This document shows, one piece after another, positions 1-64,000 of a stretch of 64,000 bases of DNA; the first letter of the stretch is position 1; each line of letters begins with the position of its first letter. This DNA comes from a virus. Lineage: Duplodnaviria > Heunggongvirae > Uroviricota > Caudoviricetes. The notes beneath the pieces are model-generated. The model had not been told where the DNA came from and searched no databases. It saw only the letters and a list, made by a program, of their open reading frames with translations. The stretch lies in IMG/VR virus record IMGVR_UViG_3300045988_154997, positions 32,001 to 96,000 of that record. One strand, given 5' to 3'. Both the position numbers and the translations under genes were made by a program.

Positions 1-1929
1 CGTTTTAAAGCTCATTGGCTCAATTCCACCACCTAAATCTTTAAGCAGCTTGCGCATTGGGCCTGATTCAAGCTGGAAAACACCTTGAGTGTACCCAGCA
101 GCAAAACCATCCAGCACCTTGCGATCTTCAAGAGAAATGGCATCAAGATTGATATCCTCACCTGTGTTCTCTTTAATGTAGCGTTTTGCACTATCGAGCA
201 AATCGAGAGTCGCCAGGCCAAGTACGTCCAGCTTAATTAGGCCCATAGCCTCGCAGTAACGCTTGTCAAATGCGATACAACGCGCGTCACCACGTCGTTC
301 AACCGGTGTTCGTTCTGTCAGAGGAACACCTGCTACGATCATCCCTGCCGCATGTCTACCATAGCCACGCATAAGGCTTTGTAACTTGCAGGCTGCATTG
401 AATGCATCAGGATATTTTGTCGCGTATTTGTCGAGGCTTGCCAGTTGTTCGCGCAGCTCTTCCAATGGAAGGCTATCATCCTCGACGTTCTTCAGTTCTT
501 TTGATACCGCCATATCTGCGGACTCCACACCATAAATACGAGCGGTGTCACGTAGTGCAGAGGCCGCGCCCAGGTAGGTGAAGTTCGGAATGCCTGCAAC
601 GTAATCTTCGCCGTAGCGTTCATTCAGATACTCGATCACCTCATGGCGACGTGCCTGGCTGAAGTCCAAGTCCGCATCTGGCAAGTCGAGACGCTCAGGG
701 TTGATGAAACGTTCAAACAGAAGACCGTGACGGATAGGGTCGACGTTGGTTATGCCTATGCACCATGCCACCAAAGAGCCAGCGGAGGAACCACGACCAG
801 GCCCGACAGGAATGCCAGTTTCACGGCTGTGATTCATCAGATCGCGTACCATCAGGAAGTAACCACAAAATCCCAGGCGAGTAAGCGTGTCCATTTCGTA
901 CTTAAGTCGCTCAACATAAACCCTGTTCTCAGAAGCCGGTGGTGTGTAGCCAAACTCTTTTGTGGTAAGACGTTTACGCAGCCCAGCAACGGCCAGTTTC
1001 ATCAGCGTTGCAGGCTCGTCGTCTGCCATCTTTGGCAGTGCTGGTGGCAATTCATGCCAGCGCCATGTGCAGGCATCGATAATGGTATCCTGCGTTGTTG
1101 AGGCCATTGCGGCTGTTACCGGCACATCCATGCGAACGGAGAAGGCTTTCAGCGCCTCAAGGAGATGGCGGCGACCATTGACGGCGTTATCTCGCTGGTG
1201 GGGGATACGCAGACGATGCGGCTGGTCGATTTTGATGTTGTTCGTAACCATGTGCGCAATGTCTTTAATGTCTGCATCGTCGATCGATTCGTAATAAGCG
1301 GGATAGAACGCTACTGGCTCTATTTTCAGTGCGCTGGCGACTTTCATCGCCCGGACGTTAATCTGGTCGTAGAATGGGGTAGGGTGCGGATAAACCACAC
1401 TATAGAAGTTGTTTTTTCCACCCGCTGTAATCAGTGAGCTTATGATTTTTGCAAAATCGTTGCGTTGGTACACGCTACCGATGTCGGCAGTGAGCAGGAT
1501 GATGTTGCCTTTGGCATATGTAGAAACCAACTGTTCGAGCGAGAGACGCGGTACAAAGTAGAACTGTTCTCGTGTGTTGGCCGCCGTCATTAGTTCGCAG
1601 ATGTCTCGATATCCCTGCTCATTTTTAATTAGAGCGGTAAAGGAGTAGTTCCGCCCACGCTCTAATGATTCCATACATCCCATAGACTCTTTAGCAAGTT
1701 TAGCCCGGTGCTCGTATGTGGGATCATCAACAATGTTTAGTTTCACACCACAAATAACCGCCATGTCGTCACCAGCGGCACGTTGTAGTGGAATAACACT
1801 CGCAATATTCATGCTATCTGCCGAAATTACAGCGGTGTAGCCAGCTTCTCTGGCAATCTTCACCGCGTTTTCTGCTTTTAGAGCCGACTCCCCAAGAGAG
1901 AAGTCAGTTCGAACCATCAGAGCCTTCAT
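1..1929 (-). CDS. dnaE: DNA polymerase III alpha subunit (DnaE-like), N-terminal part; gene runs off the window start
   Basis: Minus-strand frame is open from the ATG at 1929 to position 1. Translation starts MKALMVRTDFSLGESALKAENAVKIAREAGY (PHP-domain-like) and contains GFCGYFLMVRDLMNHSRETGIPVGPGRGSSAGSLVAWCIGITNVDPIRHGLLFERFINPER, a classic DnaE core motif. AAAGG RBS lies upstream of 1929. Not in the ORF track because no stop codon falls inside the window. Confidence 0.85.
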   Translation of the reverse strand, partial: MKALMVRTDFSLGESALKAENAVKIAREAGYTAVISADSMNIASVIPLQRAAGDDMAVICGVKLNIVDDPTYEHRAKLAKESMGCMESLERGRNYSFTALIKNEQGYRDICELMTAANTREQFYFVPRLSLEQLVSTYAKGNIILLTADIGSVYQRNDFAKIISSLITAGGKNNFYSVVYPHPTPFYDQINVRAMKVASALKIEPVAFYPAYYESIDDADIKDIAHMVTNNIKIDQPHRLRIPHQRDNAVNGRRHLLEALKAFSVRMDVPVTAAMASTTQDTIIDACTWRWHELPPALPKMADDEPATLMKLAVAGLRKRLTTKEFGYTPPASENRVYVERLKYEMDTLTRLGFCGYFLMVRDLMNHSRETGIPVGPGRGSSAGSLVAWCIGITNVDPIRHGLLFERFINPERLDLPDADLDFSQARRHEVIEYLNERYGEDYVAGIPNFTYLGAASALRDTARIYGVESADMAVSKELKNVEDDSLPLEELREQLASLDKYATKYPDAFNAACKLQSLMRGYGRHAAGMIVAGVPLTERTPVERRGDARCIAFDKRYCEAMGLIKLDVLGLATLDLLDSAKRYIKENTGEDINLDAISLEDRKVLDGFAAGYTQGVFQLESGPMRKLLKDLGGGIEPMSFKT

Positions 1930-2107
1930 GTGTTTTTACCTTTCTGGTTTTTTTGATTTTGTCATTGGGGAAGCCTACGAATTTCCCATACATCGAAATC
2001 GCAACTTCTTTTGCTGATTGGTGACAATCGGGCTTGTCTGGACACACCAGACAAGCCTTGCCAGTTTCAGAAGCAGCGATAAGAGAGCCGAAACATCCTT
2101 TACGCAC
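1904..2107 (-). CDS. small Cys-rich protein (possible zinc ribbon); existence uncertain
   Basis: 67-aa ORF with GTG start 2 nt after the upstream stop; Cys pattern C-x13-C-x2-C-x5-C; 3' end overlaps the dnaE start by 26 nt. Confidence 0.25.
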   Translation of the reverse strand: MRKGCFGSLIAASETGKACLVCPDKPDCHQSAKEVAISMYGKFVGFPNDKIKKTRKVKTHEGSDGSN

Positions 2108-2109
2108 GA

Positions 2110-3345
2110 TTAACCAAATATTTTTTGAACAACTTCACGTGCCGCTTGCGCAGAAGCTGAAGGGAGTTTGTTAATGAAAGAACGCTCAATACCTGTCACA
2201 AAGTCGCCTCGCATCATTCCAATCTTGGCCGACAACAAAAGTTCACGAGGGCCAATCGGCTGACTGATCAGGTGTTCTTCGTATCCATCGCGAACGATAC
2301 CGGCAAACTTAACCATCTTTTCAGCGTATTCATCCACGATGCCAGCATTTATCAACATGTTGATCTCTGCCTCTTTGCTCATGTATTTCACATTCGAAAC
2401 GATGCCAAAACGCGAAAAGTTAGCGGCGTTCTGGATGTTTGTACCCTGGTACAAGCCGGTTTCATCACCAGATCCGTTCGTGTTGCCAGTGCCAATGAAA
2501 GCAAACCGTTCATGCGGAGTAATGCGACGCCATTCTTGAGTCGCCTCTTTGATGACCAACGCTTCACCTTCCAGCACTGGCTGATACACGCCAAGAATCT
2601 GTGGAAACGCAAAGTCGTATTCATCCGCGAGGTAAACCCAGCCATGCTTCATTGCGAGCGCAAGCAAGCCAGGCTCGAAATACGTAGAGCCATCACGCGC
2701 CAGAATTTGTCCCGTAACATGAGCCTCTTCCATTGATGCTGTATGTTGGGCACGGATTAACGGACGATTGAGCAAAGCACATAGTTGTGTAGGCAATGAA
2801 GATTTGCCTGTTCCTGCATGACCCCACAAATAGCCTGGTATGCCAAGTTCAAGCATCATGAAAATGTCTTTGATCAGTTCGAAGTCGCCATATACGTATC
2901 CCTTCTTCACTTCTGGAACGAACTCTGGAAACGGCGTATTGACGTTGACGCTAACCATGAGCGGCGTCCCACGTTTTGTTCCGAGTTCTTTCACCGTTAC
3001 ATTTAGCAGTTCGTGAGCTGCGACCAGATCTGTCTTGTACTCAACTGTGCCTGTATAGCCTGGGCTATTGGTCACGCCAGATGATTTGGCCATTTCGCTT
3101 ATTTGCTCGGCACGTTTAGCTTGAATTGCATCAAGTGCCTTTTTCGATAGCGTTGGCTCATCTGGAAACTGCGTTGTGTACATTTTCAGTACGGTGTCAG
3201 GATCGGCATCTTTTACTGACTCAGGAATGCCCTCGCAATTACCATTGGCTACATGGGACTTAAAATAGTGAAATGATTTTCCGCACCACTTGCAAACAAG
3301 GTAATCAGAAGGATTTTTTTCATTTTGCAGTGCAGTAGTAGTCAT
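2110..3345 (-). CDS. AAA+ ATPase, CobS/MoxR-like
   Basis: Walker A GHAGTGKS and Walker B VYLADEYD in a 411-aa protein, immediately downstream of a VWA-domain partner (CobS/CobT-like pairing). Confidence 0.7.
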   Translation of the reverse strand: MTTTALQNEKNPSDYLVCKWCGKSFHYFKSHVANGNCEGIPESVKDADPDTVLKMYTTQFPDEPTLSKKALDAIQAKRAEQISEMAKSSGVTNSPGYTGTVEYKTDLVAAHELLNVTVKELGTKRGTPLMVSVNVNTPFPEFVPEVKKGYVYGDFELIKDIFMMLELGIPGYLWGHAGTGKSSLPTQLCALLNRPLIRAQHTASMEEAHVTGQILARDGSTYFEPGLLALAMKHGWVYLADEYDFAFPQILGVYQPVLEGEALVIKEATQEWRRITPHERFAFIGTGNTNGSGDETGLYQGTNIQNAANFSRFGIVSNVKYMSKEAEINMLINAGIVDEYAEKMVKFAGIVRDGYEEHLISQPIGPRELLLSAKIGMMRGDFVTGIERSFINKLPSASAQAAREVVQKIFG

Positions 3346-3440
3346 GCGTTTTTCCTTTGTTTTCTAATGAGCTTTCAACTTCTTATATAAATATACCATC
3401 AAATATCGTAAGTGATTACTTATCATTAAGGCTATTCTAA

Positions 3441-5549
3441 TCACTTCAAAATGATACGAGATAGTTCAGTAACTACAGATGAACCAAGACTATCAACGCT
3501 CGTTACCAGGGCATGGTTTGCGTAAAATCTCTCCGGTGCGTCAGTCATGATGCCAATTGCCATCAAATCAATGTCAGTCTGCGTTTCAATTTGCTTCGCA
3601 ACCGAACGCAAATGAGCGTCAAAACCTCTCCCAACAGCCCACGGCGCGCCATCGCTTAGAACAAGCATGATCTTCTTGTCCTCCATGCGACCAGAAAATA
3701 ACGATGCAAGGCTGGCTATGCTTTCACCATCCACGTTATTAAGAAGTGGGAATGTGTAGCCTACGCACCCCATACGTGAGCGAACTTCGCGAGAATTGGC
3801 CTTTTCATTCCAATTTTTGATGATAGGTAGCATTAAAGATTCAAAGCGAGAGAACTCATACTTGATTGCCTTAAGCTCTCCTGCTGCCATATGACTACCA
3901 AATGTTGTGAAGCCGGTGATAATGTTGGGAACATTTATTCGATCAAGCGCATCGGCGATGGTATATGCACTTGCAAGAGCCAGTTTAATCGTTTCGCCGC
4001 TCATTGAACCTGATAAATCAATCACTTGTTGAACACAGGCGTTAACGGCCTTAGATTCTTCTTTTTTACGAAACACGCGATCATCATTCATTGCTAATCT
4101 GTAGATACTAGAACCATGAATGCGCCCCCGACGCTGGCCCGGTATAAACTGAACTCTGTTTCTGCTTGCAATTGCACGCTCCAGGTCTTTTGCCAGCGTC
4201 GACGAAACACCTGACGAAAGATGCTTTTCAATATATTTGTCGAAGAGTTGGTTGCCTTCAGGAACGATGCGATAACGGCTGATTGGATATCCACCTAAAT
4301 CAATATCGGAGAATGTTTTAATAAGCCGTTTGATATGGGCTTCTGCCTGATCAATCGAACCGATGAAGTCGTATGAGCGATTGTATGGCCTGTATTCGCT
4401 TTTCGAGCTTTCTGTTAACTCGCTTTTAATCGTTTCGGATAGTGCATCTTCTGTCATGCCTCCGACTTCATCTTCCATGCTATCAAGCTCCTCTAAAGCC
4501 TCTTCCAGACTCATTTTGGACGGAGTGGGAATGTCTGAAGAGCCGTCTTCTGCCGTTTTTCTTTTTTCGTGATCCGAGGTAGTTGCTTCTGTCGTCGCGC
4601 TATTGGAAGTATCAGAATCTAATACCTCTTTATCATTTTTTGTATCATCGAATATTGTTTCTGATGATTCAGAATTATCTGAATCATCACTATCGTTATT
4701 ATCATGTATGTACTTACCTTGTGACTCATCATCTATAGATATGTGGTTATCTAGCATCTCATGTGTCTTGTGATCTTCATTGTCTTCATTACTTTCTCCA
4801 GAGGAATCCGCTTGGTCAGCGTCTGAAGGATCGGGAGTTTTTCCCGGAGCTGACTCCTTACCTTTGCTTTCACTTTCAGTGTCTTTGAGGATCTTAGCTA
4901 TGGTCGCAGCCACCTTTACACAATCCTCGGTGCAGGACATGTTACGCGCGGCCACATCGATACCATGTTTTTTTAATAATGAAATTGGTTTCTCAATGAC
5001 AGGCCAGTATTCATCCATGAAATCTACGAACGGTGCTTGGCCATCCCAGGCTCTTACAACCGGACAGAGAAAGAAGTTTAGAAAAAGCGCGCGCTGATCT
5101 TTGCCACAATAAGCAATAGCCTCTGAAGCCTTTGGTTTAAAGACTTTTTCGATTATAAGGCGCTGAGTTGCCATCAGATTACGTCTTGTTCCGTTAAAGA
5201 CCTGACCCATTTTTCGCTCGATGAACACGTCTTCTAAGGCATTCCATAGCGACCAGGAAGGAACGCGTCCTTTTTCTCTCATTTTGTTGGACACACGAAT
5301 ATCGGTAAACAAAATGTGAGCAACCTCATGATCGAGAAATCCGCGCACAGCATTCATCAATGCCGGTGTTGCGTTATCCGGGATTGATGGGATGTTTACG
5401 AGAATTGGCTCTCCATCATCGTTATAGCGTACATAAGCGTCGTCCCCTCGTTCTGCAACAGGGATGTTTTTACCTGAAAGGAGAGCGACTACTCGTTTTA
5501 CACTGTCACGGAAGTCCTGAACCTCTTTGATGGAACGTTTTTTAGACAT
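3441..5549 (-). CDS. von Willebrand factor A domain protein, CobT-like partner of the AAA+ ATPase
   Basis: MIDAS-like motif VIDLSGSMSGE near the C-terminal third; long acidic Asp/Ser/Glu-rich low-complexity linker; 702 aa. Confidence 0.65.
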   Translation of the reverse strand: MSKKRSIKEVQDFRDSVKRVVALLSGKNIPVAERGDDAYVRYNDDGEPILVNIPSIPDNATPALMNAVRGFLDHEVAHILFTDIRVSNKMREKGRVPSWSLWNALEDVFIERKMGQVFNGTRRNLMATQRLIIEKVFKPKASEAIAYCGKDQRALFLNFFLCPVVRAWDGQAPFVDFMDEYWPVIEKPISLLKKHGIDVAARNMSCTEDCVKVAATIAKILKDTESESKGKESAPGKTPDPSDADQADSSGESNEDNEDHKTHEMLDNHISIDDESQGKYIHDNNDSDDSDNSESSETIFDDTKNDKEVLDSDTSNSATTEATTSDHEKRKTAEDGSSDIPTPSKMSLEEALEELDSMEDEVGGMTEDALSETIKSELTESSKSEYRPYNRSYDFIGSIDQAEAHIKRLIKTFSDIDLGGYPISRYRIVPEGNQLFDKYIEKHLSSGVSSTLAKDLERAIASRNRVQFIPGQRRGRIHGSSIYRLAMNDDRVFRKKEESKAVNACVQQVIDLSGSMSGETIKLALASAYTIADALDRINVPNIITGFTTFGSHMAAGELKAIKYEFSRFESLMLPIIKNWNEKANSREVRSRMGCVGYTFPLLNNVDGESIASLASLFSGRMEDKKIMLVLSDGAPWAVGRGFDAHLRSVAKQIETQTDIDLMAIGIMTDAPERFYANHALVTSVDSLGSSVVTELSRIILK

Positions 5550-5647
5550 GGCTAATCCTTTGTTATGAAAACAAATTATTTACTAGTGTGTTTAATGTAG
5601 CACTGCGCGAACAGGGAACTAAGCCATTCGCGCAGGGAGAAGAGGGG

Positions 5648-5860
5648 TTAACAGATTCTGACGGCTAAAGACCCGGAGCCGGTATTGAGAAGCGTGAAGC
5701 GTTTGTTGTTAAGTTCGAATATAAAGCCAGTGGTGTCATTCACACCAACCTGAATCTGCTCATTCGGTAGATCGGTAAGGATGTCTGTTACACACTCAAC
5801 AGCTAATTTTTGTACGTGTCCGATCTCAAGAGCGATTAGGCTGGAAATAGTGGTGTTCAT
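5648..5860 (-). CDS. hypothetical protein (70 aa)
   Basis: ORF only; no recognisable motif. Confidence 0.25.
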   Translation of the reverse strand: MNTTISSLIALEIGHVQKLAVECVTDILTDLPNEQIQVGVNDTTGFIFELNNKRFTLLNTGSGSLAVRIC

Positions 5861-6066
5861 TCAATCAATCCATTCTAACTTATACTATGGTAAGGAATAC
5901 TACTAAAATTTGTATCAATACTGAATACATTCATATCATATGCAAGTTACTTTTCTTACCTATTTTGGGCTAATTTTTCTCCGTGCAATGGCCTTTAACC
6001 GGTCTTTTAAGTGCCTATCGAAAAAAATGATAATAGCTTTACAACCCTAACCTTTGATGTAATATC

Positions 6067-6080
6067 GGTAAGCACTTACC
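6067..6080. promoter_or_regulatory. perfect 14-bp palindrome GGTAAGCACTTACC, candidate operator upstream of the HTH gene
   Basis: Read directly; lies about 32 nt upstream of the ATG at 6112; same core as the recurrent intergenic motif. Confidence 0.5.
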
Positions 6081-6111
6081 AGAGAGAATTGAACGCGCAA
6101 AGGTTGTGACC

Positions 6112-6498
6112 ATGTCTGATAACAAGATTGAATTTATAGAAAGTCGCTACGCTGCTTTTATCGCAGGGTTGATTGAATCCTCACCTATGAGCCAGGCCCA
6201 GATAGCCAAAACAATTGGGTATAAAAACGCCAACAACCTTTCTTTAATTAAAAGCGGCAAAATTCCTTTGCCTATCGATAAGGTTCGTCCGCTGGCGCTG
6301 GCACTGGGTATTGAGCCAAGTCGTCTTATGATGATGGTGCTGGAAGAACGCCAACCCGAACTCGCAGCATTTTTATACAAAGAAGGCACTGCTCCTCTTA
6401 ACGAGGACGAAAAACAGGTTCTTGCTGCATATAACGAGCGATTCGGTAAAGAGAAAGGCGCATCACAAAAGGTTGTTGAGGCCATAAAGTCTCTATGA
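6112..6498 (+). CDS. HTH (Cro/CI-type) DNA-binding protein
   Basis: SQAQIAKTIGYKNANNLSLIKSGK resembles an XRE-type helix-turn-helix; ATG at 6112 with AAGG RBS preferred over the track's GTG at 6106. Confidence 0.5.
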   Translation: MSDNKIEFIESRYAAFIAGLIESSPMSQAQIAKTIGYKNANNLSLIKSGKIPLPIDKVRPLALALGIEPSRLMMMVLEERQPELAAFLYKEGTAPLNEDEKQVLAAYNERFGKEKGASQKVVEAIKSL

Positions 6499-7596
6499 AA
6501 AATTTACACGAATAAGCTCTGTTGATAGACGATCTCCCTTAAATTTGTGGTCAATTTCGTCTAAATCCGGTTGCTCTACGATTGATGCGATGTACGTCGA
6601 GAAACTTTCTAAGGCGTCTCGCATCTCGTCCATATAATCGTGCCGGTCGTAGACCCGATCTATCCCCTCAAGACTGTGGTTCATGATTTTACGTGATACC
6701 TCCTGGCTTATGCCTAATGCTGGGAAGTAACTACGCGCAGTACGGCGCAAATCTCGGGGTGTAAATGGCTCAAGCTCCATCAGTTCTGGTCGTTCCAGAA
6801 TACGACGTAATGCCTGGGCTATTGCCACTTTAGACATAGGAAGGTCTTTCCCGATTTTTTTATTCGAAGGCACGAGCCACTGGCTGTCTTTACCATATTC
6901 GAACAACTCTTCAATACATGTGCGCATTAATGAGCTTAAAGGCAGAGAATGCTCACGGGCAGATTTGTTCCTCTTGCCTTGATTCCAAACCCCACGCTTA
7001 AGATTGAACTCACTTTTTTTAGCCCGCAGTACTTCGTCAGGTCGTCTTGCGGATACAAGACATAGCCTGGCCGCCCATTTTGTACCAGCACACACATTGA
7101 AGTAGTCCCATATATTCCAGAACACCCATACCTCTGCGTCGGTCAGCTTCCGCTCGCGAGGTGTGGGCTTTGCGCCACCGGCAACTTTGTTAAGTGACAT
7201 ATCGTTTAACGGTGACACGTCGATCATCCCCTGGAAGGCGCACCAGCTGAGGAACTGCTTCATCAGAGAGAAAACGCGGCGACCCATAACAATTTTGCCA
7301 TCCAGTATTAGTGGGTTGACCAGTTGGTTCACCATGAACCTATTAATATCACTTACTTTTACATCGGCAATGTGCGGCAAAACATGTATCAAAATACAAT
7401 GAACAGCGATCTCTGGCCGACGTCTTGTTATCAGCAGAGATAAGCGAGTGAATAACATGAATGCGTCCGAGAATCTCATGTCATTGCTGACCTGGGAGAT
7501 CATAACGGCCTGCATTTGAGATGCTCTTTCGAGATACTCAATCGCCTCTTTTGAGGTGTTCTCCGCAGCGCGTGCTCTGTCAAAGCTATTTTTCAT
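6493..7596 (-). CDS. int: tyrosine site-specific recombinase (integrase/resolvase family)
   Basis: C-terminal catalytic signature DLRRTARS ... NHSLEGIDRVYDRHDY (R..T.R / H / R..Y pattern of tyrosine recombinases); 367 aa. Confidence 0.75.
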   Translation of the reverse strand: MKNSFDRARAAENTSKEAIEYLERASQMQAVMISQVSNDMRFSDAFMLFTRLSLLITRRRPEIAVHCILIHVLPHIADVKVSDINRFMVNQLVNPLILDGKIVMGRRVFSLMKQFLSWCAFQGMIDVSPLNDMSLNKVAGGAKPTPRERKLTDAEVWVFWNIWDYFNVCAGTKWAARLCLVSARRPDEVLRAKKSEFNLKRGVWNQGKRNKSAREHSLPLSSLMRTCIEELFEYGKDSQWLVPSNKKIGKDLPMSKVAIAQALRRILERPELMELEPFTPRDLRRTARSYFPALGISQEVSRKIMNHSLEGIDRVYDRHDYMDEMRDALESFSTYIASIVEQPDLDEIDHKFKGDRLSTELIRVNFS

Positions 7597-7694
7597 ATGA
7601 CAATCACCGAGTTACGCCGATGCACTGTATAAGTAAACAGTATATTAGGCATAGATTCTTATAGGATCAAGAGTAAAAGTAACTCATTTTCAGT

Positions 7695-7727
7695 AATGAT
7701 TCCATACATAGTAGGTATGGAATCATT
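7695..7727. repeat. lox/dif-like recombination core candidate: 13-bp inverted repeats around a 7-bp spacer
   Basis: AATGATTCCATAC-atagtag-GTATGGAATCATT, perfect arms, about 100 bp from the recombinase start codon. Confidence 0.5.
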
Positions 7728-7804
7728 GGGGGGCGATTTTTTTGAATCTATCTTTTCGAACGGAGGGGTTGGCTTCACTTTTATCTTCATCACCTAAAAG
7801 GTAA

Positions 7805-8794
7805 TTGATTTACTTGAAAATGGCTGGTTTTATAGTATTGTCATGCGATCGCTGCAACAGGATAAGAAAAATGATAAAAGAGACACCGGAAGTCAACACG
7901 CTATCTGAGTTATTAGGGGCTACGCCTCCCAAACCTCAGCTAGTAGTGACGACTAAAGGTATTGATTTAGGTCTGGATATCTCCCTCGGAGATTGGAATA
8001 ACTCTTCATTATTATCACGACCTTCAGCTTTGTTAGCAATTGAGCATGGGGAAAATTTATTTGAACTCATGGATAAAGAGTTAGGTCTTGTTGGTATTAA
8101 TGAAGAAGGAGTGATCAAGTCAAACATCATTATCGAACTAGATCCCCATAAAACAACTATGAGAATATTAGGTAAAATTGCGGAAGCACTCATTGTTGAA
8201 GAATGTGAAAAAAACGCGAAACAAAATGAAAACTGGGCATTATTAGCAAAGAGATATACCCCTTTCACAGATAGTTTGTCTAATTATAAAGCTGTTGGGA
8301 CTGGACTCAACTATACGAAAATTAACTATCCTACTAAATATCAACCTAATGATACTCAACGGGACATTGTGTGGATAGACAAACGAGACCCACTTTCTCA
8401 ATTACTTATTTCTGCTCCAACGTCGAATTCAGGTATACAGGCTGGAATTCAAGTGAAGGTCAGTGCAAATGGTCTTAACTATCTATCACCAATGGATTTT
8501 TCTAGCAGAAGATATGAGGTCCCTATTGTTTACTTTGATTTAAATAATGATTTTTTTGAAATTCAGATGAAGATAGTGAACTCAGGAATTGATTCGGTTT
8601 ATGGAATGGATTATCACCGTGGTAGAAACATTTCTCCTGAAATACATGAAAAACTATGTGCATATTATAACCTTATATACTCCATTATCATTGGTGATAT
8701 GAAATTAGAGGCTCTGTTACTAAATGAAGAGGCACTGAAAGGGTATGTGACTGAGATTAAAGATAGACAAGGTAAAAGAATAATCGTGACGTGA
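7805..8794 (+). CDS. hypothetical protein (329 aa), AT-rich cargo gene
   Basis: Long ORF in a roughly 35-38% GC segment; no recognisable motif; true start may be an internal Met. Confidence 0.5.
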   Translation: MIYLKMAGFIVLSCDRCNRIRKMIKETPEVNTLSELLGATPPKPQLVVTTKGIDLGLDISLGDWNNSSLLSRPSALLAIEHGENLFELMDKELGLVGINEEGVIKSNIIIELDPHKTTMRILGKIAEALIVEECEKNAKQNENWALLAKRYTPFTDSLSNYKAVGTGLNYTKINYPTKYQPNDTQRDIVWIDKRDPLSQLLISAPTSNSGIQAGIQVKVSANGLNYLSPMDFSSRRYEVPIVYFDLNNDFFEIQMKIVNSGIDSVYGMDYHRGRNISPEIHEKLCAYYNLIYSIIIGDMKLEALLLNEEALKGYVTEIKDRQGKRIIVT

Positions 8795-8986
8795 AAACCT
8801 AAACTGTAAAGGCAACAAAAGGTGAAATAATAACTCATTAAAAGCACATTGTGTGAAATTTTAATCTGATAATTCATATATCGGAAGGGATTTTAGATAT
8901 TTTTAATATTTATAACTGTCCTTTTCATAGATATAGTTGATTTGAGCGCACACTTTCATGTAAAAAGCCGCCTAAGCGGCTCTTAA

Positions 8987-9232
8987 TTATAATGTACTCA
9001 CCAGAGCGGCGAATTCCGTATAGCCACCGATAGATTCGCCATTTACGAACACCTGCGGTATGGTCTCCACCGGCTTGCCAACCAGGGCGCTCAATTTCTC
9101 TTTGTCTATCCCAGCAGACACAATATCGATGTATTCGTAATCGCCAAAACCGTGACCGTGAAGCTGCTTCGCCAGCTCGACCGCACGTTTGCAGTATGAG
9201 CAGTTATCTCGTCCATAGATAGTGATCGTCAT
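8987..9232 (-). CDS. glutaredoxin-like protein
   Basis: 81 aa; N-terminal MTITIYGRDNCSYCKRA with a CxxC redox motif (CSYC) and overall glutaredoxin/NrdH-like layout. Confidence 0.75.
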   Translation of the reverse strand: MTITIYGRDNCSYCKRAVELAKQLHGHGFGDYEYIDIVSAGIDKEKLSALVGKPVETIPQVFVNGESIGGYTEFAALVSTL

Positions 9233-9372
9233 TGCTTTGCCTCGTTATGCGCTTCGCTGGGGAACGTGTAGCGGTTAGTGAAAGAGCTGAGGTGGTAGTG
9301 CTCGTGAATGTATGGATTTGACTTCTGCACCTGACGAGATGCGCGACGCGCATGTTTACATTTATTTCCCAT
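9229..9372 (-). CDS. small hypothetical protein (47 aa), translationally coupled to the glutaredoxin gene
   Basis: Internal ATG at 9372 preceded by GAAAGGA RBS; stop overlaps the glutaredoxin start (ATGA). The longer track ORF would start inside the conserved intergenic motif. Confidence 0.3.
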   Translation of the reverse strand: MGNKCKHARRASRQVQKSNPYIHEHYHLSSFTNRYTFPSEAHNEAKQ

Positions 9373-9428
9373 ATTGAGTCCTTTCAAGTGAGTATCCGAA
9401 AGAACTATACAGTTAACGTGCGTAAAAA

Positions 9429-9448
9429 GTAAGTGCTTACCTATCATT
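9429..9448. promoter_or_regulatory. recurrent intergenic motif GTAAGTGCTTACCTATCATT (palindromic core GTAAG-TG-CTTAC)
   Basis: Exact 13-mer CTTACCTATCATT also at 15558-15570 and 27927-27939; sits in the divergent region between the glutaredoxin operon and the 273-aa gene. Confidence 0.5.
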
Positions 9449-9521
9449 TATTGATAGAAGAATAGCCGCCTGTCGTGTGATACTATTTACAGAACTAAAC
9501 TGGCTTTCCACAAGGTGTAAA

Positions 9522-10343
9522 ATGACTATCCTTGAAAATCCTGATGCGAATGTTGAATCTGTTTATAGTCTTCATCCAACCACGTTGTTTCATTTTACAA
9601 AAAACGAAGATGCTTTCTATAGCATATTGGCTGAGAAATATTTTAAACCATTTCTTGCTCGCGAGGAAATAAGAGGAGTCGGGGGACGCAGGAGGTTTGC
9701 AGTACCAATGGTATCGTTTTGTGACATAAAACTATCACAAATCAGAGATCATAGCGGAAAATATGGAGAATTCGGTCTTGGGCTAACTAAGTCTTGGGCG
9801 GAAAAGAAAGGTCTACACCCAGTTCTATATATGAATAAGAGTAGTGAAATATTTTCTAAATACAATGCCAGAATTCGACTTATTAAAAATAAGTTGGTGC
9901 CGCTTTGGAAGGCTAGAGGAAATTTAGATACCAAAAACAGAATAGAGTTTGAGAAATTGAAAGCAGAATATTCTGATCTATATAATTTACTGCGTTATAT
10001 GAAAAATTACAGAGGCAAGCTAGAGCGAAAAGATAATAAAACAATAGAGAATTATATATATGCAGACGAGAAAGAGTGGCGTTATGTGCCAGCTCCTTTT
10101 ATTGGTGATTTATGGCCTAGTCTGAGTTTGGAGCGTGTTATCACTTCTGATGACAAAGCAAAAATTAGCTCAAAATTTTCAAAGTTTGGCATTGATTTTG
10201 AGTTCAATGATATAAAATATATACTTATACCTAAAGAACAACATATCCAAAAGCTAATTAACTTTCTCTCAGGTTTAGATGGATTTGAATCTTCAATTAT
10301 TAGCAAAATTCTGACCATGGATAAAGTAAAGCAAGATTTTTAA
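9522..10343 (+). CDS. DUF2971/Abi-like protein (tentative family assignment)
   Basis: ATG at 9522 with AAGGTG RBS. Motifs LFHFTK...FYSIL, FAVPMVSFCD...HSGKYGEFGLGL and C-terminal EKEWRYV echo the LYKY / MWSHY..HKGFCIGF / E.EWR pattern of the DUF2971-like protein at 23116-23835. AT-rich. Confidence 0.45.
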   Translation: MTILENPDANVESVYSLHPTTLFHFTKNEDAFYSILAEKYFKPFLAREEIRGVGGRRRFAVPMVSFCDIKLSQIRDHSGKYGEFGLGLTKSWAEKKGLHPVLYMNKSSEIFSKYNARIRLIKNKLVPLWKARGNLDTKNRIEFEKLKAEYSDLYNLLRYMKNYRGKLERKDNKTIENYIYADEKEWRYVPAPFIGDLWPSLSLERVITSDDKAKISSKFSKFGIDFEFNDIKYILIPKEQHIQKLINFLSGLDGFESSIISKILTMDKVKQDF

Positions 10344-10369
10344 TTTTTGGTTTAACGGGAGCCTAATTA

Positions 10370-11581
10370 GTGTCAATATTTTTAAGCGAAAAGGAAATGC
10401 AAAATTGGATAATTGACAAATTATCTGATCAAGATGGATTATATAATTCAATCATCAATATTGATAAATTAAATGAATTTAATCCGAAAAGACCCGAAGA
10501 GAAAAAAATTAAGGAGAGTTATCAGTTTTGTTTAAAGAACATAACATTGTTACATTTAATGACAGATGATGAGAATATCTCAGCAACAAAATCTGAGATA
10601 TTAAGACCTGATGTCGTTGCTTATTCAACAGAGAATGAATCCTTAGTTCTTATTGAGTTAAAAAATTTTTCAACACCAACAAGGGAAGCTGGAACTGAGC
10701 TAGTGGCATATGCTGCGGAACTAAAAAGTTACTTGTCATACTTGTCTGATGGAGATATTACCAATGTACTTATATCACCTGACTGGCCACCTTTGGTTAG
10801 ACACTTTATTTTTAATATGATCGTGTGGCAGAAGAAAAACTTTCTATGTTTAGAACCTTGCTATGATTTACAAGGTAACGTATCACTTACTCCTTTAGAT
10901 ATTAATAAATTAGTTATTGCGGAAGAAGCACTCAAGTTCTCATTTCGTCATCTTGGCGGGTTTCATATATGTTTGTATGATGATGAAATGTATAATCAAC
11001 CGACTTCCACTTCTCGTTTACATTCGAAATTGAATGTTATTAAAGCCAGCATGGCAAAAATGTCCTCAGACGGTGAAAAGACTAATAGCCATGGGTTTGC
11101 TATTTTATGTAGAAATTTGAACGAGAGAACTTTAGCACCATATACGATTACTCTAGTTAATGTTTCTGCGTTTTCTTCCATAGAGCGATACTTTCATTCG
11201 CCACAAATATCCAATGCTTCTCAACTCCCTAGAATAGGACAAAAAATTTATGACATTTACACTCATTACCAACCATCAGGTTTTGGGGCATCAATGTCGA
11301 AAATTTACAATTCTGGGAGGGCATATTTAGAAAAAATTAATTGCAAGCCGCGGATCGAGGTTATAGACACCTGGGATGTATTGCAAGTACATACACATGC
11401 GCCTTATATGGAAATGGTTCATATTGAAACGTGGGGAGTTTTTAAAGAAAAATTGATTGAAGGTCTAAATGAATGTTATGAGGATGAATATTACACACCT
11501 GATTTTAACGATGTAGATTTTTGCATGGTGTGTATTGAATCCTTAATTGACCAGAATTATGAATTTATAAAACTTTTTTGA
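10370..11581 (+). CDS. PD-(D/E)xK nuclease-like protein with unknown C-terminal domain
   Basis: N-terminal ILRPDVVAYSTENESLVLIELKNFS fits a D ... E-x-K restriction-endonuclease-fold signature; GTG start at 10370 with GGGAG RBS; 403 aa; about 33% GC. Confidence 0.5.
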   Translation: MSIFLSEKEMQNWIIDKLSDQDGLYNSIINIDKLNEFNPKRPEEKKIKESYQFCLKNITLLHLMTDDENISATKSEILRPDVVAYSTENESLVLIELKNFSTPTREAGTELVAYAAELKSYLSYLSDGDITNVLISPDWPPLVRHFIFNMIVWQKKNFLCLEPCYDLQGNVSLTPLDINKLVIAEEALKFSFRHLGGFHICLYDDEMYNQPTSTSRLHSKLNVIKASMAKMSSDGEKTNSHGFAILCRNLNERTLAPYTITLVNVSAFSSIERYFHSPQISNASQLPRIGQKIYDIYTHYQPSGFGASMSKIYNSGRAYLEKINCKPRIEVIDTWDVLQVHTHAPYMEMVHIETWGVFKEKLIEGLNECYEDEYYTPDFNDVDFCMVCIESLIDQNYEFIKLF

Positions 11582-11584
11582 AGA

Positions 11585-11604
11585 AAAGGGGCCGAAGCCC
11601 CTTT
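11585..11604. terminator. stem-loop AAAGGGGC-cgaa-GCCCCTTT, probable intrinsic terminator, likely bidirectional
   Basis: Directly after the stop at 11579-11581; on the minus strand it is followed by TTTTCTTC, so it also ends the tRNA transcript. Confidence 0.55.
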
Positions 11605-11680
11605 GAATATTGCGCTGAAAAAAAGTGTTGCTAGGATGTTAGCAAGCTATGGTTAAGAACGTCTGCCGTAATTGTCAATC

Positions 11681-11758
11681 ACAGCGTTGAGCGGTCTGGT
11701 TTATGTTAGCGGAGTCTTAATCGAGTTGATTAAAAGGCCAAACCGCTCAACGCTGTGT
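11681..11758. repeat. 16-bp perfect inverted repeat (CACAGCGTTGAGCGGT / ACCGCTCAACGCTGTG) forming a long hairpin abutting the tRNA-Ser 3' end
   Basis: Read directly; arms separated by 46 nt. Confidence 0.6.
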
Positions 11759-11759
11759 C

Positions 11760-11846
11760 TGGCGGAGAGTAATGGAATCGAACCATCATCGTTTGCACAA
11801 TGGGACGATTTTCAAGACCGCTTGAGCACCATGCTCCCTACTCTCC
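11760..11846 (-). tRNA. tRNA-Ser (anticodon TGA), type II with long variable arm, CCA encoded
   Basis: Minus-strand sequence GGAGAGT...CGGTCTTGAAAATCG...GGTTCGATTCC...ACTCTCCGCCA: 7-bp acceptor stem, anticodon loop CTTGAAA, T-loop TTCGATT. Confidence 0.7.
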
Positions 11847-12070
11847 GGCCGTTGTGGTGGCCGGTACTGAATCTCCGGCATACGGTGCAGCCAATTAGGA
11901 CTACGGACGATCACCGCTCGCGAAAGGGAAGATTTGCGGCCGCATTTCCCTAACATCCAAGAAAGCTATCGCATCAGTCTGCGAATCCACCACAACGGTA
12001 AGATCACTACCTTTCGACCAGTCATTGTGCACATGAACGACGATTAACCGTAATGATCTTATCGTTGTAT

Positions 12071-12147
12071 TGGTGCCGGTTAACGGACTCGAACCGCTGA
12101 CATCCTGCTTACAAGGCAGGCGCTCTACCAACTGAGCTAAACCGGCA
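12071..12147 (-). tRNA. tRNA-Thr (anticodon TGT), CCA encoded
   Basis: TGCCGGT-TT-AGCTCAGTTGGTAGAGC-G-CCTGC-CTTGTAA-GCAGG-ATGTC-AGCGG-TTCGAGT-CCGTT-AACCGGCA-CCA; canonical cloverleaf. Confidence 0.85.
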
Positions 12148-12150
12148 ATT

Positions 12151-12237
12151 TGGTGGGGAGTGATGGAGTCGAACCACCCGAGTCGCAATGACAGTAGATT
12201 TACAGTCTGTCCCGCTACCTCTACGGACTAACTCCCC
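12151..12237 (-). tRNA. tRNA-Tyr (anticodon GTA), type II, CCA encoded; two non-canonical pairs in the anticodon stem
   Basis: Anticodon arm and variable arm AGACTGTAAATCT.C.GTCAT closely resemble E. coli tRNA-Tyr as recalled from memory; acceptor GGGGAGT/ACTCCCC; T-loop TTCGACT. Confidence 0.65.
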
Positions 12238-12242
12238 TAAAT

Positions 12243-12317
12243 TGGCGATGGTGGGTGGATTCGAACCACCGACCAGTTGGTTAACAGCCAACTGCTCTAC
12301 CGCTGAGCTACACCATC
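12243..12317 (-). tRNA. tRNA-Asn (anticodon GTT), CCA encoded
   Basis: GATGGTG-TA-GCTC-AGCGGTA-GAGC-A-GTTGG-CTGTTAA-CCAAC-TGGTC-GGTGG-TTCGAAT-CCACC-CACCATC-G-CCA. Confidence 0.85.
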
Positions 12318-12581
12318 AATTCAGCACTGCCAGTATTTATTACTCAACAGTGCCAATCGCGGCGGTGTTAGTTTCTGCCAGGAAACACACCGCTACTGGC
12401 ACTTTCCGTTAGTGCCAGACGTTTTCGACTTCGCTCAATAGAAGGCAAAATCTTTAAGTAGATGATGTTTCTGAGGACAGCACCTACTTTGTAATTTATA
12501 CAATGTGATGTATGGAATCATTTGTTGTGAAAACAGGCACTAATGGCAACAGTGGTTAAACCTATACAACAATCCTGTCTT

Positions 12582-12703
12582 CACAACGTTGAGGCCACTA
12601 CTCCGATTGAATGTTTGCCCAACATGTTACATATCAACGCTCGCCGGTATCTCTGTGAATAGAACCTTAGAATTGATAAAAATGTAATGGCCTCAACGTT
12701 GTG
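12582..12703. repeat. 15-bp perfect inverted repeat (CACAACGTTGAGGCC / GGCCTCAACGTTGTG) separated by about 92 nt in an ORF-free region
   Basis: Read directly; similar in sequence to the arm of the 11681-11758 repeat (CACAgCGTTGAG). Confidence 0.6.
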
Positions 12704-12781
12704 TGCTGGCTAACCATACCAGCCGGGCTACGTCGCCGCTTTTTAACCCAGTATAAACGACATAATTGAACAAAATGACGT

Positions 12782-12857
12782 AACAGGATGGGCGGTCATT
12801 GGCTAAGAATCCGGGAGTCGTATATGAGTTGAAAATATACTGACCGCCCATTCTGTT
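12782..12857. repeat. 17-bp inverted repeat (AACAGGATGGGCGGTCA / TGACCGCCCATTCTGTT, one mismatch), spacer about 42 nt
   Basis: Read directly; followed by a further 9-bp hairpin GGAGGGAAC/GTTCCCTCC at 12867-12891. Confidence 0.55.
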
Positions 12858-13094
12858 ACTTCATCGGAGGGAACTCTCATGTTCCCTCCTGCGTTCTGCA
12901 ATCACACTCGCTCAGTGTGTCCCATTTCGGTAACGAGGCTGGAAACTGACCTCGCTGGTGTTTGGCTTATTAGGCTACTGCCAGATAGACTTCTTCGTTT
13001 GCACTTGTATTTAAGTTCAAACAGTCGCGTCTCAACGAAAACAAAGTCATCTTATACATAAAAGATAGGTAAGTAAATACTTATTATTGTATTT

Positions 13095-13385
13095 TTATTC
13101 GGTTGTGACTTTTTTGATCAAGGCCACTCTACGACTAGGTGTTCTTGTGATGGTGGCAGTGAATTGTTTCGCTTGGATAGTAATGGTTTCGTTCTCCTTA
13201 AGTTGCCCGTAGCGAGTTTCCACCAGGGTGCCAAGACGCCACAGACCATCATCGATACGTTTATGACTAGCAAATTTAATCAGCAACAGTTTTACGACTA
13301 ACTGACCTACGTAAAAGGCGAATGCGACTCCGGCCGCTAAGAAATAGGTGACCAACCACCATTCCCAAGAAGTTAACTTGCTCAT
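13095..13385 (-). CDS. small membrane protein (96 aa)
   Basis: N-terminal hydrophobic helix WEWWLVTYFLAAGVAFAFYVGQLVV; ATGA overlap with the upstream small ORF. Confidence 0.45.
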   Translation of the reverse strand: MSKLTSWEWWLVTYFLAAGVAFAFYVGQLVVKLLLIKFASHKRIDDGLWRLGTLVETRYGQLKENETITIQAKQFTATITRTPSRRVALIKKVTTE

Positions 13386-13534
13386 TTTTTCACCTTTGTT
13401 TCATGAACTACTCGATACACGCGCTTTCCGATGCACAGTGTTTTGGTTTTAAGTTCCTGCTTAATCAAATCATGACAGATGCCGAAGCCGATAAGGAAGC
13501 CAGCCATAAAAGCCAATGAGATGTATGGAATCAT
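13382..13534 (-). CDS. small membrane protein (50 aa; below the ORF-track size cutoff)
   Basis: ATG at 13534 with AGGAGCC RBS; translation MIPYISLAFMAGFLIGFGICHDLIK...; overlaps neighbours at both ends (ATGA). Confidence 0.35.
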   Translation of the reverse strand: MIPYISLAFMAGFLIGFGICHDLIKQELKTKTLCIGKRVYRVVHETKVKK

Positions 13535-13746
13535 TTAAAGGCTCCTGATTCTACTAATTGCTGTAGCAATAATTTCCCTTTATCAGTTAACTGGTAGTTG
13601 GCCGAGCGCCACGTTTCAGAAACGTTTGCAACCAACCCTAAACGCTCTAACTTAGCTCGCGTTTTAGGCTTCCAGTACTCAGGGAACTCCGGCCACTTAC
13701 TTATTTCATGAAGCGTTTCTTTCTCCCGTTTACTTAATACGATCAT
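13531..13746 (-). CDS. hypothetical protein (71 aa)
   Basis: ORF only; coupled to the ligase stop. Confidence 0.4.
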   Translation of the reverse strand: MIVLSKREKETLHEISKWPEFPEYWKPKTRAKLERLGLVANVSETWRSANYQLTDKGKLLLQQLVESGAFK

Positions 13747-15065
13747 TCTTTATCTCCGATTCGATCTTCGGTATCGCGTAAGCAACGCGGCCATTTCAGT
13801 CGTGGGTGGCGTAAGCTGCCATCAGGTGTTTTCTCGTGACAATGAACCTCGACAATACGACCACGGTACTTCTCTTTGTTGTTCCAGATCTCGTCCAGAT
13901 ATTTATGCTTAATGCCGCTCGCACGAACGATGACGCCGTTTTCAAGACGAATAACAATTTTCCCAAGCGTGTTGGCAAAACCAGAGTCCGGGTCGCCCGG
14001 CTCAAAATCGATAATTTCACCATCTTCTGAATCTTCGTCTTTTAACTTCCACCAGCTGCGGGTACGTTTAAACTCGTAAACAGAGTTCGGATCTTTGCCC
14101 ATCTCCCCTTCTTCGTTATCGTCCAGGCGTTTCATGAAGCGTTCGATGAAGTCTTCGTGGCTATGGATGATGTAGAACGGATGCAGGTGAATGTCTTGTG
14201 CGTAGCCTTCACTGCGATCGTTTTTGAACAACGCCACGAGCATAGCCAGGCGCTCTTTCAGCTTCATACCTGTCTTTGCATACTCTTTGGATTTAGCCTG
14301 TGCTCGCCATTCCGGTAGGAAGAAGTCGAAAACATGATAAATAGCGCCAATTGCCTGCACGTTCTTTTTGCGCAATGCAGATACGGACTGGTTAAATGAA
14401 CCGGCTGTGCCTTCACCATCGAAGAAGATGTGTTTGTGGCCTGAAAGTTTGCCTAATTCGAGCATGGCTGGCTTTAGGTGATCGAGAGACGTGATTGGAT
14501 TACCAGTACGAGAAAGGAAGTTAACCTCTTCTTCGTCAACAATAACCTCGCAAATTACTCGCAAACCATCGAGCTTAAGGCTGCCAATCATCGGCCATTT
14601 TGCTTTAGGGTTTGGCTTGAAGGGGTATTTGTCGCCTTTTTCTTTATACGGTGACGCCAGCTGCACCTCGAATTTCGGAATGGGATTTTCAAAAACCTTG
14701 TTGCATAGGCTAATCCCAACGCCAGCTTTCGGATCTTTTAAGAGGAAACGACGGAAGACGTCCTGCCCATCGGCGCACATTGACGCCACGATAGACTCAA
14801 CAGCAGCTATTGCTGCGTTCCCCGTCAGCTCGCGAGAGGCCAGCTTATTCAGTACATCAATGGCTTTTTCGTCACTTGGGACGGACTCACTAAGCGGCTC
14901 TGCCACTTTGTATTTCTTTACCCCAAAACGGATGAAAGGGTTGAGCATCAATGAAACCATGCTTTGTTCAAAGTCATCCATGTTGGCCAATGCCTCTTTT
15001 TTTGCATTGGTTCCCATAGCTTTCATTTCGTCCAGCTTATGCTTAAGTGCGATCAACTTTTTCAT
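13743..15065 (-). CDS. ATP-dependent DNA ligase
   Basis: Adenylation motif I KxDGxR present as SLKLDGLRVI; 440 aa. Confidence 0.8.
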   Translation of the reverse strand: MKKLIALKHKLDEMKAMGTNAKKEALANMDDFEQSMVSLMLNPFIRFGVKKYKVAEPLSESVPSDEKAIDVLNKLASRELTGNAAIAAVESIVASMCADGQDVFRRFLLKDPKAGVGISLCNKVFENPIPKFEVQLASPYKEKGDKYPFKPNPKAKWPMIGSLKLDGLRVICEVIVDEEEVNFLSRTGNPITSLDHLKPAMLELGKLSGHKHIFFDGEGTAGSFNQSVSALRKKNVQAIGAIYHVFDFFLPEWRAQAKSKEYAKTGMKLKERLAMLVALFKNDRSEGYAQDIHLHPFYIIHSHEDFIERFMKRLDDNEEGEMGKDPNSVYEFKRTRSWWKLKDEDSEDGEIIDFEPGDPDSGFANTLGKIVIRLENGVIVRASGIKHKYLDEIWNNKEKYRGRIVEVHCHEKTPDGSLRHPRLKWPRCLRDTEDRIGDKE

Positions 15066-15532
15066 TGTTGTTTTGCCTCCATATGTTGATCGATTTGCTC
15101 ATGTGTTTCTTTTGTTGTTTCTTCAATCAACGCCGCATACACGTCAGTGATCGCTGTTTGTGATGTGGCGCTCTTCTTAACCATGCTATTAATCGTTACA
15201 CTGTCACGTTTTCGTTTTATAGTTCTGGCTTGTTTATTCCGTTCTTCAACCTCCTTAATGAGTGCGGTCATATCTTCGTAATACAGAGATTCTCCTTTAC
15301 GAATCTCTTCAACCATCATTTTTAACGCCTTGCATTTGCCTGCTTTAATAGCGGTTGCGCACGACTGGAAAGACGTTCGAGGAAGACGGTTTTCTTTGAA
15401 GGCAAGAATGGTGTGCTGGCAAACGGAGTAGCTGCAATATGCCGACTCACCGTTTATCTTTACTTCCTCACAACGAAGTGAATAACCGTTATTTCCTGAA
15501 ATAGAAGGGATTTTTGACAAATCAGCTTTCAC
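15062..15532 (-). CDS. hypothetical protein (156 aa), GTG start
   Basis: ORF only; preceded by the CTTACCTATCATT motif and a 15-codon upstream ORF beginning MIGK. Confidence 0.45.
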   Translation of the reverse strand: MKADLSKIPSISGNNGYSLRCEEVKINGESAYCSYSVCQHTILAFKENRLPRTSFQSCATAIKAGKCKALKMMVEEIRKGESLYYEDMTALIKEVEERNKQARTIKRKRDSVTINSMVKKSATSQTAITDVYAALIEETTKETHEQIDQHMEAKQQ

Positions 15533-15599
15533 AATTACCGCCAGAAATAATCTTGTGCTTACCTATCATTATTTGCGTAAAAAACGACACACAGAGAGC

Positions 15600-16382
15600 T
15601 TACCAACTTCCCCAGCTAATCATCTTGCGCTGATCGCTTTCTAAGCGATAGGGGGCAAGAAGCTCTGTGACATGATTGGTGGCGTATGATTTGGCCTCTT
15701 GCTCTATCATCGGTAATTCGTTAGCAATCCTGACCATCTTCCCAGCAAATTCCGCCATTACGCCATCACACGCCTTACCCGCATCAACAATGATATGCAC
15801 AAGATCCAACTGGCTTTTGCACATGTCCCAAAGAGTCGAATATTCGCTCTCCCTGATTAGATTTACAGCATCATTAGCCCCTTTATTAATCAAAACCTCC
15901 AACAGATTTGTCGGGGTGACGAAATCGGCTTTCAGAGACAATGTTGGTTCAGCTTTTACCGACAGCAAGTAATCTTCAAAGTTTTGCTTGTCTTCCAGCA
16001 AAGCTAAACTACGCATAGCTCGAATTGATTCTCGAATAACGGCTTCAATATGTTCGTCACCTGGAGGACAGATAATGGTATCTGTATAGATGACTCTGCC
16101 ATCAAACCACGTCCCAACCTGCACTTTTAGAGTTCGTAAGTTTTCTTTGCGTACAAAAACAACTAATGCAGAACGTCGTGCATGTGCAGGTTCGCCCCAT
16201 ACGCACAACTTAACCTTCAGATAAGGTAGCCCCGGTAGCGGGATCTCGACCAAACGAGTGGCGATATGATCCATTGCCGTATTGACGGCTTTTCCAATGA
16301 TGTCTAGCCGATTGCTCTCGCTGATTTCTAAACCAGTTTTATCAATGATGTTGCAGGCTAATCTCTTAATTTCTTCTTTCAT
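15600..16382 (-). CDS. hypothetical protein (260 aa)
   Basis: ORF only; no recognisable motif. Confidence 0.5.
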   Translation of the reverse strand: MKEEIKRLACNIIDKTGLEISESNRLDIIGKAVNTAMDHIATRLVEIPLPGLPYLKVKLCVWGEPAHARRSALVVFVRKENLRTLKVQVGTWFDGRVIYTDTIICPPGDEHIEAVIRESIRAMRSLALLEDKQNFEDYLLSVKAEPTLSLKADFVTPTNLLEVLINKGANDAVNLIRESEYSTLWDMCKSQLDLVHIIVDAGKACDGVMAEFAGKMVRIANELPMIEQEAKSYATNHVTELLAPYRLESDQRKMISWGSW

Positions 16383-16507
16383 ACCAACTCCTAGCTAACG
16401 GATGAAAGTATTCTTACAAAAACTTAAGTATGTATATACTTATCATTTTAGGTGCAATAGTTCTTTATACTAAGATGCCGGGCGTATCCGCAGCCCAGCA
16501 TTCACCT

Positions 16508-16921
16508 TTAATGAGCTACAGCCTCACTGTTGCACATCTTTCTGTAGACCTGCTTATAACGCTGTAAATCATGAGGATCATTAGGTGCCAACGACTTCGA
16601 TAGGATTTTGTATACCACCCCTTTTGAAAACATGCCCTTTGGCTTCATTTCGAGTTCAACAACATATGAGTGATAGCCCACGTATGCACCAAAGCCATTT
16701 TTGGCGTTTAATTCACCACACACAAAGCCTGTCACACTCCCATCATCATGATCAGTCCTGACAAACTTATCTTTCCTAAACATCACCGACGTGGGATCTT
16801 TCATATCATCCGCAATTGCCTGTTGGCCCAGAGTAATAGCCTTCTCGTCTGTAGGCTTACACCCAACTAATGCAAACAAAGACAATAAAGCACCTGTTAA
16901 AATCAACTTCTTTTTGCTCAT
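16508..16921 (-). CDS. lipoprotein (137 aa)
   Basis: Signal peptide MSKKKLILTGALLSLFALVGC with lipobox LVGC. Confidence 0.6.
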   Translation of the reverse strand: MSKKKLILTGALLSLFALVGCKPTDEKAITLGQQAIADDMKDPTSVMFRKDKFVRTDHDDGSVTGFVCGELNAKNGFGAYVGYHSYVVELEMKPKGMFSKGVVYKILSKSLAPNDPHDLQRYKQVYRKMCNSEAVAH

Positions 16922-17154
16922 TTTGACTTCCCTTTATTTATATTTATCGTAGGTATTAGTTAACCAAAACACGAGCCGTGTCACAATAATTCCATAGCTC
17001 ATTATTTCCATCGGTGATTAATATCACATCAACTTTACAGTTCATAAATTAAATTATCAAAGCTGACAGATTAACTAAATTTAAGTACCCTTTTCGCACA
17101 CTTGACGCTTGCCGCGTCTAAACTGTTCATCCTATATCAACAGAACAAAAAAAC

Positions 17155-18300
17155 ATGAAATACATAAAATCTTCATCGTTGCTGGCATTAACTTTGCTTT
17201 TTAACTCTGGATTCGTTAACGCAGACAATAAACAAACGCTGATAGAAGCCGCTACCGCAGGGGATACCGCAGCACAAAGTGAGTTAGGTACAAATTATTT
17301 TGATGGTGTCAATGGTTTTGATAAGGATGTAGTTGAGGCCAAGAAGTGGATTGATCTAGCTGCAGAAAAGGGAGATAAAGTAGCATATTATGCACTTGGA
17401 GTTATGTACACATTTGGCGAGGGTGTAGATAAAGACCTAAATAAAGCTGTTGAGTACTACAAACTTGCGGGGGATGCTCGTGAAGGTAGAGCCTACAACA
17501 ATCTTGGTGCTATTTATCAAAAGGGGATGCTTGGTAAAGTAGATCATGCACTCGCCATTAAATACTTCAAACTAGCCTCTGATGCCGGGTATGTTAAAGC
17601 AACTTCAGTTCTTGGGGCGTATTACCAATATGGTAAAGGCGTTAAAAAGAATTATAAAAAGGCTTTTACTTATTACAAAAAGGCGGCAGACCAAGGCAGT
17701 TCAGAAGCTATGATAGGATTAGGAATACTATACGATGATGGGTTAGGCGTTAAACGCAATGATGCAGAAGCAGTTAAGTGGTATAAAAAGGCAGCGGAAC
17801 TTGGAAACGCCGACGCCATAACCAATCTTGGCATTATGTATGAGAATGGGGAAGGTGTAAAAAAGGACTATAAAAAAGCAGCCGACCTTTATCAGACTGC
17901 TTGCGATAAAGGAGAAAAAAGAGGCTGCGATTACATTGCAGAACTGAAAGAAAGCGGCAAATATCGAGCGCCGGCTTCCAAAGCCAAAACAAAATCCGCC
18001 ACCCAGCGACTTATTGCTAAATCCATTGATAAGGGCGTTAACGCTACATTTACCTGGCAGGGTGATGATGCTACCTTCACCGCTAATGATGGCAAAGTTG
18101 ACTGCACCTTCCTGAAGGATTTTTCAGAGAAAGGAGGCAATCTGGCTACCTCGTTTGTTTGCACCGACAACGTTCAAATCATCCTGAAGCAATTCAGAGA
18201 TACCAAGAATGCCTACCTCGCGGTAATGACTGACAACTTCAACACAGAAGTTAAATCATTTTCGGTCAATGTGTACGTGACTAATACTGGTTCAAACTAA
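17155..18300 (+). CDS. secreted Sel1-like repeat protein
   Basis: Signal peptide MKYIKSSSLLALTLLFNSGFVNA followed by about 7 Sel1-type repeats (A.YNLG.MY..G.GV.KD...A..WYKKAA..G); lone plus-strand gene inside a minus-strand block. Confidence 0.75.
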   Translation: MKYIKSSSLLALTLLFNSGFVNADNKQTLIEAATAGDTAAQSELGTNYFDGVNGFDKDVVEAKKWIDLAAEKGDKVAYYALGVMYTFGEGVDKDLNKAVEYYKLAGDAREGRAYNNLGAIYQKGMLGKVDHALAIKYFKLASDAGYVKATSVLGAYYQYGKGVKKNYKKAFTYYKKAADQGSSEAMIGLGILYDDGLGVKRNDAEAVKWYKKAAELGNADAITNLGIMYENGEGVKKDYKKAADLYQTACDKGEKRGCDYIAELKESGKYRAPASKAKTKSATQRLIAKSIDKGVNATFTWQGDDATFTANDGKVDCTFLKDFSEKGGNLATSFVCTDNVQIILKQFRDTKNAYLAVMTDNFNTEVKSFSVNVYVTNTGSN

Positions 18301-19545
18301 TGCTGCTATGCCTTTTACCTTGCTTAAAAGTTCAAGCTGTCGTGAGTAAGGTTTTGCGCAATAGTAGGCTTTGATAATCTGCCCCGGGGTCGCATCGCCG
18401 GGGTCGAGTCCTTCCTCGCCCAAACATGCAATTTTCACATTAAGACCGATACTGGTCAGTCGCCTGGCTGCGGCCATAGTGTTTCGTATAGCTTGCTTTT
18501 CACTATCCCACATCATGATCACATTACGTAATCCACGCGCCTTGAGCGTCAGGAACGCGCCCAACTGATCTTCTGCATCCTGAGTGGTGTTACCAGATAG
18601 ATGCATCCCGAACGTTCCTATTGGTTCCACGTAATCGCGTAATGTTTCTTCGTCAAAAATAGCTCGTTTGACCCCCATAACATCGAACGCCCCCTCACAG
18701 ACAACTACAGTCTGTTTGCCGACTGCATTGTGGCCGTTGTAGAGAAACTTACCTGAAGCTGGAAGCTGCATAGGAAAGAGGTAGCGGCGTTCTGCTGTAC
18801 CGGTAATGTCTCGTCCTTGAAATGTCTTCATTACCCCATCCAGATCGTAAACCGGTATCAGTATTCGCATATCGAAAATCTGTCCTTTAACCTGATCTGT
18901 ATACGGATCTACATAAGCGTGCTTGCCTTCGACGCAGTATCGTAGGTCAAAATACTTTGCCATTTCAGGCGATATATTTCGTTCAACCAGATAGTCTGGA
19001 AGATGGCCATCTATAGGAAGATCGTAATGACGAGGGAGTGCAACTGGTCCCTCTAACTCGACTGTGCTTGCAAGCACTATCTCTTCTTTCTTTGGTGCCC
19101 ACCCCTGGGAAAGAAGAGCGTTCTGCACATATTCCTCGAACTGTCGTCGTGATTTACCGCTGTAGTGCTTGAGGAAGACCAGCTTATTGAACTGAATCTC
19201 TTCGGGATGATCACCAGCGAAGCATTTACCGACGCCACTGGTCAGATTGAAATATACCTTCCAGTTGGAGCTGCCGCATACCGGACACTCCTTGATATTC
19301 ACTTCACGACCGCGAGTACTCACGCCTCCACGTCGATAAACGATACCTTCAGTATCCAACCATTGTTCAAAATCTAATTCGGTAATTAGCTCTTTCAGCT
19401 CGCTCACGATAATTCCACTTTTAACAGGCAATATTGTGACCAACCTAAATGTTGATATAACATAAAGGCTCATGTGTTTTTCTTTTGTGGTTTGGCAAAA
19501 GAAAAGTTGTTTCACCAATGAATCAAGCGTGGAGGTGTTCTCCAC
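18292..19545 (-). CDS. DnaG-like DNA primase (zinc-binding plus Toprim)
   Basis: Zinc-ribbon-like CPVCGSSNW...C..GDH and Toprim-like VVVCEGAFDV ... MWDSE; start codon uncertain. Confidence 0.65.
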   Translation of the reverse strand: MENTSTLDSLVKQLFFCQTTKEKHMSLYVISTFRLVTILPVKSGIIVSELKELITELDFEQWLDTEGIVYRRGGVSTRGREVNIKECPVCGSSNWKVYFNLTSGVGKCFAGDHPEEIQFNKLVFLKHYSGKSRRQFEEYVQNALLSQGWAPKKEEIVLASTVELEGPVALPRHYDLPIDGHLPDYLVERNISPEMAKYFDLRYCVEGKHAYVDPYTDQVKGQIFDMRILIPVYDLDGVMKTFQGRDITGTAERRYLFPMQLPASGKFLYNGHNAVGKQTVVVCEGAFDVMGVKRAIFDEETLRDYVEPIGTFGMHLSGNTTQDAEDQLGAFLTLKARGLRNVIMMWDSEKQAIRNTMAAARRLTSIGLNVKIACLGEEGLDPGDATPGQIIKAYYCAKPYSRQLELLSKVKGIAALV

Positions 19546-19554
19546 GCTTATTTT

Positions 19555-20895
19555 TTAGGTAACGTCTAAGATTCGCTCAATGAAGCGCATTTGTTCGAGG
19601 TTTTGTTTAACGCGAATGCTGATCCCTCCCTGCTGGTTACGCGAACCAGCAAAGTAGAGACGAGCCTCTCCTTTCGCTTCTTCTTCTTCGGTTTTGTTGA
19701 TCGTTATTACCAGGTCAGCAATACGTACTTTTTCGATGTTGTCGGCAGCGTGCATCATTGTGGCAACTTCTGACGCGCCACCTTCACGGTTTGTTTGCGA
19801 CGCCGTGATACCAGCAACGTTATGCTTGTCATAAAGAGCACGTAAATCGGTGTAGATACTACGAATGTTGGCGCGATCATCACGAAGGTCATAACTGGCA
19901 CGCATCAAATCTGCGTAGTCGACAACAACCATGTCAGGCACCATGCCGTTGGCTTTCATGCTGTTAAGCATACGGTCCAGATCTGCCGGTGACATACTTC
20001 CTGACGGACGCTCAACCACCCACAAACTACCAATCCCCTTCGTGGCTCCCAACTCTGCCAACTTACGATGAACCTCATCGCGCCGTTCCACCAGCTTGGA
20101 CATTTCTGTCTCCGACAATCTTGCATCAAAACGGTCGGATAAAATGGTGGTGTGAACCTCCAGCGAGAGATACAGAACATTGTAGCCAGCAAGCGTTGCG
20201 TTTATGGAAAACTCACCCATTGCGGTCGATTTGCCGGATTTAGCGAACCCCATGAAGAGCACCATTTCACGCTTCGCCCAGCCTTTTTGGTACAGCAACC
20301 TATCGAGCAGAGGGAGTCCAGTTGTAATGCTGTTTGGCACATACTCCTCTGAAGCCTCATATTCACGCGCTTTCAATCGCTCACTTGCGGAGGTGTAGTA
20401 GTCATAGATTCCGGTCGCTTCGTTCGAGCCTATCTGCTGAACCTTGGCCATGATTGCCATCGCCCCCTGAAAGTCGCCCTTCTCTTTCAGTTCAGCAGCT
20501 TTAATCAGAGCATCATCAAACGCTACACTTTTTGCGAATGTGGATACCTGGTCAACCATGTACGAGGTATCAGACAATTTTTCTGCAAGGATGCGCTTAA
20601 ACGCAGCAACAACATCCGGGAAGAGTTCCTCACGGATGGTCTTATCGCGTTTCGCGCGCTTAAGCATATCCAGAATCGCAGATGAAGAAGGCGCGCTCTT
20701 GTACATACGGTAATAGCCCGAAACCATATTAACCAATATGGCATTGGCCGCATTGGCAAATTGGCTAGGCACAACCAGATCTCCCGCACGAGTAAGAAAC
20801 TCGTGATCACGACAAAAATATGCCGTCAGTCTGTTCTGGAAATCTTCATCAAACTCTTCGGACAGCCCGCGTCCTGTATGGCAAAGTTCGGTCAT
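19555..20895 (-). CDS. DnaB-family replicative helicase
   Basis: Walker A GFAKSGKST, Walker B-like VLYLSLE, and VVVDYADLM plus ITASQTNRE matching DnaB H4/arginine-finger regions. Confidence 0.8.
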   Translation of the reverse strand: MTELCHTGRGLSEEFDEDFQNRLTAYFCRDHEFLTRAGDLVVPSQFANAANAILVNMVSGYYRMYKSAPSSSAILDMLKRAKRDKTIREELFPDVVAAFKRILAEKLSDTSYMVDQVSTFAKSVAFDDALIKAAELKEKGDFQGAMAIMAKVQQIGSNEATGIYDYYTSASERLKAREYEASEEYVPNSITTGLPLLDRLLYQKGWAKREMVLFMGFAKSGKSTAMGEFSINATLAGYNVLYLSLEVHTTILSDRFDARLSETEMSKLVERRDEVHRKLAELGATKGIGSLWVVERPSGSMSPADLDRMLNSMKANGMVPDMVVVDYADLMRASYDLRDDRANIRSIYTDLRALYDKHNVAGITASQTNREGGASEVATMMHAADNIEKVRIADLVITINKTEEEEAKGEARLYFAGSRNQQGGISIRVKQNLEQMRFIERILDVT

Positions 20896-20938
20896 GTGCT
20901 TTCCTTTGTTTTTTAAACAAATTGTTTTCTAGTATTAG

Positions 20939-21679
20939 TTAATTAGATAGGGGATCAATAAACCGCCGTGCTTCTTCCAGTTCTTCTGGAAAGTGGGCGG
21001 AAATAAGGCGCTCTGGAACGATTTCCATTAGCCAGATAGCAGAGAAAATTGCGCGTATGCGCTTGCTGCGGGGGATGATGCGCAAACGCTCCAGAATCCA
21101 CTCAAAATAGCTTTCCTGAATCGGGTTGAACTGCATGTCTCCCATATGCTTAAAGCTAACCAGAGAGTCATCCAGACGGGTTGTTGCGCGTCTGGATAAT
21201 TTCTCTTCGAATATCTCAATCAGTTCTGGCTGCCATAAATGCTGTGGGCGCGGCAACTTGTCCCACAGACGCCGTGCAGCTGCGGAAAGAACCGTGGAGA
21301 TAAAGTAGTCGTATGAACAGCAATAGCGATCAGCAAACTGGCGTGCTTTCCATAGCGACGTTTTATTGGCAGTCGACAACTCCTGATAAGGCAGGCGTTT
21401 TAACCCGGTGGTGAACGGAGCTGTTTCAAAGTGTTCGCGACCGTGCGTCAGCATGATATTTGAGTACTGACGTTTGTATGCCTCCGTAAAAAGACAGGTG
21501 GCCATGAGAGGATGCATGTCGCGGTAATCAAACCACTTCGTCTCGAAGAGTTCAGCCTCGTCATTGCAGCGCGACAAACCAATGTTTTCAGCGACCCACT
21601 TGTCCATAACAGCGGTATTCCACTCTGTCATGAAGTCGTACTGGTCGTTGTCAATGGTATCAAAAAAGATTTGGCTCAT
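20939..21679 (-). CDS. hypothetical protein (about 246 aa from the ATG at 21679)
   Basis: AGGTGAG RBS precedes the ATG at 21679; track start at 21688 is a GTG. Confidence 0.5.
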   Translation of the reverse strand: MSQIFFDTIDNDQYDFMTEWNTAVMDKWVAENIGLSRCNDEAELFETKWFDYRDMHPLMATCLFTEAYKRQYSNIMLTHGREHFETAPFTTGLKRLPYQELSTANKTSLWKARQFADRYCCSYDYFISTVLSAAARRLWDKLPRPQHLWQPELIEIFEEKLSRRATTRLDDSLVSFKHMGDMQFNPIQESYFEWILERLRIIPRSKRIRAIFSAIWLMEIVPERLISAHFPEELEEARRFIDPLSN

Positions 21680-21798
21680 GTGGCTCACCTGATAGGTAGT
21701 TACTTACTTATTGCAATGAGCGGATGATAGCGACTGGTGGCAGTTTTTGGAAGTGGAAACGGAAGGGAATGTGTCTGGGAAGTTGGCATAGAAAAAGA

Positions 21799-21851
21799 CC
21801 TGCTTCCGTATAAATAATAATAAGTAACTTAGTATTTATATACAGAAGCAG
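21799..21851. promoter_or_regulatory. about 54-bp conserved intergenic element with terminal inverted repeats (CCTGCTTC ... GAAGCAGG); copy 1 of 2
   Basis: Near-identical copy at 55859-55912 upstream of terS; contains TAAGTAACTTA palindrome and TATATAC. Confidence 0.5.
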
Positions 21852-21876
21852 GTTCCAAATTCAACCAGCAGGATGC

Positions 21877-23073
21877 TTAAACATCTTTTAGAAAGCCTGG
21901 AAACCAATGTTTCATGATATACCTAAAATGTGCTCTAGTTGGTTCAAAAACCTGTCTAGATACCAGCGCTCCATCAGGATGATTCTGAACAGACTGTTCT
22001 TTTTCCATATCGTAAAAATTATGAGTTATCTCTGGGGGGAAGAAAATATTTCTGTCCAGTGGCACTGTCGCAAAAGGATTGTAGTAAATATGAAGGCCGT
22101 CAAAGTGCGTCTCTTCATGAGCAGTGGAATGGCAAACTACAATATCCGCACCAGTGACTTCGTTATTTAAAAAATGCCGATATGTAGTGATGAAATGATC
22201 AGGACCTATCCTTTGTGTGTGCTTTCCCTCGTTTTTCATCCCTTCATTGGCGATGAAATCATTCACATCAATGGCTCGATATCGTGTTGACCTTACATAT
22301 CTACCGATACCGCTTTGAACCACGGCTTTTCCAAAAGTGCCGGTGGTGGAGAAAATAACCGCACTTATTTCTTTATATGAGTCGTTAGTAAATATACCTA
22401 ATGGAATTTCAACGTCTTCATTCTTTTTGATTGAGGTAACTTTAGTTTGGCTGCCAGTCACCAAATTTCTGGTGGTAGGTTCCTCAATGCCAAACAACAC
22501 TCGATTGATGATTGTGTTATTTTGAGACAATGATAAATCGGAGTCAAAGGGTGCAAGCGCCAGAACAAACGGCTTATTAACTACATGAGACATCGTAGAG
22601 TACGGGAATTTTTTGCCATTAACTCCTGTAAAAAGATCATGTTTGTCTTTGATTTTTCCGATTAATTTTAGCGTTGATTGATGTTTGAATTTTGATTCGC
22701 TAAAAAGAGCACCTGCAGGTGGATTATGTGGCCGATCTGATATCACAGCTTCGACGTTAAACTGGTAGCCTGACGGTGTAGTAACACAGAAATCGGGACT
22801 GTCTTTTGTGTAGTCGACAGAATAATCGAGACGAATAAACATTTCGTTCAGATACAATTCCCATAAGGCGGAATTGAAGGTTGTCTGAAACTCTTTAACG
22901 AATTTAGTCTGCTCACCGCTACGCTCCAGTAACCCACGCCCCCACGACTGTATCACTTCTCTTACTGGAGCATATGTATTATCTTGATAAATCTGTTTAA
23001 AAGATTCGTGCAGCTTGTTTTTTGCTATTTTGGTTGAGAACAAATCCATTATTAGCCTCACTAACCAGTTCAA
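21877..23073 (-). CDS. hypothetical protein (398 aa), AT-rich
   Basis: ORF only; no recognisable motif; adjacent to the DUF2971-like gene. Confidence 0.5.
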   Translation of the reverse strand: MNWLVRLIMDLFSTKIAKNKLHESFKQIYQDNTYAPVREVIQSWGRGLLERSGEQTKFVKEFQTTFNSALWELYLNEMFIRLDYSVDYTKDSPDFCVTTPSGYQFNVEAVISDRPHNPPAGALFSESKFKHQSTLKLIGKIKDKHDLFTGVNGKKFPYSTMSHVVNKPFVLALAPFDSDLSLSQNNTIINRVLFGIEEPTTRNLVTGSQTKVTSIKKNEDVEIPLGIFTNDSYKEISAVIFSTTGTFGKAVVQSGIGRYVRSTRYRAIDVNDFIANEGMKNEGKHTQRIGPDHFITTYRHFLNNEVTGADIVVCHSTAHEETHFDGLHIYYNPFATVPLDRNIFFPPEITHNFYDMEKEQSVQNHPDGALVSRQVFEPTRAHFRYIMKHWFPGFLKDV

Positions 23074-23115
23074 TAAGAAAAGCGCCCAACATAATCATTT
23101 GAGGAAAGTCTGGAG

Positions 23116-23835
23116 CTACTTCAGCTTTTCTTTGACAAGAAGATAACCATCATCAGGTGTACTCATTTTGTAAACCTCGATGCTCGTGTCTAGCTGTGTC
23201 CGGGCATATTCTTCTACTTCAGGAGAAACGTTATACCCAAGAATGATCTCTCTAATATATTTCTTATCAAATGCCTGAGCGCCTATTTTTTTAGTAATAA
23301 CCCTTTGTTCTTCCTCATATTTCCAGCATTCGTGCTTGTAGAAAAAGAGCTTATCAAAAAGTACCTTAAACTCATCTGTAACTTCATCGAACACGGGAAC
23401 AGAAGGTATATATTTCACATTATCAAAGCTGTGATACCCCTCAATAGAGGTAACAAAATCATCATCAAAGCCTATGCAGAAACCTTTATGCGACACTGAG
23501 TAATGTGACCACATCAAGATGTTATCTTCGTTTGGTGACAAGCACACCACACCAAAAGCCCCTAATGATTCTTTCCGCAAATCCACAGCCAACGATTTTG
23601 CAGCTTCAGGAGCTACAGCATCCCAGTCTTCAAAGGAAAAATCCTTACATCCATTGTCTTCAAAGTGTTTCCGGCGCTCCACTTCTGTACCTCCCATCGT
23701 TATCGAAACTTTGAACTCTGATGGGTCGTTGAATGAAGAAGGTGCGCTAGCAGAGATAGTGCCGTCCTCTACAAACCGTTTGAGGTTACGTAACACTTTT
23801 TGCGAATCTTCACTTCCAATATATTTGTAGAGCAT
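23116..23835 (-). CDS. DUF2971-family protein
   Basis: From the ATG at 23835: MLYKYIGSEDSQKVL...SFNDPSEF, ILMWSHYSVSHKGFCIGFD, ECWKYEEEQRV, the signature pattern I recall for DUF2971. Track start at 23874 is a TTG. Confidence 0.55.
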   Translation of the reverse strand: MLYKYIGSEDSQKVLRNLKRFVEDGTISASAPSSFNDPSEFKVSITMGGTEVERRKHFEDNGCKDFSFEDWDAVAPEAAKSLAVDLRKESLGAFGVVCLSPNEDNILMWSHYSVSHKGFCIGFDDDFVTSIEGYHSFDNVKYIPSVPVFDEVTDEFKVLFDKLFFYKHECWKYEEEQRVITKKIGAQAFDKKYIREIILGYNVSPEVEEYARTQLDTSIEVYKMSTPDDGYLLVKEKLK

Positions 23836-23879
23836 TAGGGAACCTATAGAAAGAGGTGCCAAGCAGCACCTCAATAAAA

Positions 23880-24239
23880 TTAACCTTTCTTCATCAACTC
23901 GCGTTTGATTTCATCGGTACGCATCGTGACGTCGGCAGCAGTGATCGCCTCGTTAAGTTTCACGATATCCTCGATTTCCTGCGGCGACTTCTCTGCCAGA
24001 TGGAAAATAGCAGCACGAATCACATCAGAGCGGGTGAATTTCTCGAAGCGAGGGATGAACTTCATCATCTCCAGCAGTTCGAAGTATTCGTCTTCCAGTG
24101 ACATTGTGCGGCTTTTAATTTTCTCTTTGCCACGAGTCGGGCGTCCCTGTGGTCTGACTGGTTGGCGCAAAGGAGTTGTGTTCTTAGCCGGTGCATCAGG
24201 CTCTTTGCGCTTTGCTAGGTCACCCATTTTCATGGACAT
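23880..24239 (-). CDS. small partition partner of ParA (ParG-like ribbon-helix-helix candidate)
   Basis: 119 aa, basic disordered N-terminus and C-terminal MSLEDEYFELLEMM ... RSDVIRAAIFHLAE; directly downstream of parA with a 1-nt overlap. Confidence 0.45.
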   Translation of the reverse strand: MSMKMGDLAKRKEPDAPAKNTTPLRQPVRPQGRPTRGKEKIKSRTMSLEDEYFELLEMMKFIPRFEKFTRSDVIRAAIFHLAEKSPQEIEDIVKLNEAITAADVTMRTDEIKRELMKKG

Positions 24240-24907
24240 TATTCTTCTTCCTCCAGACTCAACAGATAATCTACAAATTCTTCAAACTCGGCTTCCGCCT
24301 TTTTGTCGCGCTCGCTACCGGTCATTTCAAAGATAGAACGACCAGACTCTTCCGCATCATCGTAGACGTTGCGGTTATATAGATTGACAGGCGCAGACTC
24401 GATGCCAAACGTCTCGACAATCTCTTTAGCCGCCAGAATGCGAGACACTTGTGATGGCAAAGCCGGGCACTGGTTCATGACCGCGCGGACCTTCACTTTA
24501 TCGTTTACATTGCGAACATTGTCGATAATAGGATCGATGTCACGTAAAGATTTCAAATCACGACGCTTAGGACGCAGCGGGATAATGATAACGTCAGCCA
24601 TCAGCATCGCTTGTCGCTGAATTTCGGAGTCGAAGCCACCAGCATCTACCACTACATACTCAGCTCTACCCTGAAGCGATTTTAGGTGCTTAATGATGTC
24701 ATCCTGAACGTATGCAAAAGGAATCAGCTCAAGGTCTTCGTTCTGTCGACGGTCTTCACACCAGCTCGTTGTCGTGCGCTGAATATCTATATCGGTGATA
24801 TAAACCTTCTTCTTCTTTTTGACTTTCAGGCAAACGGCAATTTGCTGGGCAACGGTGGATTTGCCAGGCCCGCCCTTTGTGCCGCCAACCACAAAGATCT
24901 TGGTCAT
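24239..24907 (-). CDS. parA: ParA/MinD-family partition ATPase (small type Ib-like)
   Basis: Deviant Walker A GGTKGGPGKST near the N-terminus; 222 aa without an N-terminal HTH extension. Confidence 0.8.
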   Translation of the reverse strand: MTKIFVVGGTKGGPGKSTVAQQIAVCLKVKKKKKVYITDIDIQRTTTSWCEDRRQNEDLELIPFAYVQDDIIKHLKSLQGRAEYVVVDAGGFDSEIQRQAMLMADVIIIPLRPKRRDLKSLRDIDPIIDNVRNVNDKVKVRAVMNQCPALPSQVSRILAAKEIVETFGIESAPVNLYNRNVYDDAEESGRSIFEMTGSERDKKAEAEFEEFVDYLLSLEEEE

Positions 24908-25039
24908 TGGAGAGTTCCCTTTGCGTATATAATTATCGTCTGAAACAACTTGTTTTCTTATATGTGATATAGCCTAAATGCCTACGGCTGTGGTGTAAAG
25001 GTTTAATGATAGGTACATAGATTTGGTAAGGACTTAATA

Positions 25040-25064
25040 ACAAAAAACCCGCCGTAGCGGGTTT
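25040..25064 (-). terminator. intrinsic terminator (AAACCCGC-tacg-GCGGGTT plus TTTTTTG on the minus strand)
   Basis: Immediately downstream of the stop at 25070. Confidence 0.6.
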
Positions 25065-25069
25065 AGGAA

Positions 25070-25846
25070 TTAGTGGTTGGTAGACCTGGCATCAAATGTT
25101 GTAACGCCCACTTCAATGTGGCGGTCTTCTTTGGAGATGATGGTGAGAATCTGACTAGATGGGTCTATGCTGACAGCCATAGGGTTCCAGTGACGTAACT
25201 GAGCCTCGCTGTTCAATAGCAGCGCATCCCACGGTTTGACGCCATTCTGCCCAATACCACCTTCAACAAGGACATCTATAAATTCTTTATTTAAATTGTC
25301 ATAGATTTGGACACGCCCGACCAGAAGCATACCGACCGCCCAAATTCTGGCACCGTAAACCGTCTGATGGTCATCACATACCACATGGTCATGCCAATTG
25401 AGAAGGAAATTGTAAACTCTTCTAGCAAGTCCCTTTTGTTCCTTTGAAGGGGTTACAAATGCCCCTTTGATCTGGACACCAAGGTGAGAGCCTTTTTGTG
25501 AGCGAAACTGGAAACGTTTGTAGACGAACCTGGCAATCTGAATGCCGTCATCATCTTCTTGTTCATCACCAACTAACTCACGAACACTATGAACTATCTC
25601 TGCTTCTGAATACCCCTGCTCGTCAAGATCCATTGCATGTTCTTGAAGCCAATCTGCATCAGGGTCGCCTACAAATGATACTGTCAAACAGTAATCATAA
25701 TTAGATCCCGTCAAGGACCATTCTGTGAGCCGTAAAACAGAAAAATCAGAGTTAACCATGTAGCCAACTCTGATTTTCTCTCTTGCTTCACATTCAGGGA
25801 AATCAGACAGAACTTTTGAATACTCTGCTATGAATGATGGTGACAT
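25070..25846 (-). CDS. hypothetical protein (258 aa)
   Basis: ORF only. Confidence 0.5.
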   Translation of the reverse strand: MSPSFIAEYSKVLSDFPECEAREKIRVGYMVNSDFSVLRLTEWSLTGSNYDYCLTVSFVGDPDADWLQEHAMDLDEQGYSEAEIVHSVRELVGDEQEDDDGIQIARFVYKRFQFRSQKGSHLGVQIKGAFVTPSKEQKGLARRVYNFLLNWHDHVVCDDHQTVYGARIWAVGMLLVGRVQIYDNLNKEFIDVLVEGGIGQNGVKPWDALLLNSEAQLRHWNPMAVSIDPSSQILTIISKEDRHIEVGVTTFDARSTNH

Positions 25847-26245
25847 TTAGTTCGCAAGCCGCATATCCGTAGATGAATCCAGTTTCGCTATTTTAACATC
25901 TACGCGGTATTTATCTTTGATAAATTTAGCTATTTTGCTTTCAATCTCATAGAAAGCATCCTGTTCACAACGCACAACATCGGGAAACTGTTTTTCTGGC
26001 TTAACAAGAAAACGTAACCGATTGTTGAGCACCATCATTTCTGCAAACAATTTGATGGTAAACTTGCCTTCTTCAACGTCACTTTTAAGGTTAACGATGA
26101 AACGCTGATCCTTAAGCATACCCGGTTTGTTCATTTCACGAATTTGGAGCGAGTCATTCCAATGCCGCAACGGAACCGATGCGATCATCTTGGTACAGTC
26201 TCTTATCGTCTGAATAGAACGAGATGCGTTAAGTGCAGTATGCAT
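25847..26245 (-). CDS. hypothetical protein (132 aa)
   Basis: ORF only; TAAATG junction with the downstream gene. Confidence 0.45.
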   Translation of the reverse strand: MHTALNASRSIQTIRDCTKMIASVPLRHWNDSLQIREMNKPGMLKDQRFIVNLKSDVEEGKFTIKLFAEMMVLNNRLRFLVKPEKQFPDVVRCEQDAFYEIESKIAKFIKDKYRVDVKIAKLDSSTDMRLAN

Positions 26246-26419
26246 GTTTCCACCTTAGCCGGTAATAACTTTATGTCATAGCGGCGACCTTGTCGGTTTA
26301 GAGGCTACGAGTATGCGTCGATTTATTAAAACAAGGTATGATTTACTTGACATCCATGCTTCAAATCTACCTTGTGCTCTAATAATATGCAAATTTTATG
26401 TTAGAAAATTCCGCTTTTA

Positions 26420-26650
26420 TTATGGCACTTTTCTGCCCCATCCACACAATCGCTCCCCTATCATATTGTGAAAAAGTACTTCCCTTTCAGTCTCTTCGGT
26501 CATGAGATCATCACGGCTGATGTATAGCGGTGTAGCCGCATCGCAGAAAAGCACACCAGAGGATTGAGGCTTAATCACGCAACCACTTATTGTGCAACTC
26601 ATGATGAACAGTAGAAGCATCTTTGCGCCGTAACTCATCAAGTGTTTCAT
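26420..26650 (-). CDS. o-spanin candidate (Rz1-like outer-membrane lipoprotein), overlapped with the i-spanin gene
   Basis: Internal start MKHLMSYGAKMLLLFIMSCTISGC gives a signal peptide with lipobox ISGC; starts inside the i-spanin ORF in another frame and ends beyond it. Confidence 0.45.
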   Translation of the reverse strand: MKHLMSYGAKMLLLFIMSCTISGCVIKPQSSGVLFCDAATPLYISRDDLMTEETEREVLFHNMIGERLCGWGRKVP

Positions 26651-26822
26651 TTTTGACATCCACTGTGCTTTGAAGTCGTTTCCTGTCTTCCTGTTTTGCC
26701 TTCTCTTCCATTGCTCGTCGCGCCGCATTTCCGCCCATCGTGTAAGCGCCGACCAGAACGAAAAGAACGGCAGCCAGCGTAATCAAAGCAACTTTTAGCT
26801 TTGTCATCAGGCTGCCTAGCAT
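26571..26822 (-). CDS. i-spanin candidate (Rz-like)
   Basis: N-terminal transmembrane helix KLKVALITLAAVLFVLVGAY then charged helical region; 83 aa; last gene of the lysis cluster. Confidence 0.5.
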   Translation of the reverse strand: MLGSLMTKLKVALITLAAVLFVLVGAYTMGGNAARRAMEEKAKQEDRKRLQSTVDVKNETLDELRRKDASTVHHELHNKWLRD

Positions 26823-26823
26823 A

Positions 26824-27516
26824 TTAGACCATCCCTTTCTGGTGTCTTCTTACCTGCGACCAGGCGATAAATCCAGCCACAACAATAGTGGCAATACCGA
26901 AGATGATGCGTACTGTATCCCCACTAGAGATATGACCTTGTGCTTTATCCATAGCAGCGGAAACCTGCGGCATAACATCGGCCAGCTGCGCCAGACCAAT
27001 ACCTGCTGTAACAGTTGCGCCTGCTGTTTCTTTAGTTACAGGAACAGCCTTCACGGTTTTCACCGGCTTAACGACGCCAGCTCGACGCAGACCTTCCTCA
27101 ATAACTTCTGCCGCATACCAGGTGTTCAGCGTTTTTAGCGGACCTCGCCCATTCTCATGGCGAATGATTGCCTCAACCAAAGGTCGAAGAATGTCGTAAT
27201 CATGCAGATCGATGATCATGTCTGCGGTTACACCAACGGCTTTAGACACCTCATTAATGTAGGCGTCAGTGTTGTTTTCATTCGGCGGTGCCCAACGTTC
27301 AATAACTTCACGAATGGTATCGATACTTGAGCCGTCTTTTGCGCGACGTTTGTCGTGGTAGGTAATTAGAGTCACCGCCAGCGCACGAATCCCCCAAACA
27401 GGGTCTTTAAACGTGCAAAAGCGCGGTTCGTCTGGATTCGCAACCAGACCTTGCCACGGTGATCCTTTATCAAGATTACCGGGGTTATTATTACGAATGC
27501 CTCTCGGAGTCTTCAT
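26824..27516 (-). CDS. lysis-cassette protein, endolysin candidate with C-terminal transmembrane helix (function unverified)
   Basis: Conserved-looking GIRNNNPGNL motif near the N-terminus; hydrophobic C-terminus IIFGIATIVVAGFIAW; sits between the holin-like gene and the spanins. Confidence 0.3.
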   Translation of the reverse strand: MKTPRGIRNNNPGNLDKGSPWQGLVANPDEPRFCTFKDPVWGIRALAVTLITYHDKRRAKDGSSIDTIREVIERWAPPNENNTDAYINEVSKAVGVTADMIIDLHDYDILRPLVEAIIRHENGRGPLKTLNTWYAAEVIEEGLRRAGVVKPVKTVKAVPVTKETAGATVTAGIGLAQLADVMPQVSAAMDKAQGHISSGDTVRIIFGIATIVVAGFIAWSQVRRHQKGMV

Positions 27517-27529
27517 CCTTGATCTCCTG

Positions 27530-27865
27530 TTATTGCAGTCCATTTTTTACGCCATACGCGGCTAACCCCAAAAGCAGTGCAGTAATAAAGAACGACGTTA
27601 TTTTAGAAACAATGCCGCCAAAGAACCCACTGGAGATGGAATCTAACCGGTTAAGGAGTTTGTCCAGATTGGAGTGTTGAATACTATGTTGCGCCGGGGT
27701 CATATCACCAAAGTAGGTTTTCAGCTGATCATTGACCTCCTGGCCAATTTCTTCACGTAGCTCTTTACCTAATTTGCCAACAACCTCCCGAGCAACGATC
27801 GCGGCAATACGCTCAACTTGCTCTGTTGTAACGCTCGCCATCTCGTTCGACATGTTTTCCTCCAT
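27530..27865 (-). CDS. membrane protein, holin or antiholin candidate
   Basis: 111 aa with C-terminal hydrophobic helix ITSFFITALLLGLAAYGV; first gene of the lysis cluster. Confidence 0.3.
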   Translation of the reverse strand: MEENMSNEMASVTTEQVERIAAIVAREVVGKLGKELREEIGQEVNDQLKTYFGDMTPAQHSIQHSNLDKLLNRLDSISSGFFGGIVSKITSFFITALLLGLAAYGVKNGLQ

Positions 27866-27934
27866 GAAAAGTCAAATCGGGATGGCGGATTTATATCACA
27901 TTTCACCCTTTTGTTGTAGGTGTGTACTTACCTA

Positions 27935-28168
27935 TCATTCAGCATTGCAACGAACTGATGAGAAAGCACCTACTCCTACCCATCGCCAGTTATAGATGCT
28001 ACCCGCTTTGTATAAGGTATAGTCGTTCACTTTTTTAACAGCATATATGGGTATGACTGTCTCCTGTCCACCAATGATAGCCTCACCGTAACATATAGGT
28101 GTCGGCAATTTCTGGCAGCCAGTAAGAGAGAGAACAACAGCTATTGTTAGAAATAATCTTTTCATCAT
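27935..28168 (-). CDS. small lipoprotein (77 aa); possible superinfection-exclusion protein (Llp/Cor-like by context)
   Basis: Signal peptide MMKRLFLTIAVVLSLTGC with lipobox LTGC; immediately downstream of the tail-fiber locus. Confidence 0.5.
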   Translation of the reverse strand: MMKRLFLTIAVVLSLTGCQKLPTPICYGEAIIGGQETVIPIYAVKKVNDYTLYKAGSIYNWRWVGVGAFSSVRCNAE

Positions 28169-28175
28169 TTACTCA

Positions 28176-28784
28176 TCAGTTATACAGATTTCTATTTATT
28201 ACCGGTACTCTGCCATTTACGCTAAAACTATGGCCGCCATTAAGTTGGTTTACGAATATCGAGCTAACAGTATTTCCATATGCCGCATATCCATAAACCA
28301 TTGTCATGGCCCCGCCCGGTACTGGAACCGCGAACACATTTGCATATGTTGGGATTATCGCTGGCGGGTAATCAAAAACATGCCCTCCAGAACTGTTCCA
28401 CTCCGTATTATTAAGAAAGGTAAATGAAAGTGGGATATTTGCCGTATTATAGATCTCCTCTCCTCGCGCATTGAAAAAACTCATGCCCCAAGTTTCTTTT
28501 TTGGCTATACCTTTCGAAAATACGTATATCGTGGCACTAGAATCGCTACCCTGACCTCCGAAACTGTAAATCACCTGGTTGTTACGCACTATTCTGTTGG
28601 CTATTAATGAAACAGCTTTCGAATAGGCAACAAAAATCATCGGTGAACGATCTGGAGATATTTGGGTGTTAAACTCTGTCCCGCCAGACAAAGAAACAAC
28701 CTGCTTTCTCTGAAAAACGATAGGAGACAAAGAAGGAGACATCCAGACCTTCCCGTCAGATCGATATATCTTGCTTCCGTACAT
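28176..28784 (-). CDS. tail fiber-associated protein (202 aa), possible distal adhesin part
   Basis: Gly/Ser/Asn-rich beta-type composition; start overlaps the upstream ORF stop by 1 nt, in the -1 frame. Confidence 0.4.
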   Translation of the reverse strand: MYGSKIYRSDGKVWMSPSLSPIVFQRKQVVSLSGGTEFNTQISPDRSPMIFVAYSKAVSLIANRIVRNNQVIYSFGGQGSDSSATIYVFSKGIAKKETWGMSFFNARGEEIYNTANIPLSFTFLNNTEWNSSGGHVFDYPPAIIPTYANVFAVPVPGGAMTMVYGYAAYGNTVSSIFVNQLNGGHSFSVNGRVPVINRNLYN

Positions 28785-29038
28785 TATTTTTGAAAAACCA
28801 ATATGTTTAAATTGCCACTAGCTCCAGACCATGAAATGGTATTTCCAGAAACCGTAAGACTTGTGTATTTCCCATTGGTTACGTCCATTATGTAATAGTC
28901 GATTCCCAATCCCGCCTCAACCTCATATGTTCTACTTCCTGAACCAGAGGGAGTAAAATAATCGAGGTAATAAACAGGGGCCAACGCATCGACCATCTCC
29001 TGTCTTGATGGCGACCAAACCTGTGCACCATAGCTCAT
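28784..29038 (-). CDS. tail fiber-associated protein (84 aa); possibly the N-terminal part of a frameshifted or split gene with 28176-28784
   Basis: TAATG junction; composition similar to the downstream ORF. Confidence 0.35.
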   Translation of the reverse strand: MSYGAQVWSPSRQEMVDALAPVYYLDYFTPSGSGSRTYEVEAGLGIDYYIMDVTNGKYTSLTVSGNTISWSGASGNLNILVFQK

Positions 29039-29098
29039 AAATATATCCTTATACTTTTAAGCAGGGGCTGGTTTAGTTCCAGCCCCGATTGAAGTTGT

Positions 29099-32000
29099 TT
29101 ATTCTTTAGGTGAATTTAACTTCGTTTCAAGCTCCTCAACCCTTTTGGTCAATTGCTGAATATGATGAATGAGTGGTACAACCAAACGCTCATACATCAC
29201 TCCTTCAGCGACCATACCATTTGAGGAAATATCTCCTGGAGAATCATTATTTGTTGGTTCACGCCAATGGACATATTGCGGGGCAATCTCACCAACCTCT
29301 TCAGCAATAAGGCCGTAATACCCCCAATCCTTTCGGTCACCTCGACAAATTGAACGATACCAAACAGGTCTTAATGACAAAAGTTCATCAGCATATCGAT
29401 CTTGTAATGTTTCAATATCCTTTTTATAGCGCCTTGAAGATGTTGAACGCCAAACTGTATTGATACCTGGGTTTGGATCAATGTACATATTGGCACCGCT
29501 AGTAGTTGTGCCAATATCCCATATAGCAAACCCTCCACTACCGCCTGATTTGACAACCAGTGTTTCAGCAATAATATCCAGGTTGCCACTATAGCCTGTC
29601 AGTGATGATCTGCTTGCATAGGAACTTAGAAGGTTTGTTACCTCTGTTTTCGTATAAGCATTAAGGTTAGCCGCAGTCAAAGTAATATCGGCAGAGCCAT
29701 CAAACGCCACACCAGCAATTTTCCTTGCTGTCTGCAATTTTGTGGCTGTTGCGGCATTACCAGTAGTATTCTGATTACCGGTTGTATTCACACCAGGGAT
29801 TGAATCCTTAGCGGTATATACCTGCGCCCACGCTGACCATGCCGCATCAGTGGTATCTCTTCTGGAGCGAATGAAAACCGGCGCATGTGCACCGCTCGTA
29901 CCACTCCAGCCAATAAGCAACTCGCCCTCACCAGCAGCACTCGCACCTTTCATGTGCAATACGTTGCCATACGTGGTCGGGTAGCTATTGTTGTACGCCT
30001 CGTACATTTGAATGCCAGCAGTACCTTGAGTAGAACCGCTTAAAGCCGTAACTCGACCACGAGAAACCAATGTATTAATATTGATATCACCTGAACCATC
30101 AAACTTAACACCATTGATGTTTCTCGCTGTTTGCAACTTCGTAGCTGTTGAAGCATTGCCATTCAAGCTACCATTTACGCCACCAGTAACATTTAGTCCA
30201 TTACCAATAGACACAACACCGCTGCTATTATTAATTATAATCGGTCGCAAACTGTTCCATGAACCTAACGTATCTCCTGATGCTGTTAGCATGAAATATG
30301 TGCTGCCGCCGTCATTACGGATAAAGAACCCGTAGTTACCGTAAGCAATGCGGAAACCATTTGCATATTTTGAAACGATCTCACCAGAAGACGTTAACCC
30401 TCCAGATAATGTGCCACCTGAAAGCGGTAATGCTCCTACATCAGAAGCTGTTGGTTTGTTTCTAGTGTTATAAGAACGACGCCAGCCTGGTGCATAATCA
30501 CTTCCATTGTACACATAAATAAATTCCGCATTGTTAACACCACCATGACCCGATGTTGTTGTCGTTGTAACACGAATAGTGTAGTGGCTTGTTGCCTTAT
30601 TACTAAACACCTCAATCACGGAACCAGATAGATCGATCCTACCGCAACCAGTGTCGTCTATATAATTATTGTTGGCGTAAGTCCATGAGCACCGTGCGAT
30701 CCAATGTTTGTTTGTAAATGCCCCCTGATTATTTAGCCAAGTTATAAATTGAGCAGTCGTAAATGCCGTTCCGTTACCACTATTTAACCATCCAGCGGCA
30801 GCGGTTGGCGCGTTTATATCAGCCGGCTGAGGCATAAATCCAGTCGTGTAAACCTGCTCCCAACCACTTTCAAAACCATAGCCATCTCTTGAGGAACGGT
30901 AGAACAGACCACCATTTTTATAGTGAGCTTTAATTTGAAGCGTACGGCAACTACCTACACCGGTATAAAAGTTGGCAAGAATATAACTGTCGCCTGTTCT
31001 AGTTACATTGTAAGCACCAGATTCAGCATTCCACGGCACGCCACCATCAGCATCCGCATATGACCCTGTTGCCCTTCTTGCGAAAGCGGCAACATGCGCA
31101 GCGGTTAAAGTGATATCAGTAGAACCATCAAATGGAACACCGGATATTTTTCTTGCAGTCTGAAGTTTTGTAGCAGTTGCAGCATTACCAGTGGTGTTCT
31201 GATTACCCGTAGTGTTTACACCTGGAAGGTTGATATTTGCAGAACCGTCGAAACCAACTCCACCGATAGATCTTGCCGTCTGCAATTTCGTTGCTGTACT
31301 TGCATTACCATTTAATGTTCCGGTGATCCCACCAGTAACAGACAACGGACCTGAAACTGTTCCTCCGGTTGTTGGCAGTGCTCCAATATCTAACGGCGTC
31401 GGTTTCTGATGTGTGCTATACATCGTATAAACAACACCATCGGTAACGCTGGAAGGCTTACTCGCTGAATATGTTGGCGATGTATAAATAGAAACTGACG
31501 CATTTGCAGTACAATCCCAATGGATATTTACACTCGTCGCATAATTGCCAATTTCAACGTAAATATCATATGTATCGCCGGATGTGTTGATCCAGGCGAA
31601 ATTCGTTAATCCGACAGCTGTACGCTTCCACAAAGCACCTGTAATCCCTTTGGGGTTTCCATTGCCTGCTCGTAGAACCAGTTCTGAAATGCCTGCCTGA
31701 TGTGGGGAGCCGACGTTGTAACCAGCGCCACCAATCAATGCGATGTAAACGATGGAACTCGCTTGTGGCATTGTAACAGTAGCCAGTTTGAACCACCCGG
31801 CCCCGCCAGAGAAAGACATCGTTATTGAATTTAAAGTACCAATATCTTTCGGCGTTAATGTGATATCCGCAGTCAGTGCTTTCCCGTTAATTTTTCGGTT
31901 AGATGGCACCCTGCTGTTCGCATTGTCATTGACTACTTTAACTGCTTTTGGCGTTGCGGCCAGCGATTCACTGGTGCTGTCGACAGCACTGCTAAGTTTC

Positions 32001-33397
32001 ACAACACCTTTAGTTGTAAGGCTTGCGTCTTCCATCGCAACTGCACCGGCAATCTCTTCAGCACGATCAGCAGCAGCTTCCGCACGGGTCGCAGCGGATT
32101 CAGCAGCAGTTTTGCTCTGAGATGCTGCCGTCGCACTGCCTGCCGCCTCTGTTGCTTTCGTGGATGCCGTCGTGGCGCTGCCCTTCGCTGCTGACGCCTG
32201 TCTGGTCGCCTCATCTTTTGAAGCAGACGCAGATGATGCCGATGACGCCGCCGAACTGGCGGACGATGCGGCAGCCGTTTTTGAGGATTCTGCGCTGGTT
32301 TCCGACGCTTTCGCGTTCGTTTCGGATGTCTTCGCTGCGGAAGCAGACCTCGCTGCTGCGCTGGCCTGTTCAGTGGCTTCGCCAGCCTTCGTTGTGGCTG
32401 TTGAAGCAGACGATGCGGCACTTTCTGCCGATTTTCCGGCGGCGGTGGCACTGGCTGAGGCCTGCCCGGCACTTGTTGACGCGGCACTGGCAGACGACGC
32501 AGCCGCTGTTTTTGAGCCTGCCGCAGCCGAGGCGCTCTGTCCCGCTGCCGTTTCAGAAGACCTGGCGTTCGTCTCGGACGTTTTTGCCGCCTTCGCGGAA
32601 TTTCCTGCCGCCGTTGCCGAGGAAGCGGCATTACTGGCGCTCGAGGCTGCGCTCGTTTCTGATGATTTCGCTGCCTCTTTTGAGGCCGCCGCATCCCGGG
32701 CTGAGGTGGCAGCTTCTGACGCCTTCGTGGTCGCGGTGGATGCAGAAGTGGCTGCAGATTTTTGTGACGCTGCAGCATTCGTTTCAGACGTTTTCGCGGC
32801 ACCGGCACTGGTGGCCGCCGCGCTTTTTGAGGACTCTGCAGCGGATGCACTTTGAGACGCTTGAGAGGCTTTTTCTCCAGCGGTATTGGCGCTTTCTGCT
32901 GCTGCGGCAGCACTGGCCGCCGCCTCACGAGCTTTGTCGCCAGCAGCATCAATCGCGTCAGTGTTATTTTTATACCACTCAACGTTTTCGTTGTGCTCGT
33001 TGACGATCTGCATTAGCGGCTTAACGGTCACTTCTGTACCGTCTTCACGCTCGATTGTCACCTCATCCAGAGCAGTCAACCAACTGCGCATGGACTTGGA
33101 ATCAGCCGACATACGCGACATTAGTGCTGTAAAGCGCGCGCTAAACTGTGTTAAGTCGCCTTCATAGGTCGTAATGATTCGGCACGGAACTTCAGACTGA
33201 GTTTCGCCGGTATAAGGTTCTGAGAGAACAATGTTCGTATCACTGGTTACGCGCTTGATCTCATACAGCTTATTGTCGGGGCCAATGACGATCATCCCCG
33301 GCAACACACCATTAGCTGTTACGTTCCAGGCTGTCCCTGCCCCAACCAGAGTATTGCTGCCCTGTGTAAATGTGATAGTACCTTCCCTGTACCACAT
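29099..33397 (-). CDS. tail fiber protein (1432 aa) with Ala/Ser-rich repeat region, fibre repeats and C-terminal intramolecular-chaperone-like domain
   Basis: Repeated GN(A/S)ATATKLQTAR...GVxFDGSxDI fibre motifs; long AS-rich low-complexity segment; C-terminal DIETLQDRYADELLSLRPVWYRSI...GLIAEEV resembles self-cleaving chaperone domains of tail fibres/tailspikes. Confidence 0.8.
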   Translation of the reverse strand: MWYREGTITFTQGSNTLVGAGTAWNVTANGVLPGMIVIGPDNKLYEIKRVTSDTNIVLSEPYTGETQSEVPCRIITTYEGDLTQFSARFTALMSRMSADSKSMRSWLTALDEVTIEREDGTEVTVKPLMQIVNEHNENVEWYKNNTDAIDAAGDKAREAAASAAAAAESANTAGEKASQASQSASAAESSKSAAATSAGAAKTSETNAAASQKSAATSASTATTKASEAATSARDAAASKEAAKSSETSAASSASNAASSATAAGNSAKAAKTSETNARSSETAAGQSASAAAGSKTAAASSASAASTSAGQASASATAAGKSAESAASSASTATTKAGEATEQASAAARSASAAKTSETNAKASETSAESSKTAAASSASSAASSASSASASKDEATRQASAAKGSATTASTKATEAAGSATAASQSKTAAESAATRAEAAADRAEEIAGAVAMEDASLTTKGVVKLSSAVDSTSESLAATPKAVKVVNDNANSRVPSNRKINGKALTADITLTPKDIGTLNSITMSFSGGAGWFKLATVTMPQASSIVYIALIGGAGYNVGSPHQAGISELVLRAGNGNPKGITGALWKRTAVGLTNFAWINTSGDTYDIYVEIGNYATSVNIHWDCTANASVSIYTSPTYSASKPSSVTDGVVYTMYSTHQKPTPLDIGALPTTGGTVSGPLSVTGGITGTLNGNASTATKLQTARSIGGVGFDGSANINLPGVNTTGNQNTTGNAATATKLQTARKISGVPFDGSTDITLTAAHVAAFARRATGSYADADGGVPWNAESGAYNVTRTGDSYILANFYTGVGSCRTLQIKAHYKNGGLFYRSSRDGYGFESGWEQVYTTGFMPQPADINAPTAAAGWLNSGNGTAFTTAQFITWLNNQGAFTNKHWIARCSWTYANNNYIDDTGCGRIDLSGSVIEVFSNKATSHYTIRVTTTTTSGHGGVNNAEFIYVYNGSDYAPGWRRSYNTRNKPTASDVGALPLSGGTLSGGLTSSGEIVSKYANGFRIAYGNYGFFIRNDGGSTYFMLTASGDTLGSWNSLRPIIINNSSGVVSIGNGLNVTGGVNGSLNGNASTATKLQTARNINGVKFDGSGDININTLVSRGRVTALSGSTQGTAGIQMYEAYNNSYPTTYGNVLHMKGASAAGEGELLIGWSGTSGAHAPVFIRSRRDTTDAAWSAWAQVYTAKDSIPGVNTTGNQNTTGNAATATKLQTARKIAGVAFDGSADITLTAANLNAYTKTEVTNLLSSYASRSSLTGYSGNLDIIAETLVVKSGGSGGFAIWDIGTTTSGANMYIDPNPGINTVWRSTSSRRYKKDIETLQDRYADELLSLRPVWYRSICRGDRKDWGYYGLIAEEVGEIAPQYVHWREPTNNDSPGDISSNGMVAEGVMYERLVVPLIHHIQQLTKRVEELETKLNSPKE

Positions 33398-33489
33398 GTT
33401 GAATATGCTCCTTGATTTGGTGGGCTATCCTTGCCCACCATTAAGTATGTACCTACTTATTTTTACCGATATAAATATTTTTTTCTACA

Positions 33490-36400
33490 TTACAGAAGGC
33501 CAATTCTTACTCGTAGGACGTTGTTATCGTCATAAACGTCAATCCGCTGACCATTTATGACCAGTCGCCCATTACCCCCGCTATTACCGTTGATCTCAAG
33601 CGTTCCATTTTTGCCGAACCGCCATCCAGATCTACCGCTAACAAAATTGGTAGATTGCAGATCGCCTACTTTTGCATTGGTGATTGTGCCATCCTTGATA
33701 TACGCACCATTCATATAGGCGATACTGTTTTCGATAACAAATGGCGTGGTGATCTTCCCGTTAACAGAGTTGACCAAACCAAACCTGTCAGCCTGCACCA
33801 AAAACTGAGAAAGGCCAGTGGTGTCGATACCAAGCGCAATACCAGCAACATACTTCTGCCCTCCGCTCGTTGAAGTTTCCATTTTCAACGTCCACGCGGT
33901 TGACACTTTTTTGTTGGTATCAGCAATAGCTGTTGCCTGCTGTTGAATTGTCGCGGTATTTCCATCCACCTCTGCTTTCAGAGTATCGATTCGCCCACTC
34001 AGAGCATTATCTGCCTGCGTTCTCGCTGTCGTTTCAGTTGTTACCGCCGCGGAAATGTTGGCTGCCGTTTGAGACTCTAAGTTTGTGATTTGAGTCGCCA
34101 ATGCAGCATCTTGCTCTGTACGCGTTTTCGTTTCGGTTGCTACAGCCGCTTTAATATCCTCTTTGTATTGAGAGGTCAGCTTGGTGATCTGAGACGACAA
34201 CGCCGAGTCAGCATCAGTTCGAGCCTGCGTTTCAACTGCAACGGCCGCACTAATATCTTTCGCTGTCTGTGCTTTTAAACTTGAAACCTCTTTTGTTAAA
34301 GCGGTATCACCATCAGCACGAGCCGTTGTTTCTCTGGCAAGAGATGCCTCGAGATCATTAGCTTTTGCTGTAAGAGACGAAATCTGAGTGGACAATGCAC
34401 TATCGGCATCAGTCCTTGCCTTTGTCTCTACAGCAACCGCTGCGGCAATATCAGTTCCGGTTTGTGCTCGCAGGCTGTTAATTTCTCGTGAGAGCGCCTG
34501 GTCAGCACTTGCTCTGGCCTCCTGCTCCTGAGTGATGGCAGCGGATATATCACCGTCAACCTTTGACTGAAGCTGGTTTATTTGTTTGGCTAACGCAGAG
34601 TCCCCGCTTGCTCGGGCCTCCTGCTCACTACGTATTGCAGCAGAAATATCATCATCAACCTTTGCCTGAAGTTGGGTGATCTGGCTTGCCAGAGCCGAAT
34701 CTTCCGTTGCTCGGGCTTCTTGCTCTTCCTTAATAGCTGCGACGATATCGTTGCTTACTTTCGACTCAAGCTGAGTGATCTGTGTCGTCAGAGCTTCATC
34801 GGCAGATGTGCGAGCCTCCTGCTCTGTACTAATCGCCGCGCTGATATCTCCTTCAAACTTAGATTGCAGCTGAGTGACACGCTTTGCCAACGCTTCATCG
34901 CCATCGGCACGAGCGGTGGACTCTTCCAGAATACTGGCCTTAATGTCTTCGCCAATTTCTACGCGAATTTCCTCAACCTTCGTGGCCATTGCAGACATAT
35001 CATCAGCAAAGGTTTTCTGTGTTGTTGCGATCTTCGCGTTATTGACCATCTGCTTGTGCTGGTCTTCATCTTGACGAAGAGCCAGGTCAATATTTGTTTT
35101 GGCTAACGCCTCAATGTTCGTAGTCAGTTCTGCACTGGCACGATCGACCTCTGCAACCGTCTTTTTCATTTCTTCAACGGCAGCGGAGCTTTCCTCTACC
35201 GTTGACTGCAACACTTCCAGTTGTTTAGCGTTTGCAGCATCGCCTTCAACACGAGCCTCGCTTTCCTTAGCAATAAGAGCCGCCGCTTCATCTCTTGCAG
35301 CCTTTATTGCCTCGACTGTATTAGCGAGAGCTTTATCGTGTTCAGATACGGTGTTTTCGATTTCAACAATTGCAGCATCAGTAGCATCAATTTTTTCAAA
35401 CGCTTCATTGACCTTGTCGATCGTTGCCGAAACCTCACCTTTAAGCTCGGTTTGTGCGTTCTCCAAAGCATCGCTACGCTCGTTGAATTTTATTTCAAAA
35501 CCCGCGAGGTTATCGCTGAACTGCTTATCTAATTCAGCTATATCTTCCTTAACGTCGTTTACCGACCCCTCCAAAGATTCGACGCTCTGGTTGATATGCT
35601 CATTTAACTCGTCAACTGCTTCTTGAGAGGCTTTGCTGTTGATGTCCTCAAGCAGAGCCTGACCAAGCTCGGAAGATGTAATTTTGCCAGCCAGGAACGA
35701 CAGTACATCGCGAGTTGTCGCCTCTGTACCCAAGTTTGAGTTCGGAGGGCTTAACATACCTCGCTTGTTCGATGCTCGAACCCAGTAATACCACGTTTCG
35801 CTATCCCCAAGACCAGCATGTGTAAAGGTGGTGCTTGCAGACTCTGCGATCAGTTTCGCCGTATCCAGATTGTTGGTCTGGGATGCGTAAACATTAATGT
35901 GATCAAGGTCTACCGAATCTGGATTAACCCAATTCAGTATCACATTACGATAGTCTCCAACGGCCGTTAATGACGTTGGTGCATCCGGCGGTGTCATTGT
36001 GCCCAGCACCTGATAAACGGTACTGATAATTTCTGTTTTTTTACCGTTGAATGAAACCGCATACAGTTGGAAGTCGTAGCGTCCATTCTCCGCGACATTA
36101 ACGATTTCGTATTGCTCTTCGGTTACACGCGCCGATTGCCAGTTCGATACATTGTTTTCATCAGAACGTCGCCAACTGATCCAATACTCTGGAGATTTCC
36201 CTTCCCATGTTGCAGTCAGTTTTACTGACAGGTTGCCCGGGCTTGAGAGGTAAGTCCCTTCAGTGATTTGCAAATTAGACGGCTTGGAGTAAGTCGGGTC
36301 CAATACCGTCGTATTCTGCGGGATAAGCGTTGCACCATTGTCGATCGCCTCATATTTAGACGGATTGTTTTCAACAGCGGTGATGTCAAAGCTACCCGAC

Positions 36401-38220
36401 GTTTCCCCCTGAGCGATGTTAACGATGCGAACGCGCATAGGTTCGAGATCTGGTTCTGTAATTGTCCAGACACCGTTCAAAACAGGCGTTTCCGCTGACG
36501 ACAGAGCTTTTGAAAACGTAACCTTTGTTATGTTTTCGCCAGTTTCAAGAACATCGCGCTCAACGATTTTGCCTTCCTGATTCAATATCCGAATAAAGCT
36601 GCCGCTTTTAGCTAACGACACAGGCGCATCGAGAGTGATGCTGTTTTTGGTAAACTCCACAATTCGACCGGAGTTACGTTTACCTGCACGATATTTGTTC
36701 TGAATCAGAACGGTTTCACCGGGCATCAGAAATGAGGCGTCTAAGCCGGCAGTAAATGTAATTACATCCGACTCCATTCTGGCGGTATACAAAAGCCACA
36801 AACCAACTCGGTGAGCCTGGCCTCGGCTTGTACATCCAAATGCTACGACTTCTGTTTTACGCTCACCATAACGGCGCATTGCGTCCTGATCTTCAACGTA
36901 CTCGATATTTTGCTTATAACCGTCCTCCTTGTTGTTGTAGGTTACGAGCGCAACGGATGGGCGATCTTTACGCGCAGAACCTTTATAGGTAAACAGTCCA
37001 TCTTTGACGTTGGAGTTGGTAAACATCATTACCGGATCTGATGGGCTATCCTGCATGATGTTAACCATGCCACCAGCCCAAAACACCATGCCGCGGAATG
37101 CACCGGCAATATCCTGAATTAATCGGTATGCGTCTTGTCGACTGGTGATCTGCGTATTGATTGCAAAGCGTTTCTCTTTACCCCCAAAGCCATCATCGAC
37201 CTCTTCGTCACAATATCGACCAATCTGGTAGAGCTGGCCGAGGTCAATCATGGATTCCGACACAAATTGCCCAAGACCATACCGAGTATTGGTAAGCAAA
37301 TCGTAGAGAATCCACGCAGGGTTTGAAGAAGACAACAGCTTAAAAGTACCGTCCCATACGCCGACATAAGTATTGGTGTATTCGTTGTAGTTTGACGGTA
37401 CTCGGATTTTGATACCGCGCACCAAATACGAACGGGAAGGCATTGTGCTACCAAACTGCTCTGAATTGACCTTCAAGCCAACAAGAGCAGAGTTAGGGTA
37501 GTTCATTGGCGTGTCGACAATCTCACCGATGGAATCAACCCATGTGTCGTTGTAGAGGTACTGGCTACTGTTATCATCTGTAAGACGAATCACCCTAACC
37601 TTGTATGCACGACCAGGCTTAGGTAGTTTCAGCTCATAGCTACGGTAATACACGCCTGTTTTCTTTGCCGTTAGCGTGATATCAACGCTTTTCTCACCTT
37701 CTGCCACCACATCAGAAAATGTTGCGTCTCCGTTGGCGATCTGGAATTTGTACTTCACCGTAGTGCCATTTGTATCGCCAGAGCTTTTATCAACGCTACG
37801 TAAAGAGGGGAATTTCATGATGACACGAACGCGATCAGCTTCATCGTTATCGATTGAAACCGTAACGTCGTGTGTTTTTTTAAGCTGAATATTTACGGAC
37901 TTAGGCGTTTCAACAAAATCAAAACCAGCCATTGGCGTCTGGTCTTGTGAGCCGTCACGAAAATCCCATGTAATACCGCTGAAGTTGGAAGAGCCATCTT
38001 CATTCAAGATCGGTAAATCGTCGATGAAGATCGACTTTGCGCCATTTACCAGGCCACCGATAACCCCCTCGCCAAGAAGGTCGAGGATGGCTGCCATAGC
38101 ACGAGAATTGACAGTATCATCAGCTTCAACCGGGGTACGGCTGGAGCTTTTACTTTTCTTGCCACCAGCACCGGCAATAAGAAGCGGTAATTTTTTCTTC
38201 TTGAACTGTTCCATGTCCAA
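33490..38220 (-). CDS. central tail fibre / host specificity protein (lambda J-like) with extended coiled-coil repeat region
   Basis: 1576 aa; N-terminal two-thirds read as J-like with fibronectin-III-type segments; about 11 tandem 28-aa repeats (EQEARASGDSALAKQINQLQSKVDGDISAAI-like); sits downstream of gpI/K/L/M homologues. Confidence 0.8.
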   Translation of the reverse strand: MDMEQFKKKKLPLLIAGAGGKKSKSSSRTPVEADDTVNSRAMAAILDLLGEGVIGGLVNGAKSIFIDDLPILNEDGSSNFSGITWDFRDGSQDQTPMAGFDFVETPKSVNIQLKKTHDVTVSIDNDEADRVRVIMKFPSLRSVDKSSGDTNGTTVKYKFQIANGDATFSDVVAEGEKSVDITLTAKKTGVYYRSYELKLPKPGRAYKVRVIRLTDDNSSQYLYNDTWVDSIGEIVDTPMNYPNSALVGLKVNSEQFGSTMPSRSYLVRGIKIRVPSNYNEYTNTYVGVWDGTFKLLSSSNPAWILYDLLTNTRYGLGQFVSESMIDLGQLYQIGRYCDEEVDDGFGGKEKRFAINTQITSRQDAYRLIQDIAGAFRGMVFWAGGMVNIMQDSPSDPVMMFTNSNVKDGLFTYKGSARKDRPSVALVTYNNKEDGYKQNIEYVEDQDAMRRYGERKTEVVAFGCTSRGQAHRVGLWLLYTARMESDVITFTAGLDASFLMPGETVLIQNKYRAGKRNSGRIVEFTKNSITLDAPVSLAKSGSFIRILNQEGKIVERDVLETGENITKVTFSKALSSAETPVLNGVWTITEPDLEPMRVRIVNIAQGETSGSFDITAVENNPSKYEAIDNGATLIPQNTTVLDPTYSKPSNLQITEGTYLSSPGNLSVKLTATWEGKSPEYWISWRRSDENNVSNWQSARVTEEQYEIVNVAENGRYDFQLYAVSFNGKKTEIISTVYQVLGTMTPPDAPTSLTAVGDYRNVILNWVNPDSVDLDHINVYASQTNNLDTAKLIAESASTTFTHAGLGDSETWYYWVRASNKRGMLSPPNSNLGTEATTRDVLSFLAGKITSSELGQALLEDINSKASQEAVDELNEHINQSVESLEGSVNDVKEDIAELDKQFSDNLAGFEIKFNERSDALENAQTELKGEVSATIDKVNEAFEKIDATDAAIVEIENTVSEHDKALANTVEAIKAARDEAAALIAKESEARVEGDAANAKQLEVLQSTVEESSAAVEEMKKTVAEVDRASAELTTNIEALAKTNIDLALRQDEDQHKQMVNNAKIATTQKTFADDMSAMATKVEEIRVEIGEDIKASILEESTARADGDEALAKRVTQLQSKFEGDISAAISTEQEARTSADEALTTQITQLESKVSNDIVAAIKEEQEARATEDSALASQITQLQAKVDDDISAAIRSEQEARASGDSALAKQINQLQSKVDGDISAAITQEQEARASADQALSREINSLRAQTGTDIAAAVAVETKARTDADSALSTQISSLTAKANDLEASLARETTARADGDTALTKEVSSLKAQTAKDISAAVAVETQARTDADSALSSQITKLTSQYKEDIKAAVATETKTRTEQDAALATQITNLESQTAANISAAVTTETTARTQADNALSGRIDTLKAEVDGNTATIQQQATAIADTNKKVSTAWTLKMETSTSGGQKYVAGIALGIDTTGLSQFLVQADRFGLVNSVNGKITTPFVIENSIAYMNGAYIKDGTITNAKVGDLQSTNFVSGRSGWRFGKNGTLEINGNSGGNGRLVINGQRIDVYDDNNVLRVRIGLL
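33990..35000 (-). repeat. tandem roughly 84-bp coding repeats inside the J-like gene (boundaries approximate)
   Basis: Protein-level periodicity of about 28 aa; generates shadow ORFs on the plus strand. Confidence 0.55.
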
Positions 38221-38231
38221 AAAATCCTTGA

Positions 38232-38822
38232 TTACATAAGCTGGTCGATGGTGATAGAAGAACTCACGACCTGTGAGCCAACTAAAATTTCCTCGCCATA
38301 GATAAGCTGTACAGGGTTCCCCTGGTTTGTTGTGTTTTGAGGTCCATCAAAGTAATAAGAGTTCGAGTTATCCGCCTGCCTCACACTTTCGTTAGTGGCT
38401 TGCGGAGATATGATTTGCGCTATACCGCCCATCATCAGTGACAAACCGAGAGGCGCAAGAGCGGGCACCCATATCGAGGCAACCATTAATACTGCTCCAA
38501 CAACCGTCTGAAACCATCCAAAAGCAGATCCACCACTTCCTCGCGGAACAGGGGTAATGCGGATTTTTGCAATATTGTCAGACTGCCCCATCATCTGATA
38601 TTCACTCTCGTCCACAGACCACTTGTGGCCCTGTTTATTGGTGATCTGGATGTGGTATCTGTCATAGGTTTTGATATTGCGCTTCATCCATGCTTTAAAC
38701 CCAGGCTTGTTGGCCTCAATTAAATCCAGAGCCTGTTTTGTATTACGCACCTTTAGATGCCAGTGGCGGCCAAAATGTTTGGCCATAGGGCCTCCAAGCT
38801 GCACATGAACTAACTCAGACAC
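38232..38822 (-). CDS. tail assembly protein, lambda gpI-like
   Basis: 196 aa with hydrophobic segment FQTVVGAVLMVASIWVPALAPLGLSLMMGGIAQI; position between K and J homologues. Confidence 0.65.
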   Translation of the reverse strand: MSELVHVQLGGPMAKHFGRHWHLKVRNTKQALDLIEANKPGFKAWMKRNIKTYDRYHIQITNKQGHKWSVDESEYQMMGQSDNIAKIRITPVPRGSGGSAFGWFQTVVGAVLMVASIWVPALAPLGLSLMMGGIAQIISPQATNESVRQADNSNSYYFDGPQNTTNQGNPVQLIYGEEILVGSQVVSSSITIDQLM

Positions 38823-39634
38823 GTCTCATCTCCCTTGAGCAAGTCTCTGTGACGCAAGTGATGCGTCGTATGTTTCTGATACATTCCGCCGTAATAAGCA
38901 CGACAACTTAGGCGGTCGATCTGGTGATGAAGAATCATTCCATCGCCGATATAAACCGCGCAGTGGTCAGGCATTTTCCCGTATTGGATAAAGAATACGT
39001 CCCCACGTTGAGGCTCTGTTCCGGGCGCAAGACGCACCAATCCCTCGTTACGGTAGTTCTGATCGAGAATGTCGTTATCGCCGGTGTACCACGATGGAAT
39101 ATGCAGGTGTGCGTTCGGGTTTAGTTCGACGTTAAACTCACGCTTCAAATAGTCCCGACACAACATCCAGCAATCAAATACGCCAAATACATACGGTCTG
39201 CCCAGGTATGGCATTTCGAAACCATCAGGTGTGATCACATTCATCTCGCTAAAATGGAAAGGGGCATCTCCCTCAACATTCTTGCGAATAGCCAGAATCA
39301 TCCACGGAACTTCCGTCGTTTCGCAGCCTGCACGATCGGCATAAGATGCTTCTGCTGATTCATCAGTATGTGAATGCCAGATTGCGATAACATCACCCGC
39401 ATCCTCTGCCGCCATAATGTCGTCAACGTGCATTACAAAAGTGTTCTGCGGGTTCTCCGAAACATTCCGCGCTTCCATAAAGCGATATTTGTCGCCATTA
39501 GTTCTAACCAGAAAGCCACACGCTTCATTAGGGTAGCGATTTATGGCGCAGAGATAGATTTGCTGCATAACGTCAGAGCCAAGCTCAGGGATTGCTTTAT
39601 TACCCATACCGCGTAGCTCCAATAAATCCGCCAA
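38810..39634 (-). CDS. tail assembly protein, lambda gpK-like (JAB/MPN plus NlpC/P60 domains)
   Basis: JAMM-like IAIWHSHTDESAEAS and a Cys/His hydrolase-like C-terminal half (CWMLCRDY ... DHCAVYIGDG). Confidence 0.75.
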   Translation of the reverse strand: MADLLELRGMGNKAIPELGSDVMQQIYLCAINRYPNEACGFLVRTNGDKYRFMEARNVSENPQNTFVMHVDDIMAAEDAGDVIAIWHSHTDESAEASYADRAGCETTEVPWMILAIRKNVEGDAPFHFSEMNVITPDGFEMPYLGRPYVFGVFDCWMLCRDYLKREFNVELNPNAHLHIPSWYTGDNDILDQNYRNEGLVRLAPGTEPQRGDVFFIQYGKMPDHCAVYIGDGMILHHQIDRLSCRAYYGGMYQKHTTHHLRHRDLLKGDETCLS

Positions 39635-40331
39635 AATGGATCACACCGTCGGCAAAATAATTCCGACGCGCATTACAGGCGTCATAACGTTTTGTGCAGT
39701 AATCCGCACCAGACATAGACGTCTGCTGGTTATTTTTGTCGAAATATGGACCGGTATAGCCGCATTCTGGCCCTCGGTATTTCCACGGGCAGGTGTTTTT
39801 AATGATCTGACGATACGGCAGTTGCACCCCCATCAAATCGAACACACTGGACAATTCAAACTCGACAACCTGATGAGTTTCGAGAGTTTTCTGTTCGATA
39901 AACCACATTTCATCCGGGAAATGTTGGTTTGGATCTGCTGTTGGGTTGCCGTCTTTAAAATTAACGGCATCGAGGAAGCGAGCCAGCGTCATCTTGCGAA
40001 TAATGCGGCAGCCAACAAGATCGTCGTTCGCCTGAACTTCCGCAGAGACGGTTCCGGCAAAGTTCGATACCTGAATTTTTGGACGAGGCAACGTTCCCTG
40101 GCCCGTTTTGTCAAAGCCTGATGCTTTTATTGGCCACGGCTCGTATGTCACTCCTTGCCAGACGACCGGTTGCATCAGTTCGTTTGTTCCGGCGTGGAAG
40201 AATAGCTTCCCCCCTGAAGTTGTGTTCGACATATCCAGTACGAACAACTCAATGAGTGCAGAGGGAGATAAGCTCTGAATATCAGCTTTAATTCCCATTG
40301 TTTCATCCTTGAAATAAGTAGGCGCTAACAT
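39600..40331 (-). CDS. minor tail protein, lambda gpL-like
   Basis: C-terminal Cys cluster CPWKYRGPECGYTGPYF ... CTKRYDAC; position between M and K homologues. Confidence 0.7.
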   Translation of the reverse strand: MLAPTYFKDETMGIKADIQSLSPSALIELFVLDMSNTTSGGKLFFHAGTNELMQPVVWQGVTYEPWPIKASGFDKTGQGTLPRPKIQVSNFAGTVSAEVQANDDLVGCRIIRKMTLARFLDAVNFKDGNPTADPNQHFPDEMWFIEQKTLETHQVVEFELSSVFDLMGVQLPYRQIIKNTCPWKYRGPECGYTGPYFDKNNQQTSMSGADYCTKRYDACNARRNYFADGVIHFGGFIGATRYG

Positions 40332-40380
40332 CCTGTCAGCGCCACAATGATAGTAAATTAGTACTTACTTATCCAGATAC

Positions 40381-40716
40381 TTAAGCCTCAAATACTTGTC
40401 TGAATGTAGCAGTTAAGACACAGTACCCCTGATATCGCTTGACCGTATGACTGTCACATACAACTACAATCTGCTTGCCTCTTGGATTAACCCAATAGAA
40501 CGATTCAACGCCTGATCGCTCAGTCAGGAAGTCATCGATTGCATTAATTTCGTTGTATGATCTGGTAAAGGTTAACGACCATTCTTCTTTAATACGATTA
40601 AGACCTTGAGCCTGTCGCTGCTCGTAGTCATCACCAAAATTAAGTACCGTTACATTCGGTTTTACGCTTTTTTCAGATTCGTAATCTGGATACCAATTAA
40701 ACGTTTGTCTTTCCAT
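40381..40716 (-). CDS. minor tail protein, lambda gpM-like
   Basis: 111 aa, immediately downstream of the tape measure gene. Confidence 0.6.
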   Translation of the reverse strand: MERQTFNWYPDYESEKSVKPNVTVLNFGDDYEQRQAQGLNRIKEEWSLTFTRSYNEINAIDDFLTERSGVESFYWVNPRGKQIVVVCDSHTVKRYQGYCVLTATFRQVFEA

Positions 40717-40758
40717 CTCACATCCTTGTGAGACTGCCCCGGTCGGGGCAGTCGATAG

Positions 40759-43700
40759 TTAGTTACGTTGAGTGTTTGGGTTGAGTGATCCGCCAGGGCG
40801 TTTCTCTTGAGCAATAGTCTCAAGCGCGATTGCTTTCATCCGTTGAGCGGCATTGTTCCATATGCTTTCTGTATCGCCGGATTCAGTTGTGCTACCGTCA
40901 CTATGGACGTTGATCTCAATTGATACCGGAGAAAGAACATTTCCTCCTCCACTCATACCATCGGTACTGAGCGTTACAGGGATTGTTCGGCCATCAGGCA
41001 ATGGAACATACGCCTCATTCATAGAACCTTCCCCAAACAACGCTAATTGAGGCGAGTTAGCAATACCGCCTTTCTGGTATGCCCGGAGCGGGATCACGCC
41101 GTCTTTTCCGAATATTCCTCCATTTGCAAACTTCGGGATTGCAGGAATGCCTTTAGTTCCGTCAGCCACACTGCTGGTTGCGGTTTTAGCAGAGCTTGAT
41201 GTCACGCTGTCGAAACCACCGCCAGCCCAAGCTGAAACAAGACCAGATGCAACCGTTGCTCCAAAACTCAACCACTTATTACCAGAGCCGGAAGCATTAG
41301 CTCCAAGCATTGCAAACGCGGCAGACAGCGCGCCGGTAACAGAGCTTAGGTTCTGCATCGAGAAGATGGAGTCCTTCACTGCTTTTGTCTCAGCATCTTT
41401 GGCTTCAGTGCTATCAAATAGCCCTGATACCCAGCTACCAATCGCATTTGTTGCAGTGCCAATTGCGCTGGTGGTCTGCTGTGTTGTTTGCCCCAATCCA
41501 GTTACCGAACTGGACGTCTCCTTCGTGGCTTCTCCTACTGACTTGTCGCCGTTAACAGTGTTACCCATTCGTACACCTTGATTGGCAACGGCGGAAGCAA
41601 CCCCGGTCAGCAAATTACCACTCTGTGAACTACCAGCTGCGGTGGTTCCCATCCCCAACATGTTCATTAGAGGCAGCGTGATCTGCGACTTCACGACCAT
41701 ATTGGTGATATCTTTCAAAATGGACTGAGATAGGCTGGAGAAGCTCATCTTCCCGTTAATAACGAAATCAGTCAGGGCATCAGTTAAGCCACTAAACAAA
41801 TCAGTCCAGGTGTTTTCGATCTGCTCTGCCAGATTTTCGTATTCCAGTGCCAACTTCTGCGTCGCAGTCCCCGTCTCTTTAATGAGCGCGGTATTTCCAG
41901 CGGCAATAAGTTGATTGATTTTCTTAGTATAAAGCGCCACGACTTTAGGATCAGACGCCTTATCACGAAGTTCTATCAACGCTTTAAGATTACGGTTGTA
42001 GGTGCCTTCGAAATCAGCAACTTTATCTTCGCGAGACGGCGTATAGCCAGCACTAATAATGGAATCCGCCTCCGGTGCCCAAGTGGAGATCATCTGCTCA
42101 ACATTGCGGCGATTAAACATCTCGCGATATTCAGGTGTCGCATTTTTGAGGTCTTCAAGACGTTTTTTCGCCTTGTCGATCATCTCTTGAGTGATGAACT
42201 CGTTAGGAACCGCATTAGCCAAATCTGTCAGCGATTTCGTTGTATCGCGAAGAGACTGATCAAACGATACCGTAGCCTTAGAGCTTTCACCCATTTGCCC
42301 CATAAGCTGATCGGCTTTGTCCAGAGCCTTCTGGTATCCGGCTGCCAGTTTCTGTTGCGCTGCCTGTTCCTTCTTGGCCGCACGCTGCGAGGCGTTAGCT
42401 GATCGTTGGGCTGCTTTCTCGGCAGCTGCTGCATCCTGTTCACGAGCTTTAGTCAGTGCAGCAATGGCTGCGGCACGCTCTTCATCGCTCATTTTCTCCA
42501 GAGAGCTGGCGCTGGATGCTTTCTGCAAATTAAGCTGCGTCTTGAGTTGTTTAGGCCCAATAATCGGCTTACCTTCGAAGTCCATCATCGGAGTGCCGTC
42601 AGGCAAAGTACGTTGATAAGTCGCAGAATCCATCTGGTTTCGCATATATTGCGCCAGCGCCTTCTGAGCTGCTTTATCAGTTGTACCTAACCCAAGAACA
42701 GTCCCCTGGTTTGACATTACGCCCTTACCAGTTTTGGCCGCGTTATCTCTCTCGAACTCTGCCTGAGTCAGCTCCTGAGCAACGGCTTCCAAATGCTCCT
42801 GATAACCACGAATACTGCCTTGCAGTTTCTGGATCTGCTCGGTATTTCCATCCTTTTTGGCTTTTTCAAGCTGATCATTAAGAGTCGCGATTTGCTTCTC
42901 GGTCGCATTCTTACGAGAAGAAAGTGAATCAACCAGTTTTTGCGCAGGCTCCAGATAGCTTTTGTTTACCGTTTCACGTAACGGTGCCAATAGCTTGTTC
43001 TTTTCGTCATCTGAAAGTGAACCGTCATCATTGATTTTCTGGATCTTATCCAGAGCCTCCTGCCGGGCTTTCACGAATGTTGCCGCGAAAATCTGGTTTT
43101 CCGCTCGAATTTTCTCAATCTGAGATTCGGCAGCCTCTTTAGCCAAACGCTTTGCTACAGCGCCGTCACCAAGAGCTATCGTGCCGGTTATCTTTTGATA
43201 CTCTTCCTGATTTTTTTTCAGGCGTGCTTCGATGTCAGCCTTCGACTCTTTGTGAGTAATAACACCGGCAGAGTTAGATACGTAATTAACGCCCTCACCA
43301 TTTTTTAATGCTCGTTGATCAGCGAGAATCTGCTTTTCGAGCTTTTCTGCGCGATCGGCCATCTGTGCTCGTTTGGCCGCTGTCATCGCCTCTGGTATTT
43401 TCCTAATCTCGTCAACGACCTTTGAAGTTTCGCTGCGGAGCATGGTCATGTACGTGATTAGGCCAGCAACAGCTACAGTGGCAACTGTAAATGCTGCCCC
43501 TATAGGGTTTGCTGCAATGAACGCCGTTAATCCCGCAAAAGCGCCTTTAAGCCCCGTAATCGCCCCACGGATGGCGAAAATAAGAGAGGGAATCGGAGCC
43601 AGCCCCATACGTGCCGCACGATTGAATCGAGTTACTGCTGTAGCACCGAGATTAAATGGAGTCTGTATGGCGGTCGCCATCGTGGCAAAGGTGCTAACCA

Positions 43701-45333
43701 TCTGGCTCCCAGCGCCAACTACCCCCATGATCCCTGCTCGCATCAGTTTGAACGCAACCATCGCGGCCACGACCTTACCGAGATTAATTACCAGCTCTTG
43801 GTTCTTTGCTAACCATTGAGCAAGCTGACGCAACCCATCGATTGCCGTTGTTAACCCCGAACCTAAAGAATTGGCAAACGAAATCCCTTCGGCGCTATTC
43901 ATGATTGAAGCCAGTTCTTTCATCCCCTTCGATAGAGAATCCAGATATCCGGCCTGACCAACCCGATCAGCAAATAACGTGAATGACGTCTGAAGTTGCG
44001 CCAGCGCACCTGTGTAGGTTTGCATCATGTCTTTCGCTGCGTTCTCATTCTCCGCACGCAGACCAACAAACATCAGAGACAACGCCTGTTTTGCCTCAAC
44101 CGTACCGCTGGCAACGGCTTTAGTCAGTTCCCCCATAGTGATGCCTGCGGCGTCTGCCATTGCCTGCATCGCGTTAGGAACGGCTTCACCTAATTGCTGA
44201 CGTAGCTCTTCCATTGACACAACGCCCTTACCGGACATCTGCTGAACGGCCACAGCCGCACGTTTCAACAGCTCACTATCACCACCAAAACGAGCAACGG
44301 AGTCCACCAGCGCCTTCAGAGAACCATCGGTTGGATCTAAGCCAGCAGAACGAAACTTCACGAAGGAGTCTGTTAACGCCTGCATCGCGAACGGCGCATT
44401 TTGAGCCATGTCTACGATGTACCTCATATCATCAGCGGCAGCCTGGCCCGGGTTGGACTTCTCCTTATTCAACCCTCGAAGCATCACCCGCATACGTTCC
44501 ATTTCGGCCGCAGCTTCAACAATAGGCTTCTGCCACCCAAACATGATGTCAGTAACCGTTCTGGCTGCATCTCCGATCTCGCCAAGCAGGAAAATGTTGC
44601 CACGAAGGCCAGAGAACATACCTCCTTCGTTACTTTTACCGCTATGGCCAGAAGCGCCGCTACGCCGCCCGCTACCACCATCGCCACTTCCAGATGTACG
44701 AACGCGTACCGGCTTGCTAATCAGTTGCTGACGTCCGATAACTTCGTCCATCTGCTCACGAACCTTTTTCAGTCCCTCGGCAGCCTGACTCGTTGTGACA
44801 CCCCAATTACTGAGTCGCTTCGTCGTGGTATTAAGGCGCGTATTCATGCCACTCACGGACGCAGAGGCTTCTTTGACCTCCGTACCAAAGCGGCTTGCGC
44901 TTTTGCTTGCATAGGTCGCCCAATCAGAGAAATCATTTAGCTCTGATTGCACTTTACGTAATGACGCGGTGAGTTTATCTACTGAAGAAGTTGTCGTATC
45001 GACGCGCTCAATCAGGGCTTTAAGACCAGAATTGAGGCTGGTGATGTTGCCACGCATTTTACGCGTAGCATCTGAAGCAAGCTCAAAACCGGCAGCTACA
45101 TCCTGTAGTTTATCTGCCGTAGAATCGAGCTTGCTTTCCAGAACGCCAATGATACGGGCGACCGAACCCAAAGAGCGTTCAAAGGTTTGGATTTTTTGAG
45201 CAGGCTTTGTTACCTGCTCACCAAATCGAGTAAGCAGTTTCCCCGCACGATCGATTGACGCTGTAAACTGTTTGTCTTCCAGCGACAGGATAAACTCTAC
45301 GTTTTGTGACATTCCCTTGTCATCCTCTGCCAA
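40759..45333 (-). CDS. tail tape measure protein
   Basis: 1524 aa, alpha-helical, Ala/Gly-rich with hydrophobic segments; follows the G/T chaperone pair. Confidence 0.85.
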   Translation of the reverse strand: MAEDDKGMSQNVEFILSLEDKQFTASIDRAGKLLTRFGEQVTKPAQKIQTFERSLGSVARIIGVLESKLDSTADKLQDVAAGFELASDATRKMRGNITSLNSGLKALIERVDTTTSSVDKLTASLRKVQSELNDFSDWATYASKSASRFGTEVKEASASVSGMNTRLNTTTKRLSNWGVTTSQAAEGLKKVREQMDEVIGRQQLISKPVRVRTSGSGDGGSGRRSGASGHSGKSNEGGMFSGLRGNIFLLGEIGDAARTVTDIMFGWQKPIVEAAAEMERMRVMLRGLNKEKSNPGQAAADDMRYIVDMAQNAPFAMQALTDSFVKFRSAGLDPTDGSLKALVDSVARFGGDSELLKRAAVAVQQMSGKGVVSMEELRQQLGEAVPNAMQAMADAAGITMGELTKAVASGTVEAKQALSLMFVGLRAENENAAKDMMQTYTGALAQLQTSFTLFADRVGQAGYLDSLSKGMKELASIMNSAEGISFANSLGSGLTTAIDGLRQLAQWLAKNQELVINLGKVVAAMVAFKLMRAGIMGVVGAGSQMVSTFATMATAIQTPFNLGATAVTRFNRAARMGLAPIPSLIFAIRGAITGLKGAFAGLTAFIAANPIGAAFTVATVAVAGLITYMTMLRSETSKVVDEIRKIPEAMTAAKRAQMADRAEKLEKQILADQRALKNGEGVNYVSNSAGVITHKESKADIEARLKKNQEEYQKITGTIALGDGAVAKRLAKEAAESQIEKIRAENQIFAATFVKARQEALDKIQKINDDGSLSDDEKNKLLAPLRETVNKSYLEPAQKLVDSLSSRKNATEKQIATLNDQLEKAKKDGNTEQIQKLQGSIRGYQEHLEAVAQELTQAEFERDNAAKTGKGVMSNQGTVLGLGTTDKAAQKALAQYMRNQMDSATYQRTLPDGTPMMDFEGKPIIGPKQLKTQLNLQKASSASSLEKMSDEERAAAIAALTKAREQDAAAAEKAAQRSANASQRAAKKEQAAQQKLAAGYQKALDKADQLMGQMGESSKATVSFDQSLRDTTKSLTDLANAVPNEFITQEMIDKAKKRLEDLKNATPEYREMFNRRNVEQMISTWAPEADSIISAGYTPSREDKVADFEGTYNRNLKALIELRDKASDPKVVALYTKKINQLIAAGNTALIKETGTATQKLALEYENLAEQIENTWTDLFSGLTDALTDFVINGKMSFSSLSQSILKDITNMVVKSQITLPLMNMLGMGTTAAGSSQSGNLLTGVASAVANQGVRMGNTVNGDKSVGEATKETSSSVTGLGQTTQQTTSAIGTATNAIGSWVSGLFDSTEAKDAETKAVKDSIFSMQNLSSVTGALSAAFAMLGANASGSGNKWLSFGATVASGLVSAWAGGGFDSVTSSSAKTATSSVADGTKGIPAIPKFANGGIFGKDGVIPLRAYQKGGIANSPQLALFGEGSMNEAYVPLPDGRTIPVTLSTDGMSGGGNVLSPVSIEINVHSDGSTTESGDTESIWNNAAQRMKAIALETIAQEKRPGGSLNPNTQRN

Positions 45334-45589
45334 ATATTTGCATCAGTTGCTCTTTGGCGTCAGGGTCTGCCTTATCCTGGCTTGGATCGTAGACTTTATC
45401 TGTTACGACTGGTCTTCCAATCCTGAGTTGCAAACCCTCCATGAACGCCTTCACAGCCTCGCCATCCGCCTGGGACGCACGAGCGACTTGTAAGTTGCGG
45501 ACATCCTCTTCCGCACGCAGACGGTCTATATTGCGACTGAGCATCCAGAACATCGTGAGAGGAACGTTCAGTAGCTCTAATGGCGACAC
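45320..45589 (-). CDS. tail assembly chaperone T-like segment, expected to be expressed as a G-T fusion by -1 frameshift
   Basis: Frame is -1 relative to the upstream G-like ORF and stays open upstream across G's stop; run GAAAAAG near 45690-45700. Confidence 0.45.
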   Translation of the reverse strand: MSPLELLNVPLTMFWMLSRNIDRLRAEEDVRNLQVARASQADGEAVKAFMEGLQLRIGRPVVTDKVYDPSQDKADPDAKEQLMQIFGRG

Positions 45590-45669
45590 GGCGTAGTGAG
45601 CAACTACACGACTGAAATAGAATCCGAGATCTATTGAGACGGTCCTTGTCCCGGATTCATCGCGGGAAA

Positions 45670-45987
45670 TTACTTTGCCCCTTCGCCAGCCGCTTTTTCG
45701 TTTTCTTCATCAATCACTTCCATAGCGAAGGTGAAGATCTGCTGGAGTTGCGGAACAGTCAGTTTTTCAAGAACTTCGTTAGGTACTGAAGGGATAACCT
45801 TACGAACCAGATCTGCATAAGCTGTCACTTGCTCAACAGGAGACATGTTCATGAGATCTTTGCCTTCCATCTGCTTGATGGAAACGAACAGACCTACCGT
45901 CATTTCAACGATGGGATATTCCTGACCGCCAAATTTGATGCTTTTCTTCGGAGGCAGAATGGAATCTAGATCGAGTAATTTGGTCAT
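45670..45987 (-). CDS. tail assembly chaperone, gpG-like
   Basis: 105 aa, acidic C-terminus, between major tail and tape measure genes. Confidence 0.55.
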   Translation of the reverse strand: MTKLLDLDSILPPKKSIKFGGQEYPIVEMTVGLFVSIKQMEGKDLMNMSPVEQVTAYADLVRKVIPSVPNEVLEKLTVPQLQQIFTFAMEVIDEENEKAAGEGAK

Positions 45988-46042
45988 TGGTTAAAATCCT
46001 TTTAAAAGAGAGGCCCATCCTGAGCCTCTGCTTAATTACTGA

Positions 46043-46789
46043 TTAATCTGCGGGGTTAATCGTTACTGACTTAGTTGCCTTCTTACCACCGCTATTGCTG
46101 GTGAAGGAGATATTTGTAGAACCCTGCGCCACACCACGTACCAGACCCGTTTGATCTACCGTGGCCTTTTTCTGGTCTTCGGATTCCCAAACACCGGTTT
46201 TGTCTGCGGCATCAGCTGGAGTGATTTCGGCTGTCAGTTGCACAGTCTCCCCTGCTTTTACAGTTGGAGATTCCGGTTTGATCGACACGGTTTTTACCGG
46301 TTTAGGGCCGCTCATTCTTCCCAGAACGCCTTCGTCATCAGGGTATGCGCTGAACTGAACAGAGAACACACGAACATCATCAGACTGGTAAGTCATGGTG
46401 AAGTTACCTGCGGTCGCAGCTTTCGGGATGGTCAGAACGTAGTCGGTAGTGTCCTGCGGAGTCAGAACCAGCTCTTTGGCTACGTCGATCAGGTTGACAC
46501 CCTGTGCGGAAGTGATGGTCACAGCGTTGTCGTCTTCGTTCAGAGTAGACCCCGGCATCAGATCGACCATATTTTTCAACACAGACTCGGCCAGCGGCGC
46601 AGTAATGGTAATGTTACGACCCTGCACCAGCTCTGACATAATTGTCTGGCCGTGCTGGTCGACAGTGACTTTCAGCGTTTCAGTGGCTACTTCAACCTGA
46701 ACACCACCTTTGGTGTAACCCAAATCCACACCACCAAACGACACCTTACAGGCACCAAGTTTGATGTTTTTTACATGGGTATTAGACAT
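46043..46789 (-). CDS. major tail protein with C-terminal Ig-like (Big_2-type) domain
   Basis: ATG at 46789 preceded by AAAAGGAG RBS; C-terminal PKPVKTVSIKPESPTVKAGETVQLTAEITPADAADKTGVWESED is Big_2-like. Confidence 0.7.
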   Translation of the reverse strand: MSNTHVKNIKLGACKVSFGGVDLGYTKGGVQVEVATETLKVTVDQHGQTIMSELVQGRNITITAPLAESVLKNMVDLMPGSTLNEDDNAVTITSAQGVNLIDVAKELVLTPQDTTDYVLTIPKAATAGNFTMTYQSDDVRVFSVQFSAYPDDEGVLGRMSGPKPVKTVSIKPESPTVKAGETVQLTAEITPADAADKTGVWESEDQKKATVDQTGLVRGVAQGSTNISFTSNSGGKKATKSVTINPAD

Positions 46790-46838
46790 TGATGGAAAAC
46801 TCCTTTTTCCGTTAATTCTACGCATTCATTGCGCTAAC

Positions 46839-46856
46839 AGTAAGTATATACTTACC
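46839..46856. promoter_or_regulatory. recurrent palindromic motif AGTAAGTATATACTTACC in the leader of the major tail gene
   Basis: Palindrome GTAAGT-ATAT-ACTTAC about 50 nt upstream of the 46789 start. Confidence 0.5.
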
Positions 46857-46863
46857 GATTAAC

Positions 46864-47220
46864 TTAATTCAATAAATAGCCAGCAAATTCAACAGGAATG
46901 CCTGCTTCTATTAATGCTCCATCATTTTTGGGATAAATGATTGGCATCGCCATCGGTCGTACCAGTCGAAAATAAACACCACCAGATTCCGTTTCCTCTA
47001 CTGGAAACATCTCAATGATTTTATTGGCTTTCTCAACCGTCGTAGTAATTGACGAACCACGCACAATTATTGTGAATGATTCGTGGTAAAAGCCCTGTAG
47101 CTCATGATCGATGCTGATACCGGTATTTGGGTTAATAAGCAGGACGCCAGATTTCACATTGGCAGGCAAGTAGTGACAGAAAATGTCAGTCCCGACCGTG
47201 CCAATCTTTGCCTTCTGCAT
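46864..47220 (-). CDS. tail terminator or tail completion protein (by position); start uncertain
   Basis: Track ORF begins at 47370, overlapping the upstream gene by 120 nt; the internal ATG at 47220 (MQKAKIG...) avoids the overlap. Confidence 0.4.
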   Translation of the reverse strand: MQKAKIGTVGTDIFCHYLPANVKSGVLLINPNTGISIDHELQGFYHESFTIIVRGSSITTTVEKANKIIEMFPVEETESGGVYFRLVRPMAMPIIYPKNDGALIEAGIPVEFAGYLLN

Positions 47221-47248
47221 CAAACTTGCAAACGCTTCAATAAACACA

Positions 47249-47722
47249 TTAACCTCTCGTAAAACCGGCTTTTCTGGCAGCCTCAAGAATCGCTTCTGAG
47301 AACTGCTTCTCGCTAATTTCCACCGTTCTTTCCAGAAAGTGTGGCCCAACACGAGGTTTAACACCGGCAATTGGTGGGTTTGTCACGTTCTTCATTCGAG
47401 AAAGATAACCGAGTCGGTATTTACCCAGCTCCATGTACTTAGCATAGTCACCGACTTCTACGCCCGGATGCCCCTGACGTGGTTTTGCTCCAGACACAGA
47501 AAGCTCAATGCGCAGCCCTGAATAACCTTCTTTAATCACCCTGGCAAAGATGGCTGTCTCCAGAGATCCGGTTTCCAGCGGGGCCATTGCACGGCTGAGA
47601 CGCTCAACCAAACGCGCCAGCTTTTCCATGTCCCGAATAAGATATCGCTTAAATGCTTTCTGGCTGTTATTGAGTCTATTCCCCGCACGTTTGAACTGAT
47701 GCGCATCGTATTTCAGACCCAT
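47249..47722 (-). CDS. head-tail joining / tail completion protein (by position)
   Basis: 157 aa; synteny only. Confidence 0.4.
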   Translation of the reverse strand: MGLKYDAHQFKRAGNRLNNSQKAFKRYLIRDMEKLARLVERLSRAMAPLETGSLETAIFARVIKEGYSGLRIELSVSGAKPRQGHPGVEVGDYAKYMELGKYRLGYLSRMKNVTNPPIAGVKPRVGPHFLERTVEISEKQFSEAILEAARKAGFTRG

Positions 47723-48153
47723 ATATTCGCCCCCACTTCAAGATGCCCAGGTCTTCCTCGTAGCCCCCAGCGGCGATGAACACTGGACACCTTTAATTTT
47801 TGACCTTCAAGGATCAGCACATCATCAAGTTGTACAGCCGCTTCTAAAGGGACAACTAACACAGCATCAAACAGCTCCAGACTCGCCTTACCACGACTAC
47901 CAGAGCTATCAGCACGAACTGACGATTTCTCATTACTCTGTTCGAACTTAACCACGCCGACATTCGTCTTCCTGACGAATTGTAATTGCGCCTCGCCGTA
48001 AACGTTCTTTGCGCCAAAGCGGTAGATCGCAATTTCTGTTTGCCACGAAATATTCATGCTCTCTCTCTGTTGTTGTCGGTCGCTCTCATTACTGGCCAAA
48101 AACCCTTTCGACCAAAAGTAAATAATGCGACTGGCGTTACGCACGGCGAACAA
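47713..48153 (-). CDS. head-tail adaptor protein (by position)
   Basis: 146 aa; synteny only. Confidence 0.4.
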   Translation of the reverse strand: MFAVRNASRIIYFWSKGFLASNESDRQQQRESMNISWQTEIAIYRFGAKNVYGEAQLQFVRKTNVGVVKFEQSNEKSSVRADSSGSRGKASLELFDAVLVVPLEAAVQLDDVLILEGQKLKVSSVHRRWGLRGRPGHLEVGANIWV

Positions 48154-48970
48154 TCATACGGTTGTTGATGTAACTGACCAGCAAGCGCCAGGTACTGCGA
48201 GCCACATGCACGTTTGCAGCTTTACCGGTACGGTACATGTTGGTTGTTTCACCGATTGACTCTGATAAAATGCCATCCTCTCGTGCTGCGGCAACATCAT
48301 TGCCATTTGCGATCTCACACGCTTCGTTGACAACGGCAAGCATCAACGCTTCTTTGAAGTAGTCAGGGAACTCTTCAAACTTCTCCTGCGTCATCTTTTC
48401 CCAATCGACTAAATCATGCCGGTACGCTCCATCTGCTCCCCACGGAATGTCATACACATTCAGCATATTTTGAGGGCGATCGTATCGGTCAAAGTCGATA
48501 CGTAGAATTTTGCAGATTGAGAACGGTAAAGTTTTAATTCGTCTGGTAGCCTCAATGAGACGCTTGCGCATTAAGCCTTCACCATCCGACAGCAAAGTGT
48601 CCCCATTCAGCATATCGATCGCCTGCATTTGAGCATCAGCGACAGTTGCAAACGACTGTTCTGGTATCGACAGTTCAAAACTATTCAGCAGAACATACAT
48701 TTGCCGCTCTTCATGCGTCAGACCCGATGCAACAGCCTTCACAATGATGTACCGCAGATCGCGTTCTTTCTCAGAGAGCTGGTTATATTCAGCCGACACG
48801 ACAACCGGAATCGACATTTGACCGCTGGTAATTTCTAGCGGCTCGCCATCAACGAGAATAGCCCCGGTGCTGTCCTTTACTGTGTAGGTAGCAGATTCGA
48901 TATCCAGCACGTTGAAGGCAAATGAAAGGGAAACAGCTTCACCGCTACGATACGAGTCGATCTGCGCCAT
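48137..48970 (-). CDS. head morphogenesis / connector-associated protein (by position)
   Basis: 277 aa; synteny only. Confidence 0.4.
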   Translation of the reverse strand: MAQIDSYRSGEAVSLSFAFNVLDIESATYTVKDSTGAILVDGEPLEITSGQMSIPVVVSAEYNQLSEKERDLRYIIVKAVASGLTHEERQMYVLLNSFELSIPEQSFATVADAQMQAIDMLNGDTLLSDGEGLMRKRLIEATRRIKTLPFSICKILRIDFDRYDRPQNMLNVYDIPWGADGAYRHDLVDWEKMTQEKFEEFPDYFKEALMLAVVNEACEIANGNDVAAAREDGILSESIGETTNMYRTGKAANVHVARSTWRLLVSYINNRMIVRRA

Positions 48971-49404
48971 TACTCACCGCCTTGTGCTTTCAGGATGCCT
49001 TCAATCATCTCGACAATTCCTTTCGCTTTGACACCAACCTGATTACCAATCACACGTAGACCGGCAATGCCTTCATTGTCTGCAATTGACTCCAACTCTT
49101 CTCGTGTGAAAGTCTGGATCTGTTTGGCCGGTTCATCTGGTGTCCCACGTTTCATTGGCACAATGTCAGGTGCTGCTGGCTCGGTAATCAGGTCTGCGGT
49201 CAACTCGCCACGATCACTGTATGCGGCAGACGGAGAAACATTTTTGCCCTCGACTGTTGATGCTCGCATTGAGGCACAAATCCTTTGCTGATCGATAAAA
49301 GGCAACTCCGCTACGGACACCCCGTTCTCGAACTGAACGCCGCACAACATTCCCGAATAACCGGAAAATTGCGGTTCTAATAAAACAATTTTTGCTGGTT
49401 TCAT
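48970..49404 (-). CDS. hypothetical head protein (144 aa)
   Basis: ATGA-coupled to the downstream gene. Confidence 0.4.
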   Translation of the reverse strand: MKPAKIVLLEPQFSGYSGMLCGVQFENGVSVAELPFIDQQRICASMRASTVEGKNVSPSAAYSDRGELTADLITEPAAPDIVPMKRGTPDEPAKQIQTFTREELESIADNEGIAGLRVIGNQVGVKAKGIVEMIEGILKAQGGE

Positions 49405-49448
49405 AACGCATTCTCTCTACATGGGCGGCTTTCGCCGCCCAATATTGA

Positions 49449-50369
49449 TTATTCCTGTGCAGCAGTGACTTCTACGGTCGCTGTCGCTTTGTGGCTACCA
49501 TCTTGGGTAGTAACCTCGATTGTGGCAGTACCAGCCGCAACGCCAGTTACAACACCGGTTTCGCTATCCACCGTTGCAAACTCGGTATTTTTGGATTCCC
49601 AAGTAACGGTTTTATTTGTTGCTCCTGCCGGCTCGACATTTGCGGTCAGCTGAACAGTTTTGTTTGCCTCAACGGTTGTGCTATTTGGGTCGATTTCGAC
49701 GCCGGTAACAGCCACAACAGGCGCAGTTACTTCCACCGTTGCAGTTGCCTTTTTGCTGCCATCTTGGGAAACGATCTCAATCGTCGCAGTGCCAACTTCT
49801 ACACCAGTAACGTTCCCGCTCTGGTCTACCGTTGCCTTATCTTCATTTTTGGAAGACCAGGTAACAGCCTTATTCGTCGCATTTGACGGCTGAACATTCG
49901 CTTTCAGACTGACTGATTTCCCTTTCTCAACAGACGTTGATTCTGGCGTTACCGTTACGGATTGAACGGCTACCGGATTTACGGTGACTTCCACTGAAGC
50001 GGAAAGCTGGGTTTCCTGATCAGTTGCAGTAATTTTTACTTTGCCTGGTGCTGCGCCAGTTACTAATCCAGTGCCGTTAACGGTTGCAATTTGGTCATTG
50101 GCTGACTTCCAGGTGAATGAACTGGCACTCTTACCCATACTAATACCTGCACTAAGTTGAACAGTTTTCCCAACCAAAACTGACGGTGAAGCCGGGGTTA
50201 TGTTTACGGATTGGGAGAGGGGAACCGCCTGCAAACAAGCAGATAGCTGACTTTGTTGCCGCTCGGTTAAAGGTTCATCGGAGATAGAATTGGTAAATCC
50301 GGCACGGCACATATGCCCCGTAAAATCCGAAAATGCCTCTTCCGTAATCTTCATCTTTTGTTCTGGCAT
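49449..50369 (-). CDS. Ig-like (Big_2) domain protein, probable capsid decoration protein
   Basis: Three tandem Big_2-like repeats (VTV.P.S..V..GK.V.L.A.V.P..ATNK.VTW.S.N...ATVD..G.VTGV..GTATI). Confidence 0.7.
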   Translation of the reverse strand: MPEQKMKITEEAFSDFTGHMCRAGFTNSISDEPLTERQQSQLSACLQAVPLSQSVNITPASPSVLVGKTVQLSAGISMGKSASSFTWKSANDQIATVNGTGLVTGAAPGKVKITATDQETQLSASVEVTVNPVAVQSVTVTPESTSVEKGKSVSLKANVQPSNATNKAVTWSSKNEDKATVDQSGNVTGVEVGTATIEIVSQDGSKKATATVEVTAPVVAVTGVEIDPNSTTVEANKTVQLTANVEPAGATNKTVTWESKNTEFATVDSETGVVTGVAAGTATIEVTTQDGSHKATATVEVTAAQE

Positions 50370-50442
50370 TTCTCGCTCCTACAAAAAGGGTGGGCGTATA
50401 GCCCACCCTTTAACATAGATAACTACCTATCTACCACACTGA

Positions 50443-51318
50443 TTAAATTTTTACATTGGTCAGTGCAGCGATAGCCTTATCGTGCTTATTCGCCAGAGAG
50501 CAGTACCACTTCACACGGGTACGTACTGCGTCTTTGTTCTGTACAGTACCAATGTTTTCAACAACGATACCTGCGTTGTCGCCGCCATACAGACCAGTAA
50601 CGCCGTTCTCTTCTGACAGATGCAGGCAGTAGATGCTTGCTTTGCCAGCATCGGTCGGGATGAAGTCGTTGATGATGAACGGAACGCCGTTATGACACAG
50701 CATCGGACGACCGAAGTTCTCCATCATGATTTCAGACGGACCTACGTTTACTGTACGCAGCAGCGCACGGTAAGCACGCAGGTGCTCTGAACGCATCATG
50801 ATGCAGTCAGCACCAAGATCTTTCACCGCATCGACCAGTTCGTCGAACATAGAGAAAGTCATAGATGCACCGGCGATATCGATCTTCTGATCTGCGTGCA
50901 TCAGGCGTGGAATGCCGTCAAACGCCTTGTTGTTGGAGCTGGAGTCACCCAAAATCAGGTTGCGACGGAACGCACGAGCCAGACCTTTAACTTTCTGACG
51001 AACCTGAATAGCCAACTGGTTGTTGGTGTCGGCCATAGTGGTCGCCAGGAATTTATCAACGTCTACGTCACCAGCCAGAATACGCAGTTTCGCAACGCAT
51101 TCTTCGAAGGTTGCTGCACCTTCAGGGATGGTGTCGTTAACGTCGATGAAGGTAGCTTCACTCAGCGTTTTTTCACGGTTGTACAGATATGCCTTTGAAT
51201 TAATTTTCATAAAAGGCAGGATGGCAAACAGGTCATCGCGATCGATGATAGTTTCGATCACACCCTGTTCAAGTTCGTTGTTAGACAGCTTTTCAGCTTC
51301 TTCACGCAGTAGTGGCAT
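50443..51318 (-). CDS. major capsid protein
   Basis: 291 aa directly downstream of the scaffold gene; assignment by synteny and size. Confidence 0.65.
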   Translation of the reverse strand: MPLLREEAEKLSNNELEQGVIETIIDRDDLFAILPFMKINSKAYLYNREKTLSEATFIDVNDTIPEGAATFEECVAKLRILAGDVDVDKFLATTMADTNNQLAIQVRQKVKGLARAFRRNLILGDSSSNNKAFDGIPRLMHADQKIDIAGASMTFSMFDELVDAVKDLGADCIMMRSEHLRAYRALLRTVNVGPSEIMMENFGRPMLCHNGVPFIINDFIPTDAGKASIYCLHLSEENGVTGLYGGDNAGIVVENIGTVQNKDAVRTRVKWYCSLANKHDKAIAALTNVKI

Positions 51319-51343
51319 CTATCAATTCCCTTTGATTTAGATG

Positions 51344-52231
51344 TTACTTAAGTCCAATTTTCCCCAGACCGGAGGCCAACTTATCCATAGTCGACTTGTT
51401 CTTCGGTTGGGATATTGTGTAGGTCGATTTGGAATGTGAGCCTACACCCTGCTTGGCTTCGCTACGCATCAATGCGTCAGCTTCCGGATCTGCCCGCACA
51501 ATGCGTTCAATCGCGGATTCAAACGGCAACGGCTTACCTTCACCGTCAACCAGAACAGCTCGTTCTTTGTGACCTGCCGGTTTGTCATAACCCACTACGC
51601 TACCGTCTTCACCCACTTCAAAATGAGAACCGTAGATCACGCGGGCTTTTGCCGGGGTCATCAGAACTTTGTCACGTAGGAAGAGAGAGTTACTGAAGGA
51701 AGCGCCCACGGTCATCTCGACTAATTGAGATTTCAGTGATGCGTTTTCACTTTCCAGTGCTGCATAACGTTCGTCACGCTGTGCCAGCTCTGCCTGGTGT
51801 GCTTCGATCATCTGTTTTTTAACAGCATCGAACTCACCACGACGCTCCAGTTCAGCTTGCTCCGCCTCACGACGTGCGTTTTCTGCGGCCTGTTCAGCTT
51901 CTAAAAGCTGGCGAGCACGAGCCGGATCGATATCACCGTACTGAGCAAGCTGATCGGCCAATGTGCGCTCTTTCTCTTTGCGCTTCATGTTCTCCTTCAG
52001 CAGTTCAGCACCAGCTTTCTTGGTTTTACGAAGTTCGGCCAGTAACTCTTCCTGAGTCATGCCAGCGTATTCGTCATCGCCCTTCGGCTGCTCTTTTTGT
52101 TCCCCCTGTTTGTCAGGATCTTGTGTACTCTGCTCATTATCAGCAGCTACACCGCCAGCGCCTCCACGCTCATGCGCTTCAGCGACATCCATCAGACCAC
52201 GACGGGCCAAAAGCATTTGCCACAGATTCAT
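51344..52231 (-). CDS. scaffolding protein
   Basis: Charged coiled-coil-like protein (EAEQAAENARREAEQAELERR) between portal and capsid genes. Confidence 0.55.
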   Translation of the reverse strand: MNLWQMLLARRGLMDVAEAHERGGAGGVAADNEQSTQDPDKQGEQKEQPKGDDEYAGMTQEELLAELRKTKKAGAELLKENMKRKEKERTLADQLAQYGDIDPARARQLLEAEQAAENARREAEQAELERRGEFDAVKKQMIEAHQAELAQRDERYAALESENASLKSQLVEMTVGASFSNSLFLRDKVLMTPAKARVIYGSHFEVGEDGSVVGYDKPAGHKERAVLVDGEGKPLPFESAIERIVRADPEADALMRSEAKQGVGSHSKSTYTISQPKNKSTMDKLASGLGKIGLK

Positions 52232-52252
52232 AAAAATTCCTTTTGTTACTTA

Positions 52253-53827
52253 TCACTCGTTCTCTTGAGTAGATGAGTCCCCATTCCCTCGGGGTTGATC
52301 TTGCCCGCTTTCTTGGGCTGCACCACGATCATAAGTAAGTACTGACTTATTTTCAAGGGTATTTAGATCATTTTTTGGAGGAAAATTCAAGAGATCTTTA
52401 TCAAATTCCTTTTTCATCGCCTCAGTAATGTTCGGGAAAATCTTCTCAATAAGCATTTCCATCTGGTGACGACGTACAGAGTCCGGTGCCTGAAGTAATG
52501 ACAGTTTCTCGGCAACAGAAAATTCATCAGTAAGGCCACGAATATCGAAACTTTCTGGATACGCAATTAAAGAGTGGTCTTCGTCCAGATCTACCCCCAT
52601 CCATTTCGCAACCAGTAGCATGATTTGGCGTTCAGCCCTTTCCAGACGCTCTGCTTTTGTGACAAGCAAGCTATTTACACGCTGGAAGTCATACATTTTT
52701 GCGGCACCAGATGAATTATCGATTCCCTGTGCGTTGTCCTGCTTCGTTCGCTCACCAGCTACACCAACTGAATGGTAGATTTCGTTAATCACCGTCTTAA
52801 TCGTAGTGATGATCATCTGAGCTTGTTTCGGGTCTGGTGACAGATAAAACGGCTGGTTTCCACCTTCAGAATCGTAGGTGAAGACTCGCTTTGTGCCCAT
52901 TTCAAGCACTTTAGTGTGGTTTTCATCACCAGGTAAAAGCGACTGTACCGGTATAGCCAACTGGCTAAATGTCTGATCCTGAATAATGGCATCAAGGTTT
53001 GACAGATAGTTTGCAACCGCACGATCAAGATAAGCGATATCATCGATCAACGATGGGCTGAAATACGGTGATTCACTTTCTCCAATACAATCAACAGGAA
53101 ACACAGGAACTACGCCGAGATTATGCTCACCGCTATCCTCTAAAATAACTTTTGCCTGACGGCGACCTGCTCCACCAGCGCCCTTCTTCACTTCCTCACG
53201 GAACAGATACCACTCGTTTTGTGTCCACAGACGATAACGTTGGTATTCCTGACCTGTAGAAGTAAAAGGATCTGCGTCATCACGAGCGACTTCCACAATT
53301 AACGCCCACAACATATTCCCGTCGTCGTCCCATGCCACATCCAGCATTTGCTGAGGTGAAATCCAGTAGGCGTAGGCGCGAGCATCTTTCTTTTTCTCGT
53401 CAGCTACTGACTCAACATCACCACTCATCGTGCTATCGACAACAACCCATATGCGACCGTAAATAGACGACTGCAAATCAATAGCGGCCATAAATGAGTC
53501 AATAGAGGCATTCTGGCGAGTCGCACGTTTCCAGAAATTGCGGATCTGCTCTGGTGCCTCTTCGATATTTCTATGAATGTCTTCTTTAAAGAGATATTTG
53601 TTGATGAGGTTTACCACCTCACGAGTGTGGTTGAAGCGATAAGCACGTTCAACTCGCTCCTTAAACTCCTGATCTCCCTCTTTAAAGTAACGAAAGATAT
53701 TGTCTGTAAACCAACCACGCCCGCCAGCGTAAGTGCTGGCGAGGAAGTCCCAATGTTCTTTTTTCTTTTCGTATTCCGGGTGGCGTCGCGCCACCAGATC
53801 CTTAATTTGTTTGTCGTTCAATTCCAT
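52253..53827 (-). CDS. portal protein
   Basis: 524 aa immediately downstream of terL; synteny and size. Confidence 0.65.
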   Translation of the reverse strand: MELNDKQIKDLVARRHPEYEKKKEHWDFLASTYAGGRGWFTDNIFRYFKEGDQEFKERVERAYRFNHTREVVNLINKYLFKEDIHRNIEEAPEQIRNFWKRATRQNASIDSFMAAIDLQSSIYGRIWVVVDSTMSGDVESVADEKKKDARAYAYWISPQQMLDVAWDDDGNMLWALIVEVARDDADPFTSTGQEYQRYRLWTQNEWYLFREEVKKGAGGAGRRQAKVILEDSGEHNLGVVPVFPVDCIGESESPYFSPSLIDDIAYLDRAVANYLSNLDAIIQDQTFSQLAIPVQSLLPGDENHTKVLEMGTKRVFTYDSEGGNQPFYLSPDPKQAQMIITTIKTVINEIYHSVGVAGERTKQDNAQGIDNSSGAAKMYDFQRVNSLLVTKAERLERAERQIMLLVAKWMGVDLDEDHSLIAYPESFDIRGLTDEFSVAEKLSLLQAPDSVRRHQMEMLIEKIFPNITEAMKKEFDKDLLNFPPKNDLNTLENKSVLTYDRGAAQESGQDQPRGNGDSSTQENE

Positions 53828-53853
53828 TTGAATAACCTTGGATAATTACTTAC

Positions 53854-55110
53854 CTATCGAGAACCACCAAGAATAACACGGTTTTTGACTGGATACCTAC
53901 GATGTACTGGATAGCCCAATGCGTCTGCACTATGCTCAATGCCACCTGTCTTATCCATATCTCGTGTTCCAGGCTTGTAGATGACTTTTTCCAGTGAATC
54001 AATCAAATGCTTGCACTTCGGATCGATATACAGCCGGATATCTCCAGATGCGGACATCAGCATTCGGTTAACAGCATTAACACGATCCGCAATTGGCGGG
54101 TGCTTTTTCGAATAATCGACACGTAAGAATCCCTTCTCTTTGAATATGTCTACGTCAGACTCCCCACGAGCATGTTGGCGATAAGCACCTGCCGGATCTG
54201 GAAATACCGTTACCTGTGATTTCCAGCGCCAGAAGCGTCTCTCAAGCTCATCACAAACTTCTGCCGTGTTAGAGGAAAAGAGCACCAATTCATCAATTGC
54301 CCATAGCTCACCATTTGGCTGAGGTTGCAAAATTACTGAAGACATCGGGTCAATGTTGAAGTCCTGCCCTACCCATATAGGCAACCGAGGGTTGAACTGA
54401 AGCGGTTTTACATGCACGTTACGATCGAACGGGTAGTAAACGCGCCCGGACATGTTCTCAAAGCTGGCCAGGTACTCCTGAGCGAACGATTTGGGGTCCA
54501 TATCGTTCTTAGCAGCTTCAATTTCCGCCGTAGGTACAAACGGAGAATCGGCAGTTACAAACTGCCAGCTCTTCCACTGTCCCTTTCTTTGCAGCTCTAC
54601 GTTCTGGCCTATAGTCCACAGTTTGTGAAATTCCGAGAAGCCTTTTGGCGTACCAATGATCAGTGCACCGCCGCGTGTCGATGAAAGAGTAGGTCGTAAC
54701 ACCTTGTACCAGGTGTCAGCCTTCATATCCTGAAATTCATCAAGCACTACAAAATGCAACGCTACGCCGCGCAGAGTGTCAGGCTTATCAGCACCTTTGA
54801 GGGCGATCTCCGAACCGTTCTTCAACACGATTGTCATCGTGGTGTCGTTCTTTTTCCTAACCCACTTACGAGGCAGAACTTCCTGTAGATCGTCCCATAA
54901 AATCTGGCGAGCCATCTGGTAAGTAGGAGCGACATACCAGACCCTTTGCTTTTTTTCCTTTGCCGCCGCACGAATAATAGTGGAGATCGACAACCGGGAT
55001 TTTCCCCAGCGTCGACCAGCACAAACAACTTTAAATCGATGCGGAGACTGGAAGACTTTCATCTGTCCAGAATGCAGTTGCACAAGACTGAGCGAGGACG
55101 GGATTGCCAT
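53854..55110 (-). CDS. terminase large subunit
   Basis: Walker A CAGRRWGKS and Walker B VVLDEF; 418 aa; ATGA overlap with the small subunit gene. Confidence 0.85.
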   Translation of the reverse strand: MAIPSSLSLVQLHSGQMKVFQSPHRFKVVCAGRRWGKSRLSISTIIRAAAKEKKQRVWYVAPTYQMARQILWDDLQEVLPRKWVRKKNDTTMTIVLKNGSEIALKGADKPDTLRGVALHFVVLDEFQDMKADTWYKVLRPTLSSTRGGALIIGTPKGFSEFHKLWTIGQNVELQRKGQWKSWQFVTADSPFVPTAEIEAAKNDMDPKSFAQEYLASFENMSGRVYYPFDRNVHVKPLQFNPRLPIWVGQDFNIDPMSSVILQPQPNGELWAIDELVLFSSNTAEVCDELERRFWRWKSQVTVFPDPAGAYRQHARGESDVDIFKEKGFLRVDYSKKHPPIADRVNAVNRMLMSASGDIRLYIDPKCKHLIDSLEKVIYKPGTRDMDKTGGIEHSADALGYPVHRRYPVKNRVILGGSR

Positions 55111-55742
55111 TATTCGTCCTCCCCTTCACTTCCATCATCTGTCGCATCAAATTCGCTTAGAGCTTCTTCTTCCAACGTCTCAAGCAATTCGTCATCGATG
55201 ATTTCAGGCTCGTCGTCTTCCTGACGTAATTTCGCCACCTGGGAAGGCGTAAGCTCACCAAATACCAGGTTCGGAATTTCTTCCTCGTCATTTTCCGCAT
55301 GATCCATGCCCAATGCTTTGGACGAAACTTCAAAGCATTTTGCAAGGGTATTACTGGCTCTCTGTAAGCTCTTGAGAGAATCCTCAATCGCCCCTAAAGG
55401 CTTACCCTCACGTTTGGCCGTAGTGACTTCGACCATCACCATCTGCCCCAACGCATACGCCCAGCCGTCATAACGTGTACGACGTTCTTCTATCTTTTCC
55501 GCACGGGCTTTAGCGCGAAGCTCTGCGTCAGATTTAAGAGACTCACGAACCATCTTCCCAACAGAGTCCGCGCCTTTCTCTAATCCTCGCTTTTTGAAAT
55601 GTCTGGAGAGTGTTTCACGACGAATGCCGTACTCTTCCTCCAGCTTTGAGAGTGTATATTCGCCTGACGTCCATTTGGCTTCAGCTTCGGCCCACTCCGC
55701 TGGTGTCAGGCGAGTTTTTACCTCGTCTTTTTCGACCGTCAT
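55110..55742 (-). CDS. terminase small subunit
   Basis: N-terminal HTH-like YTLSKLEEEYGIRRETLSRHFKKRG and acidic C-terminus; directly upstream of terL. Confidence 0.6.
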   Translation of the reverse strand: MTVEKDEVKTRLTPAEWAEAEAKWTSGEYTLSKLEEEYGIRRETLSRHFKKRGLEKGADSVGKMVRESLKSDAELRAKARAEKIEERRTRYDGWAYALGQMVMVEVTTAKREGKPLGAIEDSLKSLQRASNTLAKCFEVSSKALGMDHAENDEEEIPNLVFGELTPSQVAKLRQEDDEPEIIDDELLETLEEEALSEFDATDDGSEGEDE

Positions 55743-55858
55743 AGATCCCTCTAAAACACACAGAGCGCGTCCATGCGCTCTAAAACAACTTGTTTACTGC
55801 ATCTGCTAACCAACTTGTTTTCTGGGGTGTTTAATTAGGTCTGGCATGTCTTACGAAG

Positions 55859-55912
55859 CCTGCTTCCGTATATATTTAATAAGTTACTTATTATTTATAT
55901 ATACAGATGCAG
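55859..55912. promoter_or_regulatory. about 54-bp conserved intergenic element with terminal inverted repeats; copy 2 of 2, upstream of terS
   Basis: CCTGCTTCCGTATATATTTAATAAGTTACTTATTATTTATATATACAGATGCAGG versus the copy at 21799-21851. Confidence 0.5.
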
Positions 55913-55937
55913 GTCTTTAAATAAGCTCCCAGACCGA

Positions 55938-56204
55938 TTACATCACCAGTAACTTCGCTTTGGCTCGACCTAAAGTGGTTAACCCAAGAGTTCGGCGGTG
56001 ATAGCGATTGTCACTGCGTTGGCGCGTATGCCCTTTCTCCACCAGCCCCTTTTTTATCAGAGCGCGAATTGAGAACTGGATACTTTGCTTGGTTGTCTTG
56101 TACGGCAAAACTTCAAGCAATTCGTCCAGGTCAAGTAGATGACCTCGCTCATAACCGAGATTGAGCGTTTTGATGATGTCCTTTTGTTTATCGGTTAACG
56201 TCAT
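55938..56204 (-). CDS. small winged-helix-like DNA-binding protein (88 aa)
   Basis: Composition and size only (IQFSIRALIKKGLVEKG). Confidence 0.35.
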   Translation of the reverse strand: MTLTDKQKDIIKTLNLGYERGHLLDLDELLEVLPYKTTKQSIQFSIRALIKKGLVEKGHTRQRSDNRYHRRTLGLTTLGRAKAKLLVM

Positions 56205-56213
56205 GGCAAATCC

Positions 56214-57104
56214 TTATGCCGGTAAAGCAATTTCTAACGGTTTATCCAAAGGTTGTTTGTCGAATGCCAGCAGTGGCAGCGTGTCAGGCAGTCGACGGCC
56301 AAAGTCAGGGTTTCGGTACACACCATACAACGGAGACGTAAAGCTCAGGTTGTGAATGTCCTTGAGCAGCTTCACAATGCTGGCCTCGTCCACCAGACTG
56401 TCGGCAATGTCCTGAATCGTCGTGCCACGATTCCGCCCAGCTTTTGCCAGGGAACTGTTCTTGTGGTAGTCCGCCACCAGATCACGCAGTGCACGGCGAC
56501 GACGAGACTCGCTCATTGCGAACAACTCTTTGACGATCGCCTCGTTATCACCCGGGTCGGAACGGAAATGGCGCTGGAATACACGCAGTGCACTTTCATA
56601 GCTCTTCGGTCGCTCAGGGCGGATGAACTTAAACCCTGCTTTCATGGCGAAGGGATTGTATTTGCTCATCGAGGACTGGATCTCAATGATTGGCCGGTCA
56701 TGCATCCTGCTAACCAGGTTAATCATTCGATAAGAGACGCCTACGCCACGATACTGAGTATCCACAACTGAGCGACTGATCACCGCAAAGTTGTTATTCA
56801 CGTACCGACCCCAGTACTGGTTAGCCACGGTGGTATTAGTGGTTGGTTTCAACTTAGGAAACATGCGGTGGCGAGGTGCCAACAGTAGTTTCGGGTAAGC
56901 CATAACCACGACGCCCACCAGACGGTCATCAAGTTCGCAGCGATAGTAAGTTGGCGCGAAAGGTTTGCCGTCTGTTTTGTAGTGAAGCGACTTAAGAGCG
57001 TGCCAGTCCTCTACAGTTCCCTTTGTAACAGTCATTCGCTCCAGAAAGTCCAGATGACGCGGAAACTCTTCAGGGCGGTAGCGTTTAATGATGATGTCCG
57101 TCAT
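56214..57104 (-). CDS. GNAT-like acetyltransferase-domain protein with C-terminal extension
   Basis: Acetyl-CoA-binding-like VVDTQYRGVGVSYRMINLV and NPFAMKAGFKF; ATGA overlap with the upstream gene. Confidence 0.45.
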   Translation of the reverse strand: MTDIIIKRYRPEEFPRHLDFLERMTVTKGTVEDWHALKSLHYKTDGKPFAPTYYRCELDDRLVGVVVMAYPKLLLAPRHRMFPKLKPTTNTTVANQYWGRYVNNNFAVISRSVVDTQYRGVGVSYRMINLVSRMHDRPIIEIQSSMSKYNPFAMKAGFKFIRPERPKSYESALRVFQRHFRSDPGDNEAIVKELFAMSESRRRRALRDLVADYHKNSSLAKAGRNRGTTIQDIADSLVDEASIVKLLKDIHNLSFTSPLYGVYRNPDFGRRLPDTLPLLAFDKQPLDKPLEIALPA

Positions 57105-57766
57105 GAATGGACCTCATCATGACTACCATTGTGATATTCCACCTTCACGCGTTCTTTGTAGTGCTTGGTGATCTGCATATCCGGGCGCAGCGCGTTCTTC
57201 AGGTCTTCGTGAGTCGTCGCCACCATTACCGTCGCACCAACCTTTCGAGCGGCACGCTGGAGGTTAGACGCCACAACCTGAGCGGTTACACGGTCGAGAA
57301 CAGCGCCGAACTCGTCAGCAGCCCACACTTTAGCGCCTGACTCAATCAGTTTGGCAATCTTGAGACGATATTTCTGACCGTCTGACATTTCAGAAGGCTT
57401 GCGAACAAACAGATATGCATCGTTCAGACCAGCCATAGATAACAACCCAAGCGCATCGCTGGTCGTTTTGCCCAACTGATCGATGACGTTAACCTCATTA
57501 TCGAAGGTAAAATCATCGATGGAGGCTACAGACAGCCCTTCATCCTTCATCTGTCGTTGCAACTCGCGCAGCACAACGGATTTGCCGGAACCGGATTGGC
57601 CGGTGATGTACACCACATCGCCCTGCTTCACTTCCAGCTCCAGATTGTCGTAAAGCGTCCACTCTTTTTCGTCCAGGCCAAGCCCGAACGACTCAGCGAT
57701 TTCCAACGTGCGCGTGGTTTTATTTACGCGTGTCTGAAACGATACGTTGATGATGTATTTGCTCAT
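57101..57766 (-). CDS. stand-alone ABC-type ATPase domain protein
   Basis: Walker A GQSGSGKS, ABC signature LSDGQKYRL, Walker B VWAADEF, H-loop ATTHE; 221 aa. Confidence 0.7.
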   Translation of the reverse strand: MSKYIINVSFQTRVNKTTRTLEIAESFGLGLDEKEWTLYDNLELEVKQGDVVYITGQSGSGKSVVLRELQRQMKDEGLSVASIDDFTFDNEVNVIDQLGKTTSDALGLLSMAGLNDAYLFVRKPSEMSDGQKYRLKIAKLIESGAKVWAADEFGAVLDRVTAQVVASNLQRAARKVGATVMVATTHEDLKNALRPDMQITKHYKERVKVEYHNGSHDEVHS

Positions 57767-58464
57767 GCAGCCATCTCCCCGGAAGAGATCTTCTCCGCAT
57801 ATGCCACAAATGCGTCTACCCCGCTTTCTCCCGTCATTTCTTCCATGTGGGCAAGCAAATCACCAACAACAATGGCAGAGCCAGCAGGAAGCGTTTTAAA
57901 GCCCAATACGTCGACAACACGTACTTCTTCCGCTGCAACTTCACGACTGATCTCGGTGTGTTCATCCTTCTGTCGTTTAGTTTCTTCGCCAAGATCGATA
58001 ACTAGCGAGTCGGTGTCCATTTCTTCTGTCATGCTACCAACGAGAACATTCAACTCACGCTCTTCAAAGCCGAAAACCTCGATATCGTCCAGAACAAGCG
58101 ACTCAAGCTCTTTCTGTAGCTTAATTGCATCGTAATCAATGCTGGCAAGTCGGTTATCTTCAAGGCGCTTCGCACGAACCTCGTCATCACTGAGATCATC
58201 GCGAACAATAACCGGTACGCGCTCAAGTCCAGCAAAAATTGCAGCCTCACGGCGGCCGTGGCCAGTAATAATTACGTCGTTCTTATCGACCGTAATTGGC
58301 TGGTCAAATCCGCGCTTTTTAATGGCTGCGGCTAGATCTCGGATCTGCTGTTCATCATGCTTTTTGGCATTCATCTCATAGGGAATAAGATCTGCCGGGT
58401 CGCGATATACGATTTCAAACTTTTTGGTCATTACATACGCTCCTTGTAGTAGTCGACCAGCCAC
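57763..58464 (-). CDS. ParB N-terminal (ParB/Srx nuclease-like) domain protein
   Basis: ITVDKNDVIITGHGRREAAIFAGLERVPVIV; acidic C-terminal half. Confidence 0.65.
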   Translation of the reverse strand: MAGRLLQGAYVMTKKFEIVYRDPADLIPYEMNAKKHDEQQIRDLAAAIKKRGFDQPITVDKNDVIITGHGRREAAIFAGLERVPVIVRDDLSDDEVRAKRLEDNRLASIDYDAIKLQKELESLVLDDIEVFGFEERELNVLVGSMTEEMDTDSLVIDLGEETKRQKDEHTEISREVAAEEVRVVDVLGFKTLPAGSAIVVGDLLAHMEEMTGESGVDAFVAYAEKISSGEMAA

Positions 58465-59129
58465 ACCAGAGCCTCACCAGCGTTCTCCATTTCATTACCG
58501 GTGTTAATAGCCTGCTCTTTGATGATGTTTTTTATGGTTTCTGCAACACGATCTGACGCATCGAAAGTTACTTTGAAGCGCATGGTCTGATGTTCCGCAC
58601 CCACACGTTCGGTTTTCTCTCGTTTGTCGGTATCGACAGGCTCATCACTACCACGAGACAACGCCTCCAGTGCTTCAAGGTCGATTGCCGCCTCTTTTGC
58701 TAAAACCATCGAGATTTCGTCGTCATACGGGGCGATTTCAGACAGTTGATAGTCAAGTTCTGACTGAATTTCTTCAATGAAGCGTTGCAATGCGATTTGG
58801 TCGTCTTCACCGTATCGCTCGTTGTCCACCAGTGACATCTGTTTAGCTACGACATCGCTAATTTTGCCCACAGAAAGCACCGGAACCGTTGAAATTCCTT
58901 GCTCAATAGCAGCACGCCAGCGATGTTCGCCGCCGAGGATTTCAAAAAATCCATCTTCAAGTTCACGAGCCAAAATTGGCTTAAAAAAGCCCAATTTTTC
59001 GATAGAACCTTTCAGTTTTTCAAAATTCTGCGCACCAACCGAATTGGTGTTCCAGGTATTCGGGCGAAGGTTGGCAACATCAACCTGCAAAATCGTGATT
59101 TTTACATCCATTTTATTGCTACAATCCAC
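58431..59129 (-). CDS. ParB N-terminal (ParB/Srx nuclease-like) domain protein, second copy
   Basis: FFEILGGEHRWRAAIEQGISTVPVL; overlaps the downstream ParB-like gene by 34 nt. Confidence 0.65.
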   Translation of the reverse strand: MDCSNKMDVKITILQVDVANLRPNTWNTNSVGAQNFEKLKGSIEKLGFFKPILARELEDGFFEILGGEHRWRAAIEQGISTVPVLSVGKISDVVAKQMSLVDNERYGEDDQIALQRFIEEIQSELDYQLSEIAPYDDEISMVLAKEAAIDLEALEALSRGSDEPVDTDKREKTERVGAEHQTMRFKVTFDASDRVAETIKNIIKEQAINTGNEMENAGEALVWLVDYYKERM

Positions 59130-59154
59130 TAAGTAATCACTTACTTATTATAAT
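59127..59154. promoter_or_regulatory. recurrent motif ACTAAGTAATCACTTACTTATTATAAT in the divergent region between the ParB-like operon and the helicase
   Basis: Shares TAAGTAATCACTTAC with the element at 3408-3427. Confidence 0.45.
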
Positions 59155-59193
59155 AGCCAAATAACATACAAAAGGCACTAAGGAAAGAGGTTT

Positions 59194-60753
59194 ATGACTG
59201 TTCGGATTGTATCTAACGCAGTTAATGCGCTTATTTCTGGCGCAGATGACAAGGTAAAGCAAATGGTGCAACAGATGTTGAGCTACGAAGTCGAGACTGG
59301 CGACTGGAAGGGCACAAGCACGATGTTCAACTGGAGTAAAAACTCGTTCCCTGCTGGCTTTGCCAAGCCTGTAGCGGCGAACTTGAACAAGGCGGGCATC
59401 AAATGTGTTCATATCCGCAAAGACAAAGCCCCGGCGCTTGGTAAACCAAATCCTGCGGTTAACCCATTCCCATACAATCCTGATTATGCGTATCAGGATC
59501 AGACTGTGGAAACACTGGTTCGAGAGGGAATGATGATTGCGCAGATCGCTACTGGTGGCGGGAAATCTAACGTTGCCTGCAAAGCAGCTGCACGTATCGG
59601 TCGAATGACATTATTTTTAACAACCCGCTCTGTTCTGATGTTTCAAATGGCCGAAAACTTCCAGAGATCCATCGACTACCGCGCCGAAAATGGCGAACCG
59701 TGGTTAAAAGACCAAAAGGTTGGAGTCATTGGCTCGGGTGAGTTCCAGGTATCACGACATATCAACGTCGCTACAGTTCAAACTCTTGCAAGTTTCCTCG
59801 AAGAACCACCACGCGATGCAACACCAGATAAGAAAAGCTACCACCTCAAACGTCGGGAGTTGGTGAAACGCTTCCTTTCAAGTGTCTCTCTTCTTATTCT
59901 GGAAGAGGCGCATGAGTCTTCAGGCTCAAATTTCTATGACATCGCCAGATTATGTGTGAACGCAGACTATCGTCTGGCGCTTACAGCCACGCCGTTCATG
60001 AAGGATTCGACGGAAGCCAACATGCGCCTGATGGCGGTGGCCGGGCGAATTGAAATTAAAGTCACAGAAAAGTACCTGATTGATCGAGGCATTCTGGCAA
60101 AGCCGTACTTCCTTTATCATAAAGTTGCCTACAAGCCAGACGAGGCCAGAATCAAGGCCGAACTTGCCAACAAACACCTCAATTTTAGAGTTGGTATGAG
60201 CACCGCCTACCAAAAGGCTTATCAGTTGGGGATCGTGTATAATTTGGGACGTAACGAGGCCATTGTTCGCGAAGCATTGCTCTATAAGCAACATTCTCTC
60301 AATTGTATGACTCTGGTTCGTCTTAAACGCCACGGGCAAATCCTGATGGAAATGATGAAAGAGTCCGGCCTTAGAGTTGACTTCATCTATGGGGAATCTA
60401 ACCAGGCGACAAGGCAAGCAAAGCTGAACAGTTTAGCGTCTGGAGAAATAGATGTTTTAATAGGCTCGACTATTCTGGATGTCGGTGTTGATGTGCCAAG
60501 CGTTGGTGCGGTCATTCTTGCTGGTGGTGGGAAAGCAGAAGTTGAAATGAGGCAGCGTGTCGGTCGTGGCTTACGAGCCAAAAAAAATCAGGCAAACGTG
60601 TGTTTTATCACTGATTTCATTGACATTAGCAACAAATACCTGTTGTCTCACTCTTATGAGCGAAAACACATCATCGACACCACACCTGGCTTTGCAGAAG
60701 GTGTATTGCCTATTGATGGAGCATTCGATTTTGGAGTTCTGAAACGAGATTAG
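59194..60753 (+). CDS. superfamily 2 (DEAD/DEAH-type) helicase
   Basis: Motif I ATGGGKS, motif II ILEEAHE, motif III LTATP, motif VI QRVGRGLR. Confidence 0.8.
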   Translation: MTVRIVSNAVNALISGADDKVKQMVQQMLSYEVETGDWKGTSTMFNWSKNSFPAGFAKPVAANLNKAGIKCVHIRKDKAPALGKPNPAVNPFPYNPDYAYQDQTVETLVREGMMIAQIATGGGKSNVACKAAARIGRMTLFLTTRSVLMFQMAENFQRSIDYRAENGEPWLKDQKVGVIGSGEFQVSRHINVATVQTLASFLEEPPRDATPDKKSYHLKRRELVKRFLSSVSLLILEEAHESSGSNFYDIARLCVNADYRLALTATPFMKDSTEANMRLMAVAGRIEIKVTEKYLIDRGILAKPYFLYHKVAYKPDEARIKAELANKHLNFRVGMSTAYQKAYQLGIVYNLGRNEAIVREALLYKQHSLNCMTLVRLKRHGQILMEMMKESGLRVDFIYGESNQATRQAKLNSLASGEIDVLIGSTILDVGVDVPSVGAVILAGGGKAEVEMRQRVGRGLRAKKNQANVCFITDFIDISNKYLLSHSYERKHIIDTTPGFAEGVLPIDGAFDFGVLKRD

Positions 60754-60755
60754 TT

Positions 60756-61034
60756 ATGAGCGAAAAGAAAACAACTTATTGTCAGGTAGCATTGTCTGAT
60801 AAGGCCAATGACAAACTTGGAAAGTTTCAAGTGAAACTAAAAGAAAAAAATATCAAAATGTCTAAGGCTGAAGTCATAAATACCATTCTGGAACAATTGA
60901 CAATGGCCGACTTTGACAAGGTTATATCTTCTGTCGGGGCTTCCGCTAAGACTCGTGAGAAAATCATGCGTATCTATGAGAACTCTAATATGACAAAGGA
61001 AGATCTCGAAACGCTATTAAGCAGATTAAAATAA
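60756..61034 (+). CDS. hypothetical protein (92 aa)
   Basis: ORF only. Confidence 0.4.
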   Translation: MSEKKTTYCQVALSDKANDKLGKFQVKLKEKNIKMSKAEVINTILEQLTMADFDKVISSVGASAKTREKIMRIYENSNMTKEDLETLLSRLK

Positions 61035-61060
61035 TCACGCTATCAATTAGGGAGACAAAG

Positions 61061-61525
61061 ATGAAGTCTCCCATACTGTTCACTTTCTGTTCTAAAACTA
61101 TCATGAAATACTCGCTTCTCCCTCTACTAACGTTACCAGTGTTGATGCTTACCGCGTGCCAATCACGCCCAATATCAATCCATGACGCCAAACCAGCACC
61201 GCAGGCCAAAGTGTTCAAGTATCAAAGCGCAGCGCCAGCTACGTTGGTGGTAATGAGAGACACAGGTTTTGTAGGAGCTGGATGTGATGCTTCCATTTTC
61301 ATCAACGGCGAAACTGTCGCAAAACTGGCTACAGGCGAAAAAGCGACTTTCCATTTAAATGCCGGAGAATTAATTGTGGGTGCATCTCTTGAAGGTGCAG
61401 GTTTATGTGCTCTAAACCCCGCTCGTCAAGAGCGAGAAACGACTCTGAAGAATGGAGACACAAAAGCGTTCAGGGTGTTCACCAGCAATTCTGGTGACAT
61501 CGACATTCTGCCAACAACTCTGTGA
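61061..61525 (+). CDS. lipoprotein (154 aa; true start may be the internal MKYSLLPLL)
   Basis: Signal peptide with lipobox LTAC. Confidence 0.55.
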   Translation: MKSPILFTFCSKTIMKYSLLPLLTLPVLMLTACQSRPISIHDAKPAPQAKVFKYQSAAPATLVVMRDTGFVGAGCDASIFINGETVAKLATGEKATFHLNAGELIVGASLEGAGLCALNPARQERETTLKNGDTKAFRVFTSNSGDIDILPTTL

Positions 61526-61529
61526 TGAC

Positions 61530-62054
61530 ATGACAACCAAAGATATTACCTACGGTATCCAAGCTGAACTCTGGCCGCGAGATTACACTAACGTTGAAAA
61601 ACTACTGATGTTCTGGCGCAGAGAACAAATTCCTGTAAGGGTCACTCTCGAAGATGGCCAGGCGTTTTGCATGTACGTTTATGGCCTCATGCCATCTCGT
61701 AACAAAGTTGACCTTTGCCCAGCCCCTTTTGACAAAGAAAATCGTATAAGGCTCCCACTTGAACGCATTAGTACAATTGAATCAGGTGTGGTTGACAGTA
61801 TCGCTCACGATTTCAAAGGTCGACTAACAGTTCACCCTGATTATGTCGATAATCGGCCATCACGCCGCGATTTTTTTGCAATTTGCAACCAAGCCTACAA
61901 AGCAAACAAATCTATAAGGGTGTACATGGCGGATGGCCGTGAAATTGAGGGGGTGTCAGCAGGCGCAGATGCTTGTCAGGTTACACTACGTGTCGAGAAC
62001 GGTAGAAAAATAGTTGTTTTGTTCGATTGGGTTGAACGAATTTTGCCTTTTTGA
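61530..62054 (+). CDS. hypothetical protein (174 aa)
   Basis: ATG at 61530 just after the lipoprotein stop; the longer track ORF overlaps the upstream gene. Confidence 0.45.
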   Translation: MTTKDITYGIQAELWPRDYTNVEKLLMFWRREQIPVRVTLEDGQAFCMYVYGLMPSRNKVDLCPAPFDKENRIRLPLERISTIESGVVDSIAHDFKGRLTVHPDYVDNRPSRRDFFAICNQAYKANKSIRVYMADGREIEGVSAGADACQVTLRVENGRKIVVLFDWVERILPF

Positions 62055-62057
62055 GTT

Positions 62058-62366
62058 ATGAAATCGATATTGTTACCACCATTATTTTTACTTTGCTCAG
62101 TTGCGGCAAATGCAATGGACTATAAGCCTGTCATTCAGTCGCTGATGAATGACGTGTGCTCAACGTCTCAGAATGTATCAGTTTGCATGTATCAATTTTC
62201 GGCAGCCGTAAAAGCAGGAAAAGCGATAGGTGAGAATGTGGAACTGTGTAAGAAAGTGGCAAATGAAGAACGGGCAATGTTGGATTGCGAATCTAGCGAG
62301 TCATCGGCACAGTTCGTTGATGCGCTATTTGACACCAATCGTAAGGCTGTAGATTCTGTTCAATAA
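62058..62366 (+). CDS. small secreted protein (102 aa)
   Basis: Signal peptide MKSILLPPLFLLCSVAANA; four Cys in the mature part. Confidence 0.5.
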   Translation: MKSILLPPLFLLCSVAANAMDYKPVIQSLMNDVCSTSQNVSVCMYQFSAAVKAGKAIGENVELCKKVANEERAMLDCESSESSAQFVDALFDTNRKAVDSVQ

Positions 62367-62377
62367 ATCTATAAGGT

Positions 62378-62410
62378 TAATAACCGGCTAAGTCCGGTTA
62401 TTATTTTTCA
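62378..62410 (+). terminator. intrinsic terminator (AATAACCGG-ctaagt-CCGGTTATT plus T-run)
   Basis: Directly after the stop at 62364-62366. Confidence 0.6.
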
Positions 62411-62649
62411 CATCACTTCTTTATATCTACAAATCAAATAACCTAAATATATATAAGGTCTAAAGCCGCAATCGATTATTTATTTAGGGAACACCTTCGA
62501 CGATCTCGCTTTTATTTCTAGGACTTTCATCCCTGCAAAAAATTTAAAAAAAACACTTGCAATCTTTTTTCGCATATCGATAATTGAACTCGTCGAAAGC
62601 GAAGACGCTAACGACAATAAATTTTAAATTTACATAAGGAAAAATTATC

Positions 62650-63300
62650 ATGGCTAACATTATCATTTCTAAAAAATCCATCATTGAAGCTGCTTCCATT
62701 GTATCCGATGAACTGCGCGAAAAAGCAGATCTGGCAACTCAAACATATAACGAACATTATAAAAATGGTACGCACACTAAAGCAGACAAAGCAAATATGC
62801 AAGCTGCGACCACTAAACTTGCTTACTTCATCAACAACGTCGTAAACGCAGTAGAAGACGAAAAATTATGCTCTGTTTTCTACTATGCGATTAAAGCAAG
62901 CAAACAAGCGCCAGAAGTATTTTTCCGTGATGCAATGACTAATAGTTATTCTCTGGAAAAACTGGTTTATCTGGTTAAATCAATTAAATCTGGTAAATGC
63001 GTTTATTCCATCGCTGATATGTCTGGATCTCGTGTATTCGCTTTAATCGATATGATTAACGACGAGATCGACACGTTCACTAATGGCGCTGTTTTCGATT
63101 TAATGAATGAAGCTAAAAAAGCGTGTGAAATTAAATTGGACGCTGGTTATACTCAAGCCAACCAGTTGATCAATCTTTGCGAACGTCTTGGACTTGTTGA
63201 AAAAGTCAAAGGAGCTGGGAGCGCGAAAGCTGGTACTCAGCAATATCGCTTCATTAAAAATGATTTCTACAATTATTTAGCTGATGCTTTCAAAGCGTAA
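62650..63300 (+). CDS. hypothetical protein (216 aa), AT-rich gene with distinct codon usage
   Basis: Candidate sigma70-like promoter TTGCAA-N16-GATAAT near 62556-62584. Confidence 0.5.
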   Translation: MANIIISKKSIIEAASIVSDELREKADLATQTYNEHYKNGTHTKADKANMQAATTKLAYFINNVVNAVEDEKLCSVFYYAIKASKQAPEVFFRDAMTNSYSLEKLVYLVKSIKSGKCVYSIADMSGSRVFALIDMINDEIDTFTNGAVFDLMNEAKKACEIKLDAGYTQANQLINLCERLGLVEKVKGAGSAKAGTQQYRFIKNDFYNYLADAFKA

Positions 63301-63348
63301 TTAATGGAATCAAGCGCCCACTATGGGCGCTTTAAAGGAGCTTTGAAA

Positions 63349-63552
63349 ATGGTCAGCTATGACAAGATCCGCGCGGAATATCGCGCAAAGTATCGCGCTT
63401 ATAAACTAGAATTAATCGATGATTTAATCGCGCAACGCGACCAATTAAATTTTACGTTTTCTGATTTGCTTAACAGCAAGCGAGATTGCAAGCGCAAACG
63501 TGAATACTTACGTTTAAGCGCATTAATCGGAAAACTTCAAAATTCTATTTAA
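63349..63552 (+). CDS. small hypothetical protein (about 67 aa from the internal ATG)
   Basis: ATG preceded by AAAGGAG RBS; the track's longer ORF would start inside the conserved hairpin. Confidence 0.4.
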   Translation: MVSYDKIRAEYRAKYRAYKLELIDDLIAQRDQLNFTFSDLLNSKRDCKRKREYLRLSALIGKLQNSI

Positions 63553-63572
63553 TTTTTTTAAGGAGCTTAATC

Positions 63573-63803
63573 ATGTTTGTTCTTATCGCTGGCGTTAACG
63601 TCCATAACGAATATTATGTTAATCGCATCGCTGGGATCGCTGGTTACGCTGGGCGCGCAGTCGAGCTTATAGATGAAACGACGCGCAAAATTGACTTATT
63701 GAGCGACCAGGAGCGAAAAAAAGCAGACGTGAACGACGCTGATATATTTTTAATGTTAAAAGCGTTTGTAGAAATGGGATTTAAAATCAGTTTACACAAA
63801 TAA
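63573..63803 (+). CDS. small hypothetical protein (76 aa)
   Basis: AAGGAG RBS (63561-63566) upstream of the ATG. Confidence 0.45.
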   Translation: MFVLIAGVNVHNEYYVNRIAGIAGYAGRAVELIDETTRKIDLLSDQERKKADVNDADIFLMLKAFVEMGFKISLHK

Positions 63804-63807
63804 AATC

Positions 63808-63834
63808 GAGCGCCCACTATGGGCGCTTTTTTCG
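63808..63834 (+). terminator. intrinsic terminator (GCGCCCACTATGGGCGC plus TTTTTT)
   Basis: Same hairpin, without the T-run, recurs at 63313-63331. Confidence 0.7.
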
Positions 63835-64000
63835 TTTCCAATACTCCCACCATAACGCGCCATCATTAGCACGTTTTTTATTGTCTTTAACTCACTCCAA
63901 CAACATAAAAATAAGCGCCAAAATAACGCTATGGACGCGTTTTTATATCCTTACCAGTACATACCCATTACTTAACACATTAACGCGCTTAAAACACGTT

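Follow-up and report, generated by a model that had tools for sequence, protein, structure and literature searches.

A dispersed 20-bp dyad in SSU5-like phage-plasmids as a candidate operator of the element's own HTH repressor

A recurrent dyad in the window and in related elements

The 64,000-nt stretch of DNA analysed here, hereafter the window, belongs to an E. coli SSU5-like phage-plasmid. It carries the gene of a small Xre-type HTH protein and a dyad, named motif A, present in 13 strong and two weak copies (Table 1). The consensus of motif A is the 20-bp dyad ATARGTAAGT/ACTTACYTAT (the slash marks its centre), frequently extended to AATGATA...TATCATT. The first-pass annotation had described a recurrent palindrome with the core GGTAAG-Nn-CTTACC. 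The recurrence is real, but the core as written, searched as GGTAAG-N(0-12)-CTTACC, occurs only once in the window, at 6067-6080. The exact 13-mer CTTACCTATCATT, said to occur three times, was indeed found at 9436, 15558 and 27927. The most strongly over-represented k-mers of the whole window derive from motif A (ATAAGTAA, 12 copies vs 1.8 expected; ATAGGTAAG, 6 vs 0.28; ATAAGTAAGT, 5 vs 0.07). De novo motif discovery on the intergenic regions led to the same dyad, as every top seed of an unbiased EM search converged on it, with a log-likelihood of 120-126 on the real sequence vs 68-86 on shuffled sequence. The pattern ATARGTA-N6-TACYTAT with at most two mismatches was matched 13 times, against 0.46 expected by chance, and none of 100 shuffles reached 13. 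A symmetric 20-bp weight matrix gave 15 window hits of at least 12 bits vs 0.1 expected; after merging of overlapping hits, 13 distinct sites of at least 14 bits were retained. K-mer enrichment, the EM search and the shuffles concur that motif A is real and selected.

Twelve of the 15 instances originally listed are genuine dyads, scoring 14-28 bits, and the rest are weak or false: positions 5956-5967 (-10 bits) are not an instance, 25001-25016 (-1 bit) hold only a half-site, and 6067-6080 is weak but conserved across relatives. Two copies had been overlooked, the strong one inside the portal gene and the weak one at 50415-50434. The placement had been judged correctly as nearly always intergenic, 12 of the 13 strong sites falling in non-coding DNA or doubtful ORFs, which together make up 7.8% of the window. 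The next start codon lies 3 to 99 nt away, so that the earlier estimate of 10-80 nt was roughly right, but neither start codons nor sigma-70 hexamers stand at a constant spacing from the dyad. The copies do not behave as operon leaders, nor as the phage-specific promoter once proposed, because no -10 or -35 element stands at a fixed distance from them; several lie 3' of a gene and ahead of a terminator. Beyond the dyad the information content is below 0.5 bit. Its flanks mirror each other, with A at -3 in 26 of 45 sites and T at +22 in 25 of 45, and nothing there sets a direction. The short upstream ORFs starting with MIGK (11-15 codons where read from the sequence), for which a leader-peptide role had been considered, are by-products of the AATGATA extension and are absent from most copies.

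Table 1. Motif A dyads and the HTH gene in the window (scores in bits, from the weight-matrix scan)
Feature	Coordinates	Strand	Score	Setting	Orthologs
Motif A dyad	3404..3423	.	15.1	between cobT-like gene 3441-5549 and cobS-like gene 2110-3345	SSU5 45124
-35 box of HTH gene, TTTACA	6038-6043
-10 box of HTH gene, TAATAT	6060-6065
Weak dyad at HTH gene promoter	6064..6083	.	7.7	core GGTAAGCACTTACC at 6067-6080, beginning 1 nt past the -10 box
Xre-type HTH protein, 128 aa	6112..6498	+		candidate dyad-binding repressor
Motif A dyad	9425..9444	.	25.9	divergent region, 32 nt upstream of AbiGi gene 9477-10343
Motif A dyad	13065..13084	.	27.6	3' end of operon with last gene 13095-13385; tRNA cluster about 750 nt on	SSU5 41773
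Motif A dyad	15547..15566	.	16.9	14 nt upstream of gene 15062-15532
Motif A dyad	16424..16443	.	23.4	41 nt upstream of gene 15600-16382 (Cyrano ortholog CYRAN_34); followed by TGTAAGAAT, an extended -10-like element
Motif A dyad	21692..21711	.	26.3	directly upstream of gene 20939-21688, first in helicase-primase block
Motif A dyad	27916..27935	.	22.7	50 nt upstream of holin gene 27530-27865	SSU5 27474
Motif A dyad	33441..33460	.	26.1	43 nt upstream of tail-fibre gene 29099-33397; GC hairpin next
Motif A dyad	40353..40372	.	21.8	between minor tail genes M (40381-40716) and L (39600-40331)	SSU5 15589, Cyrano 15529
Motif A dyad	46840..46859	.	16.1	14 nt upstream of tail-tube gene 46043-46825	SSU5 9067, L009 5702, L100 17702
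Weak motif A dyad	50415..50434	.	9.5	between major capsid gene and terminator-like hairpin	stronger in SSU5 (5471) and Cyrano (5443)
Motif A dyad	52331..52350	.	24.6	within portal gene 3' end, 99 nt upstream of gene 51344-52231	conserved in 38 related loci
Motif A dyad	53838..53857	.	14.2	fills 26-nt gap between large terminase and portal genes, overlapping terminase stop codon	SSU5 2031, L009, L100, L101
Motif A dyad	59129..59148	.	24.3	90-bp divergent region between ParB-like and helicase operons; TATAAT boxes on both strands at 59147-59154	variant copies at same place in L100 and L101

Motif A extends well beyond the window. SSU5, which was left out of the building of the weight matrix, contains 28 hits of at least 12 bits vs 0.1 expected, and the related phage Cyrano 26 vs 0.3; genomes of SSU5-like phage-plasmids hold about 27-35 copies each. 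Of the 31 SSU5 sites of at least 9 bits, 27 lie between genes, coding sequence making up 88% of that genome, and the junctions they occupy are those of the window. Among 80 related IMG/VR loci, all except two short ones carry motif A, and orthologous sites differ in sequence yet hold to the consensus. In the SSU5-like family, to which Yersinia pestis pMT1 and Salmonella Typhi pHCM2 belong, neither the site nor the candidate repressor has previously been described.

The HTH gene and lineage-specific dyads

The HTH protein gave a weak match to Pfam HTH_19 and a match to phrog_8, "transcriptional regulator". As the palindrome core begins 1 nt past the -10 box, it overlies the predicted transcription start of the HTH gene. 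Upstream of the gene, TTTACA-N16-TAATAT followed by (G/A)GTAAG(C/T)ACTTACC forms the block of highest conservation, and this promoter with its palindrome core does not vary among E. coli, Klebsiella pJN2-26 and Y. pestis pMT1. The low score of the site against the full dyad, 7.7 bits, counts against an HTH operator. The recognition helix G-Y-K-N-x-N-x-L-S-L-I-K-x-G is conserved where motif A is kept, in proteins that are only 56-65% identical over their whole length.

The HTH gene is a core gene of the family and occurs in 9 of 12 phage records. SSU5, a free-phage isolate, lacks it but retains every site, and one truncated 84-kb record lacks it too. The gene is also found in 865-995 plasmids with the taxonomic profile of the SSU5-like family, always adjoining the integrase. 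Virulent relatives such as Pseudomonas phage nickie have neither the gene nor motif A. In an Acinetobacter element whose HTH protein is 42-48% identical, motif A is replaced by the dyad AGTCAGT/ACTGACT (its 12-mer found 10 times in 40 kb vs 0.00 expected), with copies upstream of the HTH gene, and residue 39 of the helix is Arg instead of Asn. A second Acinetobacter lineage (HTH identity 38%) carries AGTAAGC/GCTTACT, with 7 matches vs 0.08 expected. Both altered dyads occupy the 20-bp frame of motif A. The Asn/Arg reading of residue 39 is only suggestive, because the HTH protein of Moellerella has Ala there and nonetheless an A-type motif.

Expression in the lysogen and competing explanations

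Published RNA-seq data of a lysogen of phage Cyrano were used to follow expression around the sites (PMC9928086, S1 Table); the HTH proteins of Cyrano and the window share 99% identity. The HTH ortholog CYRAN_45 reads 96 vs a background of 9.8. The genes immediately behind A sites read at background level (CYRAN genes 3, 4, 6, 17, 21, 22, 31, 35, 48, 53, 56, 60, 65, 69, 72, 79, 83, 91 and 119). From CYRAN_34 to CYRAN_35 the RNA drops 11-fold across a 56-bp gap that contains an A site, the ortholog of site 15547..15566, but no terminator. Several other drops at A-site junctions are accounted for by adjoining intrinsic terminators. The ParB-like operon is silent, and the helicase operon is expressed (46 and 114) despite a strong A site ahead of it, as is CYRAN_34 (44). 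Both have a good -10 element downstream of the dyad, and an explanation of their expression would have to invoke position-dependent repression, or even activation.

Judging from sequence and published expression data, we consider that motif A has about an even chance of being a multi-copy operator of the element's own HTH repressor, acting at promoters and possibly as intergenic roadblocks, with a function comparable to that of mycobacteriophage stoperators. The earlier proposal of a site for a dimeric regulator, possibly this HTH protein, is the best-supported reading after our tests, the arguments being its core-gene status, its expression in the lysogen, the core in its promoter, the conserved helix and the co-varying alleles. 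We infer that the protein binds the dyad, that binding represses, and that intergenic copies block elongation. A repressor dimer, made from the gene beside the integrase, would occupy about 15 sites of the window in the plasmid-prophage state. Where a site overlies a transcription start, as at the promoter of the ParB-terminase operon, initiation would be blocked; at the HTH gene's own promoter the truncated core would allow weak autoregulation. A site in a short gap between lytic genes would probably act as a roadblock or insulator, shielding replication, lysis and structural genes from same-strand read-through out of constitutively expressed plasmid-maintenance and cargo genes. If so, the HTH repressor would keep the virus genes silent while the element lives as a plasmid. 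For most copies no sigma-70 promoter could be recognised at a constant spacing, so that the classical term "operator" applies to a part of them only.

The same phyletic pattern or lysogen expression is shared by other proteins of the element, namely the 92-aa protein encoded at 60756-61034 and two ParB-like proteins, which counts against the HTH protein. One of these may bind the dyad, the HTH gene being merely one member of the regulon, which we regard as rather unlikely. ParB-family proteins such as KorB and Noc bind continuous palindromes that recur at a dozen to dozens of scattered positions. KorB on RK2 silences many operons from at least 12 dispersed OB sites, some away from promoters, each a 13-bp palindrome; motif A, at 20 bp, likewise is a dispersed palindrome conserved through its centre, and a KorB/Noc-like silencer could be encoded at 58431-59129 or 57763-58464. 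Strong dyads lie in the promoter regions of both the ParB-like operon and the 92-aa-protein operon. The 92-aa protein (CYRAN_117) reads 114 vs the background of 9.8, has positional homologues in loci L009, L100 and L101, which all bear motif A, and has no counterpart next to the helicase in the motif-less phage nickie. Unlike KorB, however, the ParB-like genes are at background level in the lysogen and are conserved in nickie-type virulent phages without motif A. No DNA-binding domain was detected in the 92-aa protein (no Pfam, NCBIfam or PDB match; hhalign probability against Arc/Mnt 0.06%; AF2 model pLDDT 55). Neither candidate explains why the sole family phage without the HTH module is a free-phage isolate.

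It is unlikely that the dyad is instead part of a phage-specific promoter at which each copy starts a transcript, whether as the site of a lytic-cycle activator replacing the -35 box or of a phage-directed polymerase. P1 late promoters, activated by Lpa, combine a -10 box with a 9-bp inverted repeat centred near -22, and the helicase promoter is similar, with a perfect TATAAT right after the dyad that places the dyad centre near -22. A -10-like hexamer follows directly at a few other sites, and three sites have the extended -10-like element TGTAAGAAT 5-6 nt past the dyad. Copies stand ahead of most lytic gene blocks, several just past intrinsic terminators. RNA rises about 9-fold from CYRAN_33 to CYRAN_34 over an A-site gap, and also at Cyrano junctions 11/12, 55/56 and 59/60 under partial induction. 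The great majority of sites, however, have no -10 at a fixed distance, and the symmetric flanks give no direction. Several copies are upstream of a terminator, for instance after the capsid gene and before nrdA, several stop within 0-14 nt of a start codon or of the corresponding ribosome-binding site, and the SSU5 and Cyrano annotations include no RNA polymerase or sigma factor. An action in RNA, as an intercistronic hairpin that directs processing, stabilises the transcript or works as a translational operator, appears improbable. Many copies directly adjoin a ribosome-binding site or extend over an upstream stop codon, lineage variants alter both arms with pairing preserved (A6/T13 to C6/G13), and RNA drops across an A site lacking a terminator; the possible binder would be the FljA-like tandem-Sm protein of the element (61530-62054), an RNA-binding member of the FljA family with an Hfq-like fold. 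Against this, folding predicts weak hairpins or none (dG from 0 to -7.6 kcal/mol, with a mean z of -1.5), mirror positions covary weakly (2 of 10 pairs), mixed half-site types inside one L100 site disrupt pairing, and an Rfam search of the motif matched no family. At the HTH and ParB promoters the predicted start is within the palindrome, so that the RNA could not hold both arms. Motif A is unchanged in a Klebsiella element despite an identity of only 36% between the FljA-like proteins, and it also occurs in L100, where the available 21 kb include no FljA-like gene; another dyad (motif B, see below) is a much better candidate target of this protein. Recognition of motif A is at the DNA level, as its sequence is conserved and its structure is not.

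Comparison with known systems

Control of many scattered operons by a single repressor from more than 12 operators is reportedly a property of P1 C1. This arrangement resembles that of the proposed HTH operator, P1 also being a plasmid-prophage. P1 operators are 17-bp, asymmetric and located at promoters of early functions, with late genes controlled indirectly through the activator Lpa, whereas motif A is also found within blocks of structural and lysis genes. Lambdoid CI/Cro systems share an HTH_3/Xre-type protein, a dyad operator, an autoregulatory operator and immunity differing among lineages, but they have six or so operators in two clusters by the repressor gene, instead of about 30 copies over 100 kb, and the HTH protein, with only 128 aa, has no S24 peptidase domain. 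The P22 Arc operator (ATGATAGAAGCACTCTACTAT), whose sequence and location between mnt and arc were confirmed in a P22-like contig, resembles motif A (ATGATAG..AAGCACT..CTA(C)TAT), which is 2 bp longer per half-site. A ribbon-helix-helix protein was sought in the element and none was identified; we treat the resemblance as coincidental.

Cluster A mycobacteriophages, in which the repressor (L5 gp71 and relatives) binds operators and stoperators (PMC9283540, PMC6550527), offer another likeness: more than 20 repressor sites lie genome-wide in promoters and in short gaps inside lytic operons, and the site consensus differs among lineages along with the repressor. Their lytic relative D29 is reported to have arisen from a temperate parent by deletion (PMC5712189); SSU5, without the HTH-integrase module but with its sites, forms a parallel. 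Stoperators, however, are 13-bp, asymmetric, oriented with transcription and bound by a monomeric two-domain repressor, whereas motif A is a 20-bp site of the perfect-dyad type and the small Xre-type HTH protein is presumably dimeric. The host here is Gram-negative, the element is a plasmid-prophage, and the elongation block is only proposed.

A second dyad motif, motif B, is present in the element along with the FljA-like tandem-Sm protein. Their occurrence suggests a separate layer of translational control.

A dispersed 20-bp dyad in the window and its relatives

A survey of the whole window showed that its top k-mers are pieces of a single element, motif A (ATAAGTAA, 12 copies versus 1.8 expected; ATAGGTAAG, 6 versus 0.28; ATAAGTAAGT, 5 versus 0.07). 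Motif A is a 20-bp dyad, ATARGTA-N6-TACYTAT, with the ideal form ATAAGTAAGT followed by ACTTACTTAT and a frequent extension, AATGATA...TATCATT. The dyad can be represented by the DNA ATAAGTAAGTACTTACTTAT, and its truncated core by GGTAAGCACTTACC. All twelve best seeds of a naive EM motif search led to this dyad (log-likelihood 120-126), compared with 68-86 in shuffled intergenic DNA, used as control. The degenerate dyad with at most two mismatches matched 13 times in the window (0.46 expected), and a symmetric weight matrix at a threshold of at least 12 bits 15 times (0.1 expected). After overlaps were merged, 13 distinct sites of at least 14 bits were obtained, 12 of which fall in non-coding DNA or in a doubtful ORF, categories that together make up 7.8% of the window. 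The two halves of the dyad have similar information content, and its length lies within the 14-20 bp of Xre/CI-type operators.

The first-pass annotation had described a recurrent palindrome in operon leaders; its recovery by unbiased motif discovery on intergenic DNA, above shuffled controls and well above the number expected by chance, bears out the recurrence of the palindrome. The exact 13-mer CTTACCTATCATT does occur three times, as it had reported. The proposed core had to be redrawn: in its strict form, GGTAAG-N(0-12)-CTTACC, it is present once in the window, at 6067-6080, and a variable-spacing, hairpin-like GGTAAG-N2/N6-CTTACC was rejected, because the TAAG periodicity of the motif makes all such sites fit the fixed frame ATARGTA-N6-TACYTAT. 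Among the 15 instances listed, 12 are genuine, 6067-6080 is a weak match, 25001-25016 is a half-site only and 5956-5967 is no instance; two sites, at 50415-50434 and, inside the portal gene, at 52331-52350, had been missed.

The window matches SSU5-like phage-plasmids of E. coli at 95-96% identity, namely Escherichia phage CMS-2020a and Cyrano, a phage that strain LF82 carries as a plasmid-prophage, and its gene order parallels those of Cyrano and Salmonella phage SSU5. Most genes are on the minus strand, in the order terminase and structural genes (~55.7 to 29 kb), lysis, partition and replication, and an integrase-HTH module at 6.1-7.6 kb ends this main series. SSU5, which was left out of the construction of the weight matrix, carries 28 matches of at least 12 bits (0.1 expected) and Cyrano 26. 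Copies thus number 26-28 per genome, several of them in short gaps such as the 26-nt terminase-portal gap and that between tail genes M and L. Intergenic positions account for 27 of the 31 SSU5 sites of at least 9 bits, in a genome that is 88% coding. Junctions occupied in both SSU5 and the window are terminase/portal, the 3' end of portal, after the capsid gene, before tail tube, tail genes M/L, before tail fibre, before holin, before the helicase block and the divergent region between the ParB-like and helicase genes.

Motif A was found in 78 of 80 related IMG/VR loci, the two exceptions being short, and also in a divergent Klebsiella element. Orthologous sites vary in sequence and keep the consensus; relatives whose large terminase is 70-75% identical have the variant half-site ATAAGTCAC at the same junctions. 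No equivalent motif was found in the virulent Pseudomonas phage nickie (same gene order, portal 50% identical) and like relatives, whose intergenic regions contain ordinary sigma-70-type promoters. A search of the openly accessible literature, for the sequence of the motif and for how SSU5 is regulated, returned no mention.

Nature of the site and expression in the lysogen

The proposal that the dyad is part of a phage-specific promoter was not supported, as no -10 or -35 element was found at a constant offset up- or downstream of it. Information content outside the dyad is below 0.5 bit, and the flanks are themselves symmetric: of 45 sites, 26 have A at -3 and 25 have T at +22. The distance from dyad to start codon in SSU5 ranges from -11 to 131 nt. 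A late promoter of the P1 type (fixed -10, inverted repeat near -22) was not supported either, a fitting hexamer being present in few sites only. Overlap with a promoter was seen at the ParB/helicase divergent region; for the majority of sites, no promoter could be recognised at a constant distance. An RNA hairpin was rejected on folding energies of 0 to -7.6 kcal/mol (mean z -1.5); only 2 of 10 mirror pairs in the dyad covary, half-site types are mixed inside single sites in one relative (L100), and a scan of the window against Rfam 15 at gathering score gave three tRNA matches and none at motif A. The dyad was also rejected as an intrinsic terminator: its arms are AT-rich, its dG is weak and it has no T-run, and separate terminators adjoin some sites. 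Its position relative to terminators varies, some dyads following them and others lying between stop codon and terminator. The short upstream ORFs starting MIGK, for which a leader-peptide role had been considered, are by-products of the AATGATA extension; they have 11-15 codons where read, and most copies lack an ATG at that position.

Expression was assessed from the published RNA-seq of the Cyrano lysogen (PMC9928086, S1 Table; background 9.8). Genes immediately behind motif A sites are at background level, and the expressed maintenance and cargo units, which include toxin-antitoxin pairs, parA, repA and humD-like genes, mostly have no such site. At the divergent region, the predicted ParB-side start lies inside the dyad and the ParB-like operon is silent. 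Two units, CYRAN_34 and the helicase operon, are expressed despite a site; in each, a good -10 element follows the dyad, which therefore covers only the -35 region. From CYRAN_34 to CYRAN_35, RNA drops 11-fold over a 56-bp gap that contains a site and no terminator; other drops at such junctions coincide with terminators.

In the proposed mechanism, motif A would serve the HTH repressor of the element as an operator present in many copies. A dyad lying over a transcription start would block initiation, and one in a short intergenic gap would probably block or insulate read-through. The closest known system is that of the operators and stoperators of Cluster A mycobacteriophages, which motif A resembles in copy number, intergenic placement and lineage-specific consensus. 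Stoperators are asymmetric 13-bp sites that are orientation-dependent and bound by a monomer (PMC9283540, PMC6550527), whereas motif A is a symmetric dyad with symmetric flanks; we therefore class it as stoperator-like, working by analogy like that system, and not as a stoperator. A further parallel is the lytic relative D29, for which an origin by deletion from a temperate parent has been described (PMC5712189).

Candidate binders of the dyad

The candidate repressor is the 128-aa Xre-type HTH protein. It had seemed to be excluded as the binder because SSU5 has no HTH gene, and an early conclusion that the gene is accessory was reversed by plasmid and phage searches. The gene is present in 865-995 PLSDB plasmids, with a family-like taxonomic profile and the integrase always adjacent, and in 9 of the 12 family records of the phage collection; the named records without it are SSU5, a free-phage isolate, and one of 84 kb. 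SSU5 (41.8-42.8 kb, versus 5.6-12.9 kb in the window) lacks the entire integrase-HTH-tRNA-cargo segment and retains ~28 motif A sites, which would fit a virulent phage derived by deletion from a temperate phage-plasmid.

In E. coli, Klebsiella and Y. pestis elements, the DNA that precedes the HTH gene is best conserved at TTTACA-N16-TAATAT-N-(G/A)GTAAG(C/T)ACTTACC, by its sequence a sigma-70 promoter with its predicted start inside the motif A core. This core palindrome, at 6067-6080, begins 1 nt past the -10 box (TAATAT); it does not vary among the three genera. The HTH proteins keep the recognition helix G-Y-K-N-x-N-x-L-S-L-I-K-x-G and are only 56-65% identical overall. An Acinetobacter phage-plasmid whose HTH protein is 42-48% identical, with Arg instead of Asn at helix residue 39, has the dyad nnnAGTCAGT-ACTGACTnnn in the same 20-bp frame; its 12-mer occurs 10 times in 40 kb (0.00 expected), mostly in intergenic positions and also upstream of its own HTH gene. 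In a second Acinetobacter lineage (HTH identity 38%) the form is AGTAAGC-GCTTACT (7 matches versus 0.08 expected), and in Moellerella and a second Klebsiella lineage A-type sites lie upstream of the HTH genes. Three dyad variants thus accompany three HTH lineages, the number compared; between these lineages other genes have diverged as well. In the Cyrano lysogen the HTH gene is expressed (96 versus background 9.8). The first-pass annotation had suggested a dimeric-regulator site, possibly for this protein; the dyad itself, the core in the HTH promoter, the covariation between lineages and, indirectly, the lysogen data (HTH gene expressed, genes behind sites silent) speak for it, and it is from these that we infer binding by the HTH protein.

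The dyad may instead be bound by a 92-aa protein encoded near the helicase or by ParB-like proteins. The former, the ortholog of CYRAN_117, holds its position in all the motif-bearing lineages examined and is among the top-expressed element genes of the lysogen (114 versus background 9.8). It has no family or fold match in Pfam, NCBIfam or PDB. Its former reading as a ribbon-helix-helix protein, based on a sequence pattern and on the likeness of motif A to the P22 Arc operator (ATGATAGAAGCACTCTACTAT, at 10774-10794 of the P22-like contig L104, which resembles motif A minus 2 bp per half), was rejected (hhalign probability 0.06%; AF2 model pLDDT 55), and no ribbon-helix-helix protein tied to motif A was identified. 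As for the ParB-like proteins, their genes are silent in the lysogen and are present in the virulent relatives that lack the motif, both of which count against them. A FljA-like protein was also considered as the binder and rejected: the dyad stays the same in an element whose FljA-like protein is only 36% identical, and L100 has the dyad with no such gene within the 21 kb of that relative examined.

The FljA family comprises phase-1 flagellin repressors. The FljA-like gene belongs to the core of the phage-plasmid family, also where the bacteria (Klebsiella, Y. pestis) have no flagella. Its AF2 model (pLDDT 81) has two tandem Sm/Hfq-like domains, with top PDB matches that are all Hfq, and an analogous 179-aa gene in an Acinetobacter relative is annotated as Hfq. 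Motif B, another dispersed dyad (AGAAAACAAnTTGTTTAA(A)GGAG), accounts for the FljA-like gene better than motif A does; SSU5, Cyrano and the divergent Klebsiella element have 12-14 copies of it per genome. Motif B lies ~10 nt past sigma-70-like -10 boxes and directly against ribosome-binding sites: those of terS, parA and the helicase gene, and of many genes with early or accessory functions. The Salmonella fliC leader resembles motif B rather than motif A, the core of motif B, CAAGTTGT, being also located just before the ribosome-binding site there (L093, L097). Motif B would probably be either a target site for the FljA-like protein or an operator of the classical +1 type.

A speculative extension, which we consider rather unlikely to hold in full, is that SSU5-type phage-plasmids keep ~100 kb of virus genes silent through two element-encoded layers, one stacked on the other. 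In the first, the small dimeric HTH repressor would act at ~30 symmetric sites, as promoter blocks and as genome-wide elongation roadblocks, which would make it a stoperator-like system outside the actinobacteriophages; in the second, the tandem-Sm FljA-family protein would repress translation of the ~13 early and accessory leaders with motif B. In that case, the dyad variant of each lineage would determine the immunity group to which a plasmid belongs.

SSU5-like phage-plasmids are among the commonest of Enterobacteriaceae, with family markers in 830-990 PLSDB plasmids in protein searches; they include Y. pestis pMT1, S. Typhi pHCM2, the Klebsiella pKpn group and carriers of antibiotic resistance in Klebsiella and E. 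coli. No description of how their lysogeny is maintained was found in the searchable papers. If confirmed, the operator, its candidate repressor and the lineage variants would make immunity, induction and incompatibility directly testable, provide a simple sequence marker for typing these elements and explain how maintenance and cargo genes can be active while lytic genes on their strand are silent. Should the intergenic copies prove to be roadblocks, stoperator-type silencing would be convergent and extend well beyond mycobacteriophages, here with a symmetric site.

Other repeats and cargo loci

Additional features of the window
Feature	Position	Strand	Remarks
FljA-family gene	61530-62054	+	PF03614, E 2.5e-84
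92-aa protein (CYRAN_117 ortholog)	60756-61034	+	just after UvsW-like helicase
Motif B, three copies	20916-20926, 24944-24954, 55784-55794
Defence/cargo locus	9477-11581	+	absent there from Cyrano and SSU5
Defence/cargo locus	21877-23073	-	absent there from Cyrano and SSU5
Defence/cargo locus	23116-23874	-	absent there from Cyrano and SSU5
Defence/cargo locus	17155-18300	+	absent there from Cyrano and SSU5
Four tRNA genes (Ser, Thr, Tyr, Asn)	11760-12317	-	79-93% identical to clusters of unrelated phages
13-7-13 inverted repeat	7698-7732		single arms near 1667, 12510 and 13523
~55-bp palindrome, two copies	21797-21852, 55858-55915
Separate palindrome AAACGTGAATACTTACGTTT	63496-63515		within ORF 63304-63552

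The tyrosine-recombinase gene (6493-7596) is preceded, at ~100 nt, by a perfect inverted repeat, AATGATTCCATAC ATAGTAG GTATGGAATCATT, which looks like a lox/dif-type recombination site for this integrase. An AT-rich, GC-clamped palindrome of ~55 bp (CCTGCTTC...GAAGCAGG) includes the weak motif-A-like matches at 21820 and 55879. At its Cyrano copy, between genes 30 and 31, lysogen RNA falls ~50- to 230-fold, and it is therefore likely a strong terminator. The separate palindrome is kept in 15 related loci.

The anti-phage defence and cargo loci encode AbiGi and its likely partner, PD-T7-5, a PDC-S31-like protein and a protein with Sel1 repeats. The AbiGi gene is 32 nt away from a strong motif A site. 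The phages that share similarity with the tRNA cluster are P7, D6 and N4-like phages. In the Acinetobacter phage-plasmid L212, a sigma-70 family protein is encoded at 9101-9766, between a MoxR-like ATPase and dnaE; no counterpart of this protein or of the repeat found in its lineage was seen in the window. That repeat, CGGAGAAAATGTACCGTTA, is asymmetric and present in 5-9 copies.

Follow-up and report, generated by a model that had tools for sequence, protein, structure and literature searches.

In the Cre/loxP system of phage P1 the recombinase gene adjoins a site composed of two inverted 13-bp arms and a short asymmetric spacer of 8 bp, the element carrying it is a phage living as a plasmid, and Cre has been described to resolve multimers and to circularise the genome. 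Resolution is likewise the task of ResD acting at rfsF of F and of XerCD acting at cer or dif. The Xer sites have an 11-6-11 geometry, and they are served by two paralogous recombinases together with accessory proteins. Integrases of the P4/lambda type contain core-binding and catalytic domains, and a 7-bp crossover region is typical of their lineage. In the Rci/sfx shufflon of R64 the sites have one conserved arm beside a 7-bp spacer, and in integrons (IntI/attI) a LexA-controlled tyrosine recombinase adjoins a variable cargo slot.

The DNA studied here (the window, meaning the whole stretch of 64,000 nucleotides that was analysed) is a phage-plasmid of the SSU5/pHCM2/pMT1 type. Its tyrosine recombinase gene counts among the persistent genes of the group, which is one of the largest among phage-plasmids and to which pMT1 of Yersinia pestis, pHCM2 of Salmonella Typhi and plasmids frequent in Klebsiella and E. 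coli belong. No description of the function of this recombinase or of its site was found in the literature searched. A 33-bp palindrome lies upstream of the gene (Table 1). We consider it fairly probable that this palindrome is the cognate site of the adjacent recombinase, most likely used for plasmid monomerisation, because the element lives as a plasmid.

Table 1. Positions of the features discussed in the text (numbering of the window)
Feature	Position	Strand	Remarks
Half-site A	1664..1679	-	GATGTATGGAATCATT; inside dnaE, ~255 nt from the dnaE start; oriented as left arm
Helix-turn-helix protein gene	6106..6498	+	convergent with the recombinase gene, overlaps its 3' end
Tyrosine recombinase gene	6493..7596	-	ORF of 367 aa; Pfam PF00589; PHROG 1 'integrase'
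LexA (SOS) box CTGT-N8-ACAG	7625..7640	.	directly downstream of the candidate -10 of the recombinase gene
Candidate sigma-70 promoter of the recombinase gene	7642..7670	-	TTGATC, 17 nt, TAATAT; read from the sequence
Proposed recombination site	7695..7727	.	left arm 7695-7707, asymmetric 7-bp spacer ATAGTAG 7708-7714, right arm 7715-7727
Stretch right of the palindrome	7728..7752	.	~25 bp, loosely conserved: T-run, then AAATCTGAG-like motif
Variable cargo slot	7753..12506	.	between palindrome and half-site C
Half-site C	12507..12522	+	GATGTATGGAATCATT; intergenic, ~190 nt from a tRNA-Asn gene; oriented as right arm
Half-site D	13520..13535	+	GATGTATGGAATCATT; spans the stop of a 71-aa ORF and the start codon of a minus-strand 50-aa ORF
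Small ParA-type ATPase gene and 119-aa partner	23880-24907		present in the window

The palindrome at 7695-7727, AATGATTCCATAC-ATAGTAG-GTATGGAATCATT, is perfect, has a 13-7-13 geometry and separates divergent transcription units. From its left end to the recombinase start codon there are 98 nt, which confirms the repeat and the distance of about 100 bp given in the initial annotation. Within the 64-kb window no other perfect inverted repeat has arms of 13 nt or longer and a spacer of 3-12 nt, and 30 dinucleotide-type shuffles produced none. The exact 13-mer occurs five times in all of the 111-kb near-identical plasmid NZ_CP100547.1, against an arithmetical chance expectation of ~0.003 for a given 13-mer in 222 kb (both strands). 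Because of its uniqueness in the window, the negative shuffles and the excess of 13-mers, the palindrome is non-random. A text search for the 13-mer in the published literature gave no papers, and to our knowledge the arm matches no Fur, IHF, DnaA, Ter or dif site. A sigma-E-type promoter was considered and rejected, because the GGAAT of the arm and the downstream TCTGA are spaced too far apart (counted on the sequences of relatives). The cumulative GC skew of the whole plasmid, which might have told whether the site lies opposite the replication origin, fell monotonically with gene orientation and was uninformative.

The recombinase ORF matched the Pfam profile Phage_integrase (PF00589; E 2.9e-10, 40.6 bits, cutoff 27.1); the score with PF22022 (22.8 bits) was below the cutoff of 27. 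In an alignment of 16 family and outgroup sequences R185, K211, R284 and Y316 were invariant, and H307 was almost invariant. In the recombinase family Arg (R281) stands in place of the first HxxR His, whereas the outgroups have His at this position. The protein consists of a core-binding domain, a catalytic domain and, in place of the arm-binding domain, an N-terminal helical extension, seen as short helices in the AF2 model (pLDDT 83.8). By catalytic residues, profile and two-domain fold it belongs to the tyrosine recombinase superfamily. When the AF2 model was used in a fold search, lambda Int, Tn1549 Int and XerH were found at probability 1.00. The closest folds were those of lambda Int (75-356; E 3e-7), Tn1549 Int and Xer; IntI structures ranked 27th and lower, and Cre chains, behind all of these, 39th and lower with E above 0.01. 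A sequence search of the PDB with the recombinase gave no matches. Outside the family, P4-type integrases come closest in sequence (26-34% identity). These nearest outgroups carry the arm-binding domain PF13356, for which the recombinase gave no match, and in the alignment the ~75-residue N-terminal domain of outgroups P0114-P0120 is missing from it. Judged by sequence and modelled fold, the enzyme is thus of the lambda/P4 and not of the Cre lineage; it descends from the lambda/P4 integrases with loss of the arm-binding domain. The 7-bp spacer fits this ancestry, since a crossover region of that length is typical there.

The initial annotation had described the locus as Cre/lox-like and had left the placement of the protein between Cre/XerCD-like enzymes and P4-type integrases to phylogeny. 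The simple-site geometry and the linkage of site and gene bear out the first description, but the protein does not: P4-type integrases are its nearest relatives by sequence, although it lacks their arm-binding domain, and to Cre there is no detectable sequence relationship, the Cre folds ranking far below lambda Int. The spacer is 7 bp instead of 8, and unlike Cre/loxP the present locus has a LexA box on the recombinase promoter and lone half-sites kilobases away. From typical P4/lambda integrases it differs in the missing PF13356 domain, in the perfect symmetry of the core arms, in the Arg replacing the first HxxR His, and in that no chromosomal integration was seen (in E. coli). Compared with ResD/rfsF and XerCD, both the protein lineage and the sequence of the site are different; in contrast to the Xer sites, the arms of the 13-7-13 palindrome are identical and a single recombinase gene adjoins it, and neither a second recombinase nor accessory proteins were found here.

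Comparison was extended to ~100 relatives (from E. coli, Klebsiella, Salmonella pHCM2, Y. pestis pMT1, Enterobacter, Serratia and Chimaeribacter). The arms proved invariant down to 57% recombinase identity, whereas the 7-bp spacer differed by lineage, with at least 11 different spacers among these relatives. In every family member examined the palindrome was located 20-110 nt upstream of the recombinase gene. More distant homologues (44-50% identity) are encoded by Xenorhabdus and Providencia phage-plasmids, by a 106-kb Erwinia contig and by a 507-kb Pantoea and a 722-kb Rahnella replicon, and at the same distance upstream of these genes there is a palindrome of the same geometry (12/13-7-12/13). 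The arms of this distant clade read (A/G)TGACTCCAGAC, with two substitutions, at arm positions 6 and 11, that are mirrored in both arms, and a 34-kb Photorhabdus plasmid has the intermediate arm TGATTCCAGAC. The arms follow the recombinase clade and not the host family, as Rahnella differs from Serratia and Yersinia, all three of which we take to be Yersiniaceae. The recombinase gene was found beside the palindrome in all seven genome contigs that carry one, and it adjoined the distant-clade palindrome in seven of eight viral contigs; in the remaining viral contig (L111) no recombinase gene was detectable within 5 kb. The linkage in every member examined and the co-variation of arms and recombinase clade support the view that the palindrome belongs to the recombinase. 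With a site of 33 bp whose arms are constant and whose spacers vary in nature, the function can be put directly to the test, and the pair of enzyme and site might provide a compact recombination tool independent of Cre/lox.

The position between divergent transcription units could also suggest a transcriptional operator, with the palindrome, like the half-sites, bound by the helix-turn-helix (HTH) protein or another phage regulator of the divergent promoters and of early genes; any tie to recombination would then be incidental. In phage-plasmids the HTH gene is conserved next to the recombinase gene, its homologue in phage Cyrano is annotated 'putative repressor', and recurrence of the motif at three more loci of the replication-gene region resembles the dispersed operators of phage P1. 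We nevertheless hold this explanation to be very unlikely. HTH homologues are absent from the Erwinia, Pantoea and Rahnella loci, and some of the distant homologues are on non-phage plasmids or megaplasmids with neither the adjacent HTH gene nor phage genes, yet the palindrome persists beside the recombinase gene. Since the Erwinia, Pantoea and Rahnella loci keep the palindrome without the HTH gene, the HTH protein is probably not its binder. Moreover, the distance to the start codon varies over the 20-110 nt range mentioned above, and in the window the palindrome lies upstream of the -35 and does not cover the recombinase promoter. Arms of 13 bp with 20 bp between their centres would be unusual for the dimer of a 130-aa HTH protein. 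A different dispersed palindrome, TAAGTA-N4-TACTTA, precedes many operons and makes a more plausible operator.

The candidate promoter of the recombinase gene is kept in pMT1 and pHCM2. It matches 8 of 12 consensus positions, which is below the threshold of the promoter scan and accounts for its absence from the scan results. The LexA pattern has three matches in the 111-kb plasmid, two of them with an A/T-rich core; one of these two is the box at the recombinase gene, which is kept in pMT1, pHCM2 and the Klebsiella and Serratia relatives, and the other lies ahead of a gene for an S24 peptidase. The recombinase gene is predicted to be repressed by LexA and more strongly transcribed in the SOS response.

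At the RNA level the palindrome could form a hairpin with a 13-bp stem and a 7-nt loop, followed 9 nt further on by a T-run in many relatives, and might serve in termination or in RNA stability where the recombinase gene meets the cargo. This appears extremely improbable: the terminator scan was negative at the palindrome, the T-run does not adjoin the stem, the arms of the SSU5 clade are invariant instead of showing free compensatory drift, and at three conserved loci the 13-mer stands alone, with no partner arm.

The annotation of the gene as 'integrase' and its position nearest to P4-type integrases by sequence would agree with a role of the palindrome as attP, through which the recombinase would, in some hosts, integrate the element into the bacterial chromosome. 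A survey of 5,426 complete E. coli genomes, other hosts being covered less fully, placed all 255 copies on plasmids and none in a chromosome. Two look-ups for recombinase copies on very long contigs gave only plasmid-sized contigs (~93-106 kb). SSU5-type elements have been described as exclusively extrachromosomal, and a tyrosine recombinase as a persistent gene of the SSU5 supergroup (PMC9600943, PMC7969092). In the 34-kb Photorhabdus plasmid the recombinase gene is situated between par (a ParA cassette) and rep, and in the Providencia phage-plasmid it adjoins the ParA cassette, an arrangement reminiscent of resolution systems such as ResD/rfsF and XerCD. The ParA partition cassette which the initial annotation had noted is indeed present in the window (Table 1). 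Furthermore, no intact empty target was found, all seven palindrome-bearing genome contigs having the recombinase gene adjacent; no arm-type sites are nearby; and perfectly symmetric arms are unlike typical attP cores. We regard an attP function as highly improbable. The missing arm-binding domain, the absence of chromosomal copies among the 255 and the par-rep location in Photorhabdus support the conclusion that the recombinase module is not an integration module. The non-integrative reading put forward in the initial annotation was thus upheld, and its question whether relatives integrate was answered for E. coli by the same count.

In the favoured explanation, monomerisation, one recombinase monomer would bind to each 13-bp arm and the strands would be exchanged across the asymmetric 7-bp spacer, in the manner of Cre/loxP and other simple-site systems. 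Two direct-repeat copies of the site in a plasmid dimer would be recombined to give monomers; alternatively, a terminally redundant or concatemeric phage genome would be resolved to monomers. These roles would parallel the two described for Cre. We infer the binding, the cleavage positions, the resolution function and the in vivo SOS control from sequence comparison. Four observations speak against this proposal: SOS induction is of no obvious need for a housekeeping resolvase, R281 stands in place of the first HxxR His throughout the family, contig L111 has the palindrome with no detectable recombinase gene within 5 kb, and three conserved half-sites kilobases away are left unexplained.

These half-sites are exact copies of the 13-mer outside the palindrome, at 1664-1676 (minus strand), 12510-12522 and 13523-13535 (both plus strand). 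The latter two had been listed in the initial annotation one base off and the first had been missed; the model proposed there does not explain the additional copies. Because they have the same 13-mer as the arms, the three lone half-sites probably bind a recombinase monomer. In the relatives half-site A is always 6.0-6.3 kb left of the palindrome, half-site C is 1.2-6.3 kb to the right, and half-site D is ~1.0 kb (992-1039 bp) right of C wherever both are present. The orientation is constant in every relative that has one: A is on the minus strand at the left, C and D are on the plus strand at the right. Half-site A encodes CMESL, with identical codons in the relatives, and the corresponding DnaE segment is a different, non-conserved sequence in Xenorhabdus and Providencia. 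The distant clade has no half-sites. The conservation of the half-sites, in one case imposed on the coding sequence of DnaE, points to an additional activity of a simple-site recombinase.

All three half-sites share a partly conserved adjacent 7-mer, AT-N-N-GAT, and in this they resemble the single-arm sites of the Rci/sfx shufflon. In contrast to a shufflon, no inverted isomers between half-sites were found among ~50 relatives having a half-site, a survey which rare events would escape; in addition, the half-sites are 1-12 kb apart and two of the three are in or across coding sequence. Deletions between half-sites were not seen among the relatives either. A degenerate second arm beside the half-sites was searched for and not found, the conservation next to the arm being limited to GAT. 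A shared peptide was also rejected, as ATG-ATT-CCA-TAC opens a real ORF only at D and elsewhere runs into a stop within a few codons. The promoter scan gave no promoters at half-sites C and D.

To the right of the palindrome the sequence changes abruptly. Among 35 loci that match the window at 95% identity or more over the 200-bp left flank, six unrelated right flanks start from the first base past the palindrome, and in 413 locus pairs the identity drops from at least 95% to less than 70% exactly at the palindrome. BLAST matches to 77%-identical plasmids such as pMT1 end exactly at 7727. The palindrome is a sharp mosaic boundary adjoining a cargo slot, although weak conservation, judged from the right flanks of otherwise unrelated cargo types, runs ~25 bp past it. 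The boundary could partly reflect selection keeping the site beside a region tolerant of insertions. In the window the slot contains a 329-aa ORF, a glutaredoxin gene, an AbiGi-family gene followed by a 403-aa ORF, and four tRNA genes (the Rfam scan of 1-16000 detected these four tRNAs and nothing else). In relatives it is occupied by the caf1 operon for the F1 capsule (Y. pestis pMT1), a YafO toxin gene, a phs operon with IS elements, or, in Cyrano, CYRAN_43, a gene highly expressed at 723 times background. The site marks the edge of a slot in which virulence, defence and toxin genes are exchanged.

This raises the question whether the site itself serves as a platform for cargo exchange. Recombination between co-resident phage-plasmids with the same spacer, followed by a second crossover, would swap the cargo, and SOS induction would raise the rate, in a loosely integron-like manner. 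The conserved LexA box on the recombinase promoter, the abrupt change of identity in the 413 locus pairs, the occurrence of six cargo types behind one recombinase/spacer type, and the nature of the cargo (caf1, toxin-antitoxin and Abi genes, the Cyrano gene) are in line with such exchange, which is compatible with a resolution system and could be its by-product. However, each element has one full site and no site-bounded cassettes were seen. Half-site C was tried as the other cargo boundary and had to be rejected, since the right-hand ends of the replaced blocks are not at C and homology resumes before or after it. Some cargo is accompanied by IS elements, and the resistance-gene hotspot of SSU5-like elements is elsewhere, further right between phoH and the ligase gene (PMC9600943). 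An exchange platform is thus quite unlikely. The likeness to integrons ends at a recombinase under predicted LexA control beside a variable slot: attC-type sites and a cassette array are lacking, the one full site is a perfect duplex palindrome, and the fold of the recombinase is not close to IntI.

A broader view, which we also judge unlikely, would regard the recombinase with its site and the three oriented half-sites as forming one SOS-triggered device that does more than dimer resolution, namely cargo swapping and control through the half-sites. Same-spacer recombination between co-resident phage-plasmids would swap the adjacent cargo slot, and at lytic onset binding of the recombinase to the half-sites would regulate the expression of replication genes or form a loop of the 12-kb region. 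The half-sites, located in dnaE, beside tRNA genes and at a start codon within the ligase operon, all point toward the palindrome.

The 33-bp palindrome that the initial annotation had described beside the tyrosine recombinase gene was borne out by its sequence and position (features are collected in the table). No other perfect inverted repeat in the window had a short spacer between arms of 13 nt or longer, and 30 shuffles produced none. Exact copies of the arm were located at 12510-12522 (+), 13523-13535 (+) and 1664-1676 (-); the first two had been annotated one base off, and the third had not been listed. The complete 111-kb plasmid contained no further exact or one-mismatch copy. By database matches, the first 20 kb of the window are those of an SSU5-type phage-plasmid. 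This region is 100% identical in the E. coli plasmid pLH09-a-C (NZ_CP100547.1), 96-99% identical in phage Cyrano / pLF82, and shows 73-78% DNA identity to the farther relatives (Klebsiella phage-plasmids, Salmonella Typhi pHCM2 and Yersinia pestis pMT1). The genes surrounding the site form a replication block (dnaE, ligase, primase, helicase, and an AAA ATPase accompanied by a CobT-like protein).

Features of the window discussed in the text
Feature	Position	Strand	Remarks
Half-site A	1664-1679	minus	lone arm in dnaE
Tyrosine recombinase ORF	6493..7596	minus	367 aa; Pfam Phage_integrase and PHROG 1 matches
LexA box CTGTATAAGTAAACAG	7625-7640		immediately after candidate promoter
Candidate recombinase promoter TTGATC-17 nt-TAATAT	7642-7670	minus	between palindrome and gene
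Palindrome AATGATTCCATAC-ATAGTAG-GTATGGAATCATT	7695-7727		98 nt from recombinase start codon
Loosely conserved ~25-bp stretch	7728-7752		right of palindrome; T-run, then AAATCTGAG-like motif at +15 to +25
tRNA cluster (Ser-TGA, Thr-TGT, Tyr-GTA, Asn-GTT)	11760-12317	minus	four genes
Half-site C	12507-12522	plus	lone arm
Half-site D	13520-13535	plus	lone arm
Small ParA-type cassette	23880-24907
TAAGTA-N4-TACTTA	3409-3424, 13070-13085, 33305-33320, 46701-46716, 52196-52211, 58990-59005
TAAGTA-N4-TACTTA variants	9429-9448, 15546-15570, 16428-16447

Exact-pattern scans yielded 78 viral and 7 genome contigs with the palindrome, and the recombinase gene adjoined it in all those whose sequence extended far enough. 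Across these contigs and the plasmid relatives recombinase identity fell to 57%, the arms were unchanged except for an occasional change of the outermost base, and the spacer took at least 11 forms that followed lineage (e.g. ATAGTAG, TTAATAG, CTTACAA, CTACCAA, TATATAA). Homologues with 44-50% identity (the distant clade) were compared from Xenorhabdus and Providencia phage-plasmids, a 106-kb Erwinia contig (plasmid-sized, without phage genes), a 507-kb Pantoea vagans replicon, a 722-kb Rahnella replicon and a 34-kb Photorhabdus Rep3 plasmid. In all of them the gene was preceded, at a distance of 20-110 nt, by a 12/13-7-12/13 palindrome. Its arms, (A/G)TGACTCCAGAC, differ from ATGATTCCATAC by two substitutions, symmetric in both arms, and the Photorhabdus form is intermediate between the two types. 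The gene was adjacent in 7 of 8 viral contigs bearing the distant-clade variant. The recombinase gene is the palindrome's only constant companion, and this is the main argument for the palindrome being the recombinase's site. The geometry agrees with such a role: 13-bp arms with a 7-bp spacer are the footprint expected of two tyrosine recombinase monomers of the lambda/P4 lineage, and the operator of a 130-aa helix-turn-helix (HTH) dimer is expected to be much more compact. No homologue of the HTH protein encoded next to the recombinase gene, and no phage genes, were found at the Erwinia, Pantoea and Rahnella large-plasmid or megaplasmid loci. Three observations weaken the possibility that the palindrome is an operator for this protein: it persists at loci lacking the protein, its distance from the gene varies, and another palindrome, the dispersed TAAGTA-N4-TACTTA, is more operator-like.

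When family members and outgroups were aligned, R185, K211, R284 and Y316 of the recombinase were invariant and H307 was nearly invariant. In the HxxR motif the family has Arg (R281, PRDLRR) in place of the first His, which the P4-type outgroups have. The closest proteins outside the family were P4-type integrases (26-34% identity) with the PF13356 arm-binding domain, and the alignment indicated that the family lacks the approximately 75 residues corresponding to this domain. The best fold matches of the AlphaFold model (pLDDT 83.8) were lambda Int 75-356, Tn1549 Int and Xer proteins, with Cre ranked far lower. Because of the P4-type outgroup, the loss of PF13356 and the lambda Int-like fold, we assign the recombinase to the lambda/P4 lineage as an enzyme cut down to its core-binding and catalytic domains.

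Of the 255 matches across 5,426 complete E. coli genomes, every one was on a plasmid. Published surveys describe SSU5-group elements as exclusively extrachromosomal, and count a tyrosine recombinase, its site undefined there, as a persistent gene of the SSU5 supergroup (PMC9600943, PMC7969092, PMC12977533). A text search of the literature library used found no paper containing the 13-mer. The gene order in the Photorhabdus plasmid (ParA cassette, recombinase gene, rep) is a typical maintenance cluster. The plasmid-only matches, the extrachromosomal surveys, the Photorhabdus cluster, the symmetry of the arms and the enzyme's lack of an arm-binding domain favour a role in resolving multimers or circularising phage DNA, rather than in integration, a role that we infer from comparison. 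Interpretation of the palindrome as attP is weakened by the same E. coli matches, by the enzyme's lack of the arm-binding domain, and by the recombinase gene adjoining the palindrome in genome contigs. The non-integrative, Cre/lox-type module proposed originally is supported by the comparative evidence; the working mode would be like that of Cre/lox, but the recombinase is outside the Cre family. The system represents a widespread, uncharacterised lambda/P4 integrase branch that is unusual in three added features: it has conserved distant half-sites, it borders a cargo slot, and SOS control is predicted for it.

Half-sites A, C and D each consist of the arm extended by GAT, giving GATGTATGGAATCATT, with no recognisable second arm beside them. 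They occur in the SSU5 clade down to approximately 59% recombinase identity, in constant order and orientation in all relatives holding one; none was found within 10 kb in the distant clade. Half-site A lies 6.0-6.3 kb left of the palindrome. On the right side of the palindrome are C and D, separated by about 1.0 kb (992-1039 bp). Each half-site points towards the palindrome as its corresponding arm does. All relatives use identical codons for the CMESL that half-site A encodes, the flanking codons vary, and DnaE of Xenorhabdus and Providencia has a different, non-conserved sequence at this position; selection therefore acts on the DNA motif rather than on the protein. Since the half-sites share the 13-mer of the palindrome arm, the simplest guess is that each would bind a recombinase monomer. 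These lone copies, together with the invariance of the arms and the absence of a match at the palindrome in a terminator scan, weaken the explanation of the palindrome as an RNA hairpin or terminator. Neither inversions or deletions between half-sites nor cargo boundaries at them were seen among the relatives.

BLAST alignments with many relatives, even 77%-identical ones like pMT1, stop exactly at 7727. The 35 loci with a 200-bp left flank at least 95% identical to the window had six unrelated right flanks between them, starting from the first base past the palindrome; 413 locus pairs combined left identity of at least 95% with right identity below 70%. To the right of the palindrome is a slot whose cargo varies between elements. 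In the window it contains tRNA genes, a glutaredoxin gene and an unknown ORF, as well as an AbiGi-family gene accompanied by a 403-aa ORF that is likewise unknown; other relatives carry a YafO toxin gene, or the phs operon with IS elements. In pMT1 (L004 10236-15977, corresponding to window 7728 onward) the right arm is followed, with no intervening base, by the caf1 F1-capsule operon. The caf1 block stands in place of the entire cargo block of pHCM2, half-site C included, and homology between the two plasmids picks up again 42 bp past the expected position of half-site C. The stretch adjoining the palindrome on the right is weakly kept in most of the otherwise unrelated cargo types. The sharp boundary fits occasional site-specific exchange between co-resident elements, and the system may exchange cargo as a by-product or in a second role; the boundary could also have arisen by selection holding the site beside a permissive region. 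A cargo-slot gene of Cyrano is expressed at 723 times background in lysogens (PMC9928086). The AbiGi-family gene (288 aa, Pfam E 5e-25) and the 403-aa ORF, whose sole hit was a sub-threshold one to a restriction-enzyme N-terminal domain, span 9477-11581 and may form an abortive-infection pair.

The candidate recombinase promoter matches 8 of 12 consensus positions and was missing from the promoter-scan output. Both this promoter and the LexA box are kept in the pMT1, pHCM2, Klebsiella and Serratia relatives. The pattern CTGT-N8-ACAG had three matches in the 111-kb plasmid, two of them with an A/T-rich core. One of these two is the box at the recombinase promoter; the other (NZ_CP100547.1 84369-84384, outside the window) lies directly upstream of a gene for a 129-aa S24-family peptidase, and the two boxes suggest a small SOS regulon on the phage-plasmid. 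Cyrano is induced by ciprofloxacin (PMC9928086).

Some further elements were observed. The viral contig IMGVR_UViG_2791355157_000004 carries a distant-clade palindrome, TGTGACTCCAGAC-CTCGTGA-GTCTGGAGTCACA, at 5269-5301; no recombinase homologue was found within about 5 kb on either side, only short overlapping ORFs, and this may be a solo site or a remnant. The tRNA cluster, represented in Cyrano by three genes without the Tyr one, is flanked by two pairs of 20-nt inverted repeats (11680-11757 and 12582-12703), 95% complementary and with the common core CAACGTTGAGG / CCTCAACGTTG; they had no match in an Rfam search and could be processing or terminator structures. The second palindrome, TAAGTA-N4-TACTTA (often gTAAGT....ACTTAT), is unrelated to the first and spread plasmid-wide: the search pattern had nine matches in 111 kb, most of them in gaps upstream of operons on the minus strand. 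By appearance it would be a dispersed operator, or a promoter-associated site, recognised by a phage regulator.

Follow-up and report, generated by a model that had tools for sequence, protein, structure and literature searches.

The Cre/loxP system of the phage-plasmid P1 and the related Dre/rox and Vika/vox systems recombine at simple sites, and to our knowledge conserved orphan arms situated kilobases away, of which three are described here, have not been reported for loxP. In integrons, the platform of which comprises intI, attI and the cassettes, intI is under SOS control. For Tn5401, an extra TnpI binding site near each transposon end has been described (PMC7157771). MrpR of phage SPbeta is a recombinase-fold repressor which binds a dispersed 15-bp element in the phage genome; of its seven core catalytic residues only three are retained, and the authors concluded that its recombinase function was lost (PMC10516654).

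The locus investigated here lies in a 64-kb stretch of an SSU5-like phage-plasmid (called the window throughout), an element that about 218 of 5,426 complete E. coli genomes harbour as a plasmid; all matches in the 5,426 genomes (215-430 places per search) were on plasmids and none was chromosomal. Five exact copies of the 13-mer GTATGGAATCATT were found in the window, compared with 0.01 expected from 100 dinucleotide shuffles, none of which gave five copies. Two inverted copies form a lox-like palindrome next to the gene of a tyrosine recombinase (int), and three are isolated. Established observations are how often and where the motif occurs, its conservation, the location of the breakpoints and the link between arm sequence and Int clade. 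Our reading of them, held with modest confidence and drawn from sequence comparison, is that GTATGGAATCAT(T) is the sequence which the tyrosine recombinase encoded by the phage-plasmid itself recognises in DNA, and that the lone copies are orphan half-sites and not scars. The features are listed below with their window coordinates and, where applicable, strand.

1664-1676 (-): orphan copy in dnaE (PolIII alpha), codons 85-89 (CMESL), in frame, no indel
6493-7596 (-): tyrosine recombinase Int, 367 aa, Pfam PF00589, the probable binder of the 13-mer
6980-6990 (-): GTTTGGAATCA, inside int, degenerate relative of a fourth orphan
7623-7670 (-): int promoter, -35 TTGATC (7665-7670), 17-nt spacer, -10 TAATAT (7642-7647)
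7623-7642 (-): LexA box in the int promoter, TACTGT-N8-ACAGTG
7695-7727: lox-like core site, perfect 13-bp inverted arms AATGATTCCATAC / GTATGGAATCATT, 7-bp spacer ATAGTAG
7728-7750 (+): loosely conserved block on the outer side of the right arm, about 9 nt G/C-rich, then TTTTTT-GAAATCT
7728-8985 (+): variable cargo slot A, gene of a 307-aa protein (7871-8794), 31-40% GC
8987-9447 (-): conserved glutaredoxin gene (Pfam Glutaredoxin) and small ORF, backbone block between the cargo slots
9450-11583 (+): variable cargo slot B, AbiGi gene (9522-10343) and gene of a 403-aa partner (10370-11581), 30-37% GC
11584-11610: GC-rich hairpin GGGGCC-GAAG-CCCC with T-runs on either side, read as a terminator
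11760-12317 (-): four tRNA genes (Ser, Thr, Tyr, Asn), conserved in relatives, backbone and not cargo
12507-12523 (+): orphan copy in the untranslated leader of the tRNA operon, about 190 nt upstream of tRNA-Asn
13520-13536 (+): orphan copy over the start codon of a 50-aa membrane-protein gene (13382-13534, -) and the stop codon of a 71-aa gene

Int and the palindrome beside its gene

Int shows the catalytic profile, the catalytic residues and, in its predicted structure, the two-domain fold of a tyrosine recombinase. It scored 40.6 bits against PF00589 (Phage_integrase; cut-off 27.1) and was assigned to PHROG 1 'integrase' (E = 5e-47). The solved fold closest to its AlphaFold model (pLDDT 85.5) was that of the core-binding and catalytic domains of lambda Int (residues 75-356; target-normalised TM 0.77). 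In a 33-sequence alignment, with catalytic residues assigned by motif position, R185, K211, R284 and Y316 were invariant and H307 was present in at least 90% of the sequences; the position of the first catalytic His is occupied by Arg (R281). In most lineages whose Int has 82% identity or more, the CTGT-N8-ACAG pattern of the LexA box is retained, its central 8 nt being variable.

The palindrome (13-7-13) is located 98 bp upstream of the int start codon and has the make-up of a simple lox/FRT-type site, i.e. inverted arms of 11-14 bp, a spacer of 6-8 bp, an adjoining recombinase gene, arms that co-vary with the recombinase (two arm classes, two Int clades) and a free spacer. Across 78 IMG/VR contigs, identical arms enclose no fewer than 11 different spacers. 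In 56 of 58 species, with differing plasmid backgrounds, a palindrome belonging to the family TGAYTCCAKAC-N7-GTMTGGARTCA is situated at a distance of 40-148 bp from an Int homologue, and its arm class tracks the Int clade: TGATTCCATAC accompanies Int proteins of at least 56% identity and TGACTCCAGAC those with 45-52% identity. Since the arms switch with the Int clade, Int very probably binds them, and recombination at the palindrome by Int alone is putative. Outside the right arm, 14 types of right flank that are otherwise unrelated share conservation at columns +10 to +23.

As in Cre/loxP, a plasmid-prophage tyrosine recombinase is encoded next to its core site, which consists of two perfect 13-bp inverted arms and a short asymmetric spacer; a role of the palindrome in multimer resolution or cyclisation is plausible. 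Differences from Cre/loxP are the spacer length (7 bp here, 8 bp in loxP), the LexA box in the int promoter and the protein itself: phmmer of Int against all PDB chains gave no match at E = 0.01 or better, and in the fold search Cre, with 10-13% identity, was placed no higher than rank 39. Membership of the Cre family was rejected on the absent sequence homology.

The nearest sequence relatives of Int outside its own family are the tRNA-targeting P4-type integrases (CP4-57 family; 25-34% identity), and tRNA genes are nearby here as well. Unlike these integrases, Int has no detectable Arm-DNA-binding domain (PF13356), no tRNA 3' end is duplicated and the element is always plasmid-borne in the 5,426 E. 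coli genomes. A P4-like integrative element was rejected because no border repeat of a tRNA 3' end of at least 13 nt was present and every match in complete E. coli genomes was on a plasmid; the closest similarity to a tRNA 3' end spans 24 nt at 75%. A preliminary description of this DNA had likewise noted the missing duplicate among tRNA 3' ends and considered classic tRNA-targeted integration unsupported, with which our data agree.

Lone copies of the arm

The preliminary description had reported a 17-bp duplicate whose 13-bp core recurs in the right arm of the palindrome, and these observations were reproduced and extended. GATGTATGGAATCATTT is found at 12507-12523 and again at 13520-13536, with identity reaching 22 of 23 bases (12501-12523 versus 13514-13536), and the 13-mer in fact makes both arms of the palindrome. 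The copies at 7715 and 12510 are in direct (+) orientation as described, and so is that at 13523, which overlies the start codon of the 50-aa ORF (beginning MIPYI). The fifth exact copy, in dnaE on the opposite strand, had been overlooked.

All three lone copies are conserved beyond their surroundings. The dnaE copy is identical in seven of seven lineage representatives, synonymous positions included, and the flanking codons vary; as it is in frame and without an indel relative to lineages lacking the motif, it is not an insertion junction. Of 25 leader representatives, which were gathered independently of the motif, 23 contain the 15-mer GATGTATGGAATCAT, in a region otherwise 56-79% identical between lineages. 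One more has TAT for GAT and retains the 12-mer core, and in the sole representative without the site homology ends about 20 nt before it. Over the start codon, the 15-nt core is invariant in the lineages retrieved via the ligase gene except for two contigs with G to A, and the neighbouring codons and the ribosome binding site vary. A shared promoter or ribosome binding sequence, suggested earlier as a fallback, does not fit these contexts, which differ from one another (internal codons, untranslated leader, start codon).

A fourth orphan is located inside int in lineages with Int 82-86% identical. GATGTATGGAATCA is found within int of Yersinia pestis and two Kluyvera species, and int of the Klebsiella phage pJN2-26 holds a copy with one mismatch. 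Two complete genomes of 108-110 kb, Cyrano and pJN2-26, contain this motif set and nothing more, no copies outside the known sites being detected in Cyrano (13-mer, up to two mismatches) or in pJN2-26 (12-mer, up to one mismatch). The palindrome is no more than about 6.2 kb away from any orphan, for which a simple calculation gives a chance of about (12/108)^3 = 0.001.

In the mechanism we consider most likely, each orphan would be one perfect arm without its partner, arisen in place and kept there by selection, to which a single recombinase monomer would bind, creating a regulatory or architectural site. That the orphans are bound by Int rather than by another factor, and that the binding is of this kind, is a tentative proposal which we rate at slightly below even chances; a role of an Int monomer inside dnaE or on a start codon is putative. 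Two described systems offer partial parallels. TnpI and the internal resolution sites of Tn5401 and Tn4430 likewise combine an inverted-repeat core site upstream of the recombinase gene with extra single motif copies elsewhere. In those transposons, however, the accessory repeats either adjoin the core or belong to the terminal repeats. The orphans here are 5-6 kb away and fall within a replication gene, within the leader of tRNA genes and on a start codon, and the palindrome has no flanking accessory direct repeats. MrpR of SPbeta and SroF of phi3T are recombinase-fold phage proteins which act as repressors and bind repeats scattered over the genome, and both matched the Int model (ranks 37 and 40) with weak structural similarity (TM 0.30-0.36). 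Unlike MrpR, Int has retained R, K, R, H and Y, and its core site is a canonical palindrome.

Several observations do not follow from arm binding by Int. The orphans keep three additional bases (GAT) at the place of the variable spacer of the palindrome, which a simple arm-binding model does not predict. Orthologues of the 12510 and 13523 copies are also present in genomes without int and palindrome: SSU5 (with two mismatches in the leader copy) and two further relatives (L127 and L148) retain orphans, which counts against Int binding. In these int-less genomes the surroundings of the orphans match those in close int-positive relatives exactly, which suggests a recent loss of int. When lineages with TGACTCCAGAC arms were searched for orphans co-varying with the arms, none was found in 50 loci of 8 kb, nor in two loci reaching 10 kb on each side; the outcome was absence and not covariation.

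In an alternative reading, the orphans are independent of Int: another backbone-encoded DNA-binding protein would recognise GATGTATGGAATCAT, or the copies would act as an RNA element, and the Int arms would be a co-opted sequence. We judge this unlikely, but it is the alternative that survives best, as the orphans persist without int and share a 15-nt core with a GAT absent from the palindrome arms. In the RNA version, the sense copy in the dnaE mRNA would pair with the start region of the 50-aa gene and with the tRNA leader. On the transcribed strand the dnaE copy does run antisense to both other copies, the complementarity in the window amounting to 86% over 28 nt, and in several lineages the leader copy is followed by a small hairpin (GTTG...CAAC). 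Outside the 15-17-nt core, however, the complementarity is not maintained in other lineages, and an Rfam search of the region detected only tRNAs. No candidate protein was found, and the identity of at least 12 nt to a recombinase arm, together with the clustering around int, is hard to explain without Int.

Much less probable is that the orphans are asymmetric sites of the shufflon sfx type, with one arm and a 7-bp core, serving rare inversion, deletion or inter-plasmid exchange. The left orphan has the opposite orientation to the two right-hand ones, and inversion would pair 1664 with 12510 or 13523; in the E. coli lineage, moreover, the 7 bp beside the arm are alike (ATCCCAT, ATCACAT, ATCTCAT). 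In other lineages this similarity is not kept (ATCCTCC, ATCCTGT and others). The inversion would cut dnaE in two, and the junction of the 1664 x 13523 isomer (1676 joined to 13515) occurred in 0 of 219 genomes, with all contigs showing the same arrangement; shufflon-type (Rci/sfx) sites were rejected on these grounds. Parent switches in mosaic genomes were found at the palindrome and cargo island or inside the ligase gene, never at orphans. Conservative crossover between an orphan and the palindrome is likewise not expected, because the 7 bp that adjoin the lone copies read ATCNCAT and the spacer of the palindrome reads ATAGTAG.

Variable cargo and the origin of the repeats

The preliminary description had proposed that site-specific or microhomology-mediated recombination inserted or rearranged a 4.8-kb segment of cargo and tRNA genes, with the direct repeats at 7715 and 12510 and the duplicate at 13520 as its substrates or products. 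Its left boundary is real. Homology with relatives stops at the outer edge of the right arm: 34 of 40 alignments, sampled across the ranking of E. coli plasmid matches, end on base 7727, only 7 of 214 E. coli plasmids align beyond it, and 44 distinct right flanks follow the palindrome among IMG/VR relatives. On the right, homology restarts at 11578-11670, most commonly at 11584, i.e. 926 bp before the 12510 copy, and there is no break at either the 12510 or the 13523 copy. Slot B recurrently has its right boundary at the hairpin located at 11584, where homology to almost all relatives restarts.

The segment is also not a single unit, since two variable slots surround the conserved glutaredoxin block and the tRNA cluster with its leader belongs to the backbone. 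Slot A is missing from most relatives, in which the glutaredoxin gene begins about 99 bp from the palindrome. Slot B, which carries a gene of the AbiGi abortive-infection family (PADLOC, E = 5e-47; Pfam AbiGi; PGAP annotation), is missing from three relatives (L001-L003). The glutaredoxin block is 75-88% identical in most relatives and has 47% GC, compared with 43-48% in the backbone, so that the AT-rich composition described for the enclosed DNA applies only to the two cargo blocks (30-37% GC). A horizontally exchanged cargo to the right of the palindrome with a precise, recurrent breakpoint at the right arm thus stands, and 12510 as its other boundary does not.

Nor is the 17-bp duplication a recombination junction: the copies at 12510 and 13523 are orthologous in every lineage examined, whatever the cargo. 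Deletion junctions joining 7727 to 12523 or to 13536 occurred in 0 of about 218 E. coli plasmids, and degenerate arm copies were not in excess in 143 kb of distinct cargo (37 versus 54 expected). Flanking direct repeats, whether att-type or target-site duplications, were rejected because the right end lies at 11578-11670 and not at 12507-12523, and because the palindrome and the two right-hand copies are also found in relatives that carry little or no cargo. Although direct copies do flank AT-rich cargo and the left one coincides with a sharp breakpoint, the insertion model is largely refuted and we leave it only a very slight chance; that the repeats neither bracket nor mark the acquisition of a 4.8-kb segment is held with high confidence. 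Coding constraint or coincidence, by which the copies would persist only through encoding MIPY or CMESL or through their translation-start position, we regard as very unlikely: two of the three orphans overlap coding sequence, but in different frames and strands, with invariant synonymous positions beside varying residues, the leader copy is conserved though non-coding, and 0.01 exact copies were expected by chance.

The arrangement resembles an integron platform in that the recombinase gene is divergent from the site, cargo begins directly past the site and a LexA box is present in the recombinase promoter. It differs in that the cargo genes have their own promoter-like sites and lie in both orientations, that no attC-like or arm-like repeats separate them (searched by similarity to the arm sequence), and that IntI is a weaker structural match to the Int model than lambda Int. 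An integron was rejected because cassette-separating sites were not found and degenerate arm copies were unenriched, as judged by arm-sequence similarity in the 143 kb of cargo.

A possible dual role for Int

For the palindrome, we propose, as part of our main reading, that the two inverted 13-mers upstream of the int promoter form a lox-like crossover site. It is the fixed left edge of the cargo island, and the DNA rightward to the conserved backbone blocks is exchanged between related plasmids. A more speculative extension, which we regard as rather improbable as a whole, combines this with the half-site reading of the orphans. Crossovers at the palindrome would resolve multimers and swap the defence island between co-resident phage-plasmids, and Int, derepressed by the SOS response, would regulate or act as a roadblock at the orphans, thereby coupling recombination to the switch from lysogeny to lysis. 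If this were true, swapping at the palindrome would account for the base-precise breakpoint at 7727.

Copies of the repeat and their surroundings

All sequences named in the preliminary description were present where it had placed them. The 13-mer GTATGGAATCATT occurs in five exact copies in the window, at 1664 (minus strand), 7695 (minus), 7715 (plus), 12510 (plus) and 13523 (plus), compared with 0.01 expected; the copy at 1664, within dnaE, had been overlooked. The 17 bp shared by 12507-12523 and 13520-13536 are present, and the match stretches over 22 of 23 bases. Together, the 7695 and 7715 copies make up a perfect 13-7-13 palindrome located 98 bp upstream of the start codon of the recombinase gene int, and inspection of the window sequence revealed no second arm 7 bp from any of the three lone copies (called orphans for simplicity). 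The complete genome of Escherichia phage Cyrano (108 kb), scanned with two mismatches allowed, contains the same five copies and none besides; that of the Klebsiella phage pJN2-26 (110 kb) contains the same set and a one-mismatch copy inside int. No lone copy is more than about 6.2 kb away from the palindrome; our own calculation (three sites, 108-kb genome) gives this a chance of about 0.001. The repeat observation holds, and the pattern is far from random.

The region has near-identical counterparts in circular E. coli plasmids of 100-115 kb belonging to the SSU5/pHCM2 phage-plasmid group, among them pLH09-a-C (100% identity over the tested stretch), Cyrano (pLF82) and phage CMS-2020a. The element was found in about 218 of 5,426 complete E. 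coli genomes (~4%) and was plasmid-borne every time. SSU5-like phage-plasmids are common, with relatives in Salmonella, Klebsiella and Yersinia pestis.

Features of the window, by position and strand
start 1929, minus: dnaE, in the backbone gene order
after dnaE in the gene order, minus: AAA ATPase gene, then CobT-like gene
6106-6498, plus: small HTH regulator gene
6493-7596, minus: int
upstream of int: int promoter (TTGATC, 17 nt, TAATAT), overlapped by TACTGT-N8-ACAGTG at 7623-7642
between int and the tRNA cluster: cargo region, with the next three entries
7728-8985: slot A, variable; one gene, function not assigned
8987-9447: glutaredoxin block, conserved; 75-88% identity in most relatives; 47% GC
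~9450-11583: slot B, variable; AbiGi-family gene and 403-aa partner; 30-37% GC
from 11584: conserved GC-rich hairpin, right end of slot B
11680-11757, 12582-12703 and 12775-12864: three long inverted repeats, situated around the tRNA cluster and upstream of it
11760-12317, minus: four tRNA genes
between the tRNA cluster and the ligase operon: 780-bp leader
13095-15065, minus: operon of ligase, 71-aa, 50-aa and 96-aa genes
3408-3427, 9429-9448, 13061-13088, 16428-16447, 27920-27939, 52327-52346 (minus) and 59133-59152: copies of a second dispersed motif, GTAAGYRCTTACYTATCATT
6064-6079 and 15553-15575: further copies of GTAAGYRCTTACYTATCATT

The second motif contains the 12-bp palindrome GTAAG-NN-CTTAC and gave 8 matches at up to three mismatches, where 0 were expected. 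Within the first 18 kb, its copies mostly occupy short gaps directly upstream of minus-strand genes or operons; the motif resembles an operator or promoter element belonging to the phage-plasmid. The inverted repeats have arms of 20-24 nt (92-95% complementary) and loops of 38-82 nt; two of the three share the arm sequence CACARCGTTGAG, and none matched Rfam.

The recombinase and its probable site family

Int, a tyrosine recombinase of 367 aa (WP_000797845.1), matches Pfam Phage_integrase above threshold and retains R185, K211, R284, H307 and Y316. Its structure model is most similar to lambda Int (core-binding plus catalytic domains), and no arm-type DNA-binding domain was detected in the protein. 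The element at 7623-7642 (minus-strand sequence TACTGTTTACTTATACAGTG) has the form of a LexA box and overlaps the int -10. Its CTGT-N8-ACAG frame is retained with varying central bases in most lineages with at least 82% identical Int and is missing from lineages with 44-60% identical Int. Since this LexA-like box is kept over the promoter while its centre varies, SOS control of int is likely.

A search with TGAYTCCAKAC-N7-GTMTGGARTCA across species-representative genomes returned 58 matches (species) all over Enterobacterales, the hosts including Pantoea, Rahnella, Erwinia, Ewingella, Xenorhabdus, Photorhabdus, Morganella, Hafnia, Kluyvera, Buttiauxella and Yersinia pestis. In 56 of the 58, the start of an Int homologue lies 40-148 bp from the site, and the contexts include large non-phage plasmids with unrelated neighbour genes. 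Two arm classes follow the Int clade: TGATTCCATAC accompanies Int proteins at least 56% identical to that of the window, and TGACTCCAGAC those with 45-52% identity. Throughout the TGATTCCATAC class the arms remain perfect, with at least 11 different spacers between them. Perfect arms around a variable spacer are the signature of a tyrosine-recombinase core site, and the palindrome is assigned to Int. Beyond the right arm, the first 25 bases (7728-7750) keep a loose pattern of about nine G/C-rich nucleotides, TTTTTT and GAAATCT at the same position in the related loci L001-L081, across 14 otherwise unrelated cargo types, so the functional site may extend past the palindrome on the cargo side. 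The searched literature yielded no description of the site family and orphan half-sites or of the SSU5-group recombinase or its site, and the motif appeared in no relevant paper.

The palindrome as an edge of exchanged cargo

Direct repeats had been proposed to enclose a 4.8-kb segment of cargo and tRNA genes and to mark its recombination junctions. Compared with Cyrano and two CMS-2020a genomes, the window is homologous up to 7727 (7750 once) and again from 11578-11670. Of 214 E. coli plasmids that share this int region, only seven extend into the cargo of the window, 34 of 40 alignments sampled across the ranking end exactly at 7727, the last base of the right arm, and 44 distinct right flanks were counted in IMG/VR contigs. 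Alignment with relatives thus bore out a breakpoint at the right arm but placed the 12510 copy in the conserved backbone, which also holds the tRNA cluster and its leader; the DNA enclosed by the repeats is two variable slots and a conserved block, not a single unit.

Predicted junctions were built and searched in all complete E. coli genomes. For the proposed deletions (right arm joined to the DNA after 12522 or 13535) each half was matched in about 218 genomes and none had a match across; for the 1664x13523 inversion the halves were likewise matched separately in about 218 genomes and a spanning match was found in none. The order and orientation of the copies were altered in no contig. In mosaic genomes the change of parent falls at the palindrome/cargo island (L140/L141, L119) or within the ligase gene (L121); of the lone copies, the mosaic scan covered those at 12510 and 13523 and found no switch at either. 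Degenerate arm copies are not in excess in the cargo (37 vs 54 expected in 143 kb), so a cassette array with secondary sites was rejected. Integration of the whole island (5.7-11.6 kb) as one element was also rejected, as L127, a relative that lacks int and palindrome, keeps the glutaredoxin gene and slot B. What stands of the original interpretation is that the palindrome arm recurs as a sharp boundary of exchanged cargo; the remaining repeats neither bracket the segment nor record its acquisition.

Of the two slot B genes (together 9522-11581), the one for the AbiGi-family abortive-infection protein was recognized by PADLOC (E = 5e-47). The 403-aa protein encoded after it matches PHROG 30092 alone, with a weak HSDR_N-like Pfam match, and may be the other half of an AbiG-like defence pair. 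The glutaredoxin gene (8987-9245) is 86-88% identical to Salmonella/Klebsiella-type alleles vs 75% to most E. coli relatives, which indicates recombination inside the island itself. The Xenorhabdus locus L086 carries a colicin/pyocin DNase with immunity gene and a ParE/Phd pair beside the palindrome or int (6884-9666), and L127 a secreted 164-aa protein at the same position (15960-16850); with different accessory genes at one position in other lineages, the hotspot persists across genera. Elsewhere in L086 (14481-16802), between CobT and dnaE, the AAA_5 ATPase gene contains a LAGLIDADG_3 domain, which suggests an intein or homing-endonuclease insertion.

Conservation and possible role of the lone copies

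Lone-copy sequences were retrieved via neighbouring genes, without use of the motif. Of 25 tRNA-leader representatives (<95% identical to one another), 23 carry GATGTATGGAATCAT and one more has TAT replacing GAT, while the surrounding DNA is 56-79% identical between lineages; in the representative without the site, homology is lost and foreign sequence starts about 20 nt before it. In L017, homology ends about 20 nt ahead of the leader copy, about 170 nt past tRNA-Asn, and the foreign sequence starts with GGGGGAACCGCAGAATTCGGAAAAAATCGTACGCTAAG. This resembles a Tn21/Tn1721-type terminal repeat, and the sequence is probably a transposon insertion unconnected with the motif. At the start of the 50-aa gene a 15-nt core is invariant, and the preceding stop codon/RBS region and the following codons vary. 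The dnaE copy covers codons 85-89 (CMESL), which lie in a variable loop; all seven lineage representatives share it without a change, synonymous positions included, and flanking residues differ. Because Xenorhabdus and Providencia dnaE have a motif-free loop of equal length, this copy arose from substitution, not insertion. Lineages with 82-86% identical Int have an additional copy inside int, a degenerate version of which lies at 6980-6990 of the window. Judged by this pattern, the lone copies are features conserved in place and not scars.

They have at least 12 bases in common with the recombinase arm, are confined to the clade with that palindrome arm and cluster around int, which makes binding by Int the most economical reading of their sequence. 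Int would then bind the lone copies as well as the palindrome arms. Two systems offer precedents: in Tn5401, TnpI has one more binding site close to either end of the transposon (PMC7157771), and in SPbeta a dispersed 15-bp element is bound by MrpR, whose fold is that of a recombinase (PMC10516654). The reading has caveats. At the position of the variable spacer in the palindrome, the orphans keep three further conserved bases, GAT.

A further caveat is that SSU5, L127 and L148 have lost int and retained the orphans. In these genomes the surroundings of the orphans match those in closely related int-positive genomes exactly, and the losses therefore look too recent for these genomes to be informative as natural knockouts; the SSU5 leader copy is already diverging. 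Within 8-20 kb, TGACTCCAGAC-class lineages (Xenorhabdus, Providencia and 50 further species) contain no orphans of their own arm (GTCTGGAGTCA); the orphan/arm comparison yielded absence of orphans in alternative-arm lineages, not covariation.

The lone copies may instead act at the RNA level, since the dnaE copy is antisense to the 12510 and 13523 copies on the transcribed strand. However, complementarity outside the core is not conserved, and no known RNA family was found in the tRNA leader, where Rfam matches were tRNAs only. Scans for sigma-70 promoters and terminators gave nothing near 1664, 12510 or 13523, and comparison by eye with consensus sequences gave no convincing match to sigma-54, IHF, Fur, CRP or parS. 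Small ORFs starting from the ATG in the motif (MIPY.../MESL...) were rejected on inspection as unconserved between copies or lineages.

The site family and its orphans are a variant of the familiar plasmid system of a recombinase and a lox-like site. Defined here are the family in 58 Enterobacterales species, the exact edge of a defence/cargo hotspot and a few orphan half-sites of recombinase type that are conserved within essential backbone genes. Exact short repeats flanking cargo are, alone, no indication of an insertion junction. With its two specificity classes, the 13-7-13 site could serve as an orthogonal recombination tool. The orphans raise the directly testable question of recombinase binding away from the crossover site: if Int does bind them, a catalytically competent recombinase would double as a local regulator.
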